Shown here in pieces: positions 1 to 64,000 of a stretch of DNA of 64,000 nt. The position numbers and the translations under genes are program-made. This stretch comes from Rhynchopus sp. YZ270_cl-10 (lineage: Eukaryota), in NCBI GenBank assembly GCA_964035575.1, contig OZ037834.1, positions 1,178,001 to 1,242,000 of the forward strand, in the 5' to 3' direction. Position 1 is the stretch's first letter. Every line of letters starts with the position of its first letter. Under the pieces are notes generated by a model. It ran no database searches and had not been told where the DNA came from. It saw only the letters and a list, made by a program, of their open reading frames with translations.

Positions 1-490
1 GTTACTGGGGGGGCTAATAAAGCATACAGCGCGGACACCCATGGTGTAAAAATATAGCTTTTTACACAGAGTCACTCAACGAACCCTTTTTTGCGGAGCA
101 AAAAGGGGAAAATGGCGCCGCAGGCAAAAAAAAAAATTGAGGTACAGCCTGGATGGTGTGGTCAGCAACCCAGTTCCCTATGGTACTCCCGTGCTTCAAC
201 CATGGGCTTTTTATTTTTTCTTTGTAACATTTGTTACTTTTTGCCCAACTGCAAAAAAACGAATAAAACATTTTATTAAATTGTTACAAAAAAAATGTTA
301 CTTTTGGGTCATTTTTTTATTAATTTATTTTTGAAAAAACATTATTTTTACTATGAGGGTACATTTTTCCCAAATTTCCACCACTATTTTTTTGTTTGAC
401 TTTGGAACCGGGACCCCACCCTGGAACCCCCTCCAGAAGGGGGTACAGAACACCCTCAAAAAAAAAAATTCCCAAAATTCGGGCTAAATT

Positions 491-569
491 GGAGGGGTGT
501 TGGGAGGTGTTGGGAGGTGTTGGGAGGTGTTGGGAGGTGTTGGGAGGGCGTTGGGAGGCGTTGGGAGGG
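491..569. repeat. 10-bp minisatellite (GGAGGTGTTG)n, about 7-8 degenerate units
   Basis: Tandem units read directly from the sequence. Confidence 0.9.
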
Positions 570-837
570 TTTGCCGTTTTTTGCAAATCAGGTGGGTGTG
601 GCATTTGTACAGAAAAAAAGTGTGTTTTCGGAGGGGTGCCATGGGCCCATGGACTTAGAAAAGGCCCTGGCAGAAGTTCAAAAAAAAAAAAAAAAAAAGG
701 GGGAAAAACGAAACGAAACAAAAAAAAAAAAGTTGTGCCAAGATGACATTGGGGGCCTCCACAGGGAGACATAGTCACCTCCGAAAAATAGTTTCTTTCA
801 AAAAAAAGGGGGGATTTTTTTTTTTCTTCTTTTTCTT

Positions 838-899
838 ATAAATTGTTGAAGTAGTGTAGTTGCCTCGGTTGTGTTGCCACAGTTGTGCAATCTCTACTG
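838..899 (-). repeat. Interspersed element family B copy
   Basis: aattgttgaagtagtgtagttgcctcggttgtgttgccacagttgtgcaatctctactg; near-identical copies at 58060, 59148, 60046 and 62662. Confidence 0.9.
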
Positions 900-1020
900 T
901 CCAATTTTTCTTTTTTGATAAACGTGCCGACGACTGGTGAAAAAAGTTCAGCCTTTACGAAACACGGGCGGGAGGAATCTGGGGTTCGGGGGGAAAATGG
1001 TATGAGAAGAGCAATTGATA

Positions 1021-1269
1021 CACTGTGGATACGTCGAGGGAAGACAACATATTGGGGCTAGACAAATGTACTATTCCCCCTCCCCTCCTGGGATAGCATT
1101 TTTGCCTGTTATGCTTACTGGGGGCGGGTGAATAACCTCTTGTATTAGACTTGAAGGAGACAAAAGTAAAGCATGTCACGTAGCATGTCATATCACCAAA
1201 AAACCTTAGTAACATCACCACCATGTTTGCTACCCCCAAGATGCTATCTCCCTCGACCTGTCCACAGTG
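1021..1269. mobile_element. Degenerate MITE with ~45-bp imperfect terminal inverted repeats
   Basis: Left end cactgtggatacgtcgagggaagacaacatattgggg matches the reverse complement of the right end ccccaagatgctatctccctcgacctgtccacagtg; TA on the left flank. Confidence 0.7.
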
Positions 1270-2136
1270 TGGGCTAAATGAAGCCTCTAGAGAAGGGGGG
1301 TTTGGGAGAATTTAACGTTTTTTTTTTTTTTTTTTTTTTTTTTTTGAAGACGAGTTTTGAAAAAAATAAAAAGGAGATTTGCCGTGCACCTACTTTAAGT
1401 ATTTTCATCATATGCAATCAATAAATTGATACTTTAAAAAAGATGTTATGCCTTCGAAAAAATACTGTTAGAAGCACTGCATAAAACACTGACGGCGTGA
1501 AGAGTTGTGAACCCTTGTTGATCAAGGTACCCCATATAGTACCAGACGCATTTGTTATTCTTTGATCATCCGTTAGAGTGTAGCTGCAGTACAAAAAAAA
1601 AATTCTTTTTTTGGGGGGAATGATGGGACCACTTTCTTCGCCCACGTTGATTGGCTTTTTGAGACTCACGCTAGGGTCAGAAGCCTACTGATATTGTATC
1701 AAACGAGTGATGGCGGAAGCAGGTAGTCTAGAATTGGATATTTATGAAGTTTTTGCTACTTTTGCTTTTTGTGCTTCTTGTTTTTTGGGGTATGAAAGAT
1801 TCGTTCTTCTGAAGAATCGTTATTTTCCCCCCCAGATTGGGCCAGATCTGGAGTATCCGTGAACAAAACAAAAGTTGTAAGATCTCGCGAACACATACAT
1901 CTAAACAGAGAAATAAAAATGAAAAAAAAATAATTAATTTCCCAAAGGGGGTTTTCAAGGTTGCTGTAGGTGCACAAAATCACTTCAAAGCTGGTACATG
2001 GTTTGTTTTCGATTGTATTTTTTCCTGGAGGGGGGGTTATTTGCAAGGGGTATTCGCCCAAAGGATAGCCATCGGGGTTACCGGGTACTGTTGGTTACTT
2101 AAAGCTCAAAGGAAAAGTAAAAAAGAAAAGTCAATA

Positions 2137-2167
2137 AGATGAACCTAAGCCTCTCGTGCTTAGTCAC
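2137..2167 (-). repeat. Hairpin element family A copy
   Basis: agatgaacctaagcctctcgtgcttagtcac; about 20 co-oriented copies in the window. Confidence 0.9.
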
Positions 2168-2254
2168 TTTGATCGAGATAAAAATACAAGGTTATAAATT
2201 CACTTTCAATTCAGGAGAACAGAAAGCACGGTTAAAATAAAACTGTGGTTGTTG

Positions 2255-2304
2255 ATGCAGACCTCGACTGACCCACGCACGATGCCAGCCATCCGGATGA
2301 AAGC
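2255..2304 (-). repeat. Interspersed element family E copy
   Basis: gatgcag..cgactgacccacgcacgatgccagccatccggatgaaagc; also at 33152, 61352 and 63722. Confidence 0.85.
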
Positions 2305-3072
2305 CAACAGTAGATGTAGAAAAAATCCCCATCATTTCCGTTCTGTTTTCGAGGGGTACAGGGAAAGGGAAATGGGGAATGGGGACACCACAAAACAAAA
2401 ACTTTTTTGCAAGAGTGAAAACAAAAAACGCAAAACGGGATACTAACGGGGGGTCAAAAACCTTTTTGGTCTTGACACGATACATAACAGAAAAAAAAAG
2501 AGTAAAAATGTGAAATTGTGCAAATGTCTCACTGGACACTGGACGCAGTGGGCAAAAAAAAAATACTGACAGGAGGAGTGGGGGGCCAGGGAACACATGA
2601 CAATGGACAATATTCTGAACAGGAATAACCGATTATGCACATATCCTATTTACAAACACTTCTTAAGGCCAGGCAAAAAAAAAGAAGAAAAACACGCACA
2701 CACAATGAAAATGGATAATTATGGCTACCTGAAAAGGTGGGGGGGTACTGTCCTGTTTCCCTCAAAACCCCACATCACTCCCAAAAAAAAAACTTATAAA
2801 AGAAACCCAAACTGAAACGCTTCTTAACACCACCACCACCACCACCACCACCACCACTTCATCCTCTGTGTGGAGCACTAACGGCTAACGGAGACGTTTC
2901 TCCTTTTACCTCTCTACGGTACCTTCTTAGAAATCTTTGAATCTCTAAAGGCAACTAAATAAGATGAACCTAAGCCTCGGTACTTCACTATGGGGTAAAG
3001 ACTGAATCACGATCAGTGCACCCAGGGGTTGGTTTTTGACCCAAATTTCCCAAACCAGAGAGAAATGCCCCC

Positions 3073-5082
3073 TTATACGAGGAAGGACTGTGCTCTTAGG
3101 TGTTTAAGGACGCTTGCGGTCGCAGCGGAGAAGCTTTCGACGTCCACGTGGACACCATGCTTGCGAACCAACTCCAGGACCAGAACGTTCACCTCTCTGA
3201 ACCTTGAGCGTGGGAGACGTGGAAACAGATGGTGTACAATATGAAGGTTCAACCCCCCATGTATCCAGTCAAGCCACACCGGGCAGGACACATCCTTGAT
3301 CACAGCGGTCTGTCTGCGGCACCACCCGCCCTTCACTTCGTCCTTCTCTGCGAAGGGCTTGTCATAATGAGAAAGACACAACTGCAGTGCCAGGAGACCC
3401 TGCCCGCAGAAGGCCGCCACATACCACACCCCCACCACCTGCAGCCATGTCCCCGCTGCGGTGAAGAATGCTGTTAGAAAGGCGTAGTGGAGTGCTACCC
3501 CAGCCCACTCTGCCTGCCCTTCCTGCATGGTGTAGGACGCAATGCAGATCCCAAATCGGCCCAAAAAGAACATCACAGGGAGGAACGTAATGTGCTGCAC
3601 CCCTACCACCCAGCGGCATACGCTGTGCGGGAGAAACTCTGACAGCATCGTGTCCTGGTTGAACAACCCGGCCTCATGCTGCTGTGGGTCCGAGCAGCCG
3701 ACCCCAGGAATGACAGTGTTTGTGAAGAAGTGGTGTTCGAAGTGCTCGACGCGCCACCAATCGCCTGAAAGACCTACACAGATGTTACCCCAGAACCATC
3801 CGTGGGCTTGGTCGACCTTACGCTTTCCGAACACACTGTTATGGTAGAAATCATGCGCAAAAAACGCAGCCTGCTGCCAAAACACCCCAAGCAGAACACC
3901 AGGCACGACGACCCCCATCAACATCCCACCACCTCCTCCTCCATCACCCCCATTTGTCGCCATGAAGAAGTACGAGGCTGCAATCAAGGCGACGTTGAAC
4001 GCTATCTTCAGCATATACCATTGGGTTGGCGGTGCGTAAAAGCCTTCCTCCTCAAGCTTCGCTGAGAGCACACGGAAGTCCTCTTCCAAAGGGTCGTCGA
4101 GCTTGAAGGTGTACGACCCGCATGGGGTGAAGCGTTTCAGCACTTCAGGCTTGTGGAATGCTTCGAATTGGAGGGTCGCGTCTAGGCCGTAGAACTCTTT
4201 GAGAACTGAGCCGCCTGGGTGGTGTGGGAGGAAGGCCTCTACGTCGTACCAGTTGCCAGCTACACCGATGCGGGCAGAGCCGGGGGCGGTGGAGCGGATG
4301 ATTCTGTTCTTGGGGTGTTTGGCGTGGCGGTGTGCGTCGTGGGGTGTGGGGGTGGGTGTAGTCGTCTTTGCCTCGGTGGTTTCCAAGGAGACATGTGCGA
4401 GACAATAACTAAACACACAAAGATGCACCACACTCACCACATCCACATTCACCACCCCACACCCCGCAACCAACACCCCCACCACAGCGCACTGCGTCAA
4501 CGTCACCCTCCGTATCCTCCCCTCAATCGCCTCCGCTACAGCGGCCACTACATCGCGGTTGCATACCCTCTCTGAGGTCCACATGAACAAACAAGAAAAG
4601 CAGCACCAAAACAACGGTGACAGCATCCCCTTCACGAGAAGCAGGATCAGCGTCACCACAAGCAGGGGGTGCAGGAGCAGGCACGTTGTCACATTGGTGC
4701 GCCCTGGGGTCGACCCGATCTTGAGGGAGTTCTTGAAGAGGGTCGCTGAGGCGCATGAGATGATACAGATGCCGGTCCCTAGGAGGGTTGCGGGGATGAC
4801 TGTGTATGCCTTGCCTACACTGTACGTTACGGCCATCCAGTAGATCGCCTCGTAAAAGGAACGTGCAGGGACGGTACGCCAGTTGAAGACACAGCGCTGC
4901 AGACGGTCCACAATGATGTCGCACCCCGGCACCCTCGCCGCACTCCACAACGTGCTGCCGACGACAATGGACGATATGGTTGCAGCCATGTACACTACTG
5001 CAATGCGGGCGACGCTGGTGGTCTCCTCAGCTGCTGCTGTGTAAGCGTCGAGGAGGGTGCCATTGGTAGGCCACGACTCCAT
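3073..5082 (-). CDS. Cytochrome b5-fused front-end-type fatty acid/sphingolipid desaturase with an extra N-terminal membrane region
   Basis: 669-aa ORF; HPGG haem motif; histidine boxes HDFYH, HFEHH and HIVHHLFP. Confidence 0.9.
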   Translation of the reverse strand: MESWPTNGTLLDAYTAAAEETTSVARIAVVYMAATISSIVVGSTLWSAARVPGCDIIVDRLQRCVFNWRTVPARSFYEAIYWMAVTYSVGKAYTVIPATLLGTGICIISCASATLFKNSLKIGSTPGRTNVTTCLLLHPLLVVTLILLLVKGMLSPLFWCCFSCLFMWTSERVCNRDVVAAVAEAIEGRIRRVTLTQCAVVGVLVAGCGVVNVDVVSVVHLCVFSYCLAHVSLETTEAKTTTPTPTPHDAHRHAKHPKNRIIRSTAPGSARIGVAGNWYDVEAFLPHHPGGSVLKEFYGLDATLQFEAFHKPEVLKRFTPCGSYTFKLDDPLEEDFRVLSAKLEEEGFYAPPTQWYMLKIAFNVALIAASYFFMATNGGDGGGGGGMLMGVVVPGVLLGVFWQQAAFFAHDFYHNSVFGKRKVDQAHGWFWGNICVGLSGDWWRVEHFEHHFFTNTVIPGVGCSDPQQHEAGLFNQDTMLSEFLPHSVCRWVVGVQHITFLPVMFFLGRFGICIASYTMQEGQAEWAGVALHYAFLTAFFTAAGTWLQVVGVWYVAAFCGQGLLALQLCLSHYDKPFAEKDEVKGGWCRRQTAVIKDVSCPVWLDWIHGGLNLHIVHHLFPRLPRSRFREVNVLVLELVRKHGVHVDVESFSAATASVLKHLRAQSFLV

Positions 5083-5818
5083 TGCGATGATCTAAAAAAC
5101 AATATATCTGTGAAGTGGGAAATAGTGGGGTGGAGCAAAAAAAAGTGAAGGTTGAGGACAACCAACCGGGATCTAATACAGAAAGCTGTAGATGCGTTTC
5201 TGAGCCATAAGGAGCAGGCAGGATCCTTAAAAGAGAGATGCAGGAGGGGGGAGGAGGGGAGGAGGGGAGGAGGGAGGGGAGAAAAAATGATAGTTGTGAG
5301 GTGGGGGGGGGCTATGGTTAAATGTTGTTCGCTTTTTTGAAACTTAAAAAAAAGGGGGGGATTGGGAAGGGGGGGGGGGGGGGGGGGAAATAACACTCTA
5401 GGTTTTGAACAAATGCATTTGTTTTCTCTGAATTTTTTTTTGATTTTTTTGTCGTAACTGGACAAATTAAATCACACAACAAAGCGCCAAAAAGGCCATC
5501 CCACATAAGAAGCACATCTAAGATCTGCCCTTCTTTGTGGATAAAGAAGAAGAAAAAATTCGACGATCTGGGCAATATTCCTGTAAGGAAACCACCTACA
5601 CACACAACACACCTTTTTGGGGCCATATTCTACACAAGAATTACCCCCATTAGTTATCACACACACACACCTTTTCCAAAAAAAAATCACAACAAAAAAT
5701 CATTCTCAATCATCTTTTTTTTCTACAGTTATGACTCTAACTCCCCACTAATCTATACCCAAACCACCCCATCCCTTACGGATCCCCTCCCCTCCCCTCC
5801 CTTCTCCTCTCCCCCATT

Positions 5819-7927
5819 CTATCGAAGAAACAAGCCTTCAGTCACTTCTGCTTCCGTTTCTTTCAATGTCTCAAGATCTTCGCTGTTCCGCAGACCCAAG
5901 CGATGCGCGCGCTCTGCTAGACGCTGTGCGAGGGCATGCCCTGCAGGTACTCCATTGCCTCGTAGCGCCTCGAGACGACACATCACTCTACACTCAGCGA
6001 TGTCCGGGGTGTACGTATCCTCCTCCAGCCTTGCGAGGAAGTCCTCTAATGCAGCAAGACTGTATTCACTTCGTAGAGGAATGCCTGCTAGGGTGGACAG
6101 CTCTGTGGCGTTGAGCTGTGTGTCTGACGATGTGTACGAAAGCGCCACCTGCGCTAAGGAAACCCTCCCAGCATCAGAAAGGCGTTCAAATAGGAGCGTC
6201 GACCAGTCTTGCCTGTCGAGGAGAGAGGCGAGCTTTAGAGCACGCATGAGCTCGTCGGTGTTGAGGAGGATTGTGAAGTATCGGAGGAACAGCCCTGAGA
6301 AGGTCTGCATATCGCTGTTGAAGGATCCGTCAAATTTGAAGAGAATATCCTCTACAGCGTGGTGCACTGCCTGCTTGGTTGCTTCCACGTATGAGACGGT
6401 ACCGTCAGGAGGTACACCCACCTCCGTCGGGGTCTGCACCTCACTCACCAACCGCGTCATCAACTGCCGCAACATCCCCACCCACAAATGTCTCGGCGAA
6501 TTCTTTATCAACGCGACTGCACTCTCCGTCATCTCCACCACCCGATGCACACTCCTCCTCCCCACCTGCTCCAACCCCCCCTTTATGATAGAATGCAACA
6601 GGCTGCTGTGCGTCACCGTACCACACAGACGCAACAACGCAACAGGACCGCCACTGACACCTACCCCTAGAGTATTGCTGCCTTCGTCATACTCCATCAC
6701 AGTAATAGGCGACTGTGCAGGGAAGATACTCAATGATCCGAGGGAAACAGAATGTCCTTCGCTGACCCCTTGGATGAAGACCTTGATTGGGTTGAGACCA
6801 TGGTCATATATAGAAAGCGTTGCACCAGACGCATGCGCTACAAAACAGAAAAGCGAGGTAACTTTAATGAGCGCCCCGGCACGCGATGCGTCAGTTTTGC
6901 GTCGTACACTCCGCTTCCCTGTTTGGTGAACCTGAAGGTGCCCATTGAGGCAAGCTGTAAACCACAACACCGCATCACGCGACGCAGCCCCTGCCGAAAA
7001 ATCTCCCGGAATTTCAAAGCTAGTTTGCCCCGAAACCTCCCCCCCGACAGTCACCGTCAACAACGACAAGGTCTGTGGGAAGGACTCATGCGAGGCCAAC
7101 GCTTTGAACGTGGAGTCCACATTGTGATCGCCATCCCACTGCAGTGCGTGCACCATGGTGCAGTGCGCGGCAAGATGCACATCACGGTGCGGTTCTGCAG
7201 ACTTCTTCTTCTCTTCATCACGCCGCACGATACGCAACCGGTTTGTCCCTGCCCCGGCAGTACCGGGCTCTCCGGAAAGAAGGGCAACACAGTAGATAAT
7301 ACCTGGAAGCAGCATGCTGGCGTCGCCGCTCAATTCAGCCACACTCTGCGGGGCAGACGGTACAGACGACCCTGAAAACGACGCATTCCGTAACACCGGC
7401 AAACTCGTAATCGACGCACCCAACTGAAACCTCGGGGACGGAAGGCTCAATGGGGAGTTCAATACACTCAACGATCCGGACCGCTGCCTCACCCCTCCAC
7501 TCCGACAAGGAAGCGACAGCCCTGGGGTGGCAGGTCTGGGCACTACAGCGGCAGGGAGGGTATGCGGAAATCGGGTACGTGAAACAGCTCCGTTTGACGA
7601 TGCGTAGATGTAACCTTCGGATATCGAGGCTGCTAGGAGAGGTCCACGCAGTTGTGTACTGCCTGCAGCACATTCGAGAAGGGTAGCGTCTCGGGTAGAG
7701 AAGATGAGTTGCCCTGTGTACCCACACTCAAAGACGGTGCGAAGGAATACACGGTCGCCCTCGAGAAGGCCGAGGGAAAGCGCAACCAGGCTGGACCGCA
7801 CACATTTCGTTTCAAAGGTGGACAGCGCCTTCGCGACTTTGCTTGAGAGCGCGCTCCCATCCACACAGCGCACCACATCACAACCGCTTTGGTGAACCGT
7901 CCCTGCAATGCCTGTCAAAGAGAGCAT
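5819..7927 (-). CDS. WDPCP: WDPCP/Fritz-like ciliogenesis protein
   Basis: 702-aa ORF; LSIYDHGLNPI, GGPVALLRL and LRYFTILL...ALKLA...DAGRVSLAQVA resemble conserved Fritz blocks, in the same order (recognised by eye). Confidence 0.55.
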   Translation of the reverse strand: MLSLTGIAGTVHQSGCDVVRCVDGSALSSKVAKALSTFETKCVRSSLVALSLGLLEGDRVFLRTVFECGYTGQLIFSTRDATLLECAAGSTQLRGPLLAASISEGYIYASSNGAVSRTRFPHTLPAAVVPRPATPGLSLPCRSGGVRQRSGSLSVLNSPLSLPSPRFQLGASITSLPVLRNASFSGSSVPSAPQSVAELSGDASMLLPGIIYCVALLSGEPGTAGAGTNRLRIVRRDEEKKKSAEPHRDVHLAAHCTMVHALQWDGDHNVDSTFKALASHESFPQTLSLLTVTVGGEVSGQTSFEIPGDFSAGAASRDAVLWFTACLNGHLQVHQTGKRSVRRKTDASRAGALIKVTSLFCFVAHASGATLSIYDHGLNPIKVFIQGVSEGHSVSLGSLSIFPAQSPITVMEYDEGSNTLGVGVSGGPVALLRLCGTVTHSSLLHSIIKGGLEQVGRRSVHRVVEMTESAVALIKNSPRHLWVGMLRQLMTRLVSEVQTPTEVGVPPDGTVSYVEATKQAVHHAVEDILFKFDGSFNSDMQTFSGLFLRYFTILLNTDELMRALKLASLLDRQDWSTLLFERLSDAGRVSLAQVALSYTSSDTQLNATELSTLAGIPLRSEYSLAALEDFLARLEEDTYTPDIAECRVMCRLEALRGNGVPAGHALAQRLAERAHRLGLRNSEDLETLKETEAEVTEGLFLR

Positions 7928-8028
7928 TGTAGGTGGGGTTAGATAGAATTAACTTATGTTTTGTTGAAGATGATTGCGATAAAAACGGAATTAAACGCGA
8001 AGGGTAAAGAGCGTTTGGCGTTGGCTAA

Positions 8029-8217
8029 CGTTTATATAGTGGACTCCATGTGTACAGACGGAAGTAGTTGATGTGTGTGTGTATTTTTAGGTTCTGTTTT
8101 GTGGGTGGAATGAAAAAGTGTAAATTTGTCGTTCCTCCTCATTCCTCCCCTTCTTGTAGTTGTTTGATGCGTTGACGCTTCCACACACTATCATAGGGGG
8201 TCCACGACTGTAAACGA
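8029..8217. mobile_element. Possible old MITE (degenerate inverted termini)
   Basis: cgtttatatagtggactcc...ggaag versus the reverse complement of cttcc...ggggtccacgactgtaaacg. Confidence 0.35.
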
Positions 8218-9014
8218 TGATTTCAAAACTCTAAGGAGGGGTTTTTACCCCTCCTTGTCTTACTGTATGTGTACTGTAGGTGGGATAGGTAGATAGGGGA
8301 GGACTCGGAGGGGGAGTGCTTTTTTGTTTCATATATATTGGATCCTTTTCTCATTTCACGTTTGTTTTGTGAGGTTTTTTTTTTCGCTAGGAGAGCGGAA
8401 GAGGTGTGCACAAGAGGACATTGCAAGACGAATACGACTCATCTTTCATCAGAAGAATATCAAAAAAAAAAGGGAGGTAGTCGATACGAAAGGGTGAAAG
8501 ATGAGAGGAAAAAAACTAAACCCCAACATGTTTTGCAACCTCAAGGTGGATAAAAACCTTAAGTGGGGGTTTTATCTCCGTGATCCCTGTATTGCGCTTT
8601 AACACAAAAAAAGGGGCAGTATTTGCCCTATATTGCCAGACACAGCTCGTCAGTACAGTGACTGATGTGTGCTGTGTGGCAAATCTCCAACAATGCATTA
8701 TTTTCGTTGTGCCTTTAATCAACAAAGCGACGTGACAGTTCCTTTTTGGATGCGAATATGGGTTCTCCCCCCGCTGTTTTCGCAGTACTGTGGGTGGTGA
8801 GGATGGGTCCGTTGTTTTTTATTTTTTTGTTATTTTATTTTTTTGAAATAAGATCTTGCTGGGTGTTGGAGTTGTCGCTTCGTGTTGACACATCGTGCAA
8901 TTTCCATTTTTCTGCAATCCACGTAATAGCCTAGGGCATGTTGTTGTTTTGTTTTGTTCTTTTTTTTGAAAACTTGGTACACACATTCACGCACATCTTT
9001 GGAAAGAGTTTTGG

Positions 9015-9043
9015 GATGAACCTAAGACGCTCGCTTAGTCACC
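9015..9043 (-). repeat. Hairpin element family A copy
   Basis: gatgaacctaagacgctcgcttagtcacc. Confidence 0.85.
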
Positions 9044-9446
9044 TTTTAAACGAAAAGAGAGGGAGAGAAAAATACCTCCAGAATTGGAAGGGGTTTTGTT
9101 GGCAAATGAAACTTGTAAGATTGTCAGACGTCTCACATGCTTCCGCGCGCACACATGCACACATGCACACATCTTTACAAATGCAGACAACTAACTGGCC
9201 AGCAATGGTGCAGGGAAAAAAATGAAGGAGTGAACCCTCAACAATACCACTGCGGGTGGGTGGCTAGTTCTGTAGTTCTGTTCTGTATCAAGAAAATCGA
9301 CACCTCTTTTGCATCAGATACACTAAGGGAAAATGCCTTTTTAGTACAAACCCTCGATGTATGCAGGCACAAAAGGGAGCTTTTTTTTTGCACACACAAA
9401 AAAAAAAAAAAAAAAAAAACAATCAAAACAAAGAGACGCAAAAAAG

Positions 9447-9509
9447 GTGAAGTCGATAGTGCAAACGCAGACGCAGGCACTGACACTCCGCGGGTTATCG
9501 AACCCCCGG
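9447..9509 (-). repeat. Interspersed element family D copy
   Basis: gtgaagtcgatagtgcaaacgcagacgcaggcactgacactccgcgggttatcgaacccc; matches 58583 and 63791. Confidence 0.9.
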
Positions 9510-9679
9510 AATTTACCAAACAAGGGGAGTGAAAAAGTCTATGAAAAACCACCCCCCATCCCCTCCTACCATTTTTTGTTTGTTCTAAACGAACGAATTG
9601 AACCCCACAGTACAATGTATTCCTCTCTAGGAAGCCCCACTACCCTTCACCTCTTTCCCCCCTCCATACAATTAAAAAA

Positions 9680-9745
9680 GTTGACTTGAAATCCACCGGG
9701 AGGTGGACACCCCCAACCATGCAGTCCTACATTCCATTTTTCGAT
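9680..9745 (-). repeat. Interspersed element family C copy, internally deleted
   Basis: gttgacttgaaat...ggtggacacccccaaccatgcagtcctacattccattt. Confidence 0.85.
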
Positions 9746-9860
9746 TGCAAAATTATTCGGTTGCAAAAAAAAAAAAAAAAATTGAACCCCTCCCTACCCC
9801 CCCTCCCCCCACCTCCACCACCCCTTTCTCTCTTTTCAAATCGATCAGCTATATTTTTTT

Positions 9861-11505
9861 TCAAGGCAGCTCTTTTGTATATTCCGCTGCAAAGATCTTT
9901 GCCGCAGCCCGGATCTGGCGGACACTCTCCTCTTCTTCGTTTGGGGATTCGAATTCGTGGATTACCCTCGACACTGCCCTGGGGAACTCTTTTGGCAGCG
10001 CCTTCGCCGTCTCTGAGCACCACGCACTGTCTGCAGTTATTTCAAAGGTCTGCGGGAAGGCAGGCTTCTTCGCATCGTGTGGCCCTTCCTCTACTACGAC
10101 TGTTAGTGGGTTTCCTGTGGTGCAGACGTGGAGGATTGCAAGGGAGAAGTGCATGACACGGTTGCCCCAGTCTTTTTTCATGTTGCCATCTGCGCAGAAG
10201 TGGTTGACGAAGCAGCGGAAGACTGCAGTGGCGGAGAAGCATTCACCACCTCTCCCAGCGATGCGGTCTCGGTGTGCACGGTCGAGCTGCATGGGGCGGG
10301 AGCGTTGGGGGACAACCTGGACTCCAGGGAGTTCCCATTCATTCATCATTGCCATGGCACGGTCCTGCTCCCAAGGCCATTCTTCACGGTATTTGAAACC
10401 TATCGGGTTGTCCTTATAGTTCCCCATACTGCTGTTCCACCAGGTGTCGATCAGCTCCCGCCCCCTCTCGCTGTTCCCAACCACGTAGGTCCCGGTGTTG
10501 ATCACCCAGCGGTAGCTGACGTTCTTGGTGTTCAAGGAGTTGTTGTGCTTTTCGGTGAACATCACCCACCATGTAGGCTGCTCCTGGTTGAAGACCACAG
10601 GGGCTTCGTCCAGAGGGAAGCCAGTCTTCTGCAGCAACCCCTCTGTCCAGGAGACCAGGTCGGTTTGGAAGAATTCAAACGCAATATGCGAGTCTGTATC
10701 GAGCATGACAGCATAGGGCGAGGTAGGGTTGTCACGCAGCACCCTCGCCATGGCCTTCACCTTGCACCACACAGGGTGCAGAAGACAACCGTCGGGGCCC
10801 ATACAAGCACGTTGATGACACTCCTTATCACGACAGTACTTTTTTTTACCACACCCCGGAAGCTTTTGATCGGGCGACTGAACCGGCGCCTCCTCCGGCG
10901 CAACATAATACGTGAAGCTGTGTGATTTTTTTTATCAATCCATACTATCCACCACTCAGGGGGGTGGGGTCAGGGGGGTGGGGGACAGGCACATACGGAT
11001 AACCCCATCGCGATGCATAGAGCGATGTGTAGACGAACATTGCTGTAGCGAAGTACGGTGTAGCCGGGTCATAGGGCATATGCGACATGTAGGCTGTGAG
11101 GACAGGCTTGCCTGTAGGGAGTGCGTAGGCTGCACGCACCTTTGCGTCGGGTGTGCTGCCTTCTGCTGGTACCTCTGCCACTACTGCGAGTCGCCCTTCC
11201 GGTGTGGGTGTTGAGTCGATGGGTGCAGTGGTAGGTGTTGCCGTGGTGGCGGTGTTCTGTGCATTCTTATCGGGGTTAGGGTTAGAGTTAAGGTTAGGCT
11301 CAGGTTCGCTTACGACCGGTGTAGACGGTGTAGCTGAGGGTGTTCTTGTGGGCAGAGGTGTCGTGGCGGTGTTCTGAAACGCCTGCCTGTTAGAGTCGTC
11401 CAAAAACTGTGCCCCATGCTTCCACCCCGTATTGTTGAACAACGCGTAGTACACCAACGCAATCACCAAAAGCACCAAGGGAACGGCAAGCCGTGACCCC
11501 AACAT
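9861..11505 (-). CDS. Type II membrane glycosyltransferase (GT34/galactosyltransferase-like), interrupted near 10918-10964 by a mini-intron or frameshift
   Basis: N-terminal TM anchor plus Thr/Pro stem (ORF 10945-11514) joined to a catalytic ORF with DxD (MLDTDS), INTGTY and WPWEQD motifs. Confidence 0.75.
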
Positions 11506-11543
11506 ACTACACACAGCCCCCCTCTCCTGTTGTGAAAATAAAA

Positions 11544-11653
11544 GTTGGCTTGAAATACAAAGCCCTCTCGTGAAGTGTACCTTTGGTACAAATGAGCTGG
11601 CTGTACCGGGGGGTGGATGCAGTCCTACATTCCATTTCGTGGTTTATATCTGA
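11544..11653 (-). repeat. Interspersed element family C copy, near full length
   Basis: ttgaaatacaaagccctctcgtgaagtgtacctttggtac...gcagtcctacattccatttcgtggtttatatctga; matches 29626 and 51910. Confidence 0.9.
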
Positions 11654-12395
11654 TATGTGCTACTCCCGCTTCCACTCATCAGCCAGATGAACGGGGATCA
11701 TTGCAAACACAGGGACGCGAACCCTGATGTAGGAAGAAGAGGGAGAAGACGAATAGACGAATGCCCGTACTCGTACGAGGATAACTACGAAGAAATAGCG
11801 GACCACCAGTGTTACTTGACACAGCACCACGACTCGATAATGAAAGGGGTGGTGTCAGGGCGCAGGCTGCCGCAGTGCACAGTAAACACCGTGACACAAT
11901 TCGAGTGCTGCAGGAAGACGTTCCTGTCGAAACTTGCCTTGGAGACACACAAACGGCGCAGTCAGTGTCACAAACGCGACGGTCGCGGCGGTGGCGGCGG
12001 GGATAAAAAGGTTTTGGGTCAATAATTGAATACGCTTTTTTTTCGTTTCTAAAGAAATGTTGAATATGAATGGACTTCTCTGCACAACCCTAAGGGAAAC
12101 AACGCACATTTCTACAACAAACCTAGACGGCTGTAGAGCCGTTGTAGTAGGCAACCACCCTATAAAGGCTTTTCCCCTGAAGCAACAAAATGTCACATCC
12201 CTTCGCAGTTGCCTCAGTACGCGATTCACAAGATGGACTCTCATTTTGCCAAGACACATTCCCTTCCTTGACAGCAAAGTGCAGCACATCAGTGCCCACT
12301 CTTTCCACTACCCGCACTGCACGCTCGTAATGTTTCCCACACTCAGATTTGTTCGCTATCAGTATTTTTTTTGTGCCAACCCTCCCACAGTTGAC

Positions 12396-14669
12396 CTAGA
12401 CCACCCATCCCATCCCATGCACAACAGGGAAGTCACATTCTCCAAGCACCACCGCTGTCATTGTGGCATCTGTGTTGATTTTCCCGCTTTCAATACGCTT
12501 TGAAACCTCTGCTTGCAGAGATGGGCAGGATACACCCGCTGTGACCAACGCAGCTTCTGCCAACACCAAGCTGCGTGCAGAAACCGTCTTGAGGGCTGCA
12601 TCCTTCGAGGCAACGTGGAGCAACGCTGACAACGTGCTGACATCAAGCCCCAACACCGTACTACGGTGTGCCAGCGCCCACACCGTTGCGTAAATCTGCT
12701 CGACAGAAAGCCCTCCCAATGCAGTGTCTGCCACCACCCCCTTATGCCCCTTCGCCATCAACACCAAACACGCATCACGCAGACCATCCTCCAAACCTAC
12801 TGCACCACACCACAGAACACAGATGGAGAGTTCCATAGGGAGAACACTGCGTTTCGCGTAGGAGGCCACTTTAGAAGAAAGGCGGGGAAGTGCTGAGGCG
12901 ATACAACGTTCCACTACAGCGAGGAGTGATGAGATGGGCAAGCCGGTTCCGTTCTCGTCATCGCGCAGAACAAATTTTGCTTCTTTTCTGAGCCGGAGGA
13001 GCATGATGAGGTGCCTCGCTTCGCTGTGGAGGTGCGCGACCTGTGAAGGTTCAGTCCCTGATGATAGCGCCAACTTTGACAGACATTTCTCGGATAGATT
13101 CAACAGATTTGCCAGCTTTTCACACACCCCCACCACCAACGCTCTCCTCGGCAACACCACACTCCCTACCCCAAAATGCGGTATATAACAAAACGTGCAC
13201 AACACCGCCGAAGCCAAGGCTATCCTCGCCTCCTCCTCTAACACCCCCTTTGGTGAGGTAGACCTCGTTAGGAGGGCCAGGCGGAGCTCTGGTGAATCCA
13301 TTTTAGTAGGTTCCCGAGGTGATGGAAGAAACAGAAAATCAGACAATGACTGTTCCCCTGACGGCAGTCGTGCAACATATGCGGCAGCGAGGAGACGGTG
13401 GTTCGCTTCAACCCCTGGAGGGTATGTCTCCCAAGCACCACGTCGTGCCAGCTCTGCTAGTACAATAAGTACATGGCGTGTTGTGTTGTGCAGTAGAAGG
13501 GAGATGTGTTGTTCGGATTCCAGCATTTTTGTGATTATTTTGCGGAATTTTAGGTCAGAAATACCAAGTATTACTGCAGTTGAAGCATAATACGGTAGAA
13601 GCATGGTACTGATATTGTGTTCCAAAAGAACATCAAAAGTTGCAATGCTCCATTCTTTTTTATCCATCCTCAATCTTTGCAGGATATGAAGCATCTCGAG
13701 GAGAACCAAATCCCTCATTTTTTTGTGTTTTGGATTAAGGATTGAGGCGAGATCTGCCCCTCTCCTTGACACTATCGATTTGAGGGAGAGTTTCGGCATG
13801 CAGGAGAGAAGACGGAGTGCCCCCTGGTGGACGGGGAAGAAGCCCTTTGGGTTTCCTGTAGAGGTGTCTCCTGATGTAGAACGGTGCGCTGCGAAGCGAC
13901 TGTCAAATAGAAGCGACTCCCCCAGCCGTTCTAACACAGCGCTGTAGGTGGAGTCATCCTTCCGTTCTCCCGGTACATCCCATGCCAGCCTTTCTGCCAC
14001 CTCCGCTACTGCCTCCACCCCTTCCACCATGATTTTCGTATCAACAAAATTCGCTTCCACCCATCGAACCAACCCTTTAGACAGCATCGAATAGGTATTC
14101 CGAGGGAGCACACCACATCCACCTACCTGCCCTGCAAAAACAGTTAAGACACGAAGATCTTCAATACGTTTTACATTTTCTGCACAATGCGCGTACAACC
14201 CTTTGAGAAAGGATTTCACCCTCAAATCTGTCGTATTCGAAAGGGCTTGTAGAAGGGTTGTGTCGAGAACGGAGAGGAGTGCGAGAGGTGTCTCGGTATC
14301 GGGTGGGGTGGTGCCTGCGAATTTGAAGGAAGCGTGGGAGAGCGCGGAGGTGGGGTGGTAGCGTGTAGCGCACATTGCGTGGATGAGGGAGAGGGTGGTA
14401 GGGAGGCTGGACGCGGTGTGGCAGCGTTGGGCGAAGCTGCCGTCTTTCATATCCTTCTCCACCTCAGCGCACAACGGCGCGACGTCCCCTCTCCCCGCAA
14501 GCACCCCACCGGGGCCAAACCTCGCCAACACCATTCCCTTCTCCTCCAACGTCAGCCCCCCAGCCACGCAGCCCGCCACAGCACGCCGCACCTTCTCCCT
14601 CGATGAGGTCCTCGTACACTCCAACACCCCACTCAACGCGGGTTTAACCACCTTCCTCCCTACTCGCAT
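12396..14669 (-). CDS. Hypothetical Leu/Ala-rich, probably helical protein
   Basis: 757-aa uninterrupted ORF on the gene-bearing strand; no recognised motif. Confidence 0.75.
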   Translation of the reverse strand: MRVGRKVVKPALSGVLECTRTSSREKVRRAVAGCVAGGLTLEEKGMVLARFGPGGVLAGRGDVAPLCAEVEKDMKDGSFAQRCHTASSLPTTLSLIHAMCATRYHPTSALSHASFKFAGTTPPDTETPLALLSVLDTTLLQALSNTTDLRVKSFLKGLYAHCAENVKRIEDLRVLTVFAGQVGGCGVLPRNTYSMLSKGLVRWVEANFVDTKIMVEGVEAVAEVAERLAWDVPGERKDDSTYSAVLERLGESLLFDSRFAAHRSTSGDTSTGNPKGFFPVHQGALRLLSCMPKLSLKSIVSRRGADLASILNPKHKKMRDLVLLEMLHILQRLRMDKKEWSIATFDVLLEHNISTMLLPYYASTAVILGISDLKFRKIITKMLESEQHISLLLHNTTRHVLIVLAELARRGAWETYPPGVEANHRLLAAAYVARLPSGEQSLSDFLFLPSPREPTKMDSPELRLALLTRSTSPKGVLEEEARIALASAVLCTFCYIPHFGVGSVVLPRRALVVGVCEKLANLLNLSEKCLSKLALSSGTEPSQVAHLHSEARHLIMLLRLRKEAKFVLRDDENGTGLPISSLLAVVERCIASALPRLSSKVASYAKRSVLPMELSICVLWCGAVGLEDGLRDACLVLMAKGHKGVVADTALGGLSVEQIYATVWALAHRSTVLGLDVSTLSALLHVASKDAALKTVSARSLVLAEAALVTAGVSCPSLQAEVSKRIESGKINTDATMTAVVLGECDFPVVHGMGWVV

Positions 14670-15005
14670 TATTCCTCCAAATTACCCCTTCCCCCCCTTA
14701 AGACATTTGATGAATGGAAATGGGGGGGTATGGGGTACACTTTTGGAGGTAAACCTACGGCTGCGGTGGGGTGCCCCCTCTAAACAGACCAAAAGCGGAT
14801 AGATGCCGTATCGCTCCTTTTTGTATAAGCTTTTCTGCCCTTATGTGGTTAACGTTATATTGGTGTGATCACCCAAAACGGATTCTCCGTGGTTCCCCCC
14901 GAAGGTGCTCCGCAAATCTTAATATAGCCCGAAACAGTTCTCCCGTGGTTCTTCCGTGGGTTGTCCGTACCGAATCACACCATATAATATTATATACAGC
15001 TTTTT

Positions 15006-15572
15006 TTAAGAAGGAAGTGATGTAGGCAGCACTGCAGGGGATACTTCATAGAACAGCACCGTACGCGCAGGGGTACACACCGCTGCCATCTGTCGCGGTG
15101 CTGTGTCATCATTGCTTTCTACCCCCAACACCACAGTCTTCTTCTTGCCCCCTTCTTCCCCCTCTCCATCCGCAACCCACGAAGCAGACGGCACCGCACC
15201 ACTACACATATCCCCCGCAAGCAGCGCTATGGGGACAGCTCCATTTCCTTCCATAGGGTGATACACGATGCCGTCTTGTAGGAGAACGTTGTACCCTTCG
15301 GTCACTCTGCCTTTGTCACGCAGGGCTGCGAACACAACATAGCAATGGTCCGGTACTACAGCAAGAACGTGCTGTTCAAGGGCATGCTGGGTGACGACAG
15401 CACCATCCTCCCCGACCACATTCACATAGCCCCGCTCTGCAAGGTAAAGCACCTCCATGAGGCTCACCGTGCCACCAGGTCCTTTGCAGGATTGCTGCAT
15501 AACAGCACCTTTAAATTTCTCTATAGTAGCGCCAGAGGGGCTGAGACGGGCAGTGCAGGCTTTGGTGGCCAT
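15006..15572 (-). CDS. tRNA-splicing endonuclease subunit-like (Sen54/Sen2 N-terminal type)
   Basis: SLMEVLYLAERGYV and YVVFAALRDKG motifs typical of EndA-family N-terminal domains. Confidence 0.6.
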   Translation of the reverse strand: MATKACTARLSPSGATIEKFKGAVMQQSCKGPGGTVSLMEVLYLAERGYVNVVGEDGAVVTQHALEQHVLAVVPDHCYVVFAALRDKGRVTEGYNVLLQDGIVYHPMEGNGAVPIALLAGDMCSGAVPSASWVADGEGEEGGKKKTVVLGVESNDDTAPRQMAAVCTPARTVLFYEVSPAVLPTSLPS

Positions 15573-15681
15573 CGGAGTGAGGTGGTGGTGGGTCCCGGCT
15601 GTGTGGGGAGAATGGTGATAGGGGGGGTGTGTGTTGTGTAAAAATTTGTTGGAGAACTGTTTTGTGTTCGCAGTGTTTTTT

Positions 15682-15874
15682 TCTCCCGACCCTTACGTAC
15701 ACTAAAGGCATATCCGCCAGCATGCATAGCGAGGATGGGTGTAGATAATGTGATATGATGCACTATCAGCAAAGAGAGTCCAAGAAATGGGGTGCTATTT
15801 TATAATTTCGGTTATCTCCCGACCCTTACGTACACTGAAGGCATGTCCGCCAGCATGCATAGCGAGGATGGGTG
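15682..15874. repeat. 60-bp direct repeat pair (15682-15741 and 15815-15874)
   Basis: tctcccgacccttacgtacact(a/g)aaggcat(a/g)tccgccagcatgcatagcgaggatgggtg, two mismatches. Confidence 0.9.
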
Positions 15875-16792
15875 AACTTCATGGGTGAAGTGGAGGAGAA
15901 CGACAAAATGAAGGTGCAAAACATCTCATTGGGCACTGAGAGAAAGAAAACATCGGTTATGTGCAGAGCAGTGCCGGGCAGCTGAAGGGGGTGGCTACAC
16001 CCTGAGGATGTGCGGAGGCACATCCGAACGTGTGACAGCCCTCCGGCTCCAAATGCAGCACCACTTGACAACGGGACTGCCCATCTCCTCATGCCAGACG
16101 AGATAGTTGAGCACGTGGCGTGGATTGGCAAAACTGCAAAGGAGTTAGGGGGACAACGTACCCCGGTTCCCGCAAGGGGCGGCTGTCAATTTGAGGCATA
16201 CTCTTCACTGTTGCGACGGGAGTGCTCCATTCGTGACTGCATGAGGGGGCAAATAAAGGGGGAAGAGGAACGTGCCTTTTTCTTAATAAAAACAAAACAC
16301 CCAATGCTATCGACAGAAAGAAGGGGGAGTCGTGACTAAAGAATCTACTGCAATGATTGACTTTTGATAAATTGGTGGGATTTTTTCCCACTTCTTGCTT
16401 TTAACACCTCCCTTGGACGTAACGGAAGATAGATGTACCGTGGGGTGTCTAACGAAAAGAGGATGTGAAAAGTGCAAACACCTCAACCGGGCATTGGTTG
16501 AATGGCACCCATTGGCACCGCAACACAGTGGAGGGGGGGCACATGACCCTTCTTTTGATAACCTGTGTTGGTTTGCGTGGAGCTGCCAAGACAGACGTCT
16601 TCATTACGACTATTTTCTTTGAGTATGATATGCACTTCACATCACTAAAAGATTGATGTTTGGGGGTGGTGGTATTATGAGGCTAGTCACCACTATTTTA
16701 CAAAACAAAACAAAAAGTGAAGTTGAAAAAGTGCAAACGTCCGTTTTTGTGGTTTGTTCTGTTGTTTTTTTTTTTTTTGTTATAAAGGGCCC

Positions 16793-17964
16793 TTACGCCT
16801 CCTTTCTCCCCAGATCCGCAGCCGCCTTCTCTGCCGCCTTTTCCTTCTGCTTGCGCTTTTTCTCCTTCCGCTGAAGCTCCTTGTCATAAGGCCTACGTTT
16901 GTCAGGGTCGGAGAGGGTTTCGTACGCTTCGGCAACCAACTTAAACGCTTCTTCGCATTCAGCACGTTTCTCAGGCTCGGCAGATGCCCTGTAAGAAGAG
17001 ATAACATGTTTTACTTTTTTTTGCAAATATAAGAACCCCCTTTATCATACCATCTATCCGGGTGATACTTTATCGCAAGGGTGCGGTAGGCCTTCTTTAG
17101 CTCCTCCTCAGTTGCGTCCATCTCGAGTCTCAGTGTGTGGTACAAATTCTCCTGCGAAGTGTACACCTCCTCATCGTCATCGAAGGCAGGTCTGTGTCCG
17201 TACATCCGTTCGAACTCCTCGAAGTAGCGTCTCTCATTCTCGAGCACCTCCATGCACAGCTTGCAGCGCGCCCCCGACACCTTCTTCCACTGCGACTGGC
17301 TGAACTCCACCTTCTTCCAGGTCTTCCCACATTCCTCACACACCCGAGAATTTGCCGTTTCCCGCGCACTCTTTCGGATCCTCTCTATCAACACCTCTCT
17401 CTCCACGGAACACTCCTCCACCGACAGCCCCACCTCCACTCCCAACCCCTCCAATGCTTCAGGTCCAAGCGAGGCTGTGAAAACAGAGGATAATGCACGT
17501 TCTGACAGTGCGCGGAGGGTGAAGGCTGCGTGGACGGCAGCGTGCATCGCCTCGATGGTGTGGGTTGTGATGTTGAGGGTCGTTGCGGCGTCGGTGAGCT
17601 CGGTGGTGAGGGGTGGGGTGGTTGCGCCGTGTGGGACTGCGCGGAGGATGGTTTCCTGCGCGTTGAGGCGGAGACGTGCTTTGGCCTTTTCTGTGAGGGG
17701 TGCGTTCTGGAGGCGTTCGCGTTTGGCTGCTTCGTCGGCAGCGCGTTGCGTGCGTTCTGCCTCCCGTTGTGCCTCCAGCCGTGCTGTGGCAGGTGCCAGC
17801 AGCGCCTCCTCCGCCTCCCTGCACACACTGCACTGTCTGTCCCCGCTCTTCCACACCCCTACAGGGAACCCCGCCTTCTCCTTCGCCTCACCACACTCCA
17901 CGCATTTGCGTGTCTCCGCACCCCCTGCCCCTGGGGCAGCTACAGACGCCTTTTTCTTGCCCAT
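16793..17964 (-). CDS. DnaJ-domain protein with two N-terminal CxxC...CxxC zinc-binding modules; intron 16989-17050
   Basis: Splicing GTATGA...TTACAG joins KYHPDRW to ASAEPEK...FKLVAEAYETLSDP and restores a complete J domain. Confidence 0.88.
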
Positions 17965-19116
17965 ATGAGGGTAGGTGTGTGTATCCCCCCTGTGTGTGTT
18001 TGAAGGTGGTGTGAGGGGTGTTGCAAAGTGGGATGCTTGTCTAGGTGGTGGAGAGGGGGGAAACGGCTAGTGGTGGAAAATATTTGGGGTAATTTTTTTG
18101 TTGTCAAACTGTTGGTTTAGTGTATTTATTTTTGCATGAAAAGCATAAAGTTGATATACAGAGAGGCCTCCAGACTGATTCACGAACAGGGGGGTGTAGT
18201 GGTGCACAACCGCTTATCAGTCGGCGGTCCATCTTCCGCTGAAGAGTTGTGAGCGGTACAGGAACTCCCGTTCGCTGCGCACAAAAAAAAAAAAAAACAA
18301 AAAAAAAAAACTTGGTTTTTTGGCAGCTAGACCTTCCTGCAGAGTATGGGGGTGCATGATCTGCAGGTGGTAATTGTGTAAATAAAGTGTGAAACACAAC
18401 AAATTCAAAAACTGTGGCGAAATTAATAAAACAGCAACAGATGAACACTTATCAAAATAAAGAACAAAGTTCTGCCGGTGGCGAGGAGAAAAACTGGAAA
18501 GGCTCTTTCTTACTTTCCTTCGGTGTTTGGGTATTCCAACCGTGCAGCTGTCAAACCTAAGCTTTCTTTAACTTCAAAAGTCAATTCATTACAACTCAAA
18601 ATGGGGCAAAAGGCACCAAAACAAAAAAAAAAAAAAAACGTTGTATTGCAGAAGTGTTCATGGCCACAAGCCCTGTATCGTTCTTTGCGTCGCTGTGTTG
18701 CTCAGAACATCAGATACATCGTTGCTCGCATGCTGTGTGTACTTTTGCACATTTGACTTGAAATACAAAGCCCTCTCGACAGTGTTCCTATTAAACCTGA
18801 AAACTTTGTTTACATTAATCGTGACGGTCATTTCAAGTAGTGTTTCTCTGCAAAAAAAAATTACAAATAAGAATTGTTGCATGTATTCGTACAGAACTGC
18901 AAATAGATCGATGGAAACTGCCGACTGCCCTCCGTATTTTTCCAGGAACCAGCCATGTACACTTTCAACCTCGGCAAATATTTTTGTTAGTGCAGCCTGA
19001 ACTTCAACTAGAACTGATTATTACAAACTGCCTACAACTGCTTTCGACACTTAACGTCTTTTTTTGGATAGCTTTTTTCGTTTCAATAACATGCCAAGAA
19101 GAACACGCAAGAAGGC

Positions 19117-19419
19117 CTATTCATTGTTGTGGAGACACACTGTGTCTGCACCGGAGCGGCGCCAATAGGTGACACACGCAGCCCAGTCTTTCTCGTTCCC
19201 CACAGTAATGTCATCTCCGTCCTTGTCCGTGTACTTGAAGTCGTACAGGTGGTAAGGCGACCACTCCTCTACCTGCCGCAGCACTTCCTTGTACGATGGG
19301 TTAAGAAGGTACCCCCGCCGTCTCATAATACTCTTGTCGTCCCTCCACACGACCGTGTACTTGATAGGCACCTCATCTTGAGCGTCTGGGAAGACGGCAG
19401 GAGGTGCGCTTGCTGCCAT
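19117..19419 (-). CDS. Small PB1-only protein, array copy 1 (most divergent)
   Basis: 100 aa; OPCA acidic motif YTDKDGDDITVGNEKDW; N-terminal Lys in PIKYT. Confidence 0.8.
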   Translation of the reverse strand: MAASAPPAVFPDAQDEVPIKYTVVWRDDKSIMRRRGYLLNPSYKEVLRQVEEWSPYHLYDFKYTDKDGDDITVGNEKDWAACVTYWRRSGADTVCLHNNE

Positions 19420-19888
19420 GGTGATGTGTAAGGTGTGCTGTGTCGTGTGTGTTCGGTAAGAAGACTTTTTTGGAGAGCAGGTGAGTCGTTCGCAGTGACT
19501 AGGTCGAAAGAAACTTGAAAAACAAAAGCTCTCAGAACACTTGTTACAATGACCGGTGCATCGTGGGCACCATGCAGTCCTACATCCATTTCGTGGTACA
19601 TCTGAAGACGAAAGAAAAAAAATCGGTTTGTTTCTTGATGTGCACCACCTCCCACGTCGTCGCTTAAAACTGTCGACACTTTCCCCCCACAATTACTGGA
19701 CCCATTTTCTGGTCCACATATTTTACGTTTCGGTGCGCTTTTTTCCTTTTGCTCACTTCAGCCCAGATTTCCTTACGTAGCCCTTTACAGACGGATGGTG
19801 GATTCTACTCGGACGGTTTCATTGATTTTTCTTTTGATGGAAATATTTTGTGCGAAATCTTTTCAAATAGTTGATACGCAGTTTCCAT

Positions 19889-20212
19889 TTACCTTGTTAC
19901 CAACGTGAACTTCAACACATTCTTGCCACTGTGGCGCCAGACATGGACGCATTCATCCCAATCCTGCTCAGTGCGAATACCGATATTGTCTCCTTCTTCG
20001 TCTGTGTAGTCCAAGCAGGGTAGGTGCATATTTAAATTTTTCAGCCAGGTCTCGATATCCTTTAACGTGGGGTTGCGGAAGCGCCCCCTCCGGAACTGGA
20101 AATAAGGTTTCTGGCCATTTAAATACTCATGACGCACAGTGACCTTGACTGTTATCTCATCCCCAGTGTACGGGATGACAGCAAGGGGCGGCGCGGATGC
20201 TGGGGCTGCCAT
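19889..20212 (-). CDS. Small PB1-only protein, array copy 2
   Basis: MAAPASAPP...ITVKVT...YTDEEGDNIGIRTEQDW; CCCAACAG acceptor about 15 nt upstream of the ATG. Confidence 0.85.
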   Translation of the reverse strand: MAAPASAPPLAVIPYTGDEITVKVTVRHEYLNGQKPYFQFRRGRFRNPTLKDIETWLKNLNMHLPCLDYTDEEGDNIGIRTEQDWDECVHVWRHSGKNVLKFTLVTR

Positions 20213-20641
20213 GATGTGTGGATATGCTGTTGGGTAGGAGGGGTGTTGAACATGCAGACAACCTCCTTCATGCATGCGTGCACTGCAGTGTGGGCATGAG
20301 CAATAGGGAAGTGAAGCACTGCGAAAGGTGTACTGAGGGTGGTGGTTCGATTATGTAGTGTAGTAGTGAACTCTTTATTGTCATGATGGCAACATCTCAG
20401 AGCTCGGTATTATTAGGATAATAGCAACCGGCAAACCTAATTTCAAATACCTCCAACAAAATATTGGCCTATTTTTAGTCTCGTTAGCCTATTCTTGAAA
20501 GCTAAAACAGGCTCGTATCTGAGACTAATAAACCATTAGCATCCAATAACTTACCAGCTGTGATTGATTACTGACCTATTTTCTGGTCCACATATTTTAC
20601 GTGTACGGTGTGTCTCTTCCTATTGCTTCACCAAATTTCCT

Positions 20642-21028
20642 TTACGTGGTCCAGATGGGTGACCTCTCAACACGCATCGCGATCCTTATCACATCATTTC
20701 CACTGTCGCGCCAGGCATAGACGCATTCATCCCAATCCTCCTCAGTGCCCATAGAGATGTTGTCTCCGTCTTTGTCTGTGTAGTACGGAGCGTTTTTGGG
20801 AGCGTTTTTGGAGGCTTGTTGCAAGGTGTTCAGCCACTTCTCGATATCCTTCAACGAGGGGTTGCGGAAGCGCCCCCTCCGGAACTGGACAGAAGTTTTC
20901 GTTCCCTGGATAAGTGCCCTACCAGGGTAGTAATATGGAGTAGCAATATGCAAAGTGGCCTTGACTGTTATCTCACCCCCAGTGTGCGGGATGACAGCGA
21001 GGGGCGGCGCGGATGCTGGGGCTGTCAT
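20642..21028 (-). CDS. Small PB1-only protein, array copy 3
   Basis: YTDKDGDNISMGTEEDW OPCA motif; paralogous to neighbours. Confidence 0.85.
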   Translation of the reverse strand: MTAPASAPPLAVIPHTGGEITVKATLHIATPYYYPGRALIQGTKTSVQFRRGRFRNPSLKDIEKWLNTLQQASKNAPKNAPYYTDKDGDNISMGTEEDWDECVYAWRDSGNDVIRIAMRVERSPIWTT

Positions 21029-21385
21029 GATGTGTGGATAGATGAGATGCTGATGTATAAGGGGGGGAAGTGTTTGACATGCACCGGACAACCCCCTTCA
21101 TAAAACTGAGGGGGGTTGTAAGCAGGAACATAAAAATGAAAGGATGCAAAGATGTGGGGGTGGGAGCGGGAATTCTGTTTTTGCTTAGCTCCTTCCGTAT
21201 GGGAAAAGAAAGGGGAAAAGAACAAAAAAAATCTAAGCATTGGGTATCAGCCCAAGGCAAAAAACACACAGGGAGACCACTTATTCTTGTGGCATCACCT
21301 CCCAAACCTTCACCGTTCCCCCTTCTAGGAATACAAAATCCTAATTTTTCCAGCTACCCAGCCATGGCAGTCCACCTCCTGTACC

Positions 21386-21545
21386 TGATGTGTGGATATG
21401 CTGTTGGGTAGGAGGGGTGTGTGACATGCAGACAACCTCCTTCATGCATGCGTGCACTGCAGTGCTGGCATGAGTAATAGGAAAGTGAAGCACTGAACGT
21501 GCAAACGCCTCACCGTACATCGGCGGGCGTTGCACATAGTTAACG
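21386..21545 (-). pseudogene. Orphan PB1-gene leader whose CDS has been deleted
   Basis: Leader tgatgtgtggatatgctgttgggtaggagg... is fused directly to spacer sequence gtccacctcctgtacc with no CDS between. Confidence 0.7.
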
Positions 21546-21699
21546 GTGTCAAATGTTGAAATACTGTAGCAACCTTGCACTCTGTTTGTTTAGCTTATTC
21601 TATATCTGGAAAAGGGCGAAGCAAACCAATCCGAAGAAAAAAGCATTGGGCCTTTCAAAACACACATACACACCCACCCATATGGGCCATGGTTCGCTC

Positions 21700-22050
21700 T
21701 TAGGCACTACCCACTTTGCTTTCAACATTAATCGCGATCGCGAGCCTGATCACATCACTGTGGCGCCAGGCATGGACACATCCGTCCCAATCCTCTTCAC
21801 TGAATATAGAGATTGTGTCTCCCTCTTGGTCTTTGTAGTACGGAGCGTATTTGTGAGTGTAGCCTGGCGAGGTTAGCAACCATTTCGTGATATCCTTAAA
21901 CGAGGGGTTGCGGAAGCACCCCCTCCGGAACCAGACAGAAGGTTTATTTTTGGCAGGCCCCCCAGCATCATGCAAAGTGACCTTGACTATTATCTCATCT
22001 TTAATGTGCGGGATGACAGCGAGGGGCGGCGCGGATGCTGGGGCTGTCAT
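21700..22050 (-). CDS. Small PB1-only protein, array copy 4
   Basis: YKDQEGDTISIFSEEDW. Confidence 0.85.
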   Translation of the reverse strand: MTAPASAPPLAVIPHIKDEIIVKVTLHDAGGPAKNKPSVWFRRGCFRNPSFKDITKWLLTSPGYTHKYAPYYKDQEGDTISIFSEEDWDGCVHAWRHSDVIRLAIAINVESKVGSA

Positions 22051-22856
22051 GATGTGTGGATAGATGAGACGCTGATGTGTTGGAAAGTGTTTGACATGCA
22101 CCGGACAGCCCCCTTCATAAAACTGAGGGGGGGTTGTAAGCAGGAACATAAAAATGAAAGGATGCAAAGATGTGAGGGGGTGGGGTGGGAATTCTGTTTT
22201 TGCTTAGCTCCTTCCGTATGGGAAAAGAAAGGGGAAAAGAACAAAAAAAATCTAAGCATTGGGTATCAGCCCAAGGCAAAAAACACACACAGGGAGACCA
22301 CTTATTCTTGTGGCATCACCTCCCCAAACCTTCACCGTTCCCCCCTCTTGGAATACAAAATCCTGCTTTTTTCCAGCCACCCAGCCATGGCAGTCCACCT
22401 ACCTGTACCTCATACAATAGGTGCCAGACACTACCAAAACCAGATAGTTCCACAGAGACCCCTACAGGAAACTGCCAGCAGTCCACCACTGCCTCGAGCA
22501 GTGCAACCGTGCTACGTAGAACAAACAAGAGAACGCCTGGAGCAGTCAGTGCATAGGCTGCTACCGTTTGCATCAGCAGTGAGCCAAATGTTATCTCGAC
22601 AATCGTCCAAGGTGGAAACCTGGCATCTGTACTCAAAGTTGGCCAAAGTCTGGCTTGGCTTTTTACAAAAAAAGGATGGTGGTTAGAAACATGTGGAACA
22701 GAGAGCCAAAAAGCAACCCTGTTCACAGAGAACAGATGCAATCCCACCAAAAAAAGGACACGAAAAGCTCATACACGCCAGACAGGAAAGATTTTCGTGA
22801 TCACCTCGCACGGACCTCTCCAAGTTGAGAATTTATGGTTTCGATATTTTCCCAGT

Positions 22857-23201
22857 TCAGTCTGTGTCCGAGTCCGCAGGCGTCCACGTGAGTTTCAACA
22901 CCGTATCGCCACATTCGCGCAAGTCATAGATGCATTCATCCCAATCCTTCTCATTGAATAAAGAGATCTCGTCACCTTCTTCATCTATGTAGACCAGCGC
23001 GTATTGGGGATCGTAGTCTTCCGAGTCTGCCAGCCACTCCTTGACGTCCTCCAACGTGGGGTTGCTCAAGCGCCCCCTCCGGTGCTGGACATAAGTTCCC
23101 TCGCCATATGACTTCGGAATGTGCAAAGTGACCTTGACTGTTATCTCATCCCCAACGTGCGGGTTGTCAGCGAGGGGCGGCGCGGATGCTGGGGCTGCCA
23201 T
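22857..23201 (-). CDS. Small PB1-only protein, array copy 5
   Basis: YIDEEGDEISLFNEKDW. Confidence 0.85.
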   Translation of the reverse strand: MAAPASAPPLADNPHVGDEITVKVTLHIPKSYGEGTYVQHRRGRLSNPTLEDVKEWLADSEDYDPQYALVYIDEEGDEISLFNEKDWDECIYDLRECGDTVLKLTWTPADSDTD

Positions 23202-23398
23202 GATGTGTGGATATGCTGTTGGGTAGGGGTGTTTGACATGCAGACAACCTCCTTCATGCATGCGTACACTGCAGTGCTGGCATGAGCAATAGGGAAGTGA
23301 AGCACTGTGAAAGGTGTGCTGAGGGTGGTGGTTCTACAACCTCCACATACAAGCTCCACTGTCTTGGGGAATTTCATCAGAGACAAATCACAGTGGTA

Positions 23399-23427
23399 AG
23401 ATGAACGTGCCTCTCGTGCACACATCT
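23399..23427 (-). repeat. Hairpin element subfamily A-prime copy
   Basis: agatgaacgtgcctctcgtgcacacatct; also near 23806, 26445, 61644 and 62581. Confidence 0.8.
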
Positions 23428-24260
23428 ACGCACAAAGAGAAGTGGCAGTTGAGTTGATAGTGCAGACTTCTCTACAAGGGCTTCAGACACAGCTGCAAAG
23501 ATGAGGTTCTTTGAGCAATCCACGAAATGTGGAGCACGAAACTAAAACTGAGGGGCGGCTGAATAAAAAGAGAAGTTGAAAGTGCAAACAACCGTTCATC
23601 TGCGGACACAGTCACTGGTTCTCCGCTGGTTATCGAACCCCAGAGAGCACTTCATTGACATACGCACGGATACCACGAGGGAGGTTGTCAGCAGGAACAT
23701 AAAAATGAAAGGATGCAAAGATGTGAGGGGGGGCGGGAATTCTGTCTTTAGCTCCTTCCGTATGGGAAAAGAAGGGGGAAGAGAACAAAAAGAGAAAATT
23801 TAAAAGATGAATGTGCCTCTCGTGCACACACATTAAAGAATCTAGTCGTTTGGTATCAGCCCAAGGCAAAAAACACACACACAAGACCTGCTTTTTCCAG
23901 CTACCCAGCCATGGCAGTCCACCTACCTGTACCTCATACAATAGGTGCCAGACACCACCAAAACCAGATAGTTCCACAGAGACCCCAACAGGAAACTACC
24001 AGCAGTCTACCACTGTCTTGAGCAGTGCAACCGTGCTACGTAGAACAAACAAGAGAACGCCTGGGCAGTGACAGCGCATAGGCTGATACCGTTTGCATCA
24101 GCAGTGAGCCAAATGTTATCTCGACAATCGTCCAAGGTGGAAACCTGGTGCAACTCATACACGTCGGCAGGAAAGATTTTCGTGATCACCTCGCACGGAC
24201 CTCTCCAAGTTGACAATATATGGTTTCAATATTTCCAGTTCGGCCATATCAGACTAAATA

Positions 24261-24573
24261 CTACGACGGTACCCATGTGAGCCTCAACACCTTATCGTCA
24301 CGTTGGCGCCAGCCATAGACGCATTCATCCCAATCCTGCTCAGAATATATACAGACCTTGTCTCCGTCTTCGTCTGTGTAGCACTTCGCGTATTCGGAAT
24401 CGTAGTCTTCCGCGGTGTTCCTCCAACGAGGGGTTGCGGAAGCGCCCCCTCCGGTGCTGGACATAAGCTCCCTTGCCATCTGTCTTGGGAACGCGCAAAG
24501 TGACCTTGACTGTTATCTCATCCCCAACGTGCGGGTTGACAGCGAGGGGCGGCGCGGATGCTGGGGCTGCCAT
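24261..24573 (-). pseudogene. PB1 array copy 6, frameshifted
   Basis: ATG-to-stop span is 313 nt; a short deletion after NPSLE removes the DI..WL segment; the OPCA motif YTDEDGDKV lies in another frame. Confidence 0.8.
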
Positions 24574-24898
24574 GATGTGTGGATATGCTGTTGGGTAGGA
24601 GGGGTGTGTGACATGCAGACAACCTCCTTCATGCATGCGTGCACTGCAGTGCTGGCATGAGCAATAGGGAAGTGTGAAGCACTGCACGTGCAAACACTTG
24701 TACATCGGCGGGCTTGCACATAGTTAACGTTGCTGAATGTTTGAATACTGCGGGGTAGCAACCTTGCATTCTGTTTGTATAGATTATTCCATATCTGGGA
24801 AGAAAAGGGCGAAGCAAAACAACCCGAAGAAAAAGGCATTGGGCCATTCAAAAACACACACACACACACACATATGGGCAATGGTTCACTCTTAGGAA

Positions 24899-25246
24899 CT
24901 ACTCACTTTTGCTTTCAACACGCATCGCGATCCTTATCACATCACTGTTGCGCCAGGCATAGACGCATTCATCCCAATCTTCCTCAGTGCCCATAGAGAT
25001 TGTGTCTCCTTCTTTGTCTTTGTAGTACGGAGCGTATTTGGGATTGTAGCCTTCCGACGCTTGTAACCATTTCATGATATCCACCAACGAGGGTTTGCGG
25101 AAGCGCCCCCTCCGGAACCAGACAATATCCCTCTTGTCAGGTCCCCCAACAAAATGCAAAGTTACCTTGACTGATTTCTCATCCTCAATTGTCTCCTCAA
25201 TGTGCTGGTTGACAGCGAGGGGCGGCGCGGATGCTGGGGCTGCCAT
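24899..25246 (-). CDS. Small PB1-only protein, array copy 7
   Basis: YKDKEGDTISMGTEEDW. Confidence 0.85.
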   Translation of the reverse strand: MAAPASAPPLAVNQHIEETIEDEKSVKVTLHFVGGPDKRDIVWFRRGRFRKPSLVDIMKWLQASEGYNPKYAPYYKDKEGDTISMGTEEDWDECVYAWRNSDVIRIAMRVESKSE

Positions 25247-25911
25247 GATGTGTGGATATGCTGTTGGGCAGGAGGGGTGTTTGACATGCAGACAACCTCC
25301 TTCATAAAACTGAGGGGGGCTGAATAAAAATGAAAGGATGCAAAGATGTGAGGGGAGCGGGAATTCTGTCTTTATTGAGCTTCTTCCGTATGGGAAAAGA
25401 ACAAAAAATCTAAGCATTGGGTATCAGCCCAAGGCAAAAAACACACACAGGGAGACCATTTATTCTTGTGGCATCACCTCCCAAACCTTCACCGTTCCCC
25501 CTCTAGGAATACAAAATCCTAATTTTTCCAGCTACCCAGCCATGGCAGTCCACCTACCTGTACCTCATACAATAGGTGCCAGACACCACCAAAACCAGAT
25601 AGTTCCACAGAGACCCCTACAGGAAACTGCCAGCAGTCCACCACTGCCTGGAGCAGTGCAACCGTGCTACGTAGAACAAACAAGAGAACGCCTGAAGCAG
25701 TCAGTGCATAGGCTGATACCGTTTGCATCAGCAGTGAGCCAAATGTTATCTCGACAATCGCCCAAGGTGGAAACCTGGCACGAAAAACTCATACACGTAG
25801 GCAGGAAAGATATTCGTGATCACCTCGCACGGACCTCTCCAAATTGACAATTTGCGTCGATATTTCCCCAGTTCAGGCCATATCACCCTGTCCATGTGAG
25901 TTCAGGCCATA

Positions 25912-26238
25912 TCACCCTGTCCATGTGAGTTTCAACACCGTATCGTCACGTTGGCGCCAGCCATAGACGCATTCTTCCCAATCCTGCTCAGCGAATATAC
26001 AGATACTGTCTCCGTCTTGGTCTTCGTAGCACATCGCGTATCCGGAATCGTAGCCCTGCGAGCCTTCCAGCCAGTTCTCGATATCCTCCAACGAGGGGTT
26101 GCTGAAGCGCCCCCTCCGGTGATGGACATAAGCGTCCTTGCCATCTGTCTCCGGAATGTGCAAAGCGACCTTGACCGATATCTCATCCCCAGTGTGCGGG
26201 TTGACAGTGAGGGGCGGCGCAGATGCTGGGGCTGCCAT
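25912..26238 (-). CDS. Small PB1-only protein, array copy 8
   Basis: YEDQDGDSICIFAEQDW; the last codons and stop are tandemly duplicated (about 25872-25931). Confidence 0.85.
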   Translation of the reverse strand: MAAPASAPPLTVNPHTGDEISVKVALHIPETDGKDAYVHHRRGRFSNPSLEDIENWLEGSQGYDSGYAMCYEDQDGDSICIFAEQDWEECVYGWRQRDDTVLKLTWTG

Positions 26239-27259
26239 GATGTGTGGATATGCTGTTGGGTAGGAGGGGTGTGTGACATGCAGACAACCTCCTTCATGCA
26301 TGCGTACACTGCAGTGCTGGCATGAGCAATAGGGAAGTGTGAAGCACTGTGAAAGGTGTGCTGAGGGTGGTGGGGGGTTCACCAACCTCCACATACAAGC
26401 TTCACTGTCTTAGGGAATTTCATCTGAGACAAATCATAGTTGTGAGGTGAACGTGCCTCTCGTGCACACATCTACGCACAAAGAGAAGTGGCAGTTGAGT
26501 TGATAGTGCAGACTTCTCTACAAGGGCTTCAGACACAGCTGCAAAGATGAGGTTCTTTGAGCAATCCACGAAATGTGGAGCACGAAACCAAAACTGAGGG
26601 GGACTGAATAAAAAGAGAAGTTGAAAGTGCAAACACCGTTCATCTGCGGACGCAGGCATGGTTCTCCGCGGGTTATCGAACCCCAGAGAGCACTTCATTG
26701 ACATACACACGGATACCACGAGGGAGGTTGTCAGCAGGAACATAAAAATGAAAGGATGCAAAGATGTGAGGGGGGGCGGGAATTCTGTCTTTAGCTCCTT
26801 CCGTATGGGAAAAGAAAAGAGGGAAGAGAACAAAGAATCTAAGCATTGGGTATCAGCCCAAGGCAAAAAACACACACAGGGAGACCACTTACTTTTTTTT
26901 GGTACCATCCTCCCAAACCTTCACCATTCCCCCTTTCCCTGGAATCCAAAATCCTAATGTTTCTAGTTACCCAGCCATGCAGTCCACCTAACCTGCTTAG
27001 GTCCTTGCATCCAGACGTGAAAGAAAAAACAACCTCTCTGCTTGGTCACCCTATAATATCTGGCAAAATGAATGTATCCCACACATCTACCACAATAGGT
27101 GCCACACCACCAAAACCAGATAGTTCCACCAGGACGTCCACGCAGATGATATTAAAACCATGTGAAGTCTCAGTCGAGGCTTTTAGGTTTGACCCATCTG
27201 GGGGGTTTTATGCTGCTTCTTTTGTACTGTGCAAGGACCTAACCCCGTGTCCCCATTAT

Positions 27260-29442
27260 TTAACGTCTGGTGTTTTCACGCATTTTGATGAACCACCGGT
27301 AAGCTGCGAAGCCAATGATGAAGAGCGACTCGGACGCTGCGAGCCAGAACATCAGGAGGGATGCGGCTTGACGCCAGAAGTCGTTCGGAGGGATGTCTGT
27401 GGGAGGTGGCGGTGTGGTGGTGTGATGTGGTGGAATAGTGCACAGATACCCTTCTCCTCGCAACATACCTTCCGGAGCCCTGAACTCATATGCCATTAAG
27501 CTGTGTGGGACAACGTTCCCGAGTCTATCTCCAATGGCGGTGGGGAACCATACTTCTTGTTTCTGGAGGTGCGTTGTGTTGTAAGGCATGGTGCTATTGG
27601 GTTAATTTGGTTTGTTAATGCAAACACCAATCAATGAGCGGAACTCTTGAAAAGGGTTCTTCTGCGGAGTAAACTCTGCATGGCAAGAAAGTCGTATCCA
27701 AACGACGTCGTTGCAAGAATACTATGTGTGCATACCGTGGCCAGCCTGTTGGCGCTGATGACAATGGCGATCATTGTGGTGGCAGGGGCAAGCAAGACAA
27801 GCGACGCTCTCAACAGCAGCAGCATAGCACGGCTTGACACACGGAACATAGCCTCCCTGTACAAGGAAAGGGTGTGGTGGTGTTGGGTGGCAATTTTTTT
27901 TTTTTTGACAAATAATATACACATACGCCCATTTCTTGCTTTCCCCTTGCAGCCTCGTGGCCTCCTCGCTGTCCCTCAGTAGGAATGTCTGCAGGTATGT
28001 TCTGTGTTGTTGTGTTGTTGTGTTTTATGTTTTACGTTTTCCTCATTACAGTCCGTAGGTAATGTCGTTTTTTTTGATAAAACAACTTGTTGTCAATTCT
28101 AAAAAGATTGGAGGCAGCGCTGCAGGGCAAACAAAACGGATTGAAAAAAACAGAAGCTTGCTTGTTTTCTTTGAGTACTCAATTAACCACAACAACCGTC
28201 AGTTTAACACATTTTTTCACCTTTTTGTTTTCCCGGCTTTGAGCGCACAAACAAAAGACCCGATCTTTTTTTCGGTTTTTAGGGGGTTTTTTGGGATTCC
28301 CGCATGGTGCCTTTTAAGAATTTTTTGAAGACATACCTGAGCAGGACCACCCGAGAGCTGCAGCCGACTACACAGATCATTTGCCGCCAGAAGTAAAGGT
28401 TTTGGATGCGCAAATCGAGCACAAAGGTTGCCGCGACCAGGAGCGGGCAGAGCAGCGTCACGTAGCTGAGCACCGCCCAGAGACAGCTCCGCACGAAGTC
28501 CCCCGCGGAGAAGTCCAGCTTCTCTGGGAGGGGCTGTGCGTTCGCCTTCGCCATTTTGTAGTTCACGAGGTAGTAGGCCCGCTTCTCCTCCAACGCAGCA
28601 AGCGACTGCGCATACCGATCCTGCAGCTGGTAGTGACACCTTACCAACCTCCACACTGCCGACGTACACCCATACGTTATGCACACACACCCTGCACAGA
28701 GAAACCCTAACAGCAAATAGCACGGCGGCATCAAAAACCGCAACAACGACCCGCTCACTGCATCATGCGTCACATACGCAGTGTACGACGCCTTCAGACC
28801 AAAGTTGAGCACCGGGACTTCCTCCGTCATCACCACCGCATACGCTGCGACAGAAGCAGCCAGACCTACAAAGAGACCAGCCTGTCCAACATTGTCCTGA
28901 AATGAATAGCAAGACCGCTGCATCCAAAACAGCACTCCCACCGACACAACCAAAAGCAACACCGTCAGCACATCCGCCGGTGAATAAAACAACGACGGAG
29001 ACAACGAAACGCCATCCGTCTCCGGAAGGGTGCTGGTCAACACACAGAGACTCCACAAGGCGCGTAGGGGGGCAATAGCGAGGAGCAAAAACAATGTGTT
29101 CGCCAGCACTGCCAACTCAGAGAAGAAGGGCAGGGTGTACGCCTGGCCCCGTTGTATCGTCGCGACCTTGATGACCTGGGGGACCTTTTCCCCCTTTTTG
29201 GGGGGTCGTTGGCCAGGCTGTTGTTGTTGTTGTTGTTGCTGCTGTGTTTGCTCCGCTTGGGCCCTCCGCATCTCCTCCTCGGAAGGCTGTGTTAAGTACT
29301 CCAGCTTATGAATGACGCAGTCAGGAATATAAATATACCCAGGCACGCCCGAAATGAGTCCACTCAGCACCTTCCCCAAAGCGAGCATGGTCCCCAGCTC
29401 CACGAGGGTGGGCGGCGCGACAAGGCCCCATAGGAGCGGCAT
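27260..29442 (-). CDS. TMEM161: TMEM161-like multi-pass membrane protein; predicted introns 28002-28336, 27857-27926, 27563-27735 and 27397-27468
   Basis: Four GTATG...CAG introns join the ORF pieces in frame, giving ...SRVVLLRTYLQTFL...LVLLAP...FWRQAASLLMFW, similar to TMEM161 blocks. Confidence 0.7.
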
Positions 29443-29502
29443 GGTTAGGGGTTTGGTTTGTTGGTCCTGGAGGGGGTTTCAAGAAAAAGAAAAAGGTTGT
29501 GA

Positions 29503-29530
29503 AGATGAACCTGAGCCTCTCGTGTTTAGC
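29503..29530 (-). repeat. Hairpin element family A copy
   Basis: agatgaacctgagcctctcgtgtttag. Confidence 0.8.
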
Positions 29531-29625
29531 CCAGGCAGCTTAACAACCCTGGATTTGTCTGCACTCCGCAATGTGACGCAAGTTGAGTGCGCACTTCCTT
29601 GCGCAGTGCTACAGCTTTAAAAAAA

Positions 29626-29745
29626 GTTGACTTGAAATACAACAGCCCTCTCATGAACAGTGTACCTTTGGTATGACCGGCTGTACCGTGGGGGTGGACA
29701 CCCCCAACCATGCAGTCCTACATTCCATTTCGTGGTTTATATCTG
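29626..29745 (-). repeat. Interspersed element family C copy, full length
   Basis: Matches 11544-11653 and 51910-52025; similarity to 11654-11706 continues to about 29792. Confidence 0.9.
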
Positions 29746-30497
29746 ATATGCTACTCCCGCTTCCACTCATCAGATGAACAGGGATCATTGCAAGAAAACG
29801 CAGTGGATGGAAAGTGGGCAATAAAACTGGTAGTATCAATACAAGAAAGAGTGGAAAAGGGTCATGGGTGTGGGTGAAGGTACCTTCGTTGGGTTTGCAG
29901 TTCGGAGATGTGCGCTTTTCTCTTGCGTCAATACCCGCATCAGGTATAGGTACGGAGACGTGGTGTTAAACACTCTTCATTATTTCAATTTTTTTTTGAA
30001 AAATTCCGATTATTTAGCCCCACGTCCCGTTACCGTAATACGGTAGGTTTTGCTCGATGAGTTGGACAATGAGATGAGAAATGCCCTTCCGCTTTTCAAA
30101 AAAGACACCTTTGACAGATGTAGCCTCTCATGGACACATCAAATAACAAACGTGGAGTTCACATGTGATACACACCTCTGAAATGCTGTCGCGAATAAAA
30201 GGTAAAATGAATTCAATAACGTACACACACTTCAAGGCAGATGCTGGCACGTGGTAAAATACAAAAAACGGGCGTGGTGTGGTGGTCAACTCATATTTCG
30301 AACCGCAGAAAAGAAGAAAAAAGGCACTGAAAAATAAAACGTCAAAAGATGAATTTGTCTCGGTGCACATTTGTTACCATCTGAAAAAGGAAAAGCCTTG
30401 GTAAGATCCTAAGCCTACGCTTAGGTCACCTAAAATAAAAACACACGGTACAGGAGAACTCGAATCATCCTTTTCTTTTTTCAAAAAACTTGGTAGT

Positions 30498-30534
30498 ATT
30501 AGTGTAGCCACCCTAGGATGAACTCCACTATTTT
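30498..30534 (-). repeat. Hairpin element family F copy
   Basis: attagtgtagccaccctag...cactatttt; second copy at 59884. Confidence 0.75.
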
Positions 30535-31364
30535 TTTTTTTGTCATAAAACCCCCCCAGAAGGTGGCCAGCAGGCCAAATCCCCCCCCCTCCATTCCCGC
30601 TCCCATCAGCAGATAAGCGATTAACCACACGATACAGAAAACAACACTGTGCGTTGTGCGAAAAAAGTTGGATTTGGGTCTCAAAATAGAAACTTAACAC
30701 TCATCACACGATAAAACCCATGGGAGAGGTTGTGGTGAAACGCACACACCTCGACCTGTTTGGTGAGGCGTGGCTCTGCAGCGCGGTTCGTCCCTAGAAC
30801 CGCGAGTGTGTTCAAAATGCTTTGTTTCTATTTCCTCCTTCATTTCATGAGGTGACACAAAAAAATTGAAAAAAAACTTGCAAAAGCTACATTGTGCCTC
30901 TGGGTGCTCGCACACTCTAATAAAAGAGAAGTAGAAAGTACAAACGCTTCATCATACAATCGGCAGACGCGGGCACTGATCTTTGCTAATCTAACATAGC
31001 TAGTAAGAGAAACCTAAGCCCTGCCTAGACACCTTAGTCACCTTTGAACCAAACACACGCCACAACGTTTTTTCGGGGCTAGAATTTAAAAAAAAAATTT
31101 AAAAAAAAGTCGATGCAGAACTACCCTGCAACCCTCACAACAAAAACTACCCCCACTACCCCTCACACACATCCCCCCCCTGCCATAACTCCTCCCACAT
31201 TCATTTCTTCTTTCACACATTGAAATCCCCGAATCTTTCAATACAAATTCCACAATTTTTCTCCTTTGGAAATACGAATGAAATAGGGGAAAAACTCCAC
31301 ATTTTTTTCAAAGGTTGGCTTGAAATACTAAGCCCCCCACCCCGACTTTCCCCCCCTCCCCTTC

Positions 31365-32582
31365 TCATTCCAACACCGCAAACCGATAATTTGCAAGCAA
31401 TGCACAGGAGTTGTAGGTCCAGAGGGTTGCCGCGTTTTCTGATGTGATTGCAAGCAGACCTGATGAGAGTGCTGTGAGAGGGGTCTCTGCGGTTACCAAA
31501 GCTTCGTCCGAACGGGTGGCGAGGATACGACCTGCGGTGGACGCAAGAAACCCTACTGCCAGCCAGAAGGAGACACGGACCGCGCCTTTCAACCGAAGAA
31601 GCAGTTCGGGGACCGCGCGGGCATCTAAAGAGAGCAAAACTGGAGTGTCATCCCTCACGTTTCTTCCCATAAATGCTTCAAAGAGCACAACCATCGTGGC
31701 AACTACAGAAAACGCCTTTTGACTCGGCAACCAGGTCCCCACTGCAAGGTTTGCCGACCACAGCAACGACACCACCTCAGGCACCTCAGGCGGCACCTCC
31801 ATCAGCATTTCGTACTGTTCCTCGCTCAGGTGCTGGCGGCCCTTCAGGATGTTCTCCCTGAGGTGCAATGAGGCCAGAATATATTGCTTCTTCGTCAACG
31901 GAATGAAGTAGCCTGGACCAGGGTTTACACACACCAAATAAAACCGGTCGACATAGGACCGTTTAAAAGGGTTCAACACTACAGGGACCAACGCAGAGGT
32001 GCTTTCCTTCAACGACCCAAACCCTCCCCTAGCCTCAGAAGGGTACCTCGATACTGCCCACCTCGACCAATCGCGGTATTTTACGACCAAATACTCATTG
32101 TGCGATGCCTCCCGAAGACGCTGTTGCACGCTTTGCACTGTGTACACTGAGGTGTCTTTTACCTTTGCTGCGCTTTGCTTGAAGGCATGCGTTTTCCCCT
32201 GAACGTTTAAGTCTGTAAACAGATCCACCCACTCGGACTCGATGTCCGCAAAGTTTGCTCTCAGCTCTCCCGTCGGTCGCGCGTGGAGGTATACATAGTT
32301 CCCTGCAGGCAGCCCCACCACAGCCTGCACCAACCCGCTCTCATCCTCCCCAGGCACCCAATAGTCCGGTATGTCCTCCTCTTCTTCCTCCTCCTCCTCC
32401 TGTTCTTGCTCTGCAACGGCAACAGCAGCAGGCTGCACAGCGGTCACCTCTTCCTCGCAGTTTTCCGTGTCCTGACTCGTTGCAGAAGGGCGTGCAACGA
32501 GAACAGGGGATGCTGTTTCATGTGTCCCCTGCTGAAGAAACTCACTGCCAACTTCGTCAAGGGGTGCTACTGGGGTTGCCAT
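31365..32582 (-). CDS. Hypothetical protein (acidic N-terminus, hydrophobic C-terminus)
   Basis: Long ORF; likely start MATPVAP just after a CCCCAAG acceptor. Confidence 0.7.
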   Translation of the reverse strand: MATPVAPLDEVGSEFLQQGTHETASPVLVARPSATSQDTENCEEEVTAVQPAAVAVAEQEQEEEEEEEEDIPDYWVPGEDESGLVQAVVGLPAGNYVYLHARPTGELRANFADIESEWVDLFTDLNVQGKTHAFKQSAAKVKDTSVYTVQSVQQRLREASHNEYLVVKYRDWSRWAVSRYPSEARGGFGSLKESTSALVPVVLNPFKRSYVDRFYLVCVNPGPGYFIPLTKKQYILASLHLRENILKGRQHLSEEQYEMLMEVPPEVPEVVSLLWSANLAVGTWLPSQKAFSVVATMVVLFEAFMGRNVRDDTPVLLSLDARAVPELLLRLKGAVRVSFWLAVGFLASTAGRILATRSDEALVTAETPLTALSSGLLAITSENAATLWTYNSCALLANYRFAVLE

Positions 32583-33656
32583 ATCTTGGGGATAAAATAG
32601 AGGGGAGAGAAAGGAAGAGGAGTGTATTCCCGGTGTTAGTGTTGCTATGGGTGTGGTGGTGGTGGTGGGTAGTGGGGGGGGGGGAGAAAATGAAGCCTCT
32701 CGCGTGGCCTCCCTCACCTCTCTGTTCAGTGTTATAAAGGTTCTTATGGTGAATATGATAGTTGCCATTGCCAGGGCAACCGAGGTGAGGGGGTACTAAA
32801 AAAGGTTTTAAAAAAGTTTTTTAAAAACACAACAAAAATTAATACAACAATACTAACGCACCTGCAGTGCACAGAGGGACACAGCTTCACCGCCCGTCAC
32901 CACTCCATTGTGTGTGTGTCGTGCTCTCTCCCCCCTCCCCCCACCCTCCCCTCCCTCTGCACAAGCACAACGGCCATTTTTTCTCCATGCCAGGATCCCT
33001 TCCACAGCAGAAAAAGAGCGGCACCTTCCCTGCAGAAATAAATGGCAGTTGGTAGATGCACGCTGCCCACCGTGAATACGACGTGGCGTCCTGCTGCCCA
33101 GTTTTGGAAAGGAGTGATACCTAATGAGCACAATGAGCACAACACCACCTCCGGCTGACTCACTGTACGACGCCAGCCATCCGGATGAAAGCACAACGAA
33201 ATGTGTGATTGATGCAGGCAGCTTGCCGACGAATCTCTCTTCACCCTGAATGAAAAAAGCACATTCGCACCCTGCAGAAACAAGGTCTGAAAGACCTGCC
33301 TCTCGCTGGACACACACCTTGGGGGGGGCAAAGGTCTCGCTCTCCGGAACTCACCGCCAACTGCTTTTTATTTCAAACACAACCCACATCATTTGAAAAA
33401 ACTGCCTGCCACGAAGGGTTCGTTCTCGCCCTCTCCATCGACTATCCTACGCACTGCATCCGGGAGCATGCCCCTCAGCGATCAGCGAAGAACCATGACC
33501 TGTCAGACCTGATGTGACTGTGTTCCACTCCCCCCTCCCCCCTAGCCCTCCCAATGGCTTTGTGTGTTTTTTTGTCAGAATACTGCATTTTTAAAAAAAA
33601 AATCACAAAAAAAAAAAAAAAAAAAAACCATTTCCCCTCCCCCCTCCCGGCTCCTC

Positions 33657-34412
33657 TTACTTCACAACCGAGGAACGTCTTCGTAGCAGTGTTGGTGGTG
33701 GTGGGGACGCTGACGATGAAGACGCTGTAGAAGAAACCCTGACGAGCGACCCCGGCTGGCTGCTGCTCGCTCCGCCACCACCTCCACCCCCACCCCCTTG
33801 ACTCCCGTTGACCCCACTGCTTGCAGACAGTCTCCTGCGTTTGGCTTCTCTCTCTGCCTCTTCCTTTAGGCTCTTTTTCATTCGGCCTGCAAAATCCGGG
33901 ATTTCTTCTAATTTGCGCAACCTTTTGCTTCGAGAAGGAATGTGACTATGGTAGGTTTGCAGACGCACTTCAACCTTTTCGAGAACAGACTGTGTACGCT
34001 CCGGGTTGATGAAGTCGTGGTGGTTTTTGATAAACTCTGTCGGGTCTTTTTTCTCTGCAAGGAGACATTCCAGCGCGAGGGTTGGTGCTTCTGCGGTCAC
34101 CGCTGCCGTTGTGCCCGCAGGAAGACAGGGATTACATAACCTCGAAAAATCCAACCTCTCCTTCATTTCCAACAACGCTGCACTATGCCTCGCTATCGAC
34201 GCATTCCTCCTTTCCTCCTCCTGAATCCGTTCCTCCTCTGACCCATCGCTTGACGCCTCCTCACTATCCTGTGTCAGCCCAAGCAAGGCAATAGGGGGGT
34301 GCTCAGGGGTGGATGACACGTCAGTGACCACACCATGTGCCCGCTGCTGCGCGGATGACACCCTAGCTGACTCATCAGAACTATCGCTGCCGTATCCTGT
34401 TAGGCCTAGCAT
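33657..34412 (-). CDS. SAP30BP/HCNGP-like protein
   Basis: N-terminal LTGYGSDSSDE and FIKNHHDFINP resembling the HCNGP F-x-N-P block. Confidence 0.55.
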   Translation of the reverse strand: MLGLTGYGSDSSDESARVSSAQQRAHGVVTDVSSTPEHPPIALLGLTQDSEEASSDGSEEERIQEEERRNASIARHSAALLEMKERLDFSRLCNPCLPAGTTAAVTAEAPTLALECLLAEKKDPTEFIKNHHDFINPERTQSVLEKVEVRLQTYHSHIPSRSKRLRKLEEIPDFAGRMKKSLKEEAEREAKRRRLSASSGVNGSQGGGGGGGGGASSSQPGSLVRVSSTASSSSASPPPPTLLRRRSSVVK

Positions 34413-34490
34413 TGGATTGAAATTTAAAAAAGAATGGAACTCAAAAAAAGGGTGTATTGCTGTGTTGTAAATAAGAGGGGGGATGGCGCG

Positions 34491-34733
34491 GTATTGTGAT
34501 AAATTGTCCCATCATAATATTTCATACACAATCCACCATACAGATAGTACAGTAGGACAAGAAACTGAATAACCAAGAAACTTGGCGACCAAATAATATT
34601 GGCGGATTTTTTGGGGGTTTTCTTGCAATCGGCGACTTTTTTTTTGGTCGCGAATTACATATTTCTTGTCCCACTGTATTGTGAAATGACAATGTGTCTT
34701 ATGTAGTATGATGGGAAATTATCACTACAATAC
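34491..34733. mobile_element. Old palindromic MITE hosting a nested insertion
   Basis: gtattgtgataaattgtcccatcataat...caca mirrors tgtgtcttatgtagtatgatgggaaattatcactacaatac. Confidence 0.65.
34550..34676. mobile_element. Tc1/mariner-type MITE with TA target duplication
   Basis: TA|cagtaggacaagaaa ... tttcttgtcccactg|TA, plus an inner gcgaccaaa/tttggtcgc inverted pair. Confidence 0.75.
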
Positions 34734-35059
34734 ATCCACCACTAAGGGGATGGTGATGGTGTACAGAGAGAGATGGGGGAAATCCTTTTTTTGGAAAAAG
34801 ACCCAACCAAACCAAAAAAAAGGGGGGTTTTTTTAGATGAACCTAAGCTGGGCTTATAGTCAGCCTTACAAAATTAGGTTCCCCCCTTCTTCCCATCCCG
34901 TATCCCCTTTCCACCCACCCCAGAACCCCACAACCCTTTCCTTTTGCATGAGAGACTGTAACGCCCCTCGAGACTTCCTTTTTTCCCCCATTTTTCCCCC
35001 CTCCAATCCTACTATCGCATCGTATTTAGGGAAAATGGTTCAAAAAAAAAATCTCATTT

Positions 35060-35659
35060 TTAGACAGCAGTTTGCGCAACACGTTCACATTCTCTTGTTA
35101 TGTCGTCAGCAGTGAAGCGGGTGAGGGCTGGGATGACGGCACAGGCTTCTTCAGCATCACCGGGGGTGAGGTTGCACAAGGAGGCAACTTCTGTGAGGAG
35201 GAGACGTCCTGTAAGGTCTTGGAGGTCCGGGTTATCACTTCTGTGGACATCCGTGTATTCGAGCTCTGCGTTGATCAGCTCGATCTTGAGGCGGATCCAG
35301 CGGTCGTGAATCGGCGCAAATGTTGCTTCATCGTCACACCCAGCCTGACCCACCCCATGCACACCATCTCCCGTATAATTCAAACACTCAGTCATAAACG
35401 GCGCCTGCTTCAACGTCCAATTCGTGTACGATTCACTACTCCCACTCTGAACACCAAGGACCTGAAGCTCGTCGCACCACCGTCTCTGTTGTGCCTGGCG
35501 CTGGCTTATCACCGCATGCGTTTCGAGGTACAACAACGGCTCGGCGGTTTGCAGAGCAGGGCCAAGCTGGCCCAGCTTAAAGTCAACCTCTGTTGAGATG
35601 GGAACGGAAGAAGGGGCCGTGGGTTCCATAGGAGGCTCCTCGTTCAGTGTGCCTGACAT
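35060..35659 (-). CDS. RPB4: RNA polymerase II subunit RPB4
   Basis: HRDC-like C-terminus EVASLCNLTPGDAEEACAVIPAL; N-terminal TAEPLLYLE block. Confidence 0.8.
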   Translation of the reverse strand: MSGTLNEEPPMEPTAPSSVPISTEVDFKLGQLGPALQTAEPLLYLETHAVISQRQAQQRRWCDELQVLGVQSGSSESYTNWTLKQAPFMTECLNYTGDGVHGVGQAGCDDEATFAPIHDRWIRLKIELINAELEYTDVHRSDNPDLQDLTGRLLLTEVASLCNLTPGDAEEACAVIPALTRFTADDITRECERVAQTAV

Positions 35660-36346
35660 AATGTAGCTTATTTGATTTTTGTTTGCTTCCCTGTAAGGTG
35701 TGGTGAATATGTAAAGAGAAAAAACAGCTAATAAAAGTCAAACCCCACAGCTACTAAAAGGAGAAAGTGATATATCAAAAAGAATTGGTTGTTATTTTTT
35801 GTTTTTCCTGTTTTTTGCTGTGTATTTTTGTGTATTTTTTTTTTTTTTTTGGCTTTTTTTTCCTCTTGTTTTTATTAATTGAAAAAAGTGGATTGTTTTT
35901 TTGAGCATCCGTGTGTGCAAAAGAAAAAAAAAAAAAAATCACCAAAATTCTGAATTTGCTTGTTTTATTTGTGTGCCGATAGAAATACCTCCCTTCGGTT
36001 TCTTATCATTATCACACAGATCTGTTCTTTCTAAAAAAGAATGAAAAAAAAAGAGAGAAAAGGGAAAAGCACAAAAAAGATAATTTGATTTTAACCCTTA
36101 ACGCTCACCGCCATATTTTGGGCGCACCTTGAGGGTGGGAAAAAAAGAGAGAATTTCGAAGTGGAAACGCCTTACCGTTCATCGGCGGACGCAGGGCACT
36201 GTCTCTCAGGGAAAAAAAATGTCAAAAACTATGTAATCATAAAAAGGGGCGGGGGGTGTAGTGAGCAAGTAAGTGACAGAGGGGGGGAAGGGAGAGAGGA
36301 ACTGGTAGGGAATAGAATAAAAAAAAAAAAAAATGAAAAGTTCATA

Positions 36347-36379
36347 AGATGACCCTAAGCCTCTCGTGCTTAGTCATCC
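36347..36379 (-). repeat. Hairpin element family A copy
   Basis: agatgaccctaagcctctcgtgcttagtcatc. Confidence 0.9.
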
Positions 36380-37193
36380 TGAAAGAAAAAAGAAGGGGGG
36401 AGACTGTGGCCCAGGATTTTGGGGGGGTCAAAAAGTAGTGCCCTGTGGGCTGCAGTCTGGTTCGGGAAATTGAGGTGGGGGGGAAAGAGCATCGAAAAAG
36501 AGAGACTCGGAGAGCCTCCGTTTTACGAATACTACATACTGTACTAGGTCCACGTGTCTATACTTCGCCCCTTTCTCCTGACCTTTTTTCTTTCGATCAC
36601 AAGAAGGGGGCTGGTGACATGGTGGCATTTTATGAAATCTTCAATCATTTCAAATCTTTTCATTGGCAAAGTGGAAGTCTCACGCAATGAACCACTTCAC
36701 TTCAACCAAAATGCCGATGAAACCAGCAAAACACCATACAGGGGATGTGGAGGAGAGGGGGGAAGAAATAATAAAAAAAATAGAAAACTTTGTTTAGATG
36801 ACCCTAAGCCTCTTTGTGTTTTCGTCACCTAAAAAAAAGACAGTTCTCAACCTTTTTTCGCAGACATTTTCAAGGCCGTGCCGATTGTTGACTCACTCAT
36901 TAAGTGGATGGTGGGGAAGGGAAGGGAGAGAAGGGGGACGGAAAAAAATGAAAGCGGGGTGGCTAGAAAGCCACCGGTGTAAAAGGGGTCCTAAATACAT
37001 CGAATGTAGGGTAGCAGGCTACGGCGCAAGTGGACGTGGACGTGACAAAGAAGAAGAGAAGTTAAGCCGCAAGACGCTGCGGAGACTCGCTTCTGAGGCC
37101 AACATGGGGAGGGGGGTGATGAGGCATGTTGGTGTGCGAGTGCTGGAAGGTTCCACAACTGGAGCTGTTCCGCGGGAATAGTCTTGCTCACGC

Positions 37194-39195
37194 TTACGAC
37201 ATTTTGAGCGTGAAATTCTTGTATCCAAACTCACTGCAGGGCTTCTTGAAGTCGACGAAGTACTCATCACCGACCTGTTTGTGGTGTGGGTGGGAGGAGG
37301 AGGAGGAGGAGGTGGTGGTGGTGGTGCATACCTTGAAGTTGTAGCAGTACGAGCGGTCCTTCCACACCGGCACCTTGGCACGGTAGCCGCCGTGGCACTT
37401 CTCTTTGCTCTCGGTCAGGTCGGGGTTGCGCATGTTGTTCTCGAACTTCTTGCATTCGTGTTTCTGTTGTTGTGTTGTTTTATGTAGGTGTGGTGTTGTG
37501 ATAGTGTGGTGTGCTGTGTGCATACCTGAACATTCTTCTCGTCACCCTCACGCCAGAGGTTGAGCGTGACATTAAGGTCCTCCTCAGTCTGCACCCACGA
37601 GAAGTTCACATCGTAGAACGTCTTCGGGATGAGCGTGCCTTCCTTGTTGATCGCAGACAGATCAGAGCGGCGGCGGATGTCCTTTGCCTTCACGTCGTTC
37701 TGGGTGAAGATCAGGTCAAAGGCCACCACGTAGGTGCCGTCGCCGTTCTTGAAGCTCTTGATCACTCCGTCCATGAAGATGTCGCCATAGAAACGTGCAC
37801 GCACCTTGGCACCGGGCACAAGCTCGTCTTCTGGGGCAGGCTCGGGCTTCTCAATCGCAATGTTGGCAACGGCAACATTGTCCACGTCCGTGTCGTCAAA
37901 CTTCACCACGCAGTACTTCCCCTCCTCAGTGTCGTTGATCTTCCCGTTCTGCACACCTCCCTCAAGAGTGCCCTCGTAGTACCCGAACTTCTTCCAGCGT
38001 GCGAACACACGTGTGCCCTTCGTCAGCTTGTCCTCAGGCGCAGGTGCCACAGCTTCCCGACAGTACTCAATACGGCTCTCCTGACGCTCAACAGACACCT
38101 TCCTCAGCTCAGCAGGGTTCTTGTCCAGCTCCTTCTTCTCGTTCTCCACCTTTGCATCACCCTCCAGAAGTGCGTTGACCTGCTTCCGGCGGAACTCCTC
38201 CAGCTCCGCACCGGTTGGCGGCTTGAACCCCTCACCCATGTGCTTCTGGTACTTCTCGAACTTGTTGTACGGTGTCTGGCAGAACGGCTTCTTCCCGTTT
38301 GCAATGTCGAGGTAAGCGGGCAGGTCGGGGAGCAGCTCCTCCTGTGTCATCCCAAGCGCCTTGCACACTCCCATCATGATCGTCTCTGTTCCCTTGCGCA
38401 TCAGCTCTTCCTGCTTCTCCAGCACCTTCACTGCTGTTGTCGGGTCGGCCAACTTCTCGTCCTTCATCATCAGAATCTTGTCTGCCGTGCCCAGCTCCGG
38501 TGGCTCGTCCTTCCCTTGCAGGTACGCTCCGTACCCGTTGCTGATGCTTGCAATCACAGTTGCGTTGTTTCCAGGAAGAAGGTCCTCAAGACCCATCAGA
38601 CCACTCTTCAGTGGCTCCATGTCGTCCGACATCTGGCACGGGTTCACACACTTCGCAAGCGCATCGCAGTCTGTCTTTGCCTTGTCGGGGTTTGCGTTGT
38701 ATGGGTGTCCCTCCTTCTTCGACGCTGCCTTTGTCATCACAAGCGGGAACTTCGTCTCGTCCTTCTTGTGCAGTGCGTGGATCTTTTTGCAGAAGTCTGG
38801 CACCGTCTCACCGGGGAAATGGATGTTCACGGGACCCTCCTCGGTGTCCACAATCCAACGCTGGTGCTGCAGTGTTGGCCTCACGTTGGCAACGTGCACA
38901 CCAGCGGGACCCGACGCCTGCTTCTCCCACTTGGTCTCCTTCAGCTTCCTTGGGTCGCTTGGCATTGCCTTGATCTGGCAGGTCACTCTGTTGGGAGGGG
39001 TGAGATAAGAGGTTTGCAACATAATCAAATATTGTTGGTTCTCAAAAAGGCAACATACTTCTTGCAGTTCTCAGGCTGCGTCCACGACCACATCACGTCA
39101 ACGGTGAAGTCTCTTGACACAGACACCTGCGACTCTCCCTTCCCTGCAGTGATTCTACCATCCTTCCCGTGCACAACAGACGGCCCACAACCCAT
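37194..39195 (-). CDS. Putatively N-acylated (MGC...) protein with two Tudor-like repeats, copy 1; introns 38988-39058, 37464-37525 and 37275-37331
   Basis: Three GTATG...CAG introns splice in frame; repeats GTRVFARW...VVKFDD and GAKVRARF...YVVAFD. Confidence 0.85.
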
Positions 39196-42100
39196 CTTGA
39201 TCAACTGCGGTTTTGTTTTCTGTTCTGTTTTCTCTCTACTCTTTTGAGCGTTTAGGCTTGGGGCTGTTAACCTGTAAGTTTCAAGGTATTCCCTATGTGT
39301 AAATGGCAGCCTGTGTATTGGTGGTGGAATAAAAGAAAAACAAACACACGAACACACCCCATAACATAATGCCTCAGAAGGCCTAGAAGGAACCTTTTTA
39401 AGGTGACTGAGCACGTTCTGCTCGAGTGTATGGTTTACTTTATTTTGTTTTTTTGACAGGAGAATAGAACAAAACCACGAAGGCCCAATGCAAGGCTGTG
39501 GTGACTGTCGCCAACACCTATTCGCAAATGTTCTGCGCGAAGTCGAATGGAAAGACTTCTAAGAAAAACTTCATGAGAGAAGCCAGAAGGAGCAAAGAAA
39601 AGGACCCCACGACTGGGTGGCACTAATCGCGGCCCTGCTAACCAGAGGCAACAAGAGAGACGATCGGAGACGGGACTGCCAGAGGAGTTGTCGGTACTAA
39701 AACAGAACAACACCCAGTCTACTTCTGAAAGAACGGTTTTGGTCGCAAAGTCGAAGGAAAGGCTACCGGGAGTGTCGGGCAATCGCTTCCGTCCTAGGTT
39801 GTAGTTTGGTTTCAGAATATATGAAAAGTTATGCTGCCGCTGTGGACGTAGGCATGGGCCCTCCGTAGGGTGTGTGTGTGTGTCAGGGGTGTTTGAAAAT
39901 TGGAAAGTTGTTTATCTGGTCATGGAAAATGTCAGAAGCAAGACTGGCGTGTCATGTTGTTGTGTTGTCATCATCCGCAGGGGAGAGAGGTTGTTGGAAC
40001 ATAAGTTGACTTGAAATACAAAGCCCTCTCGTAGGGAGACAGTGTACCGATGCTGTAACAAAAAAAAGACGGCATCTCGCAAACCCTCCAACTCCTTTCC
40101 TAGCACAGTCAGCAATGGACAGGTGTTAATGGGCTGCTCGGGTGTCATGTTTTTGGGGTTGCTGTTTGTCTTATGAAGAGAATAAAACAAAAATATGAGA
40201 GGAGGATGTTGCTGGATATCTTTTTGTTTTTTGTTTTTTTTTTTTTTTTTTTGCCAATCCTTTCTGTTTAGTTTTTGTTTTGTTTTGAAAAAGAATTGTT
40301 GGAGTCGTGCATCTTATTTTTGTACACAAACTCCATTTTCCATTTTAGCACACGCTTTTTTTTTAAAAAACCAAAAGAAAACTGGGATAAATGGGATCGG
40401 GAAGGCGGGGTGAGGGAGATGTGGAAAATCATGCCACAAAAAAAAGAAAAGAAAGAAACGCTGGCGTGGAACAAGCGCGGCAAGACAATGGTGAGGGTGG
40501 AACACGACAGAACTTCTCTTTCCTCCGACCCTATTGCCTCCTGCTCATCCCAGTCATTTAATTTTTTTTGAGGGGGGGTATTTAAAAAAAAGGTGGGAAT
40601 CTCGCGAATGAAAAAAGTAAATCAAAAAGAGATGCAAACGGTTCGCTCCTGTACTTGGGCAGAACCTGGTGTTATTTTTATTTTGGCTTTTTTTTATTTT
40701 GAAACGAAATGTGAAAATTCAGCCAAGAAAGAAAAGCAAGACCCAATTCAAGAGATAAATGCCGAGAGAAGTTTGAGGAAATGAAGAAAGGAAGGACGGG
40801 GGAGTTTTTTTTTTTTTTTGAAAAAAGCAAGGTAAAACGATTGAGCGGTGCGGAGCACAGCGCAACATTTCTTTTTTACTTCTTGCAAATCCTTTCTCCC
40901 CCCTTTTCTCCTACCCTCTCCATACCAACTCTAGTGTAAATTGGAGCTATTTTACAACCTGTCCATATGGGTTCTGTGTTTGCCTCTTGCTGTGTCAAAC
41001 ACAAAATCCTGCCGTCAAAAAAGGACCGTCGCAAAATTGTACATCCCAAGAGTATTTTTTTGAAGGATGCCTTTTTTTAAATAATTTTTAGTTCCTATTT
41101 TCGCTTTTTTTTTTTGCGCTCTTTTTTTTGCCTTGTAAGGGTTTTAGTTGCAAAGAGACAACGGGTAATATAAATGAAACTCTGGTACCCAAAAAAGTGG
41201 CAGGAAAATACCACCAAAAAAAAAAAACTGTTTTTTTTTCCTTGACAAAGCTTTTGCCTTAAAAAGGCAAAAAGGGTAAAGGGGAAAGGGTGGAGAAGAA
41301 GGAAAGGGAGAACTAAATAAAGCCAAAAAAAAAAAGCAAATTGAATGTGGGTAGGGGGAAATTATTCTGTTTTTTGTTTTTTTTGTTTTTGTATTTTTTT
41401 TTTTTTTTTTTTTTTTGTTGTTTTTTTTTTTTTTTTTTTGTTGTGTTTTTGGGAAAGTGAAAGAAACAAGAAGGGGCGAAGGGGCTAAACTTACAAAATA
41501 AAATGAAAAAGTAAAAGAAAAGATGAAATAGTATCATCTACACATGCACCTCTTGTTAAGTTGTTCAACCTAAAAAGGTGTGAAGCGCGTCGAAACACAG
41601 ACACCTTTCAAAGAAAAAAAAAGGGGACAAAGTCTGAAGAAGGTGAGACGAGTTGCGAGCAGGATAGCTACAAGAACTACACTTTCATGCAAAACAAAAA
41701 AAAAAAAGAGAAAAAAAAAAGGTTGAGAAAACAGTTATCCTGCTACTTTTTGCACAATAATTTCCCTCGAGAGAGAGAAAAAAAAAACTGTTATAAATTT
41801 GTGCCTCCCCTATAACAAGGGAGTAAACAACACTGTTTCCTAAACTTCTTGTAATATCGGCATTTCAGTATCATCTGCACATTTTTTTTTTCTTTTCTTT
41901 TCAAACTTTTTTTTTCTTCTTGCCTACAACCCTTCTCCATACTATTTTTCTCTTCTTTTCATATTTTTATGTACTTTTTTTTGTGTGTTTTTTTTTTTTT
42001 TTTTTTTTTTTTTGTGAAAAAAATATCAAATAAAAGGAACTTATCCCGGAAGGGAGGGTTCATTTATTGTTTCTTTTTTTTGTTTTATCTGCTTTGCATT

Positions 42101-42350
42101 TCTCTTGGAAAAACCCCACGAAAAAAAAAAAATGCTTATTTTCTACTGGGTTTCCCTACGAAGAGGGGCTATGTTCATGGGATACAAGGGAGAAGATTGG
42201 AGCTCGCTTGTCCGTTAGTTACTTTGCAGTAGCAGGACACTCGCCTTGCCTACTTCATCCTTGTGTGACCCGAGTAGGGTATCGACAAACTACTGGGGGG
42301 CATAGAGGTGGGAGAGAGGTGCATAAGAACAGGGGGTGCAGGCCTCACGC

Positions 42351-44352
42351 TTACGACATTTTGAGTGTGAAATTCTTGTATCCAAACTCACTGCAGGGCT
42401 TCTTGAAGTCGACGAAGTACTCATCACCGACCTGTTTGTGGTGTGGGTGGGAGGAGGAGGAGGAGGAGGTGGTGGTGGTGGTGCATACCTTGAAGTTGTA
42501 GCAGTACGAGCGGTCCTTCCACACCGGCACCTTGGCACGGTAGCCGCCGTGGCACTTCTCTTTGCTCTCGGTCAGGTCGGGGTTGCGCATGTTGTTCTCG
42601 AACTTCTTGCATTCGTGTTTCTGTTGTTGTGTTGTTTTATGTAGGTGTGGTGTTGTGATAGTGTGGTGTGCTGTGTGCATACCTGAACATTCTTCTCGTC
42701 ACCCTCACGCCAGAGGTTGAGCGTGACATTAAGGTCCTCCTCAGTCTGCACCCACGAGAAGTTCACATCGTAGAACGTCTTCGGGATGAGCGTGCCTTCC
42801 TTGTTGATCGCAGACAGATCAGAGCGGCGGCGGATGTCCTTTGCCTTCACGTCGTTCTGGGTGAAGATCAGGTCAAAGGCCACCACGTAGGTGCCGTCGC
42901 CGTTCTTGAAGCTCTTGATCACTCCGTCCATGAAGATGTCGCCATAGAAACGTGCACGCACCTTGGCACCGGGCACAAGCTCGTCTTCTGGGGCAGGCTC
43001 GGGCTTCTCAATCGCAATGTTGGCAACGGCAACATTGTCCACGTCCGTGTCGTCAAACTTCACCACGCAGTACTTCCCCTCCTCAGTGTCGTTGATCTTC
43101 CCGTTCTGCACACCTCCCTCAAGAGTGCCCTCGTAGTACCCGAACTTCTTCCAGCGTGCGAACACACGTGTGCCCTTCGTCAGCTTGTCCTCAGGCGCAG
43201 GTGCCACAGCTTCCCGACAGTACTCAATACGGCTCTCCTGACGCTCAACAGACACCTTCCTCAGCTCAGCAGGGTTCTTGTCCAGCTCCTTCTTCTCGTT
43301 CTCCACCTTTGCATCACCCTCCAGAAGTGCGTTGACCTGCTTCCGGCGGAACTCCTCCAGCTCCGCACCGGTTGGCGGCTTGAACCCCTCACCCATGTGC
43401 TTCTGGTACTTCTCGAACTTGTTGTACGGTGTCTGGCAGAACGGCTTCTTCCCGTTTGCAATGTCGAGGTAAGCGGGCAGGTCGGGGAGCAGCTCCTCCT
43501 GTGTCATCCCAAGCGCCTTGCACACTCCCATCATGATCGTCTCTGTTCCCTTGCGCATCAGCTCTTCCTGCTTCTCCAGCACCTTCACTGCTGTTGTCGG
43601 GTCGGCCAACTTCTCGTCCTTCATCATCAGAATCTTGTCTGCCGTGCCCAGCTCCGGTGGCTCGTCCTTCCCTTGCAGGTACGCTCCGTACCCGTTGCTG
43701 ATGCTTGCAATCACAGTTGCGTTGTTTCCAGGAAGAAGGTCCTCAAGACCCATCAGACCACTCTTCAGTGGCTCCATGTCGTCCGACATCTGGCACGGGT
43801 TCACACACTTCGCAAGCGCATCGCAGTCTGTCTTTGCCTTGTCGGGGTTTGCGTTGTATGGGTGTCCCTCCTTCTTCGACGCTGCCTTTGTCATCACAAG
43901 CGGGAACTTCGTCTCGTCCTTCTTGTGCAGTGCGTGGATCTTTTTGCAGAAGTCTGGCACCGTCTCACCGGGGAAATGGATGTTCACGGGACCCTCCTCG
44001 GTGTCCACAATCCAACGCTGGTGCTGCAGTGTTGGCCTCACGTTGGCAACGTGCACACCAGCGGGACCCGACGCCTGCTTCTCCCACTTGGTCTCCTTCA
44101 GCTTCCTTGGGTCGCTTGGCATTGCCTTGATCTGGCAGGTCACTCTGTTGGGAGGGGTGAGATAAGAGGTTTGCAACATAATCAAATATTGTTGGTTCTC
44201 AAAAAGGCAACATACTTCTTGCAGTTCTCAGGCTGCGTCCACGACCACATCACGTCAACGGTGAAGTCTCTTGACACAGACACCTGCGACTCTCCCTTCC
44301 CTGCAGTGATTCTACCATCCTTCCCGTGCACAACAGACGGCCCACAACCCAT
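42351..44352 (-). CDS. Same protein, copy 2 (offset 5157 bp)
   Basis: Same translation and intron sequences as 37194-39195. Confidence 0.85.
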
Positions 44353-45011
44353 TGTGTCTTTTGTTCGGTAAGTACAATTTGCAGATGTGTAAAATGGACA
44401 CTTGAGCGGTGTCTGTCGGGCGATAATTTAGGTGGGGTGGGGAGGGTCACACTACAATAATGGAAAAAAAGGGGCAGCAAGGCTTTCCCTAAATCGGGGA
44501 GAAAATATGGGGGTTGATTTAGGGAAAGCCCTGGGTGTGGGGGGGCAAAGTCCATTTTGTTTTGCTGAAATGCCACAAAAAAAAAAGTACAAAGGGACAG
44601 ATATAATCTGAGATAGATGCCTTAATCCTTTTTCGCTGCACGAACAAAAACAAAAAAACGCACACCCCCCTTGAGGTTATTGATCCTAACCGCTTCTCCC
44701 CCCTGTCTCTCTTTTTTGATTTTCTGCCCTCCTTTTCCTCTTCCTCTTCACACACGCTATATTTGAGACAAAATAATAAAAACCCCCCCAATGAGATCAA
44801 CCATGGCCACCCCTCCAGCGCTACCTTTTTTTGCAGTTTGTGGAGGTTTTGTGCGTAAAGTGTGTAATGAAATATTCTGTGTTGATATTTTTAACAATAC
44901 CCTCCCACCGTCAGGAGGAAACCTCTTTTTCCAAAAAAAAGGAGTTACCTTGAAATACATAGCTTGGAGGAAAGAAGCACGGGAAAAAAAAAAAACAATT
45001 GAAAGAAATCG

Positions 45012-47249
45012 TCAGTCTGTCTCCTCCTCCTCCTCCCCGCGGATTGCCCCAAGAAGCGTTCTTTCGTGCTCCTTATCGGTGACGAGGTGCAGGATCTCGA
45101 GGTTGGCTACTGCAGGACGCAGTGTGGCGGCGACTTGCGCGTAGGCTTGTTTGACAAAGGCAGGACTGTTCCGCTTTGCTGGTGGGCAGATCTTAATACT
45201 GCATACAAAGGCAACGCCTGCAGGCAACACACCACGCAATGTACACAACGCACTGAGGGTATCCTCCTTCACACACTCCAACAGCAACACCACGGTCGCC
45301 ACACCCGAAAAGCTGGGCACCCCACCATCACCCCACTCCCAGGCCCCATTCCTCGCTAGCAGTACCTCATGCCAACAAACATCTCCACATATGTTTTGCA
45401 ACGCCGGCTCCACCACAGAGCGCTCCTTCTCCGCTTTGACCGACAATACTACTCCTTTTCCCTTTGCGAAAATCGACGTCCGCTCAGCCACCTCCATTAT
45501 CCGCGACAAACAGCGGGGGGGTGGAGCAACTGCCGCAACGGACTGCCACTGCCGTGGATCCCATTCGGTTGCATTATGCGCAGAACAGAGATACATTGTC
45601 TCTGTAGACGACATGCTTTCACGCCATTCCACAATGTTCAGCAGAACGTCGTACACCTTCGGGTCGAACCTTGCCGCCAACGCTCCACCCTCAGTCTCTT
45701 CCACCAAAGACCGCTCCAAAACCCTAGGGTGTGCACATACCCTTGCAACAGATTCGTTCCCTTCAAGGCGTTTTGCTACCCACTCTTGAACAGCAGGGCG
45801 TCCTCTTAATACTGATTCAAAAGGAAGAATTTTATCCACCGACCGACAAAGCAGAGTGTTGCTCGCAACGTAACGACAGAACTCGAGAGGGTTCGGGCAA
45901 TGCACTACTACAAGCTCAGAGGAGGCTGCTTCTGGAGTAGTTGTAACACTACCATTTGCGACATAGCGCATATCGGCAACCCAAACTGCGGTGATGAGAG
46001 GGGTAGCGGTGGATGTAGCGCACCCTGCCCCTCTCAGCTGCAGCAGATATTCTACGATACGCCGCGGTAGATCCGACCCCGCCGCACTGACAAGGTGCAG
46101 AACCACACCTCGATCGGAGAAAGGGAGGACCGATTTAACAGGGTTTTGATTTGGCACATCACCACGGATGACCTTCACAATAAGGTTGTCAGGCGAAATA
46201 CCGACAGGGACATACTCAGAAAGGGTGACATTCGCGTTAAGGTGTCTGCGAAGATATTGAATACGCCCTTCTTCAATAATACGTCGTGCCGTGCGTGACA
46301 AAAGGTACAAAGCGTCGGGGGAAAGAGAAGATAAATTCCGGATTTTTTTTTGAAACGATTTGCTTGAAGTTTGAGTAGAATGGGCCTTCGCACTGCGGGC
46401 ACGGCCTAACTCTATAAGGGTCAGCAACGCATCAAAATCCCCTTCTCCAAACCCATTTTCACTCAAAAAATCACGTCCACAATAATTTTCATAAACGGTC
46501 TTCGGATGGCAACACGGGGCCAACACCGCACCGCGAACAACACCTTGGGATTGCACGATATTTTTCACCGCCAAATCTGTTGCGTCACCACAAAAATGCT
46601 TCGCAATCACGATGCTCCCCACCTTCTCGCGCAACGCCTGCTCTACAGTACAATCTGCAAGGTCTGCGGTTATTCTTTCAATCGGGTCACCGTTTTTCTC
46701 ATCCCCCACACCACCCATCCCCGCTTCACGACGATCCAAGACCACCACATTGTTTTGTGGATGCTTCCTCTTCAGAAGCCCTGCAAGAAGCCCTTTCCCT
46801 GCACCCAACTCCAAAATTTGAACACGAGAAGAATCAGAGGTTTCCAAGGCACACAGCATTGAGGTGGTGTTCGCTGAGAGTGATTCAATTTGCGGTTGGT
46901 GCCAAGCCCGTTTCGACTGTTGCCAGGTGGTTTTGTTTGAAGTGTATAAATCCTCCAAATGCCCCGCAGACTCTGCCTCCGCAAAGATCTCAGAGGTGAG
47001 CGGAGTTAACAGCGGGACAACTGCGGCAATTTTTGCTTCAATATCACTCAGGTCGACCCCCTGCCTGGGTTGGGCCTCTCCGGCGTCGATCAGACGGGTG
47101 CGCCGTTCATCGCGTATGATACGCTGCCGTTTGAGCTCGCCTTCAGTATGCACCTCACACCGCCCCTCCTCAGTACCCCCCGCATCACGGTGACAACGTT
47201 TTTTGCCGCGAATCATATGGGTGCATTGTGGTGTGCCTGTTTCTTCCAT
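45012..47249 (-). CDS. TRM13: tRNA:m(4)X 2'-O-methyltransferase TRM13-like with long C-terminal extension
   Basis: N-terminal CCCH finger (C.HMIRGKKRC...CEVH), ILELGAGKGLL, AKHFCGDATD and APCCH motifs. Confidence 0.82.
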   Translation of the reverse strand: MEETGTPQCTHMIRGKKRCHRDAGGTEEGRCEVHTEGELKRQRIIRDERRTRLIDAGEAQPRQGVDLSDIEAKIAAVVPLLTPLTSEIFAEAESAGHLEDLYTSNKTTWQQSKRAWHQPQIESLSANTTSMLCALETSDSSRVQILELGAGKGLLAGLLKRKHPQNNVVVLDRREAGMGGVGDEKNGDPIERITADLADCTVEQALREKVGSIVIAKHFCGDATDLAVKNIVQSQGVVRGAVLAPCCHPKTVYENYCGRDFLSENGFGEGDFDALLTLIELGRARSAKAHSTQTSSKSFQKKIRNLSSLSPDALYLLSRTARRIIEEGRIQYLRRHLNANVTLSEYVPVGISPDNLIVKVIRGDVPNQNPVKSVLPFSDRGVVLHLVSAAGSDLPRRIVEYLLQLRGAGCATSTATPLITAVWVADMRYVANGSVTTTPEAASSELVVVHCPNPLEFCRYVASNTLLCRSVDKILPFESVLRGRPAVQEWVAKRLEGNESVARVCAHPRVLERSLVEETEGGALAARFDPKVYDVLLNIVEWRESMSSTETMYLCSAHNATEWDPRQWQSVAAVAPPPRCLSRIMEVAERTSIFAKGKGVVLSVKAEKERSVVEPALQNICGDVCWHEVLLARNGAWEWGDGGVPSFSGVATVVLLLECVKEDTLSALCTLRGVLPAGVAFVCSIKICPPAKRNSPAFVKQAYAQVAATLRPAVANLEILHLVTDKEHERTLLGAIRGEEEEETD

Positions 47250-47333
47250 GGGCAGGATTTGGATTGTATTGTGTGCCCAAAAAAAAAAATCTGTGTTGAG
47301 GAATTTTTGATGGGGGTGGGGGTGGGGGGGGGT

Positions 47334-47392
47334 CTGTGATGGCAAATACGTGGCTACCCCCCCACGTATCGCGTATGATACGTATTTGCCAC
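47334..47392. repeat. Short palindrome related to the 60936 MITE ends
   Basis: gtgatggcaaatacgtggcta...acgtatttgccac. Confidence 0.55.
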
Positions 47393-48066
47393 CCCAGGTG
47401 GGGGATGGGGTGGGGGGGTGTGTGATTGTAAAGTCTCTAAGATTCTGTGATCACCTTAGGTTAGAATCGTTAGGGGATGTGCATTGGTATATGTGGTATT
47501 TGCATGGGGTTGGTTGTTGGGGGATAAATCGTCATTTTTCCCTCAGCCTGATTGGGGTGTCCTGGAAATTCAGGTGAAATAGTGTGAAAATGGTCGTAGG
47601 TGAGTTGCCCTTGGGATGCCCCATTGATGGTTCGTAATTTTTTTTGTTTGGTAGCGTGGTGTGCAGGAATGAGCATTAAAAAGGTCTTTTTTTGTTTTGC
47701 TTCTTTTTCCCCCTTTGCATCAACAAATCACCGAGAGAGAGGTGGGTTTTTCGGTACTCAAACAAAACAAAAAAAAAAAAATGCTGCCCGAAGGGGGGGC
47801 TAGGATGATGACGGTGTCAATCATATTTCCTTTTTTTTTGAAGAAAAAATCATGGCGTCGGTGGACCTGACGACATGCGAACTTGCGTCCAACAGCGGAC
47901 CGTCATTTGTATGCTTGCCCCCTTGTTGTTGCTGTTTATGGGTATTTTTTTTTTCTAGGCTAGACGAAAAGGCAGGAAACCCTCATGGCTTTGTGTTGCA
48001 GAACTGTCAGTAACAGCTCCGAAGACATACCCATTTAAACAGGTTTCAAAAAAAGGAGAAAAATAA

Positions 48067-48102
48067 GGACGAACCTAAGCCTCACAAAAGTGCTTAGTCG
48101 TC
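48067..48102 (-). repeat. Hairpin element family A copy with compensatory change
   Basis: gacgaacctaagc...gcttagtcgtc (GACGA/TCGTC instead of GATGA/TCAYC). Confidence 0.85.
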
Positions 48103-48326
48103 ATACCCAAAGGAGGATACAATCCCCGCGATTATTCAAAAACCTTTTATTTTTGAAAGGTAAACGCACCTTGAGATTGTAACGTATCATTTTTCCGCAG
48201 ACGTATTTTGCTAAAACAAAACCCCATTTTCAAACAAATCCAAAAAATTCATGTCCCCGCAACGTTTTTCATAAAACCTTTTAAATCACCATTTCCCCCA
48301 ACTCCCCTTACCCCCTTTTCCCCCCC

Positions 48327-50462
48327 CTATGGATTCCCCGCCTGGTAGTTCGCGGAGAGTGGTGCTGTTGGAGGTGGAGGGAGGGCGGAGAGCGCTTCGT
48401 CTAGCAGGTCTGTTGGTACACCTGCAGTAGATGTGCTATCCACGGGTGTCGCTGGGGTGAACTGTGCTAGGGGAACAAACCCGAGGGCTGTGCTGTCTGC
48501 GTCTGCGGTACCGCCACGTACGTAGAGGTCATGCCTTTTCTTGACCCATTCTTGCGCCATGCGGACTGCAGCAGGAAGCAGTGCTGGTGCCATGGCGGCC
48601 AAGGCAGGCGGGAGCATAGCTGCGTACCGTCCAGCCTGCTCTTTGATGCCGTAGTGGAGAATCACCTTCACATCCTCAGGGCCGTTGGCACAGCGCCGCC
48701 CCAGACGGTCAATGAGGTGCCCGACGAGGCTGCCGGCCTCGCCCCGGAGTGCCTCGTGGTAGCGTTGCCCTGCGCGCAGGGAAGGGTCGACGGTGACGTC
48801 GATGACACGGCGGAGGTGGCGTTCGAAGATGCTCTCGGCCTCGCTCAGCGCTGCGTCGCGTTGTGTGCCGGTGCAGCGCAGGAGCGCAGCTGCCGCGTCG
48901 CTGTTGCGCACGAAGAGGATCTGCGTGGCCTCGCGTGCCCCCTCTGTTGCCAGACCACCACGACTCGCCCCCGGGGCCGCAAGCGCCTCATTGATATGCC
49001 GTGCCGCAACAGGCTCCACCTTGTCCAAAGGAGAAGTGTCCCCGCTCATCGCCAACGCCATCAGGTCTGGCAGCTGCAGGACCGTCAGCGCCTGCTTCAA
49101 GATCACGTCGAAAAGGGGTTCCGAGGAGGGTGTCGGTGTGGGTGTGGGTGCTGGTGCTGGTGCTGCGGGTGCTGCTGCCTGCCGCTGTGCGGCCTGCATG
49201 CTCTGGCCAACCTGCTGCATGATGGGCCCCAGCATGGATTCGATGCCTCCACCGATGCCTTCCATCACGTTGCTGATGGGGATGGTTGTGGTTGTGGTTG
49301 TGGTCGTTGTGCGTGGTGCTGCTGCTGGTGCCGGTGTGGGAGCCGCTGCTGCTGCTGGTGCCGCTGCCGGTGCAGGTGAAGGTGCAGGTGCATCCCCCAC
49401 AACCGATACAGGTGGCCCCTCGCCCTCCCTCATGCCCTGGATCTCGCGACGGAAGGTCGCTAAACGTTCCGGCAGAGACTCCAGCTCGGTCGGCGTCGCA
49501 TGCACCACAACGTGAATGCCCTGCACAATGCCCGAGCTTGCTGCGGCAGGTGTAGGGGTAGGGACAGCTGCCTGCGGCTGCGGCACTGCTGTCGCACCCA
49601 GGGGCACCGCGCCTGCACCTGCCAGGGAGCGTCCCATGGATCCCATCAGGCCCTGCGGTATAAAAAAAAATTGTTGAAAATGGTGTCTTCAAAAAACAAT
49701 GCAAAAAAGAAAAAAATACACACCGAAAGCGCGCCTGCAAGGTCAGTACCACTGCCTTGGGTGGTGAAGGTGTGCACCTGGGGCTGATGGAAGTGGGGCT
49801 GCTGCTGCTGCTGCTCCGCTGCCTGCGGTGCTGCTGCGCCTGCTGCAGACGAGGATGCTGCTGGCGCTGCTGGTGCCTCCTCACGCACGACGAGGTGCAG
49901 GAACTGGTTGTCCTGCACGGGGTAGTCCGAGACAGGTGTACCATCTCGCATCACACGCCCCTGGTGGATCAGACGCATATTCTCCTTTGCAGGGTTACCA
50001 GGAAGCTGCGCCGAGATCTGTAGAAGGTGGGTGGAGACACTGAGAAAGAGAAAAGGGGGCTGACTATGCGAATGTCAACTGACATTTCTCAGGGTCTTGG
50101 GCGTGAACGCAAGACCCGTAAACCCGCAACTACTGTAGGAGTTGCAGGAAAACAGTTAGTTATCAAACTCACACACACACACCACCATATTCTGTGCAAG
50201 AATTACCCTTATTAGTTATCACCCCCCCTCAAACAAAAACAGAACATACCTTCTCCTTCAGCACCGAGACATCCCATTCTGTGTTCACATCGATGTCGAC
50301 GCTTGTTGCTGTTATGTGGATGGGTTTGGTTTGGTATGTTGAAAGCAAATGTGGGTGATTCCTCAGAGGGAAACATCGCCAATGATGTGTGTTTGCGCTA
50401 CTGGTGTGGACATGCTACATACCAGCGTTCATCGTCTTCACCTTGAGAGGTACGACAGGCAT
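48327..50462 (-). CDS. N-terminal ubiquitin-like domain protein (BAG6/Scythe-like); introns 50309-50422, 50018-50249 and 49653-49723
   Basis: Spliced Ubl MPVVPLKVKTMNA...VSVLKEKIS...RLIHQGRVMRD...LHLVVR followed by an Ala/Pro-rich linker and a helical domain. Confidence 0.78.
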
Positions 50463-50953
50463 TGTGCTATTTTGTTCCCACAACCTCGCCCTTATGCCTT
50501 TACTATGTGTATAACAACGTCCTGTGTGTAGTAGGCTATTGGTGGACGGAAAGAAAACGTTTTTCTACTTTGAGTCAAAAAAAAAAAAAGGACCATTCTT
50601 TTTCTCGATCGTTTCATTGTAACTTTCTTTCTCTCTCTTTTGCAATAATTTGTTGGTACAGTGTAGTTGCCACGCTCTGCAACAAAAAACGTTTTTATTT
50701 GCCATCAACAAAATCATTCAAAAATCTTTTTTGAAACACAAAATAATCACTAAAAAAACCACCCGATTCCGAGAATTTCTTTCGTTGATCGCACCGGATT
50801 TTTTGTGGAGTGTGTAGGGACAAAAATCAAAAACTTTTTCTGTGGATAAGTTGTTGTCGTGTTTACATCGCTCTCACCAAAAATTCGGGCACAACTCAGA
50901 TATGTTTTCATCCTCCCCTACAACCCTTGCAAGGCAGTTGTCTCAAAAAAAAA

Positions 50954-51604
50954 TCAAGCATGTTCCTCTGCAGAGAGCCCTCCATTTTCCATGACAACCA
51001 CCCGATCACACCGTCTGGCCTGTTCAAGAGAGTGGGTAACCCATACTACTCCTGCTCCTGAGGCAAGAACGGCAGCCTCGACGAGCTCCGCTGCAGTGGA
51101 GTCGAGCGCTGCTGTCGGTTCGTCGAGGAGAAGGAAGGGGGGGCGCTGCGCGAGGGAGATGGCAAGGTGGCAGCGTGCCCGCTCTCCTCCGGAAAGCGAC
51201 CCCCAACGCGAACTGAAGGTACTCCGCGAAATCCCCAACTGCGCTGCCATCTCCACCGCCTCCTCCACAAGCCCAGCATTCCTCACCGCAGCCAACTTCC
51301 CCACCACCCCAGCCATCTCCAACGGTGTATTACAAAACCCCGGGGCCGGCCGTTCCTGCGCACAATACATAACCTGCCGTCTCCATGCGCAGTACCCCAG
51401 ATCCTCCATTCCTTTCCCATCCACAGTGATACTCCCATCCCCTCCGTGATCAAATCCACACAAAACCCGAAGAAGTGTGCTTTTACCACACCCAGACCCG
51501 CCCATGATTGCAACTATCTCGCCGGATGCAACCGAAAAGGAGACGTTGTCGAAGAGAACCCGCCCTGATACTTCTTTGGAGCAGTGTTGCACGGAGAGTC
51601 TCAT
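50954..51604 (-). CDS. Stand-alone ABC transporter ATP-binding protein (FetA/YbbL or ABCI17/STAR1-like)
   Basis: Walker A GGSGCGKST, signature LSGGE, Walker B LLLDEP, H-loop VTH; about 216 aa with no TM domain. Confidence 0.88.
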   Translation of the reverse strand: MRLSVQHCSKEVSGRVLFDNVSFSVASGEIVAIMGGSGCGKSTLLRVLCGFDHGGDGSITVDGKGMEDLGYCAWRRQVMYCAQERPAPGFCNTPLEMAGVVGKLAAVRNAGLVEEAVEMAAQLGISRSTFSSRWGSLSGGERARCHLAISLAQRPPFLLLDEPTAALDSTAAELVEAAVLASGAGVVWVTHSLEQARRCDRVVVMENGGLSAEEHA

Positions 51605-51818
51605 TGTATTGAGGTGAGGGTGGGAGGGGGGGAGATAGAGATAGAGAGAGAGAGAGGAGGTACGTAGCTGTGTAGTGGGAGGAAGATGCAACCACCGATT
51701 CCTTCTCCTGTTGTTGGGTAATTTTTTTTTTTTTGAAAAAAAAAAAAAAAAAAAAAAAATGAAAATAGTAGGATCGGTAGGTAAAGTTGTTTTCGTTGAT
51801 TGCACAATCCTCCTGTTT

Positions 51819-51880
51819 GAGGGATGATTTGGCGACCGTACCCGGTAATACTATTTCCCCTTTAAAGCAAGCTTCGTAGG
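51819..51880 (-). repeat. Interspersed element family G copy
   Basis: gagggatgatttggcgaccgta...actattt..ccttt; second copy at 53749-53810. Confidence 0.7.
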
Positions 51881-51909
51881 AATAAATTTTGTTTGAAACA
51901 TTTGCAAAG

Positions 51910-52025
51910 GTTGAGTTGCAATACAAAGCCCTCGAATAGTGTACCTTATGTATGACCGGTTGTACCAGGAGGGGGTGGACACCCCCCAACTATACAGTTC
52001 AACTATCCATTTTCGTTGCATCTGA
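51910..52025 (-). repeat. Interspersed element family C copy, full length
   Basis: atacaaagccctcgaatagtgtacctt..gtatgaccggttgtacc..ggtggacacccc...catctga. Confidence 0.85.
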
Positions 52026-52153
52026 TATCTGAAAAATAAGCGCTTTTTTTTTTTTTTGGTATCGACAATCACCTACCTAGATAGGGTTCTGTACACAACA
52101 TCGCCCGAATTTAGTTTTTTTTTTTTTGTTTCGTTCACCCCAAAGCCCCTATT

Positions 52154-52504
52154 CTATGCTTTTACAATGTCACGAAGTTCGAGGTGAATGCAAAGACGTT
52201 GTTGTGGTTGGATGTATGGAGCTATTCCTTTTTCACCGTAGGCTGAGTCCGAATCACAGATTAGTTCTACCTTTTCGCCTGCAACCATCTTGAGAAGTGC
52301 TTCCTCTACTGCAATGATGTTCTGTCCGATGCCTACAGGTAGCGTCGCGTCTTTGTCCACACCGAACACTGGTGCCGCAGCACCTTCAGGCCAAATCGTG
52401 GAGCGCACCACAGCAAAGTCGCCCTTCGTCGGCGACACCACCCCATCACCCTTCGTCAACACCTTTGTGGTAAACCCACGCACCACACGGCTCTGTCGTA
52501 ACAT
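52154..52504 (-). CDS. FKBP-type peptidyl-prolyl isomerase, possibly with a mitochondrial presequence
   Basis: VLTKGDG...GIGQNI..VEEALLKMVAGEK...DSAYGEKG..PYI; N-terminus MLRQSRVVR. Confidence 0.85.
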   Translation of the reverse strand: MLRQSRVVRGFTTKVLTKGDGVVSPTKGDFAVVRSTIWPEGAAAPVFGVDKDATLPVGIGQNIIAVEEALLKMVAGEKVELICDSDSAYGEKGIAPYIQPQQRLCIHLELRDIVKA

Positions 52505-53071
52505 CGTTTGGTATTAGATTATTTGTTTTTGTAGTGGTTTTCCTACCCAACCCAACCCTGGTGTTGTTGTTGAGGAAGTGTTTGTGGTGGCTGAGGGAGG
52601 GGTGCTATTTTATGCTATTTTGGGGTCGTCGGCCAGTTTGTGTAATTTTTTTTTAGATTTTGTTTTCCCCCACTGTAAACTTGTTGGGGGGCGAACCCTC
52701 ATATTAAAAGAATTTGTAAAATGGGAGTGGTGAGAGGGTGGGAAAACTAAAAAAAATCGCCTTTTTTTTGGGGATCAAATCTATCTAGAGGGGAAGGGGG
52801 AAGGGGGGAGGGAGGGGCAAGGTTATTTTTTCTGCCCGTTTTGCCATCCACACAGGGGGCAGAGAAAAACATAAAAGAACCTTTTCTGTTTTGCATTGTG
52901 CTTCTGTCTTTCCCCTACCTTATGCGAAGCTCTTTGGCATTCTTTCCTTACGCACATTTTTTTTTTGGGTATTGAAGAGGGCCGAATGGAGACATACGAG
53001 GCAGCGCAACATAGCGGGAGAGAGGGGGGAAGAGGAGGGAGGGGTTTGGTACAGAGAGGGTGAGGGGGGTT

Positions 53072-53228
53072 CTAGGTTGTAGTATACGTGCTCGGCCCCG
53101 ACCGAATACCGTATTGTTCGTAGTGTACGATTACCGTATTATACGGTATTATACGGTGCTGCTGGGGACCGAATACCGTATAATTCGTACAATTAATTAT
53201 ACGAATTATTCGAATTTTTACAACCTAG
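53072..53228. mobile_element. MITE-like element with 10-bp TIR and internal gaccgaataccgtat repeats
   Basis: ctaggttgta ... tacaacctag; flanks gaggggggtt and gtggggggtt are near-duplicates. Confidence 0.65.
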
Positions 53229-54043
53229 GTGGGGGGTTGTGGGGGGGTCGACGGCGGGTATGTATTACTGTGTGTTTTCTGAACTGTATGTGTTCATTAC
53301 TCACATTTGTCATTTTTTTTGGAACTCAGCTGTGCTGACATCGTCAAAAAAAACGCAATAAAACGCCATCATTGACAGTTGTATGACACTTTGAAGGGGA
53401 AAGCGGGTGCTTTTTGGTACACAATAAAAAAATATGGTGGTTGTGACTGCAAAACGCCTCTGGAAGTCTGGAAGCGGACACCAATTCTCTGAGGGTTAAC
53501 AAAAGAACACAGATACGTAAGAAGAACCAATACCTTCCGATTCTGAGCTTAGCCACCTCCAACAAAAAAAAAAAGTGTTGTGGTGTGTTCCGGGCCTACC
53601 CCCCGAAGTGTTGTTGACAAAGACACGCATGTCACACGATCTAAATAGAGAGAGAGAAAGAGAGAGAGGAGAGTCGGTAGTTTAAAATAGTACCTCTGAT
53701 AGGTAAATAAAAGGGGTCATTTTTTCCCGTTGATTGCTCAATTACCCTGGAGGGGTGATTTGGCGACCGTATCGGAAGAAACTATTTCTCCTTTTAGTCA
53801 CGCTTGCAGGTACAATAAAAAAGTTAACCATGGTAAGTACGGGCTGTTTGGAGCCTGTGACCACCAGAGAACAAAAAAAAAACACACACACACATACGCA
53901 TGAACGTGATAGTGCAAAACGCCTTTGTGACGCAGGCACTGACACTCTGTGGAACACTAAAGAATCAGGCCTCTGGCTTATTTTTCCAGAAAAAGTTGCA
54001 CCATTAACCAAAGTTGGCCTGCCTACCCCGGCATGGGTTGGAA

Positions 54044-54075
54044 AGATGAACCTAAGCCTCGTATGCTTAGTCACC
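54044..54075 (-). repeat. Hairpin element family A copy
   Basis: agatgaacctaagcctcgtatgcttagtcacc. Confidence 0.9.
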
Positions 54076-54657
54076 TTTGGATCACGATCGTCGTCAAAAG
54101 AAAGAAAAAAACAGAAAAGCGTTGAAGGAAAACGAGGGGGGAGGAAAGTGTCTCGGGTACAGAAAATTTAGAACTAGGTCTTGGCGCCTTCTCTAAAGAT
54201 TTATTTTTTATTTTGACACAAAATCTAAATATCAAAAAAGGGGGGGCTTCGAATAGGGCTCTACGTGCACACATAACACACACATCTTCAGATTTTTTTG
54301 AAAAGCGGGTTTGCGGGTTTTGCAGGCATTTTTCTTGCCTTTTTTTGGTCAAAGTGCTGAAAGAAATCGCTCTAACCTTTATTTTTGTTCGACAATCCGC
54401 TCTAAGCACCGCACCTTAGTGAGGTGCGCTAAAGTCGGTACTCAATTTTTGAAAATACAAATAAATATTGATATTCCCAAACAGGCATTTAAACGCACCT
54501 TCACAAAGAATTATTGAAACACCGTTACGCAAAAAACCCCGCTTTTTTTATCCCACAAAAAAACAAAAAGAAGGTATTGAAACCCTCCTTCCCCCCACAT
54601 AGCAGTTCTGGAGGGGGGTGGCGATCTCCTCTGATGCAAAGCCTAACCCCGCTCTTC

Positions 54658-56249
54658 TCAGTGCAGTGGCGGGGATCCTCCATACTCTGATGTGTCTGCC
54701 GTGCACAATCCTAGCATCTCCCTGTAAAAAGTAAAAAAAAACGTTTCTAAGCTGACCACCCCCCACACACAGTGTACATATTCCCTTCAAGAAGAAAGGT
54801 TTACACTTTTTTTTCCACCCATTCCTGTACCGTTTTTCTTGCGGGTGTCGGGCTAATTTGGTGAAATTGACACAACGTGAATCCAAAATGGGCTGTGCTG
54901 GGTCCGGATTGGGGGGGGGAAAAAAACGGTACTGTACTACAATTCCTCAAATTCAAATTCAAATTCAAATTCAAAAAAAAGTCATACCTCCGCTTTCGCA
55001 ATCTCTCTAGGAGTTCATCCAACGGAGGGGGGGAGTCGCTTGCACCTCCTCCACCACCTCCACCCTTATGCTCTGGGGTCTTCGGTGCAGGAGACGGACC
55101 TCCTGCTGCTGCGCCGCTGCCGCTCACAGTCTGAGTCATCAAACCCCCTTTGGTGGTGTGCTGTGCGATCTTCAGGCTGTTTGCGTTGAGCTCCGGGGCT
55201 GGGCGCAGCTCAGAGTCTTCGATGCGCTTCATTTCTGACCGGAGGGTGGCCCGCTTCTGTTCGCGCCGCTCTCTCCATTCATCTGTTCGTGTTGAGATCG
55301 TTCTTGCTTCGGAACTTTTCGACCGTTTCGCGAAGACTGTGATCTCCGGATTCCGCATCTTCGCCTGCTCCTGCTGCAACTCCGCCCTCTTTTTGCTTGC
55401 AATCTCCTCTTCTCTTCTTCTTTTCTGTGCCATACCGCGGTTGTACAGACCTACCCCAGCCTCTCCTGAAACACTCCCTCCTCCACTTGCCGTGCTTTTT
55501 CTTTGAAAATGCACGCCAACAGGGGTCGCCTGATATCCTGATATGGCTGCGTCGTACTGCGGTGCGAGGTCCAAATCATCGTCCTCTTCTTCAACTAATT
55601 CGAATTCTTCTAACGGAACAACATTGTTTTGTCTGACTGGAGCGTCCATTCCTCGGAGCAGGTCTGCAGCCTTCAAAGATGTGTCCGGGTGTTGCGTAAT
55701 GTGTGTGATGTTACTGAGCATCGGGTCCGCTTCGTTTGCGTCGTTAAAGGAGGCATCGTTCGCCTCAGCTTCTGGTTCTTCAGGGAGGATTGCGGCAGAC
55801 ACACTGCGTGCTTGAGGCGGTGCCATCTCGGCAGTGCAGGACAATTTTTCTGCAAGACGGGTAGTGTTCGATTCTAGCCGTTCTGCTTCCCCTTGGAGAT
55901 GGGTCACTGAAGCAGCAGTTTCCCGTACCATAGCAGCAGAGACCTGAACCAAGTGTCGGGTATGTGACATACCCAGTCCCTGTGCCTTCATGGCCGCCAT
56001 CTCTTCGCGCATTTCATGAATCAGCTGGGCGTGCCCCAACAGCAGTGCACCCTGCTTTTCCACGACAACCTCTTGCGCGGCAAGGCGTTCCTGGAGGTCG
56101 CTGATCACCGCGGTGGTGCCGTGGTGCTGCGCGGTGCGTGGGTAGGCACCGCGAGGGTTGGAGCTTGGAGGTGTGGCGTGTGACGCATGCGAGGTGGATG
56201 GCATGCTACCTCGGACACGCCCCCCGCTGGGGGTCACAGGGCGTGGCAT
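54658..56249 (-). CDS. Hypothetical coiled-coil protein; probable intron 54722-54987
   Basis: Long ORF from MPRPVTP; a GTATGA donor after RKR and a TTTACAG acceptor give the ending REMLGL...PLH*; the 3' exon is uncertain. Confidence 0.7.
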
Positions 56250-58059
56250 GGAAAGGGGGGGAGAGGGGGAAGAGGAGGGAGGGGGTTTCTTCTGAGGTGG
56301 AGAGGTTATGGTAGAGTGTGAAGGAGGGTGGAGGTATAAAAAAAAAATATCGCACAAAGTGGATGAGATGTGTCTTGAGAAAGACCACTCGGGGAACTAC
56401 CACGCAAAACCTGATACTGCAGGAAATGTTCCTCCTCATGGACCTAGTACGGGGAATAGTTTTGCCTCCACTGTGGGTATGCACAGAGGACCAGGTAGCT
56501 GACGATTTCACGCGAGGCATGCACAGAACAAACTACAAGACATAATGCCGAATTACCGCCGAAAGGAGAGAGAGAGAGAGAGCAAAAAAAGAAGGCCTTC
56601 ATTTTCTTCTTCGTGTTGTTCGTTTCTGGATAAAAAAAAAAGGGGGGGTAGTGGGATGGATGGGAAGAGATGAGGGATTTTTTTTTTGTGCTGAAGACAT
56701 ATCAAAAAAGAGTTATTTATTTTTGAACTCATTTTTGTAGCAAAAAAAGAAAGAACAAAGAACACCACACAACAACAACAACCTCTCTGTGTGGATAATC
56801 CTTTTATCTTTATTTTTTCACCTGGTTTTTGGCTGAACGCCCGACTTCGTATGCACTAAAAAAAATAAAAAGGTTAACTTAAAAAGGGGGGTGGGATCTA
56901 AGATGGAAAATGAGACAAAACCAGAACGAGAGTCGGGGGGGATTGGGGAAGGGTAGAAGGGCGGAAATGGCAAAAAATAGAATTCAAAATAGAACTCAAT
57001 GGAACAGATGTTATACTAGGTGTAACGATCTGTGCTTAGTCACCTTGAAAAAAAAACCCCCCCCTTCAAACGATTTCATATACATTATTTTCTAAATGAA
57101 AAGAATGTATATGAAATCGTTGTACCCTTCAAAAAAAAGTTTATAAGATGACCCTAAGCCTCTCATGCTAATAGCTAGTCAAAAAAAAAAGATACCATGA
57201 ATGTGCCTCGCACATTTCAAAGCAAAAAAAAAAGAACATTTTGTAACATGACTATGCTTCACAGTGCATACACATTCCAAAAAGTGGGGTTCACAACACA
57301 CACTTTTTTTGCCATAAAAAGGAAAGCACCTTAAAAAAAGACAGACAAAACAAAACCAAACTCCATATGAAATGTTGAGACAAGAAAATGAGGAAATTCC
57401 TTGAAAATTATGAGGAAATTTTTTGTGGGGACATAATCTACCTGATTTTTTGACCCAATATGTTTTCCGGTATTTTGCCGTTTTTTTAACACCTGAAAAC
57501 ACGGGTAAACATAGGTCAAAATCACGTTTGACAATATGTTGAATCAATTTTCAACTTTATTTTTTCCCCTCTCATTAACTACTGCCACAGCGGACCAGTC
57601 AGAGAACTATTTTTACTTGATTGAAAACCATTAGTCACAACAACTAGCAACTAGTACGAAAACTAGCATATTGTTACAGGTATACCACACAAAAAAACAG
57701 TAGTCATTTCGATTAGTAGCTCCAAATCCCCCCTGACTAAGTCCTCCTGACTAATCCGCCGGGTGTCTTCTCACGGGGGGGTGGTGGTGGTGGGAGGGGG
57801 TATTTGAATAAGGACATTTTGTTTTTAATGATGATGAACGTGATAAAGGGTGATTGGTGGTCCCATATGTCCTTCTCCTTTCCCCAACTCTTACTCAAAA
57901 AAAATCCAAATCAAGTAAAACCACAGATACAACATTATTCGACCTTTTTTTAAACTCCATTTTTTTTCACTCTTCATTCTTGAAAAAAATTTGTCTGAGT
58001 AGCAAAAAAGGCGCCCTTAGAGGGGGTGCTTTGGTACATAGACGATGTTTCTTTTTTTG

Positions 58060-58118
58060 ATAAATTGTAGTGTAGTTGCTTCGGTTGTGTTGCCACATAG
58101 TTGTGCAAATCTCCACTG
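58060..58118 (-). repeat. Family B copy
   Basis: Matches 838-899. Confidence 0.85.
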
Positions 58119-58582
58119 CAATTTATAAAAAGAAGGTGAAGGAAGAGAGAAAAAAAGATGCAGTAAAATGAGCTAAAACGGGTTGTAAGGTTTCGCTTGT
58201 GTTGGCAGTCGCCCTTGGATTGAAAGAAAAAGAGAGAAGCAGAGATGGGATACGGAGGGAGATTTTGGGTACCACGAAAAAAAAATTCACCTATGGCCAG
58301 ATAAAATAAAATGGGAGAGAATAGAGGTCTGCAAACGACTAGGAATTTATTAAAAAAGCAACAGAAAAGAAGAAAAAAAATTGAAAGATGAACCTAAGCC
58401 TCACCTTGAGTACAAATATTACCAGAAGGAATGGTGCAGTGTACGTTGGGAGGAGATATGAAAAAAGAGCTTTCTCATTTTTTTTGTGCAATATAGCACA
58501 CCACAAAGGGGAAATGTATAAAAAACATAACAATGTATTTTCTGAAGTGGACTGCACTTCGCAACAAAAAAAATAACAACAA

Positions 58583-58652
58583 AGTGAAGTTGATAGTGCA
58601 AAACACCTCTTGGACGCAGGGCACTGACACTCCGTGGGATATCGAATCACGG
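58583..58652 (-). repeat. Family D copy
   Basis: Matches 9447-9509 and 63791-63861. Confidence 0.9.
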
Positions 58653-59147
58653 AGTGCTGCATAAACAAAACAAGTATTTTCAACAGATGCAATCAATAGA
58701 TTGATAGCATAGGAGGGATCAATACAAAAACAATAAAGAGAACAGGTTGGCCACTTGGTTACTGAACAGGAGGGGGGTTTGAAAATGTTTTTTGTATGTT
58801 TTGAAAGTGCTTTGTGCTCTGTTTAATTGTCGTTACTGAACAGGAGGGGGGGGGAAAGTAATCCTATAAGGAATGGAAGTGTACTCTCGTGCACATATAC
58901 CTTACCAGAAAAAAAGCGGGGGGGTGGTTCCTTTTCTGTTTGTTCTACCCTTTTCTTCCGAAAACAAAGTGGTTCGGGTCAAAAAAAGCGAAAATCAGGG
59001 AACCTCTTAAAAAAATGGATGATAATACTTCGACGCACTACGAATCCATATGAATTCATGGGGGGGAAAAGGTGACATACCACAACACACAAATACATCA
59101 TTTCATTTTCCATCGTCATCTCTTTGCTCCATTTTCTTCCCTTTTTT

Positions 59148-59210
59148 GATAAATTGTTGGAGTAGTGTAGTTGCCTCGGTTGTGTTGCCACAGTTGTGCA
59201 ATCTCCACTG
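59148..59210 (-). repeat. Family B copy
   Basis: Matches 838-899. Confidence 0.9.
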
Positions 59211-59883
59211 TCCTTTTTTTTTTTTTTTTTTTTGTGCCGTGCTCACAAAGAATAGAAGACCATTTTATTTTGCCTTTTTTTTCTACCCACTCAGTACAGC
59301 AAACCCTCACCTCCCCTCATCCTCATATCAACGCAAAGAGAAGAGAGTGAGAGAGAGGGAGGCAAGGGAACATGGATAACCTGCTGTAGTGGGCACTTCT
59401 TATACTATTAGCTTTTGCGGCATTCAAAAACACAAAAAGCAAATTCATATACTTTCAAATAAAATTTGAAAGCATTAGGGAAGTCAAACAAAAAGAAAAA
59501 AGAGAGAAAAAAAAGCGCATTTAGATATACCTAAGCCTCTCGTTGCTTTAGTCATCTAAACAAAAGAATGGTTGAAAAAGACAATAGGAAAAAAAATGAT
59601 GTAGAACACAATACTGATAAAAACATGGTCCAAACAATGGCCAAACCTGTCACTTTTAAAAAAGAATCCTAAAAATTGGTGGTATTGAAATACAAAGCCC
59701 TCTCACAACCTTTTGGTTGTGCTCAGTACGTAAAAAAGGGTTGGTTTTTTTTGTAAGGAATCTGAGGAAACCCTCAATATTCAGTCACCAAAATAAGACG
59801 GGGGAGAAAAATAAGGAGGGTGGTAAAGAAGGCAAGCAGACCTCGAGGAGATGAAGGTGTTTTTTTGTTGAAAACTTGGTTGC

Positions 59884-59920
59884 ATTAGTGTAGCCACCCT
59901 AGAGTGTGCTACACTATTTT
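59884..59920 (-). repeat. Family F hairpin copy
   Basis: tagtgtagccaccctagagtgtgctacacta. Confidence 0.75.
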
Positions 59921-60045
59921 ATTTGGTCATAATGTAACCCTTCTTTGCAAGAAGGGGGGAGGATAAGGAGGATGGGGTGGGTGGGTGGGGAGAAGCCTGT
60001 TTCGAGAATCGTTTTTTAATTTATTTTTTTTTTTTGAAAAAAAAA

Positions 60046-60102
60046 AATGTTGGAGTAGTGTAGTTGCCTCAGTTGTGTTGCCACAGTTGTGCAATCTCCA
60101 CT
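60046..60102 (-). repeat. Family B copy
   Basis: Matches 838-899. Confidence 0.9.
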
Positions 60103-60935
60103 TTTTTTTATATTTCATTTCGACAAAATCACCAGTCCGAAGACGGGTCCTGCAGAGTGAGTCGCCCAAAGGCTAATTATTCTTTTGGGAAAATTACGTT
60201 CCCATTGAGTCAAAATAGACTCATTTGATTTAACATAAATGTTACGAAGAACTAGAACAAAAAAAAATTAATTGGATAGACAAAATCGAACACTTAAAAC
60301 TGAAAGTCTGTTGGTCAAAAAAAAAAAAAAAATAAAATACATCACAACGGAGGGGAAAAGAGCAGACAGTATTGTCTAAATAAACTCTTATTTAAACAAC
60401 GAAAAAAAATGATGAAGATATACCGGGAATTAATACAGGGAATATTTTTTTTTGGGAGTCCCCGCAGAAATAAAAGGGAACTGGACTTCTAGTTCGGGAA
60501 TTAAAAAAAAAAAACGATAATAATAACCAAAGAGAAACAAACCTTGAGGGGAGAAGAAAAAACAAATGATGAATTCCTGGAAAACGCTCATTTTTTTCTT
60601 CTTTCTTGCTTCCACTCTACGAAAAACATAGTATCAAAATCCGTAACAGAACAGAGCCAAATAGAAATAAATTGATGGAACTAATAAAATTATCGGTGCA
60701 AAAAAAAATAAGTAAATAAATAACAACGCTGGTTAGACGATCATAAGCCTCCTGCTTGATCATATTCTATCATTAACAAAAAGGCGTCAAATATCGGTCA
60801 GTAATGAGCGCCTCTACAATAAAGCAAACAAAACTAAAGGAGCAGTGGGGGGAGAGGGAGAGAAAGAAAGAGGAAGACATGGTCACCACAACACTATTTC
60901 ACTACATCGTAGTGTGCTTGAATGGTGCTCTGGGA

Positions 60936-61085
60936 CAGTGATCTAAAATACGTACTGCTACGTATTACCGTAACTGTAAAAATGTTGGTCCGGCAATTTT
61001 TCGCCCCAGCTGTCCCAACATTTTTACAGTTACGGTAATACGAATTCGTACTAATACGTATTTAGCCACGTATTTTAGATCACTG
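60936..61085. mobile_element. Young 150-bp MITE with perfect 18-bp TIR and 9-bp target duplication
   Basis: gctctggga|cagtgatctaaaatacgt ... acgtattttagatcactg|gctctggga; long internal inverted repeat. Confidence 0.9.
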
Positions 61086-61464
61086 GCTCTGGGAGGGGTC
61101 GATTTTGACAGGTCGCTGACACAGGGACTTTATAGACACCCTGATATTGACAGGTCGTGACAGGTCGTGACACGTCGTTGACCGACTTCCGAAAGCACCA
61201 TTGAAGGAACCATTCATTCCCTAGAGAGAAAAATCCCTCCCCATGGGAGAGGGGAAACCATCATCCACAAAATAGTCATTTCCCCCTTCAATTCAGGAAC
61301 GCATTTAAAAAAAAAAAAAATCTATAAAAAATGTGGTAGTTATCGATTCAGGTACTGACCCGACGATGCCGTCCAGATGAAAAGCAGTACCCTGCGGGCC
61401 AACAACTAAAGGTGTAAAAGAAGAAAAAAAAACCCCCTCCCCTCTCCCATCAAAGTTTTGTCAT

Positions 61465-61499
61465 GATGAACATAAGCCTCACAATAGCTTATATCACCC
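61465..61499 (-). repeat. Family A copy with compensatory change
   Basis: gatgaacataagc...gcttatatcacc (ATAAGC/GCTTAT instead of CTAAGC/GCTTAG). Confidence 0.8.
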
Positions 61500-62661
61500 T
61501 TTGTAAAGTAGAGTTGAAAAATACAAAGTCCTCACATGAACAGTGTACCTTGCGTACATGACCCTTTTAAAAGAGATGGACATGCATGTACCGAATGTAT
61601 TTTTTGAATAAAAAACAAAAACAAAAACAAAACATTTTTGCAAAGATGAACGCACCTTTCGTGCATAAACATCTGAACCTGTTGGCAAATAAACCAACAA
61701 TACGTTTTAACGAGACAAATAAGGACCGTAGGTGGGGGACGGAGAAGGGGTGGGTGAGCTAAGGACAAGGCACGTATTCTACTAGAAACAGGCTTCAGTG
61801 GCAATGTAGGGGAAGGGTGTGTGTGTGGAGAAGGGGAATCAACAAAATAGTTTATCAAAAAAAAAAGAATAAAAAAAAACACAAAAAAAAAGACATGGTG
61901 TGCAAAAGGATGGAACCCCACATCAACAACAATGCAACAAAAAAGGGGGCTAAAAACATTGCGTTTAAAAAAATGAAAAAGAAAAAGGTTGCCATGGGCT
62001 GGACGCTTTTTTTAAAAAAAGCAGGAAAAAGTCAAAAGTCTAAAAAGGACCAAAGATGAATATAGTGTGCCGCTCATTAGTTTCACACATCCATCCTTTG
62101 AAAAAGAAAAAAAGCGAAGTAACAGTTGTATACCAAAAGGAGGGACCAAAAAAATCCAGACTTTTTTTTAAAATTCATTCCCAACAGATTTCTGCTAGCC
62201 TTCAATTCAGTGCGAGGCTACTAAAATAACTGATGGGGATGCATTTTCTGCATATTTTTTTTTACCCTCTTTTTTTCGACAAAGCCTCTTGGTATAACCC
62301 GGATGTGTTTGGACTAAGGTGGTATCAAACAACACCTTAAACCTAACAAAAAAATTGCTTTTTTAATATAGTTCCTTTCTCATACAAAGAACAAGATGAC
62401 AGCAACAACAAAACAAAGAAAAGTATTTCAACAATACGCATTCAATAAATTGAGAGCATAGGTATAGGGACAAAATATATTCCCAAAAAGAAAAAAAAAA
62501 TGAAAATACCCCACAGTGACGGGAAGAAGGGGTCGGGTTTAAAAGGGGGGGCGTTGTAATATATGAATGACCGTAGAGGTAGGTGAAGGTACCTCTCGTG
62601 CACACAACAATAAAAAAAAATGCAAAGATAATGCGGAGCAAAATAAAGAAAACGTTTTTTT

Positions 62662-62727
62662 GATAAATTGTTGGAGTAGTGTAGTTGCCTCGGGTTGTGT
62701 TGCCACAGTTTGTGCAAATCTCCACTG
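62662..62727 (-). repeat. Family B copy
   Basis: Matches 838-899. Confidence 0.9.
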
Positions 62728-63721
62728 TTTTTTTTTTGTGAGAAGATGATCCTAAGCCATAGTGGGCTGTGATAATTGCCTATCATAATACACAATACAG
62801 CTTGCATTGTGATGTGCATTATGTATTATGATAGGATCCACTACTCATCCCTCTGGTGCTAGTCACCTGGATACAATGTTAGCAATGTGATAGTGTATGC
62901 TAATCCATAGAGTACCAAAAGTAGTCAAAAAAAATCGTAGATTTTCTGCAAAAAAAAAAAAAGAACTAAATAACTCTTGTAGAGGGGAAAGGGGGGGAAA
63001 GGCGAAGCTGAAAAAGAACAACAACAAAGAAATAGAAAAAAAACCCCAGCGCCCTTCTCTCAGATGGGAGGCTTTTCGTGCATGATTTGGCCAAGGTGTG
63101 GCAACACCACCCCCTTCCCCTGGACAAATAATGAATATTTGAAATATTTGTTTGAAGTAGAGGGTTTGTATACTTTTTTTTCAGCTCCGACAGTGTTTTG
63201 TTATTTTGTTACAACAGAAAAACAGAAACCCCCACAACGGTACTCACCGGAAATAAAAACGCTCTTCAAAAAAAAAAATAGAAAAAAAAAATTATGACTC
63301 TAGCCTTTCTGTGAACAGTCTTCAAAAAAAAAAAACTAAGTCACATTACAAATGCCTTGAAATGTTGTCGACAAAAAAAATGTGTAGGTTTTCCCTCTAA
63401 AAAGAAATCAGTGTTTTTGAGCTGCGCAATAAGTGAAGCTGAACACTGGCTGAACAAAAAAGAAAGTTCGCAAGATGGATCTGCCTCTCGTACGACACCC
63501 ATCCTTTTAAAAACAACCAGCAAAGAGAGAGTAGGAACACATTTTAACGAAGAAAGACAACAAAACAAAACAAGAAAAAGCCATTTAGCCGTAAAAATAA
63601 GCACGATTTCCCCTTCATTCTAACACACCCCCATATCGATGGCTGAAGCCTGGGGGTATAAAAAGAAAAGAAGGGGCAAATCTTCTGGGGTGAATACCCA
63701 AAAGCAAAAACTGTAGTTATA

Positions 63722-63777
63722 GATGCAGGCACCCCTCCGACTGACCTACGCACGATGCCAGCCATCCGGATGAAAGC
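63722..63777 (-). repeat. Family E copy
   Basis: Matches 2255-2304. Confidence 0.85.
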
Positions 63778-63790
63778 AACAAAAAAAAAA

Positions 63791-63861
63791 AGTGAAGTTG
63801 ATAGTGCAAAACGCCCTCTGGGGCGCAGGGCACTGACACTCCGTGGGTTATCGAACCCCGA
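63791..63861 (-). repeat. Family D copy
   Basis: Matches 9447-9509 and 58583-58652. Confidence 0.9.
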
Positions 63862-64000
63862 AAAAAAAAAGGGGTTGGTATTAGATGATCACTCAATCCC
63901 TTTCTTGGTCACCTTATTTTCAATATTTTTTTTTTTGAATGAGCGCTTTTTTCTATGTATGATTTGCTTCTCGCATTTTTACCCCCCCCAAAATTGTCAA

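Follow-up and report, generated by a model that had tools for sequence, protein, structure and literature searches.

We have shown that a bulged hairpin found repeatedly in a 64,000-nt stretch of the genome of the diplonemid Rhynchopus sp. YZ270_cl-10 (OZ037834.1, positions 1,178,001-1,242,000; hereafter the window) belongs to a sharply bounded, high-copy repeat, family A, which is present genome-wide at hundreds of loci, and whose copies in the window are strand-polarized and located between genes. Very probably, family A is either mobile or dispersed by some form of copying. Tentatively, and with a probability of roughly 45%, we favor the view that it is a minimal non-autonomous element that is copied from RNA, and whose bulged hairpin would be the recognition handle of a reverse transcriptase encoded elsewhere. 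The observations on which this view is based are the high copy number, the sharp ends, the T-run flanks, one pair of filled and empty sites, the polarity in the window, the absence of copies from coding sequence, and one copy contained in a spliced contig.

Every gene of the window is located on the minus strand. A family A profile, obtained by iterated nhmmer searches seeded with eight window copies, gave 25 matches to the window at E<=10; 18 of these had E<=0.012, and all 18 were on the minus strand. The reversed window, used as a control, gave two matches (E 7.7 and 8.5). An initial annotation of the window had listed ~20 copies, whose sequences are indeed present at the positions it gave. 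The profile recovered 17 of the 20, the eight seeds included, each of them with E<=0.0011 and in minus-strand orientation; the other three were weak or absent: copy 57030 is a 5' half alone (E 0.2), copy 63882 is weak (E 2.1), and position 741 folds with a 7-nt bulge and has no match to the family A profile. A related subfamily with a different upper stem, A2, adds six copies in the window to those of subfamily A1, and the A1 and A2 matches obtained with the window profiles are on the coding strand in 23/23 cases (Table 1).

Table 1. Family A copies and an associated intron (window coordinates)
Feature	Position	Strand	Basis
A1 copy, near-majority sequence, both arms	2128..2171	-	profile; 48.1 bits, in training set
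A1, 3' arm only	2953..2991	-	profile, pair scoring
A1 copy, loop shortened	9005..9046	-	profile
A1 copy, 5' arm degenerate, ~52 nt ahead of next start codon	29494..29537	-	pair scoring, gene models
A1 variant, lower stem re-formed with other 3' partner, 3-nt bulge	30392..30433	-	folding
A1 copy, loop enlarged, stems partly broken	30998..31045	-	pair scoring
A1 copy, 192 nt 3' of stop of RPB4-like gene	34826..34867	-	gene models
A1 copy, both arms, RNA fold -14.1 kcal/mol, z -4.25	36338..36381	-	folding
A1 copy, lower stem intact, upper stem broken	36787..36832	-	folding, pair scoring
A1 copy, compensated lower-stem pair, 221 nt 3' of stop of Ubl-like gene	48058..48105	-	pair scoring, gene models
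A1 copy, all 13 pairs, unspliced within spliced run X6 contig, 579 nt 3' of inferred stop	54035..54078	-	contig alignment
A1, 5' half only	57024..57048	-	profile, E 0.2
A1, 5' arm degenerate, 3' arm intact	57137..57182	-	pair scoring
A1, 5' arm degenerate, 3' arm intact	58377..58419	-	pair scoring
A1 copy, both arms	59514..59559	-	pair scoring
A1 variant, stem-bulge-stem retained in shifted register	60726..60767	-	folding
A1 copy, compensated upper-stem pair	61455..61501	-	pair scoring
A1, 3' arm only, followed at once by A-run and family C element	62736..62766	-	profiles
A1, degenerate	63874..63916	-	profile, E 2.1; in training set
Possible very divergent copy, A-like lower stem, 7-nt bulge	741..781	-	no profile match
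A2 copy, the 48-nt extra segment in T-run	23787..23834	-	paralogous units compared
A2 copy, same loop, different upper stem, 2-nt 3' bulge	23388..23433	-	profile, folding
A2 copy, tandem-duplication paralogue of 23388	26434..26479	-	profile
A2 copy	61630..61678	-	profile
A2 copy, degenerate	62566..62615	-	profile
A2 copy, stem / 2-nt bulge / stem, stems different	63462..63508	-	profile
GT-AG intron, 266 nt, skipped by X6 contig carrying copy 54044	54722..54987	-	contig alignment

The genome-wide copy number was assessed by searching X4, X6, X1 and X2, four runs of a single study, among which may be the one that the assembly was made from, with a 141-nt stretch around copy 2137. Matching contigs numbered 3,378 in X4 (349 of them at >=99% identity), 1,630 in X6, 2,461 in X1 and 2,804 in X2, and the copy number of family A is likely in the thousands. 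The summed depth in X1 is 95 on the unique flank, climbs abruptly to 1.85 million inside the element and drops again within ~50 nt. Among the X1 contigs listed, at least 352 have other 3' flanks and at least 265 have other 5' flanks, the majority flank being, on both sides, a homopolymer run that is T on the sense strand. In the window, T-runs of at least 4 nt are present beside the A1 copies on the 5' side in 11/17 cases and on the 3' side in 10/17, compared with 25% of random non-coding sites. Head-to-tail copies of family A were found at four contig joints.

The unit is longer than the ~32 nt originally proposed; it comprises ~41 nt, with T-runs flanking it on both sides genome-wide. The lower stem has 7 bp and the upper stem 6 bp; a 2-nt bulge is on the 3' side, the loop, mostly of 7 nt, varies among copies in both length and sequence, and a 6-nt tail follows. 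The two-stem bulged hairpin described in the initial annotation is supported, but both arms are kept in just 15 of the 18 copies examined, and many copies fold otherwise. The stem-bulge-stem shape is retained in the divergent variants 30404 and 60735 and in A2. A G-U pair that had been noticed on the minus strand is real, and is replaced by A-U in 4 of the 15 two-armed copies. The more stable fold is on the minus strand for 19 of 26 copies, which are related and hence not independent, versus 200 of 400 background sites. However, the G-U pair provides a weak argument for the strand, because both strands are about equally stable when folded as DNA (the DNA hairpin is stable, with z-scores of -3.6 to -5.0), and the RNA fold z-scores of the two strands are alike.

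The two compensatory changes reported previously, T-A to C-G in copy 48067 and C-G to A-T in copy 61465, were confirmed. Among the 15 two-armed copies, compensated pairs number five, where 1.4 are expected (P=0.009); one change accounts for two of these pairs, and another pair depends on a doubtful alignment. In the same copies, 28 of the 193 scored pair cells are broken, versus 33.5 expected (P=0.07), and 36/330 stem letters are unlike the reference copy. In the sequence alignment, covariation (0.148) did not exceed that of shuffles (0.153), and it was marginal in a structure-fitted alignment, where it was reached by 60/500 shuffles; copy-specific extension of the basal stem was no better than with swapped flanks (P=0.41). 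Selection on each family A copy is weakly supported, and shared stems do not require it, because descent from a few source copies suffices. The hairpin had been proposed to be a selected, protein-binding RNA structure in the initial annotation, which did not recognize the genome-wide repeat, its sharp boundaries and high copy number, or the pair of filled and empty sites. The hairpin itself, its sense strand and its presence in one transcript stand, but the alignment covariation is null, the selection on individual copies has the standing just given, and the link to stop codons fails (see below). A protein probably reads the hairpin.

Gene models built in this analysis were used to calculate the distances to stop codons, for which a range of 100-230 nt had been suggested. 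Three of the 11 copies having an upstream gene in the window agree approximately with this (84, 192 and 221 nt), whereas the other eight are at 319-1,822 nt; the link to stop codons does not hold, since the distances extend from 84 to 1,822 nt and none is fixed. A start codon is at less than 100 nt for only 1/17 A1 copies; copy 29503 is located shortly ahead of a pyrimidine run, an AG and a start codon. Contig 29 of run X6 has its start at an AG, with 19 extra letters there; it omits a GT-AG intron and continues through copy 54044, and it is because this 266-nt intron is skipped that the X6 contigs can be read as RNA. Family A is therefore present in a transcript, and a 3' UTR position, ~580 nt past the inferred stop, is demonstrated for one copy only, 54044. 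Most X6 contigs run at least 160-255 letters beyond the element on either side, so that the element does not mark transcript ends. We also considered a non-canonical (structured) diplonemid intron, and rejected it: copy 54044 is retained gap-free in the spliced X6 contig, and no skipping joint was found over copy 2137.

Five other short repeat families are present in the window, on the same strand as family A. Seven profiles, representing six families with A split into A1 and A2, gave 55 matches, of which 55/55 are on the coding strand and 0 are in coding sequence. Given the T-run asymmetry as observed, insertion in random orientation yields 55/55 with P<1e-9; this polarity is thus not attainable by random-orientation insertion into T-runs, and an extra, putative filter is needed. 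A 48-nt A2 segment at 23787 is present in one of the five paralogous units of the PB1 array and absent near 26830, 25410, 22250 and 21230; the empty site is within a T-run, and any repeat there is at most 3-5 nt. A family B element, which starts with what we take, by eye, to be a T-arm-like hairpin, is present with its flanks in 2/5 PB1-array units, between 7-nt direct repeats. In family F, the 5' truncations are nested and the 3' end is common, and one copy has an internal deletion with both ends kept. Across the families, 5' loss was found nine times versus two times for 3' loss (two-sided P=0.065). Family C has A-runs, not T-runs, as flanks (7/7 on the 3' side). About 20 elements, of all families, are crowded in 7.7 kb without a long ORF.

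If family A is an RNA-copied element, sense copies carried in long 3' UTRs would supply the template RNA, and a LINE-type protein would bind the stem-bulge-stem and prime copying at T-runs. Proteins of stringent LINEs bind the hairpins of their 3' tails, as ORF2 does (PMC4176376), and retrotransposition of eel UnaL2 depends on a 36-nt bulged hairpin in its 3' tail (PMC1636434). Pairing would be selected mainly in the source copies, giving rise to subfamilies with compensated stems, while inserted copies would decay. Antisense copies may be lost through RNAi, because in a polycistronic genome transcribed throughout there would be thousands of sense copies for them to pair with; this is the least supported step. 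Family A has the dispersed, high-copy, non-coding character and the discrete ends of SINEs. However, it gave no tRNA or Rfam match, it has no tRNA/7SL/5S head with an internal Pol III promoter, for which a 41-nt unit leaves no room, and an A-rich 3' tail on the sense strand is absent in A1; family C has A-runs. The tail after A1 is instead a T-run on the sense strand, which argues against RNA copying, as known euglenozoan retroposons have an A-rich tail (PMC2323293). Also against it, the empty site equally fits the loss of the segment, once, in a common ancestor of the four units that lack it, no clean target-site duplication is readable within the homopolymer runs, the family F copy with its internal deletion is more typical of DNA elements, and one A1 copy is a 5' half only. 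The 129 non-coding reading frames of the window contain no reverse transcriptase or transposase family. An extended and improbable version would have a genome-wide code of several 40-75-nt hairpin micro-elements, among the shortest eukaryotic mobile units, sense-locked by RNAi against antisense and co-opted as interchangeable 3' UTR switches, thousands of mRNAs being in hairpin-defined regulons.

A mobile origin is compatible with a co-opted, SIDER-like 3' UTR regulator, as envisaged in the initial annotation, in which host selection would keep each copy and an RNA-binding protein would set mRNA stability or translation. We consider this unlikely. It agrees with the coding-strand matches outside coding sequence, the copy in a spliced contig, the compensated pairs and G-U to A-U changes, and the shape kept in the divergent variants; moreover, the long 3' UTRs of Diplonema papillatum are proposed to be protein-binding platforms (PMC10161547), and SIDERs are sense-enriched in 3' UTRs (PMC2689281). 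However, broken pairs are not significantly below neutral, covariation and basal-stem extension do not exceed their controls, there is no fixed position, the loop is variable, there are many half copies, and the crowding in 7.7 kb without a long ORF does not fit. Slightly less probable is that family A is a minimal non-autonomous DNA element of the rolling-circle (Helentron/HINE-like) type, whose hairpin, as ssDNA, would be read by an HUH transposase inserting the element in T-runs, with the polarity arising from replication or transcription geometry. HINE/DINE-1 elements are likewise non-coding and high-copy, with a 3' hairpin (palindrome), T-rich sites and T-runs at both ends (PMC4067079); Helitron ORFs are present in D. 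papillatum (PMC10161547). The lack of a clear target duplication, the stable DNA hairpin, the head-to-tail copies and the family F copy retaining both ends point in the same direction. Family A is, however, far shorter than described HINEs, the passages on which mention no strict strand polarity (PMC4067079), and by eye its aligned copies have no 12-15-bp subterminal inverted repeats beyond the hairpin itself; in addition, family C has A-runs as flanks, family B is between direct repeats, and no Rep/helicase was found in the 129 non-coding frames of the window.

It is very unlikely that family A derives, by decay, from the sarcin-ricin loop of 28S rRNA and was spread as an rRNA-derived SINE, possibly as a decoy; SINE28 is among the systems nearest to family A, together with the dispersed repeats and 28S rRNA pieces of D. 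papillatum. At the hairpin apex is the 8-mer ACGAGAGG, with 11 minus-strand and 0 plus-strand occurrences; it is also present in the sarcin-ricin loop of 4/4 rRNA loci examined, and D. papillatum has ~3,600 pieces of 28S (PMC10161547). However, family A and LSU rRNA have 8 nt in common and no more, the pairing register is different, the loop is often changed, and the family A profile and covariance model (E up to 10, filters off) missed the sarcin-ricin loop in 4/4 LSU pieces, one bacterial and three eukaryotic, all from other organisms. The least probable explanation is a small RNA gene present in multiple copies (an H/ACA guide with a single hairpin, or a Pol III RNA with a terminal U-run) or a trans-splicing or polyadenylation signal. 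The order of hairpin, short tail and T-run and the position of copy 29503 fit such functions, but there is no Rfam family at the gathering score, nor among the 10 matches to E 10, and a guide pocket is absent, as is a conserved ACA/AGA box at 3 nt from the end; moreover, proximity to start codons is confined to 1/17 A1 copies, and transcripts continue beyond the element.

We know of no partner LINE and no VIPER-like parent element for family A. SIRE of Trypanosoma cruzi is linked to pyrimidine tracts. Like family A, it is a short non-autonomous euglenozoan repeat, in its case from a larger retroelement, but it is ~430 bp and built of VIPER ends (PMC6681497). Leishmania SIDER1 and SIDER2, of the ingi clade, are also dispersed non-coding repeats of a euglenozoan polycistronic genome, on the order of a thousand copies and sense-oriented in 3' UTRs; they differ in their length of ~550 bp, their 79-bp signature at the 5' end, their A-rich 3' stretch, their extinction and their sizeable antisense fraction in spacers (PMC2323293, PMC2689281). 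Family A, in contrast, is shorter (~41 nt) than that signature, is T-flanked, has many near-identical matches, and has no antisense copy in the window. The 3' tails of stringent LINEs and SINEs (UnaL2/UnaSINE1, ZfL2) contain 36-41-nt stem-bulge-stem-loops (PMC1636434, PMC4176376), a likeness in shape and size only, as the family A hairpin is nearly the whole element, without a tRNA/7SL/5S head. D. papillatum, of the same lineage, has a genome rich in repeats, in which 3' UTRs are long and short dispersed motifs number in the thousands, but the main-text passages describing it report no strand-locked hairpin family and contain 0 occurrences of "hairpin" or "stem-loop" (PMC10161547).

Diplonemids rank with the most abundant marine eukaryotes; their gene control is probably post-transcriptional, via unusually long 3' UTRs (PMC10161547). 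Family A provides concrete, high-copy, structured candidate signals for these 3' UTRs, and its strict strand polarity is the point of interest. If family A is only a selfish micro-repeat, it would still be unusually small for a mobile unit, and its strand rule would still call for explanation. Co-option would make it the second euglenozoan example, and an independent one, of SIDER-like regulation through dispersed repeats, involving a much smaller element.

The family A hairpin, a repeat of about 41 nt, is present at the coordinates proposed in the initial annotation, although of the 20 positions named there 17 were recovered well by our profile, with 57030 reduced to a 5' half, 63882 scoring weakly and 741 missed. 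An iterated profile search of the window returned 18 matches at E<=0.012, all of them on the minus strand, and the reversed window gave nothing better than E 7.7. A covariance model trained on 15 copies recovered these at E<=4e-5, together with nine weaker matches down to E 2, two of which mirror minus copies on the plus strand. The fold of intact copies comprises stems of 7 and 6 bp, separated by a 2-nt bulge on the 3' side, and a loop; the five copies folded had RNA z-scores between -1.6 and -4.5. Six copies form a subfamily, A2, which has the loop and bulge of the main type, A1, and a different upper stem; the two are linked by one profile match (E 0.01) and the common apex, the A2-profile matches to A1 being circular because the A2 profile took in A1 copies. 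An Rfam scan of the window yielded no match at gathering score, none of the ten matches at E<=10 overlapped a family A copy, and tRNA scans found none.

Family A is accompanied by five further short repeat families, B to F. Seven profiles (A1, A2 and B-F; E<=0.05, overlaps removed) gave 55 matches in the window (A1 17, A2 6, B 10, C 7, D 4, E 2, F 9) and none in the reversed-window control. All 55 lie on the minus strand, a count that is not fully independent because some are tandem paralogues. T-runs of at least 8 are only mildly biased (98 minus versus 64 plus), and therefore cannot produce this polarity. Coding sequence, 40% of the window in our own gene models, holds none of the 55, and neither do introns, where 2.5 would be expected (P=0.07, not significant). 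Judged by eye, the families share an ending made up of a hairpin, a few letters that include AAC, and a T-run; family C is instead flanked by A-runs on the sense strand, as in a classical retroposed insert. A single superfamily was not supported: the A1 profile matches one of the six A2 copies (E 0.01), the F profile matches nothing, and the weak B-D and C-E cross-matches (E 0.013-0.09) are on par with the reversed control. The first hairpin of family B resembles by eye what we take to be a tRNA T-arm/B-box, and the family may therefore be a tRNA-related SINE remnant. In three family D copies the hairpin ends in ACA plus three letters before the T-run, an H/ACA-like end. Truncations from the 5' end are nested in family F, which also includes one copy with an internal deletion; its apex motif resembles that of family A. 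A hammerhead-like core seen by eye in its long element was not confirmed, with no fitting cleavage triplet and no Rfam match. The palindromic segments are MITE-like and constitute a class apart from the polar hairpins.

Short repeats and other features of the window (window positions)
Feature	Positions	Strand	Remarks
Family B, ~74 nt	9440-9506, 16710-16753, 23563-23641, 26608-26684, 30919-30990	-	two-hairpin repeat
Family B, further copies	36142-36226, 53428-53508, 53890-53966, 58577-58650, 63785-63859	-	
Family C, ~72 nt	829-901, 8822-8911, 50637-50710, 58052-58120, 59141-59212, 60015-60105, 62655-62729	-	
Family D, ~70 nt	2238-2306, 33127-33194, 61329-61390, 63706-63779	-	
Family E	30473-30536, 59859-59921	-	weakly related to C
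Family F, up to ~175 nt	29619-29793, 11529-11706	-	
Family F, shorter copies	51898, 19513, 9676, 61504, 40001, 18748, 59671	-	
Palindromic segments	60952-61051, 57448-57521, 29949-30034, 28122-28237	strand-symmetric	long inverted ends
Palindromic segments, further	62779-62835, 57069-57121, 53177-53212, 1020-1270	strand-symmetric	long inverted ends
C/D-box snoRNA candidate	39880-39979	-	boxes C and D, snR61/Z1/Z11-like guide

The minus strand also carries the plausible long ORFs of the window, and the Pfam-matched ORFs among those scanned are all on it (desaturase, DnaJ, PB1 array, RPB4-like, Tudor, TRM13 and ABC); several genes have GT-AG introns, as read from the sequence. The TRM13 protein has eight relatives at 26-38% identity, and the five with species names are all diplonemid, the best being Diplonema japonicum, D. 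ambulator and D. papillatum (34-38%). The RPB4-like protein (35060-35659, minus), whose match to Pfam RNA_pol_Rpb4 is weak (E 0.005), found no relative but itself at E<=0.001 among 85 candidates. We take the window to belong to a single unidirectional gene cluster in a divergent diplonemid. Unidirectional gene clusters, SL trans-splicing and RNAi genes are described for D. papillatum, as are a median 3' UTR of ~800 nt and a repeat content of 52%, in PMC10161547. About eight short PB1-domain-like genes lie in tandem with diverged spacers at 19117-26400 (minus); both of the two scanned fell under the Pfam cut-off. A four-exon gene with Tudor-like domains is duplicated near-identically (37187-39195 and 42344-44352, minus), the similarity stopping just past the stop codon. 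The snoRNA candidate is probable from its sequence, with 26.4 bits (gathering score 45) and E 7.9.

Family A is dispersed genome-wide. In four sequencing runs compared with 44.5-64 kb, element bins were up to three orders of magnitude deeper than coding bins in summed contig depth, which is not equivalent to copy number, and the deepest bins were those of family C. The same pattern was seen in a run from another study (X3), and run X5 had contigs over elements of this stretch and none over its genes. Between 1,630 and 3,378 contigs per run matched the family A element (141 nt around copy 2137; four runs of one study), with depth climbing near 2120 and dropping near 2170; the majority flank of family A contigs is, on either side, a homopolymer run that reads as T in the sense orientation. 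In run X1, at least 352 contigs had other 3' flanks and at least 265 had other 5' flanks, and family A therefore occupies at least several hundred loci; we infer a copy number in the thousands. Gain or loss of family A involves the whole element: one of five paralogous units of the PB1 array contains 48 extra letters, consisting of an A2 hairpin and tail inside a T-run (23787-23834), which one insertion or one deletion fits equally. In two of the five units a family B element is present together with its flanks, between 7-nt direct repeats.

One family A copy lies in what we read as a spliced transcript. Contig 29 of run X6 begins, with 19 extra letters, at an AG (56292), lacks precisely the 266-nt GT-AG intron 54722-54987 and runs gap-free through copy 54044, ~580 nt past the stop and not spliced out, down to 53765. 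In the TRM13 contig the start is again an AG, here with 17 extra letters. We read X6, judged from its contigs alone, as RNA because they skip the intron, which run X4 retains, and begin at AG with extra letters, presumably leader sequence. Most X6 contigs extend well beyond the element on both sides, and transcript ends are not derivable from them. The proposed spacing of several copies ~100-230 nt past stop codons was not borne out: the 11 A1 copies with an upstream stop lie 84-1,822 nt away. About 20 of the 55 short elements lie within 56300-64000 (minus), a 7.7-kb stretch without a long ORF that could represent one very long 3' UTR, because X6 contigs cover parts of it (57140-58604, depth 21-36).

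We favour the reading of family A as a minimal non-autonomous element that is copied via RNA, at a probability of about 0.45. The hairpin is similar in its dimensions and form to the bulged 3' tail hairpin bound by stringent LINE proteins (PMC1636434 and PMC4176376), and loss of the 5' end is commoner than loss of the 3' end (9 versus 2, P=0.065). Sense copies present as RNA would serve such copying; the polarity, seen in one window where gene direction and replication direction are not separable, would need a filter, such as loss of antisense copies through RNAi. Against this reading, no partner enzyme was found within the window, known euglenozoan retroposons have an A-rich stretch (PMC2323293) in the place of the family A T-run, and the copies show no readable target duplication. 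A Helentron-like DNA element (PMC4067079) is an unlikely alternative. The apex 8-mer, which occurs 11 times on the minus strand and never on the plus strand of the window, is identical to the sarcin-ricin loop tip of E. coli 23S and of three eukaryotic LSU pieces. Descent from 28S rRNA is nevertheless very improbable: those loops were unscored by the family A profile or covariance model, and against the four rRNA loci compared (L002, L003, L005 and L007) the likeness was no longer than 8 nt, which does not support a sarcin-ricin origin. The eukaryotic LSU pieces in viral-collection contigs (L003 3980-4360, L005 1-361, L007 2245-2589) arose through contamination, misassembly or capture.

A SIDER-like regulator co-opted from a repeat (PMC2689281) is rather unlikely, and a role as small RNA or as processing signal is hardly to be expected. 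The proposal of a selected hairpin stood in part. Pairs were scored in 15 of the 18 copies, three without a 5' arm being excluded, on an alignment that hides indels; 151 of 193 scorable pair cells were unchanged. Compensated pairs numbered 5 versus 1.4 expected (P=0.009), two being the same change and one coming from a doubtful alignment, whereas broken pairs (28 versus 33.5 expected, P=0.07) and covariation gave no clear signal; pairs changed on one side and still paired numbered 9 versus 11.6 expected. With the two basal pairs left out, there were 3 compensated pairs versus 0.9 expected (P=0.048) and 19 broken versus 22.9. Pair-count covariation in a MAFFT alignment showed no excess over shuffles (0.148 versus 0.153), and a model-fitted alignment of all 24 matches showed a marginal excess (27 of 500 shuffles reached the pairing and 60 of 500 the score). 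A copy-specific basal-stem extension that looked real by eye was discarded, since own flanks paired no better than swapped ones (P=0.41). Folding favours the minus strand in 19 of 26 copies, but the two strands differ little as DNA. These counts fit a structure kept long-term in source lineages (A2, 30404, 60735), with most inserted copies decaying.

Outside this genome, the sole metagenome match to the two-arm pattern (L001) was bacterial-looking coding DNA without stems and was put down to chance, and the exact 3'-arm pattern was absent from viral contigs and prokaryote genome contigs. Literature searches covering repeats, UTRs and hairpins of diplonemids as well as SINEs derived from rRNA brought up no paper on such a family; the word 'hairpin' is absent from the main text, as available, of PMC10161547 and PMC12621601, and no mention was found in seven supplements of the former. 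We rate family A as a short dispersed repeat of the kind found in euglenozoan 3' UTRs, from which it differs in its size and its strict polarity, both of them unusual.
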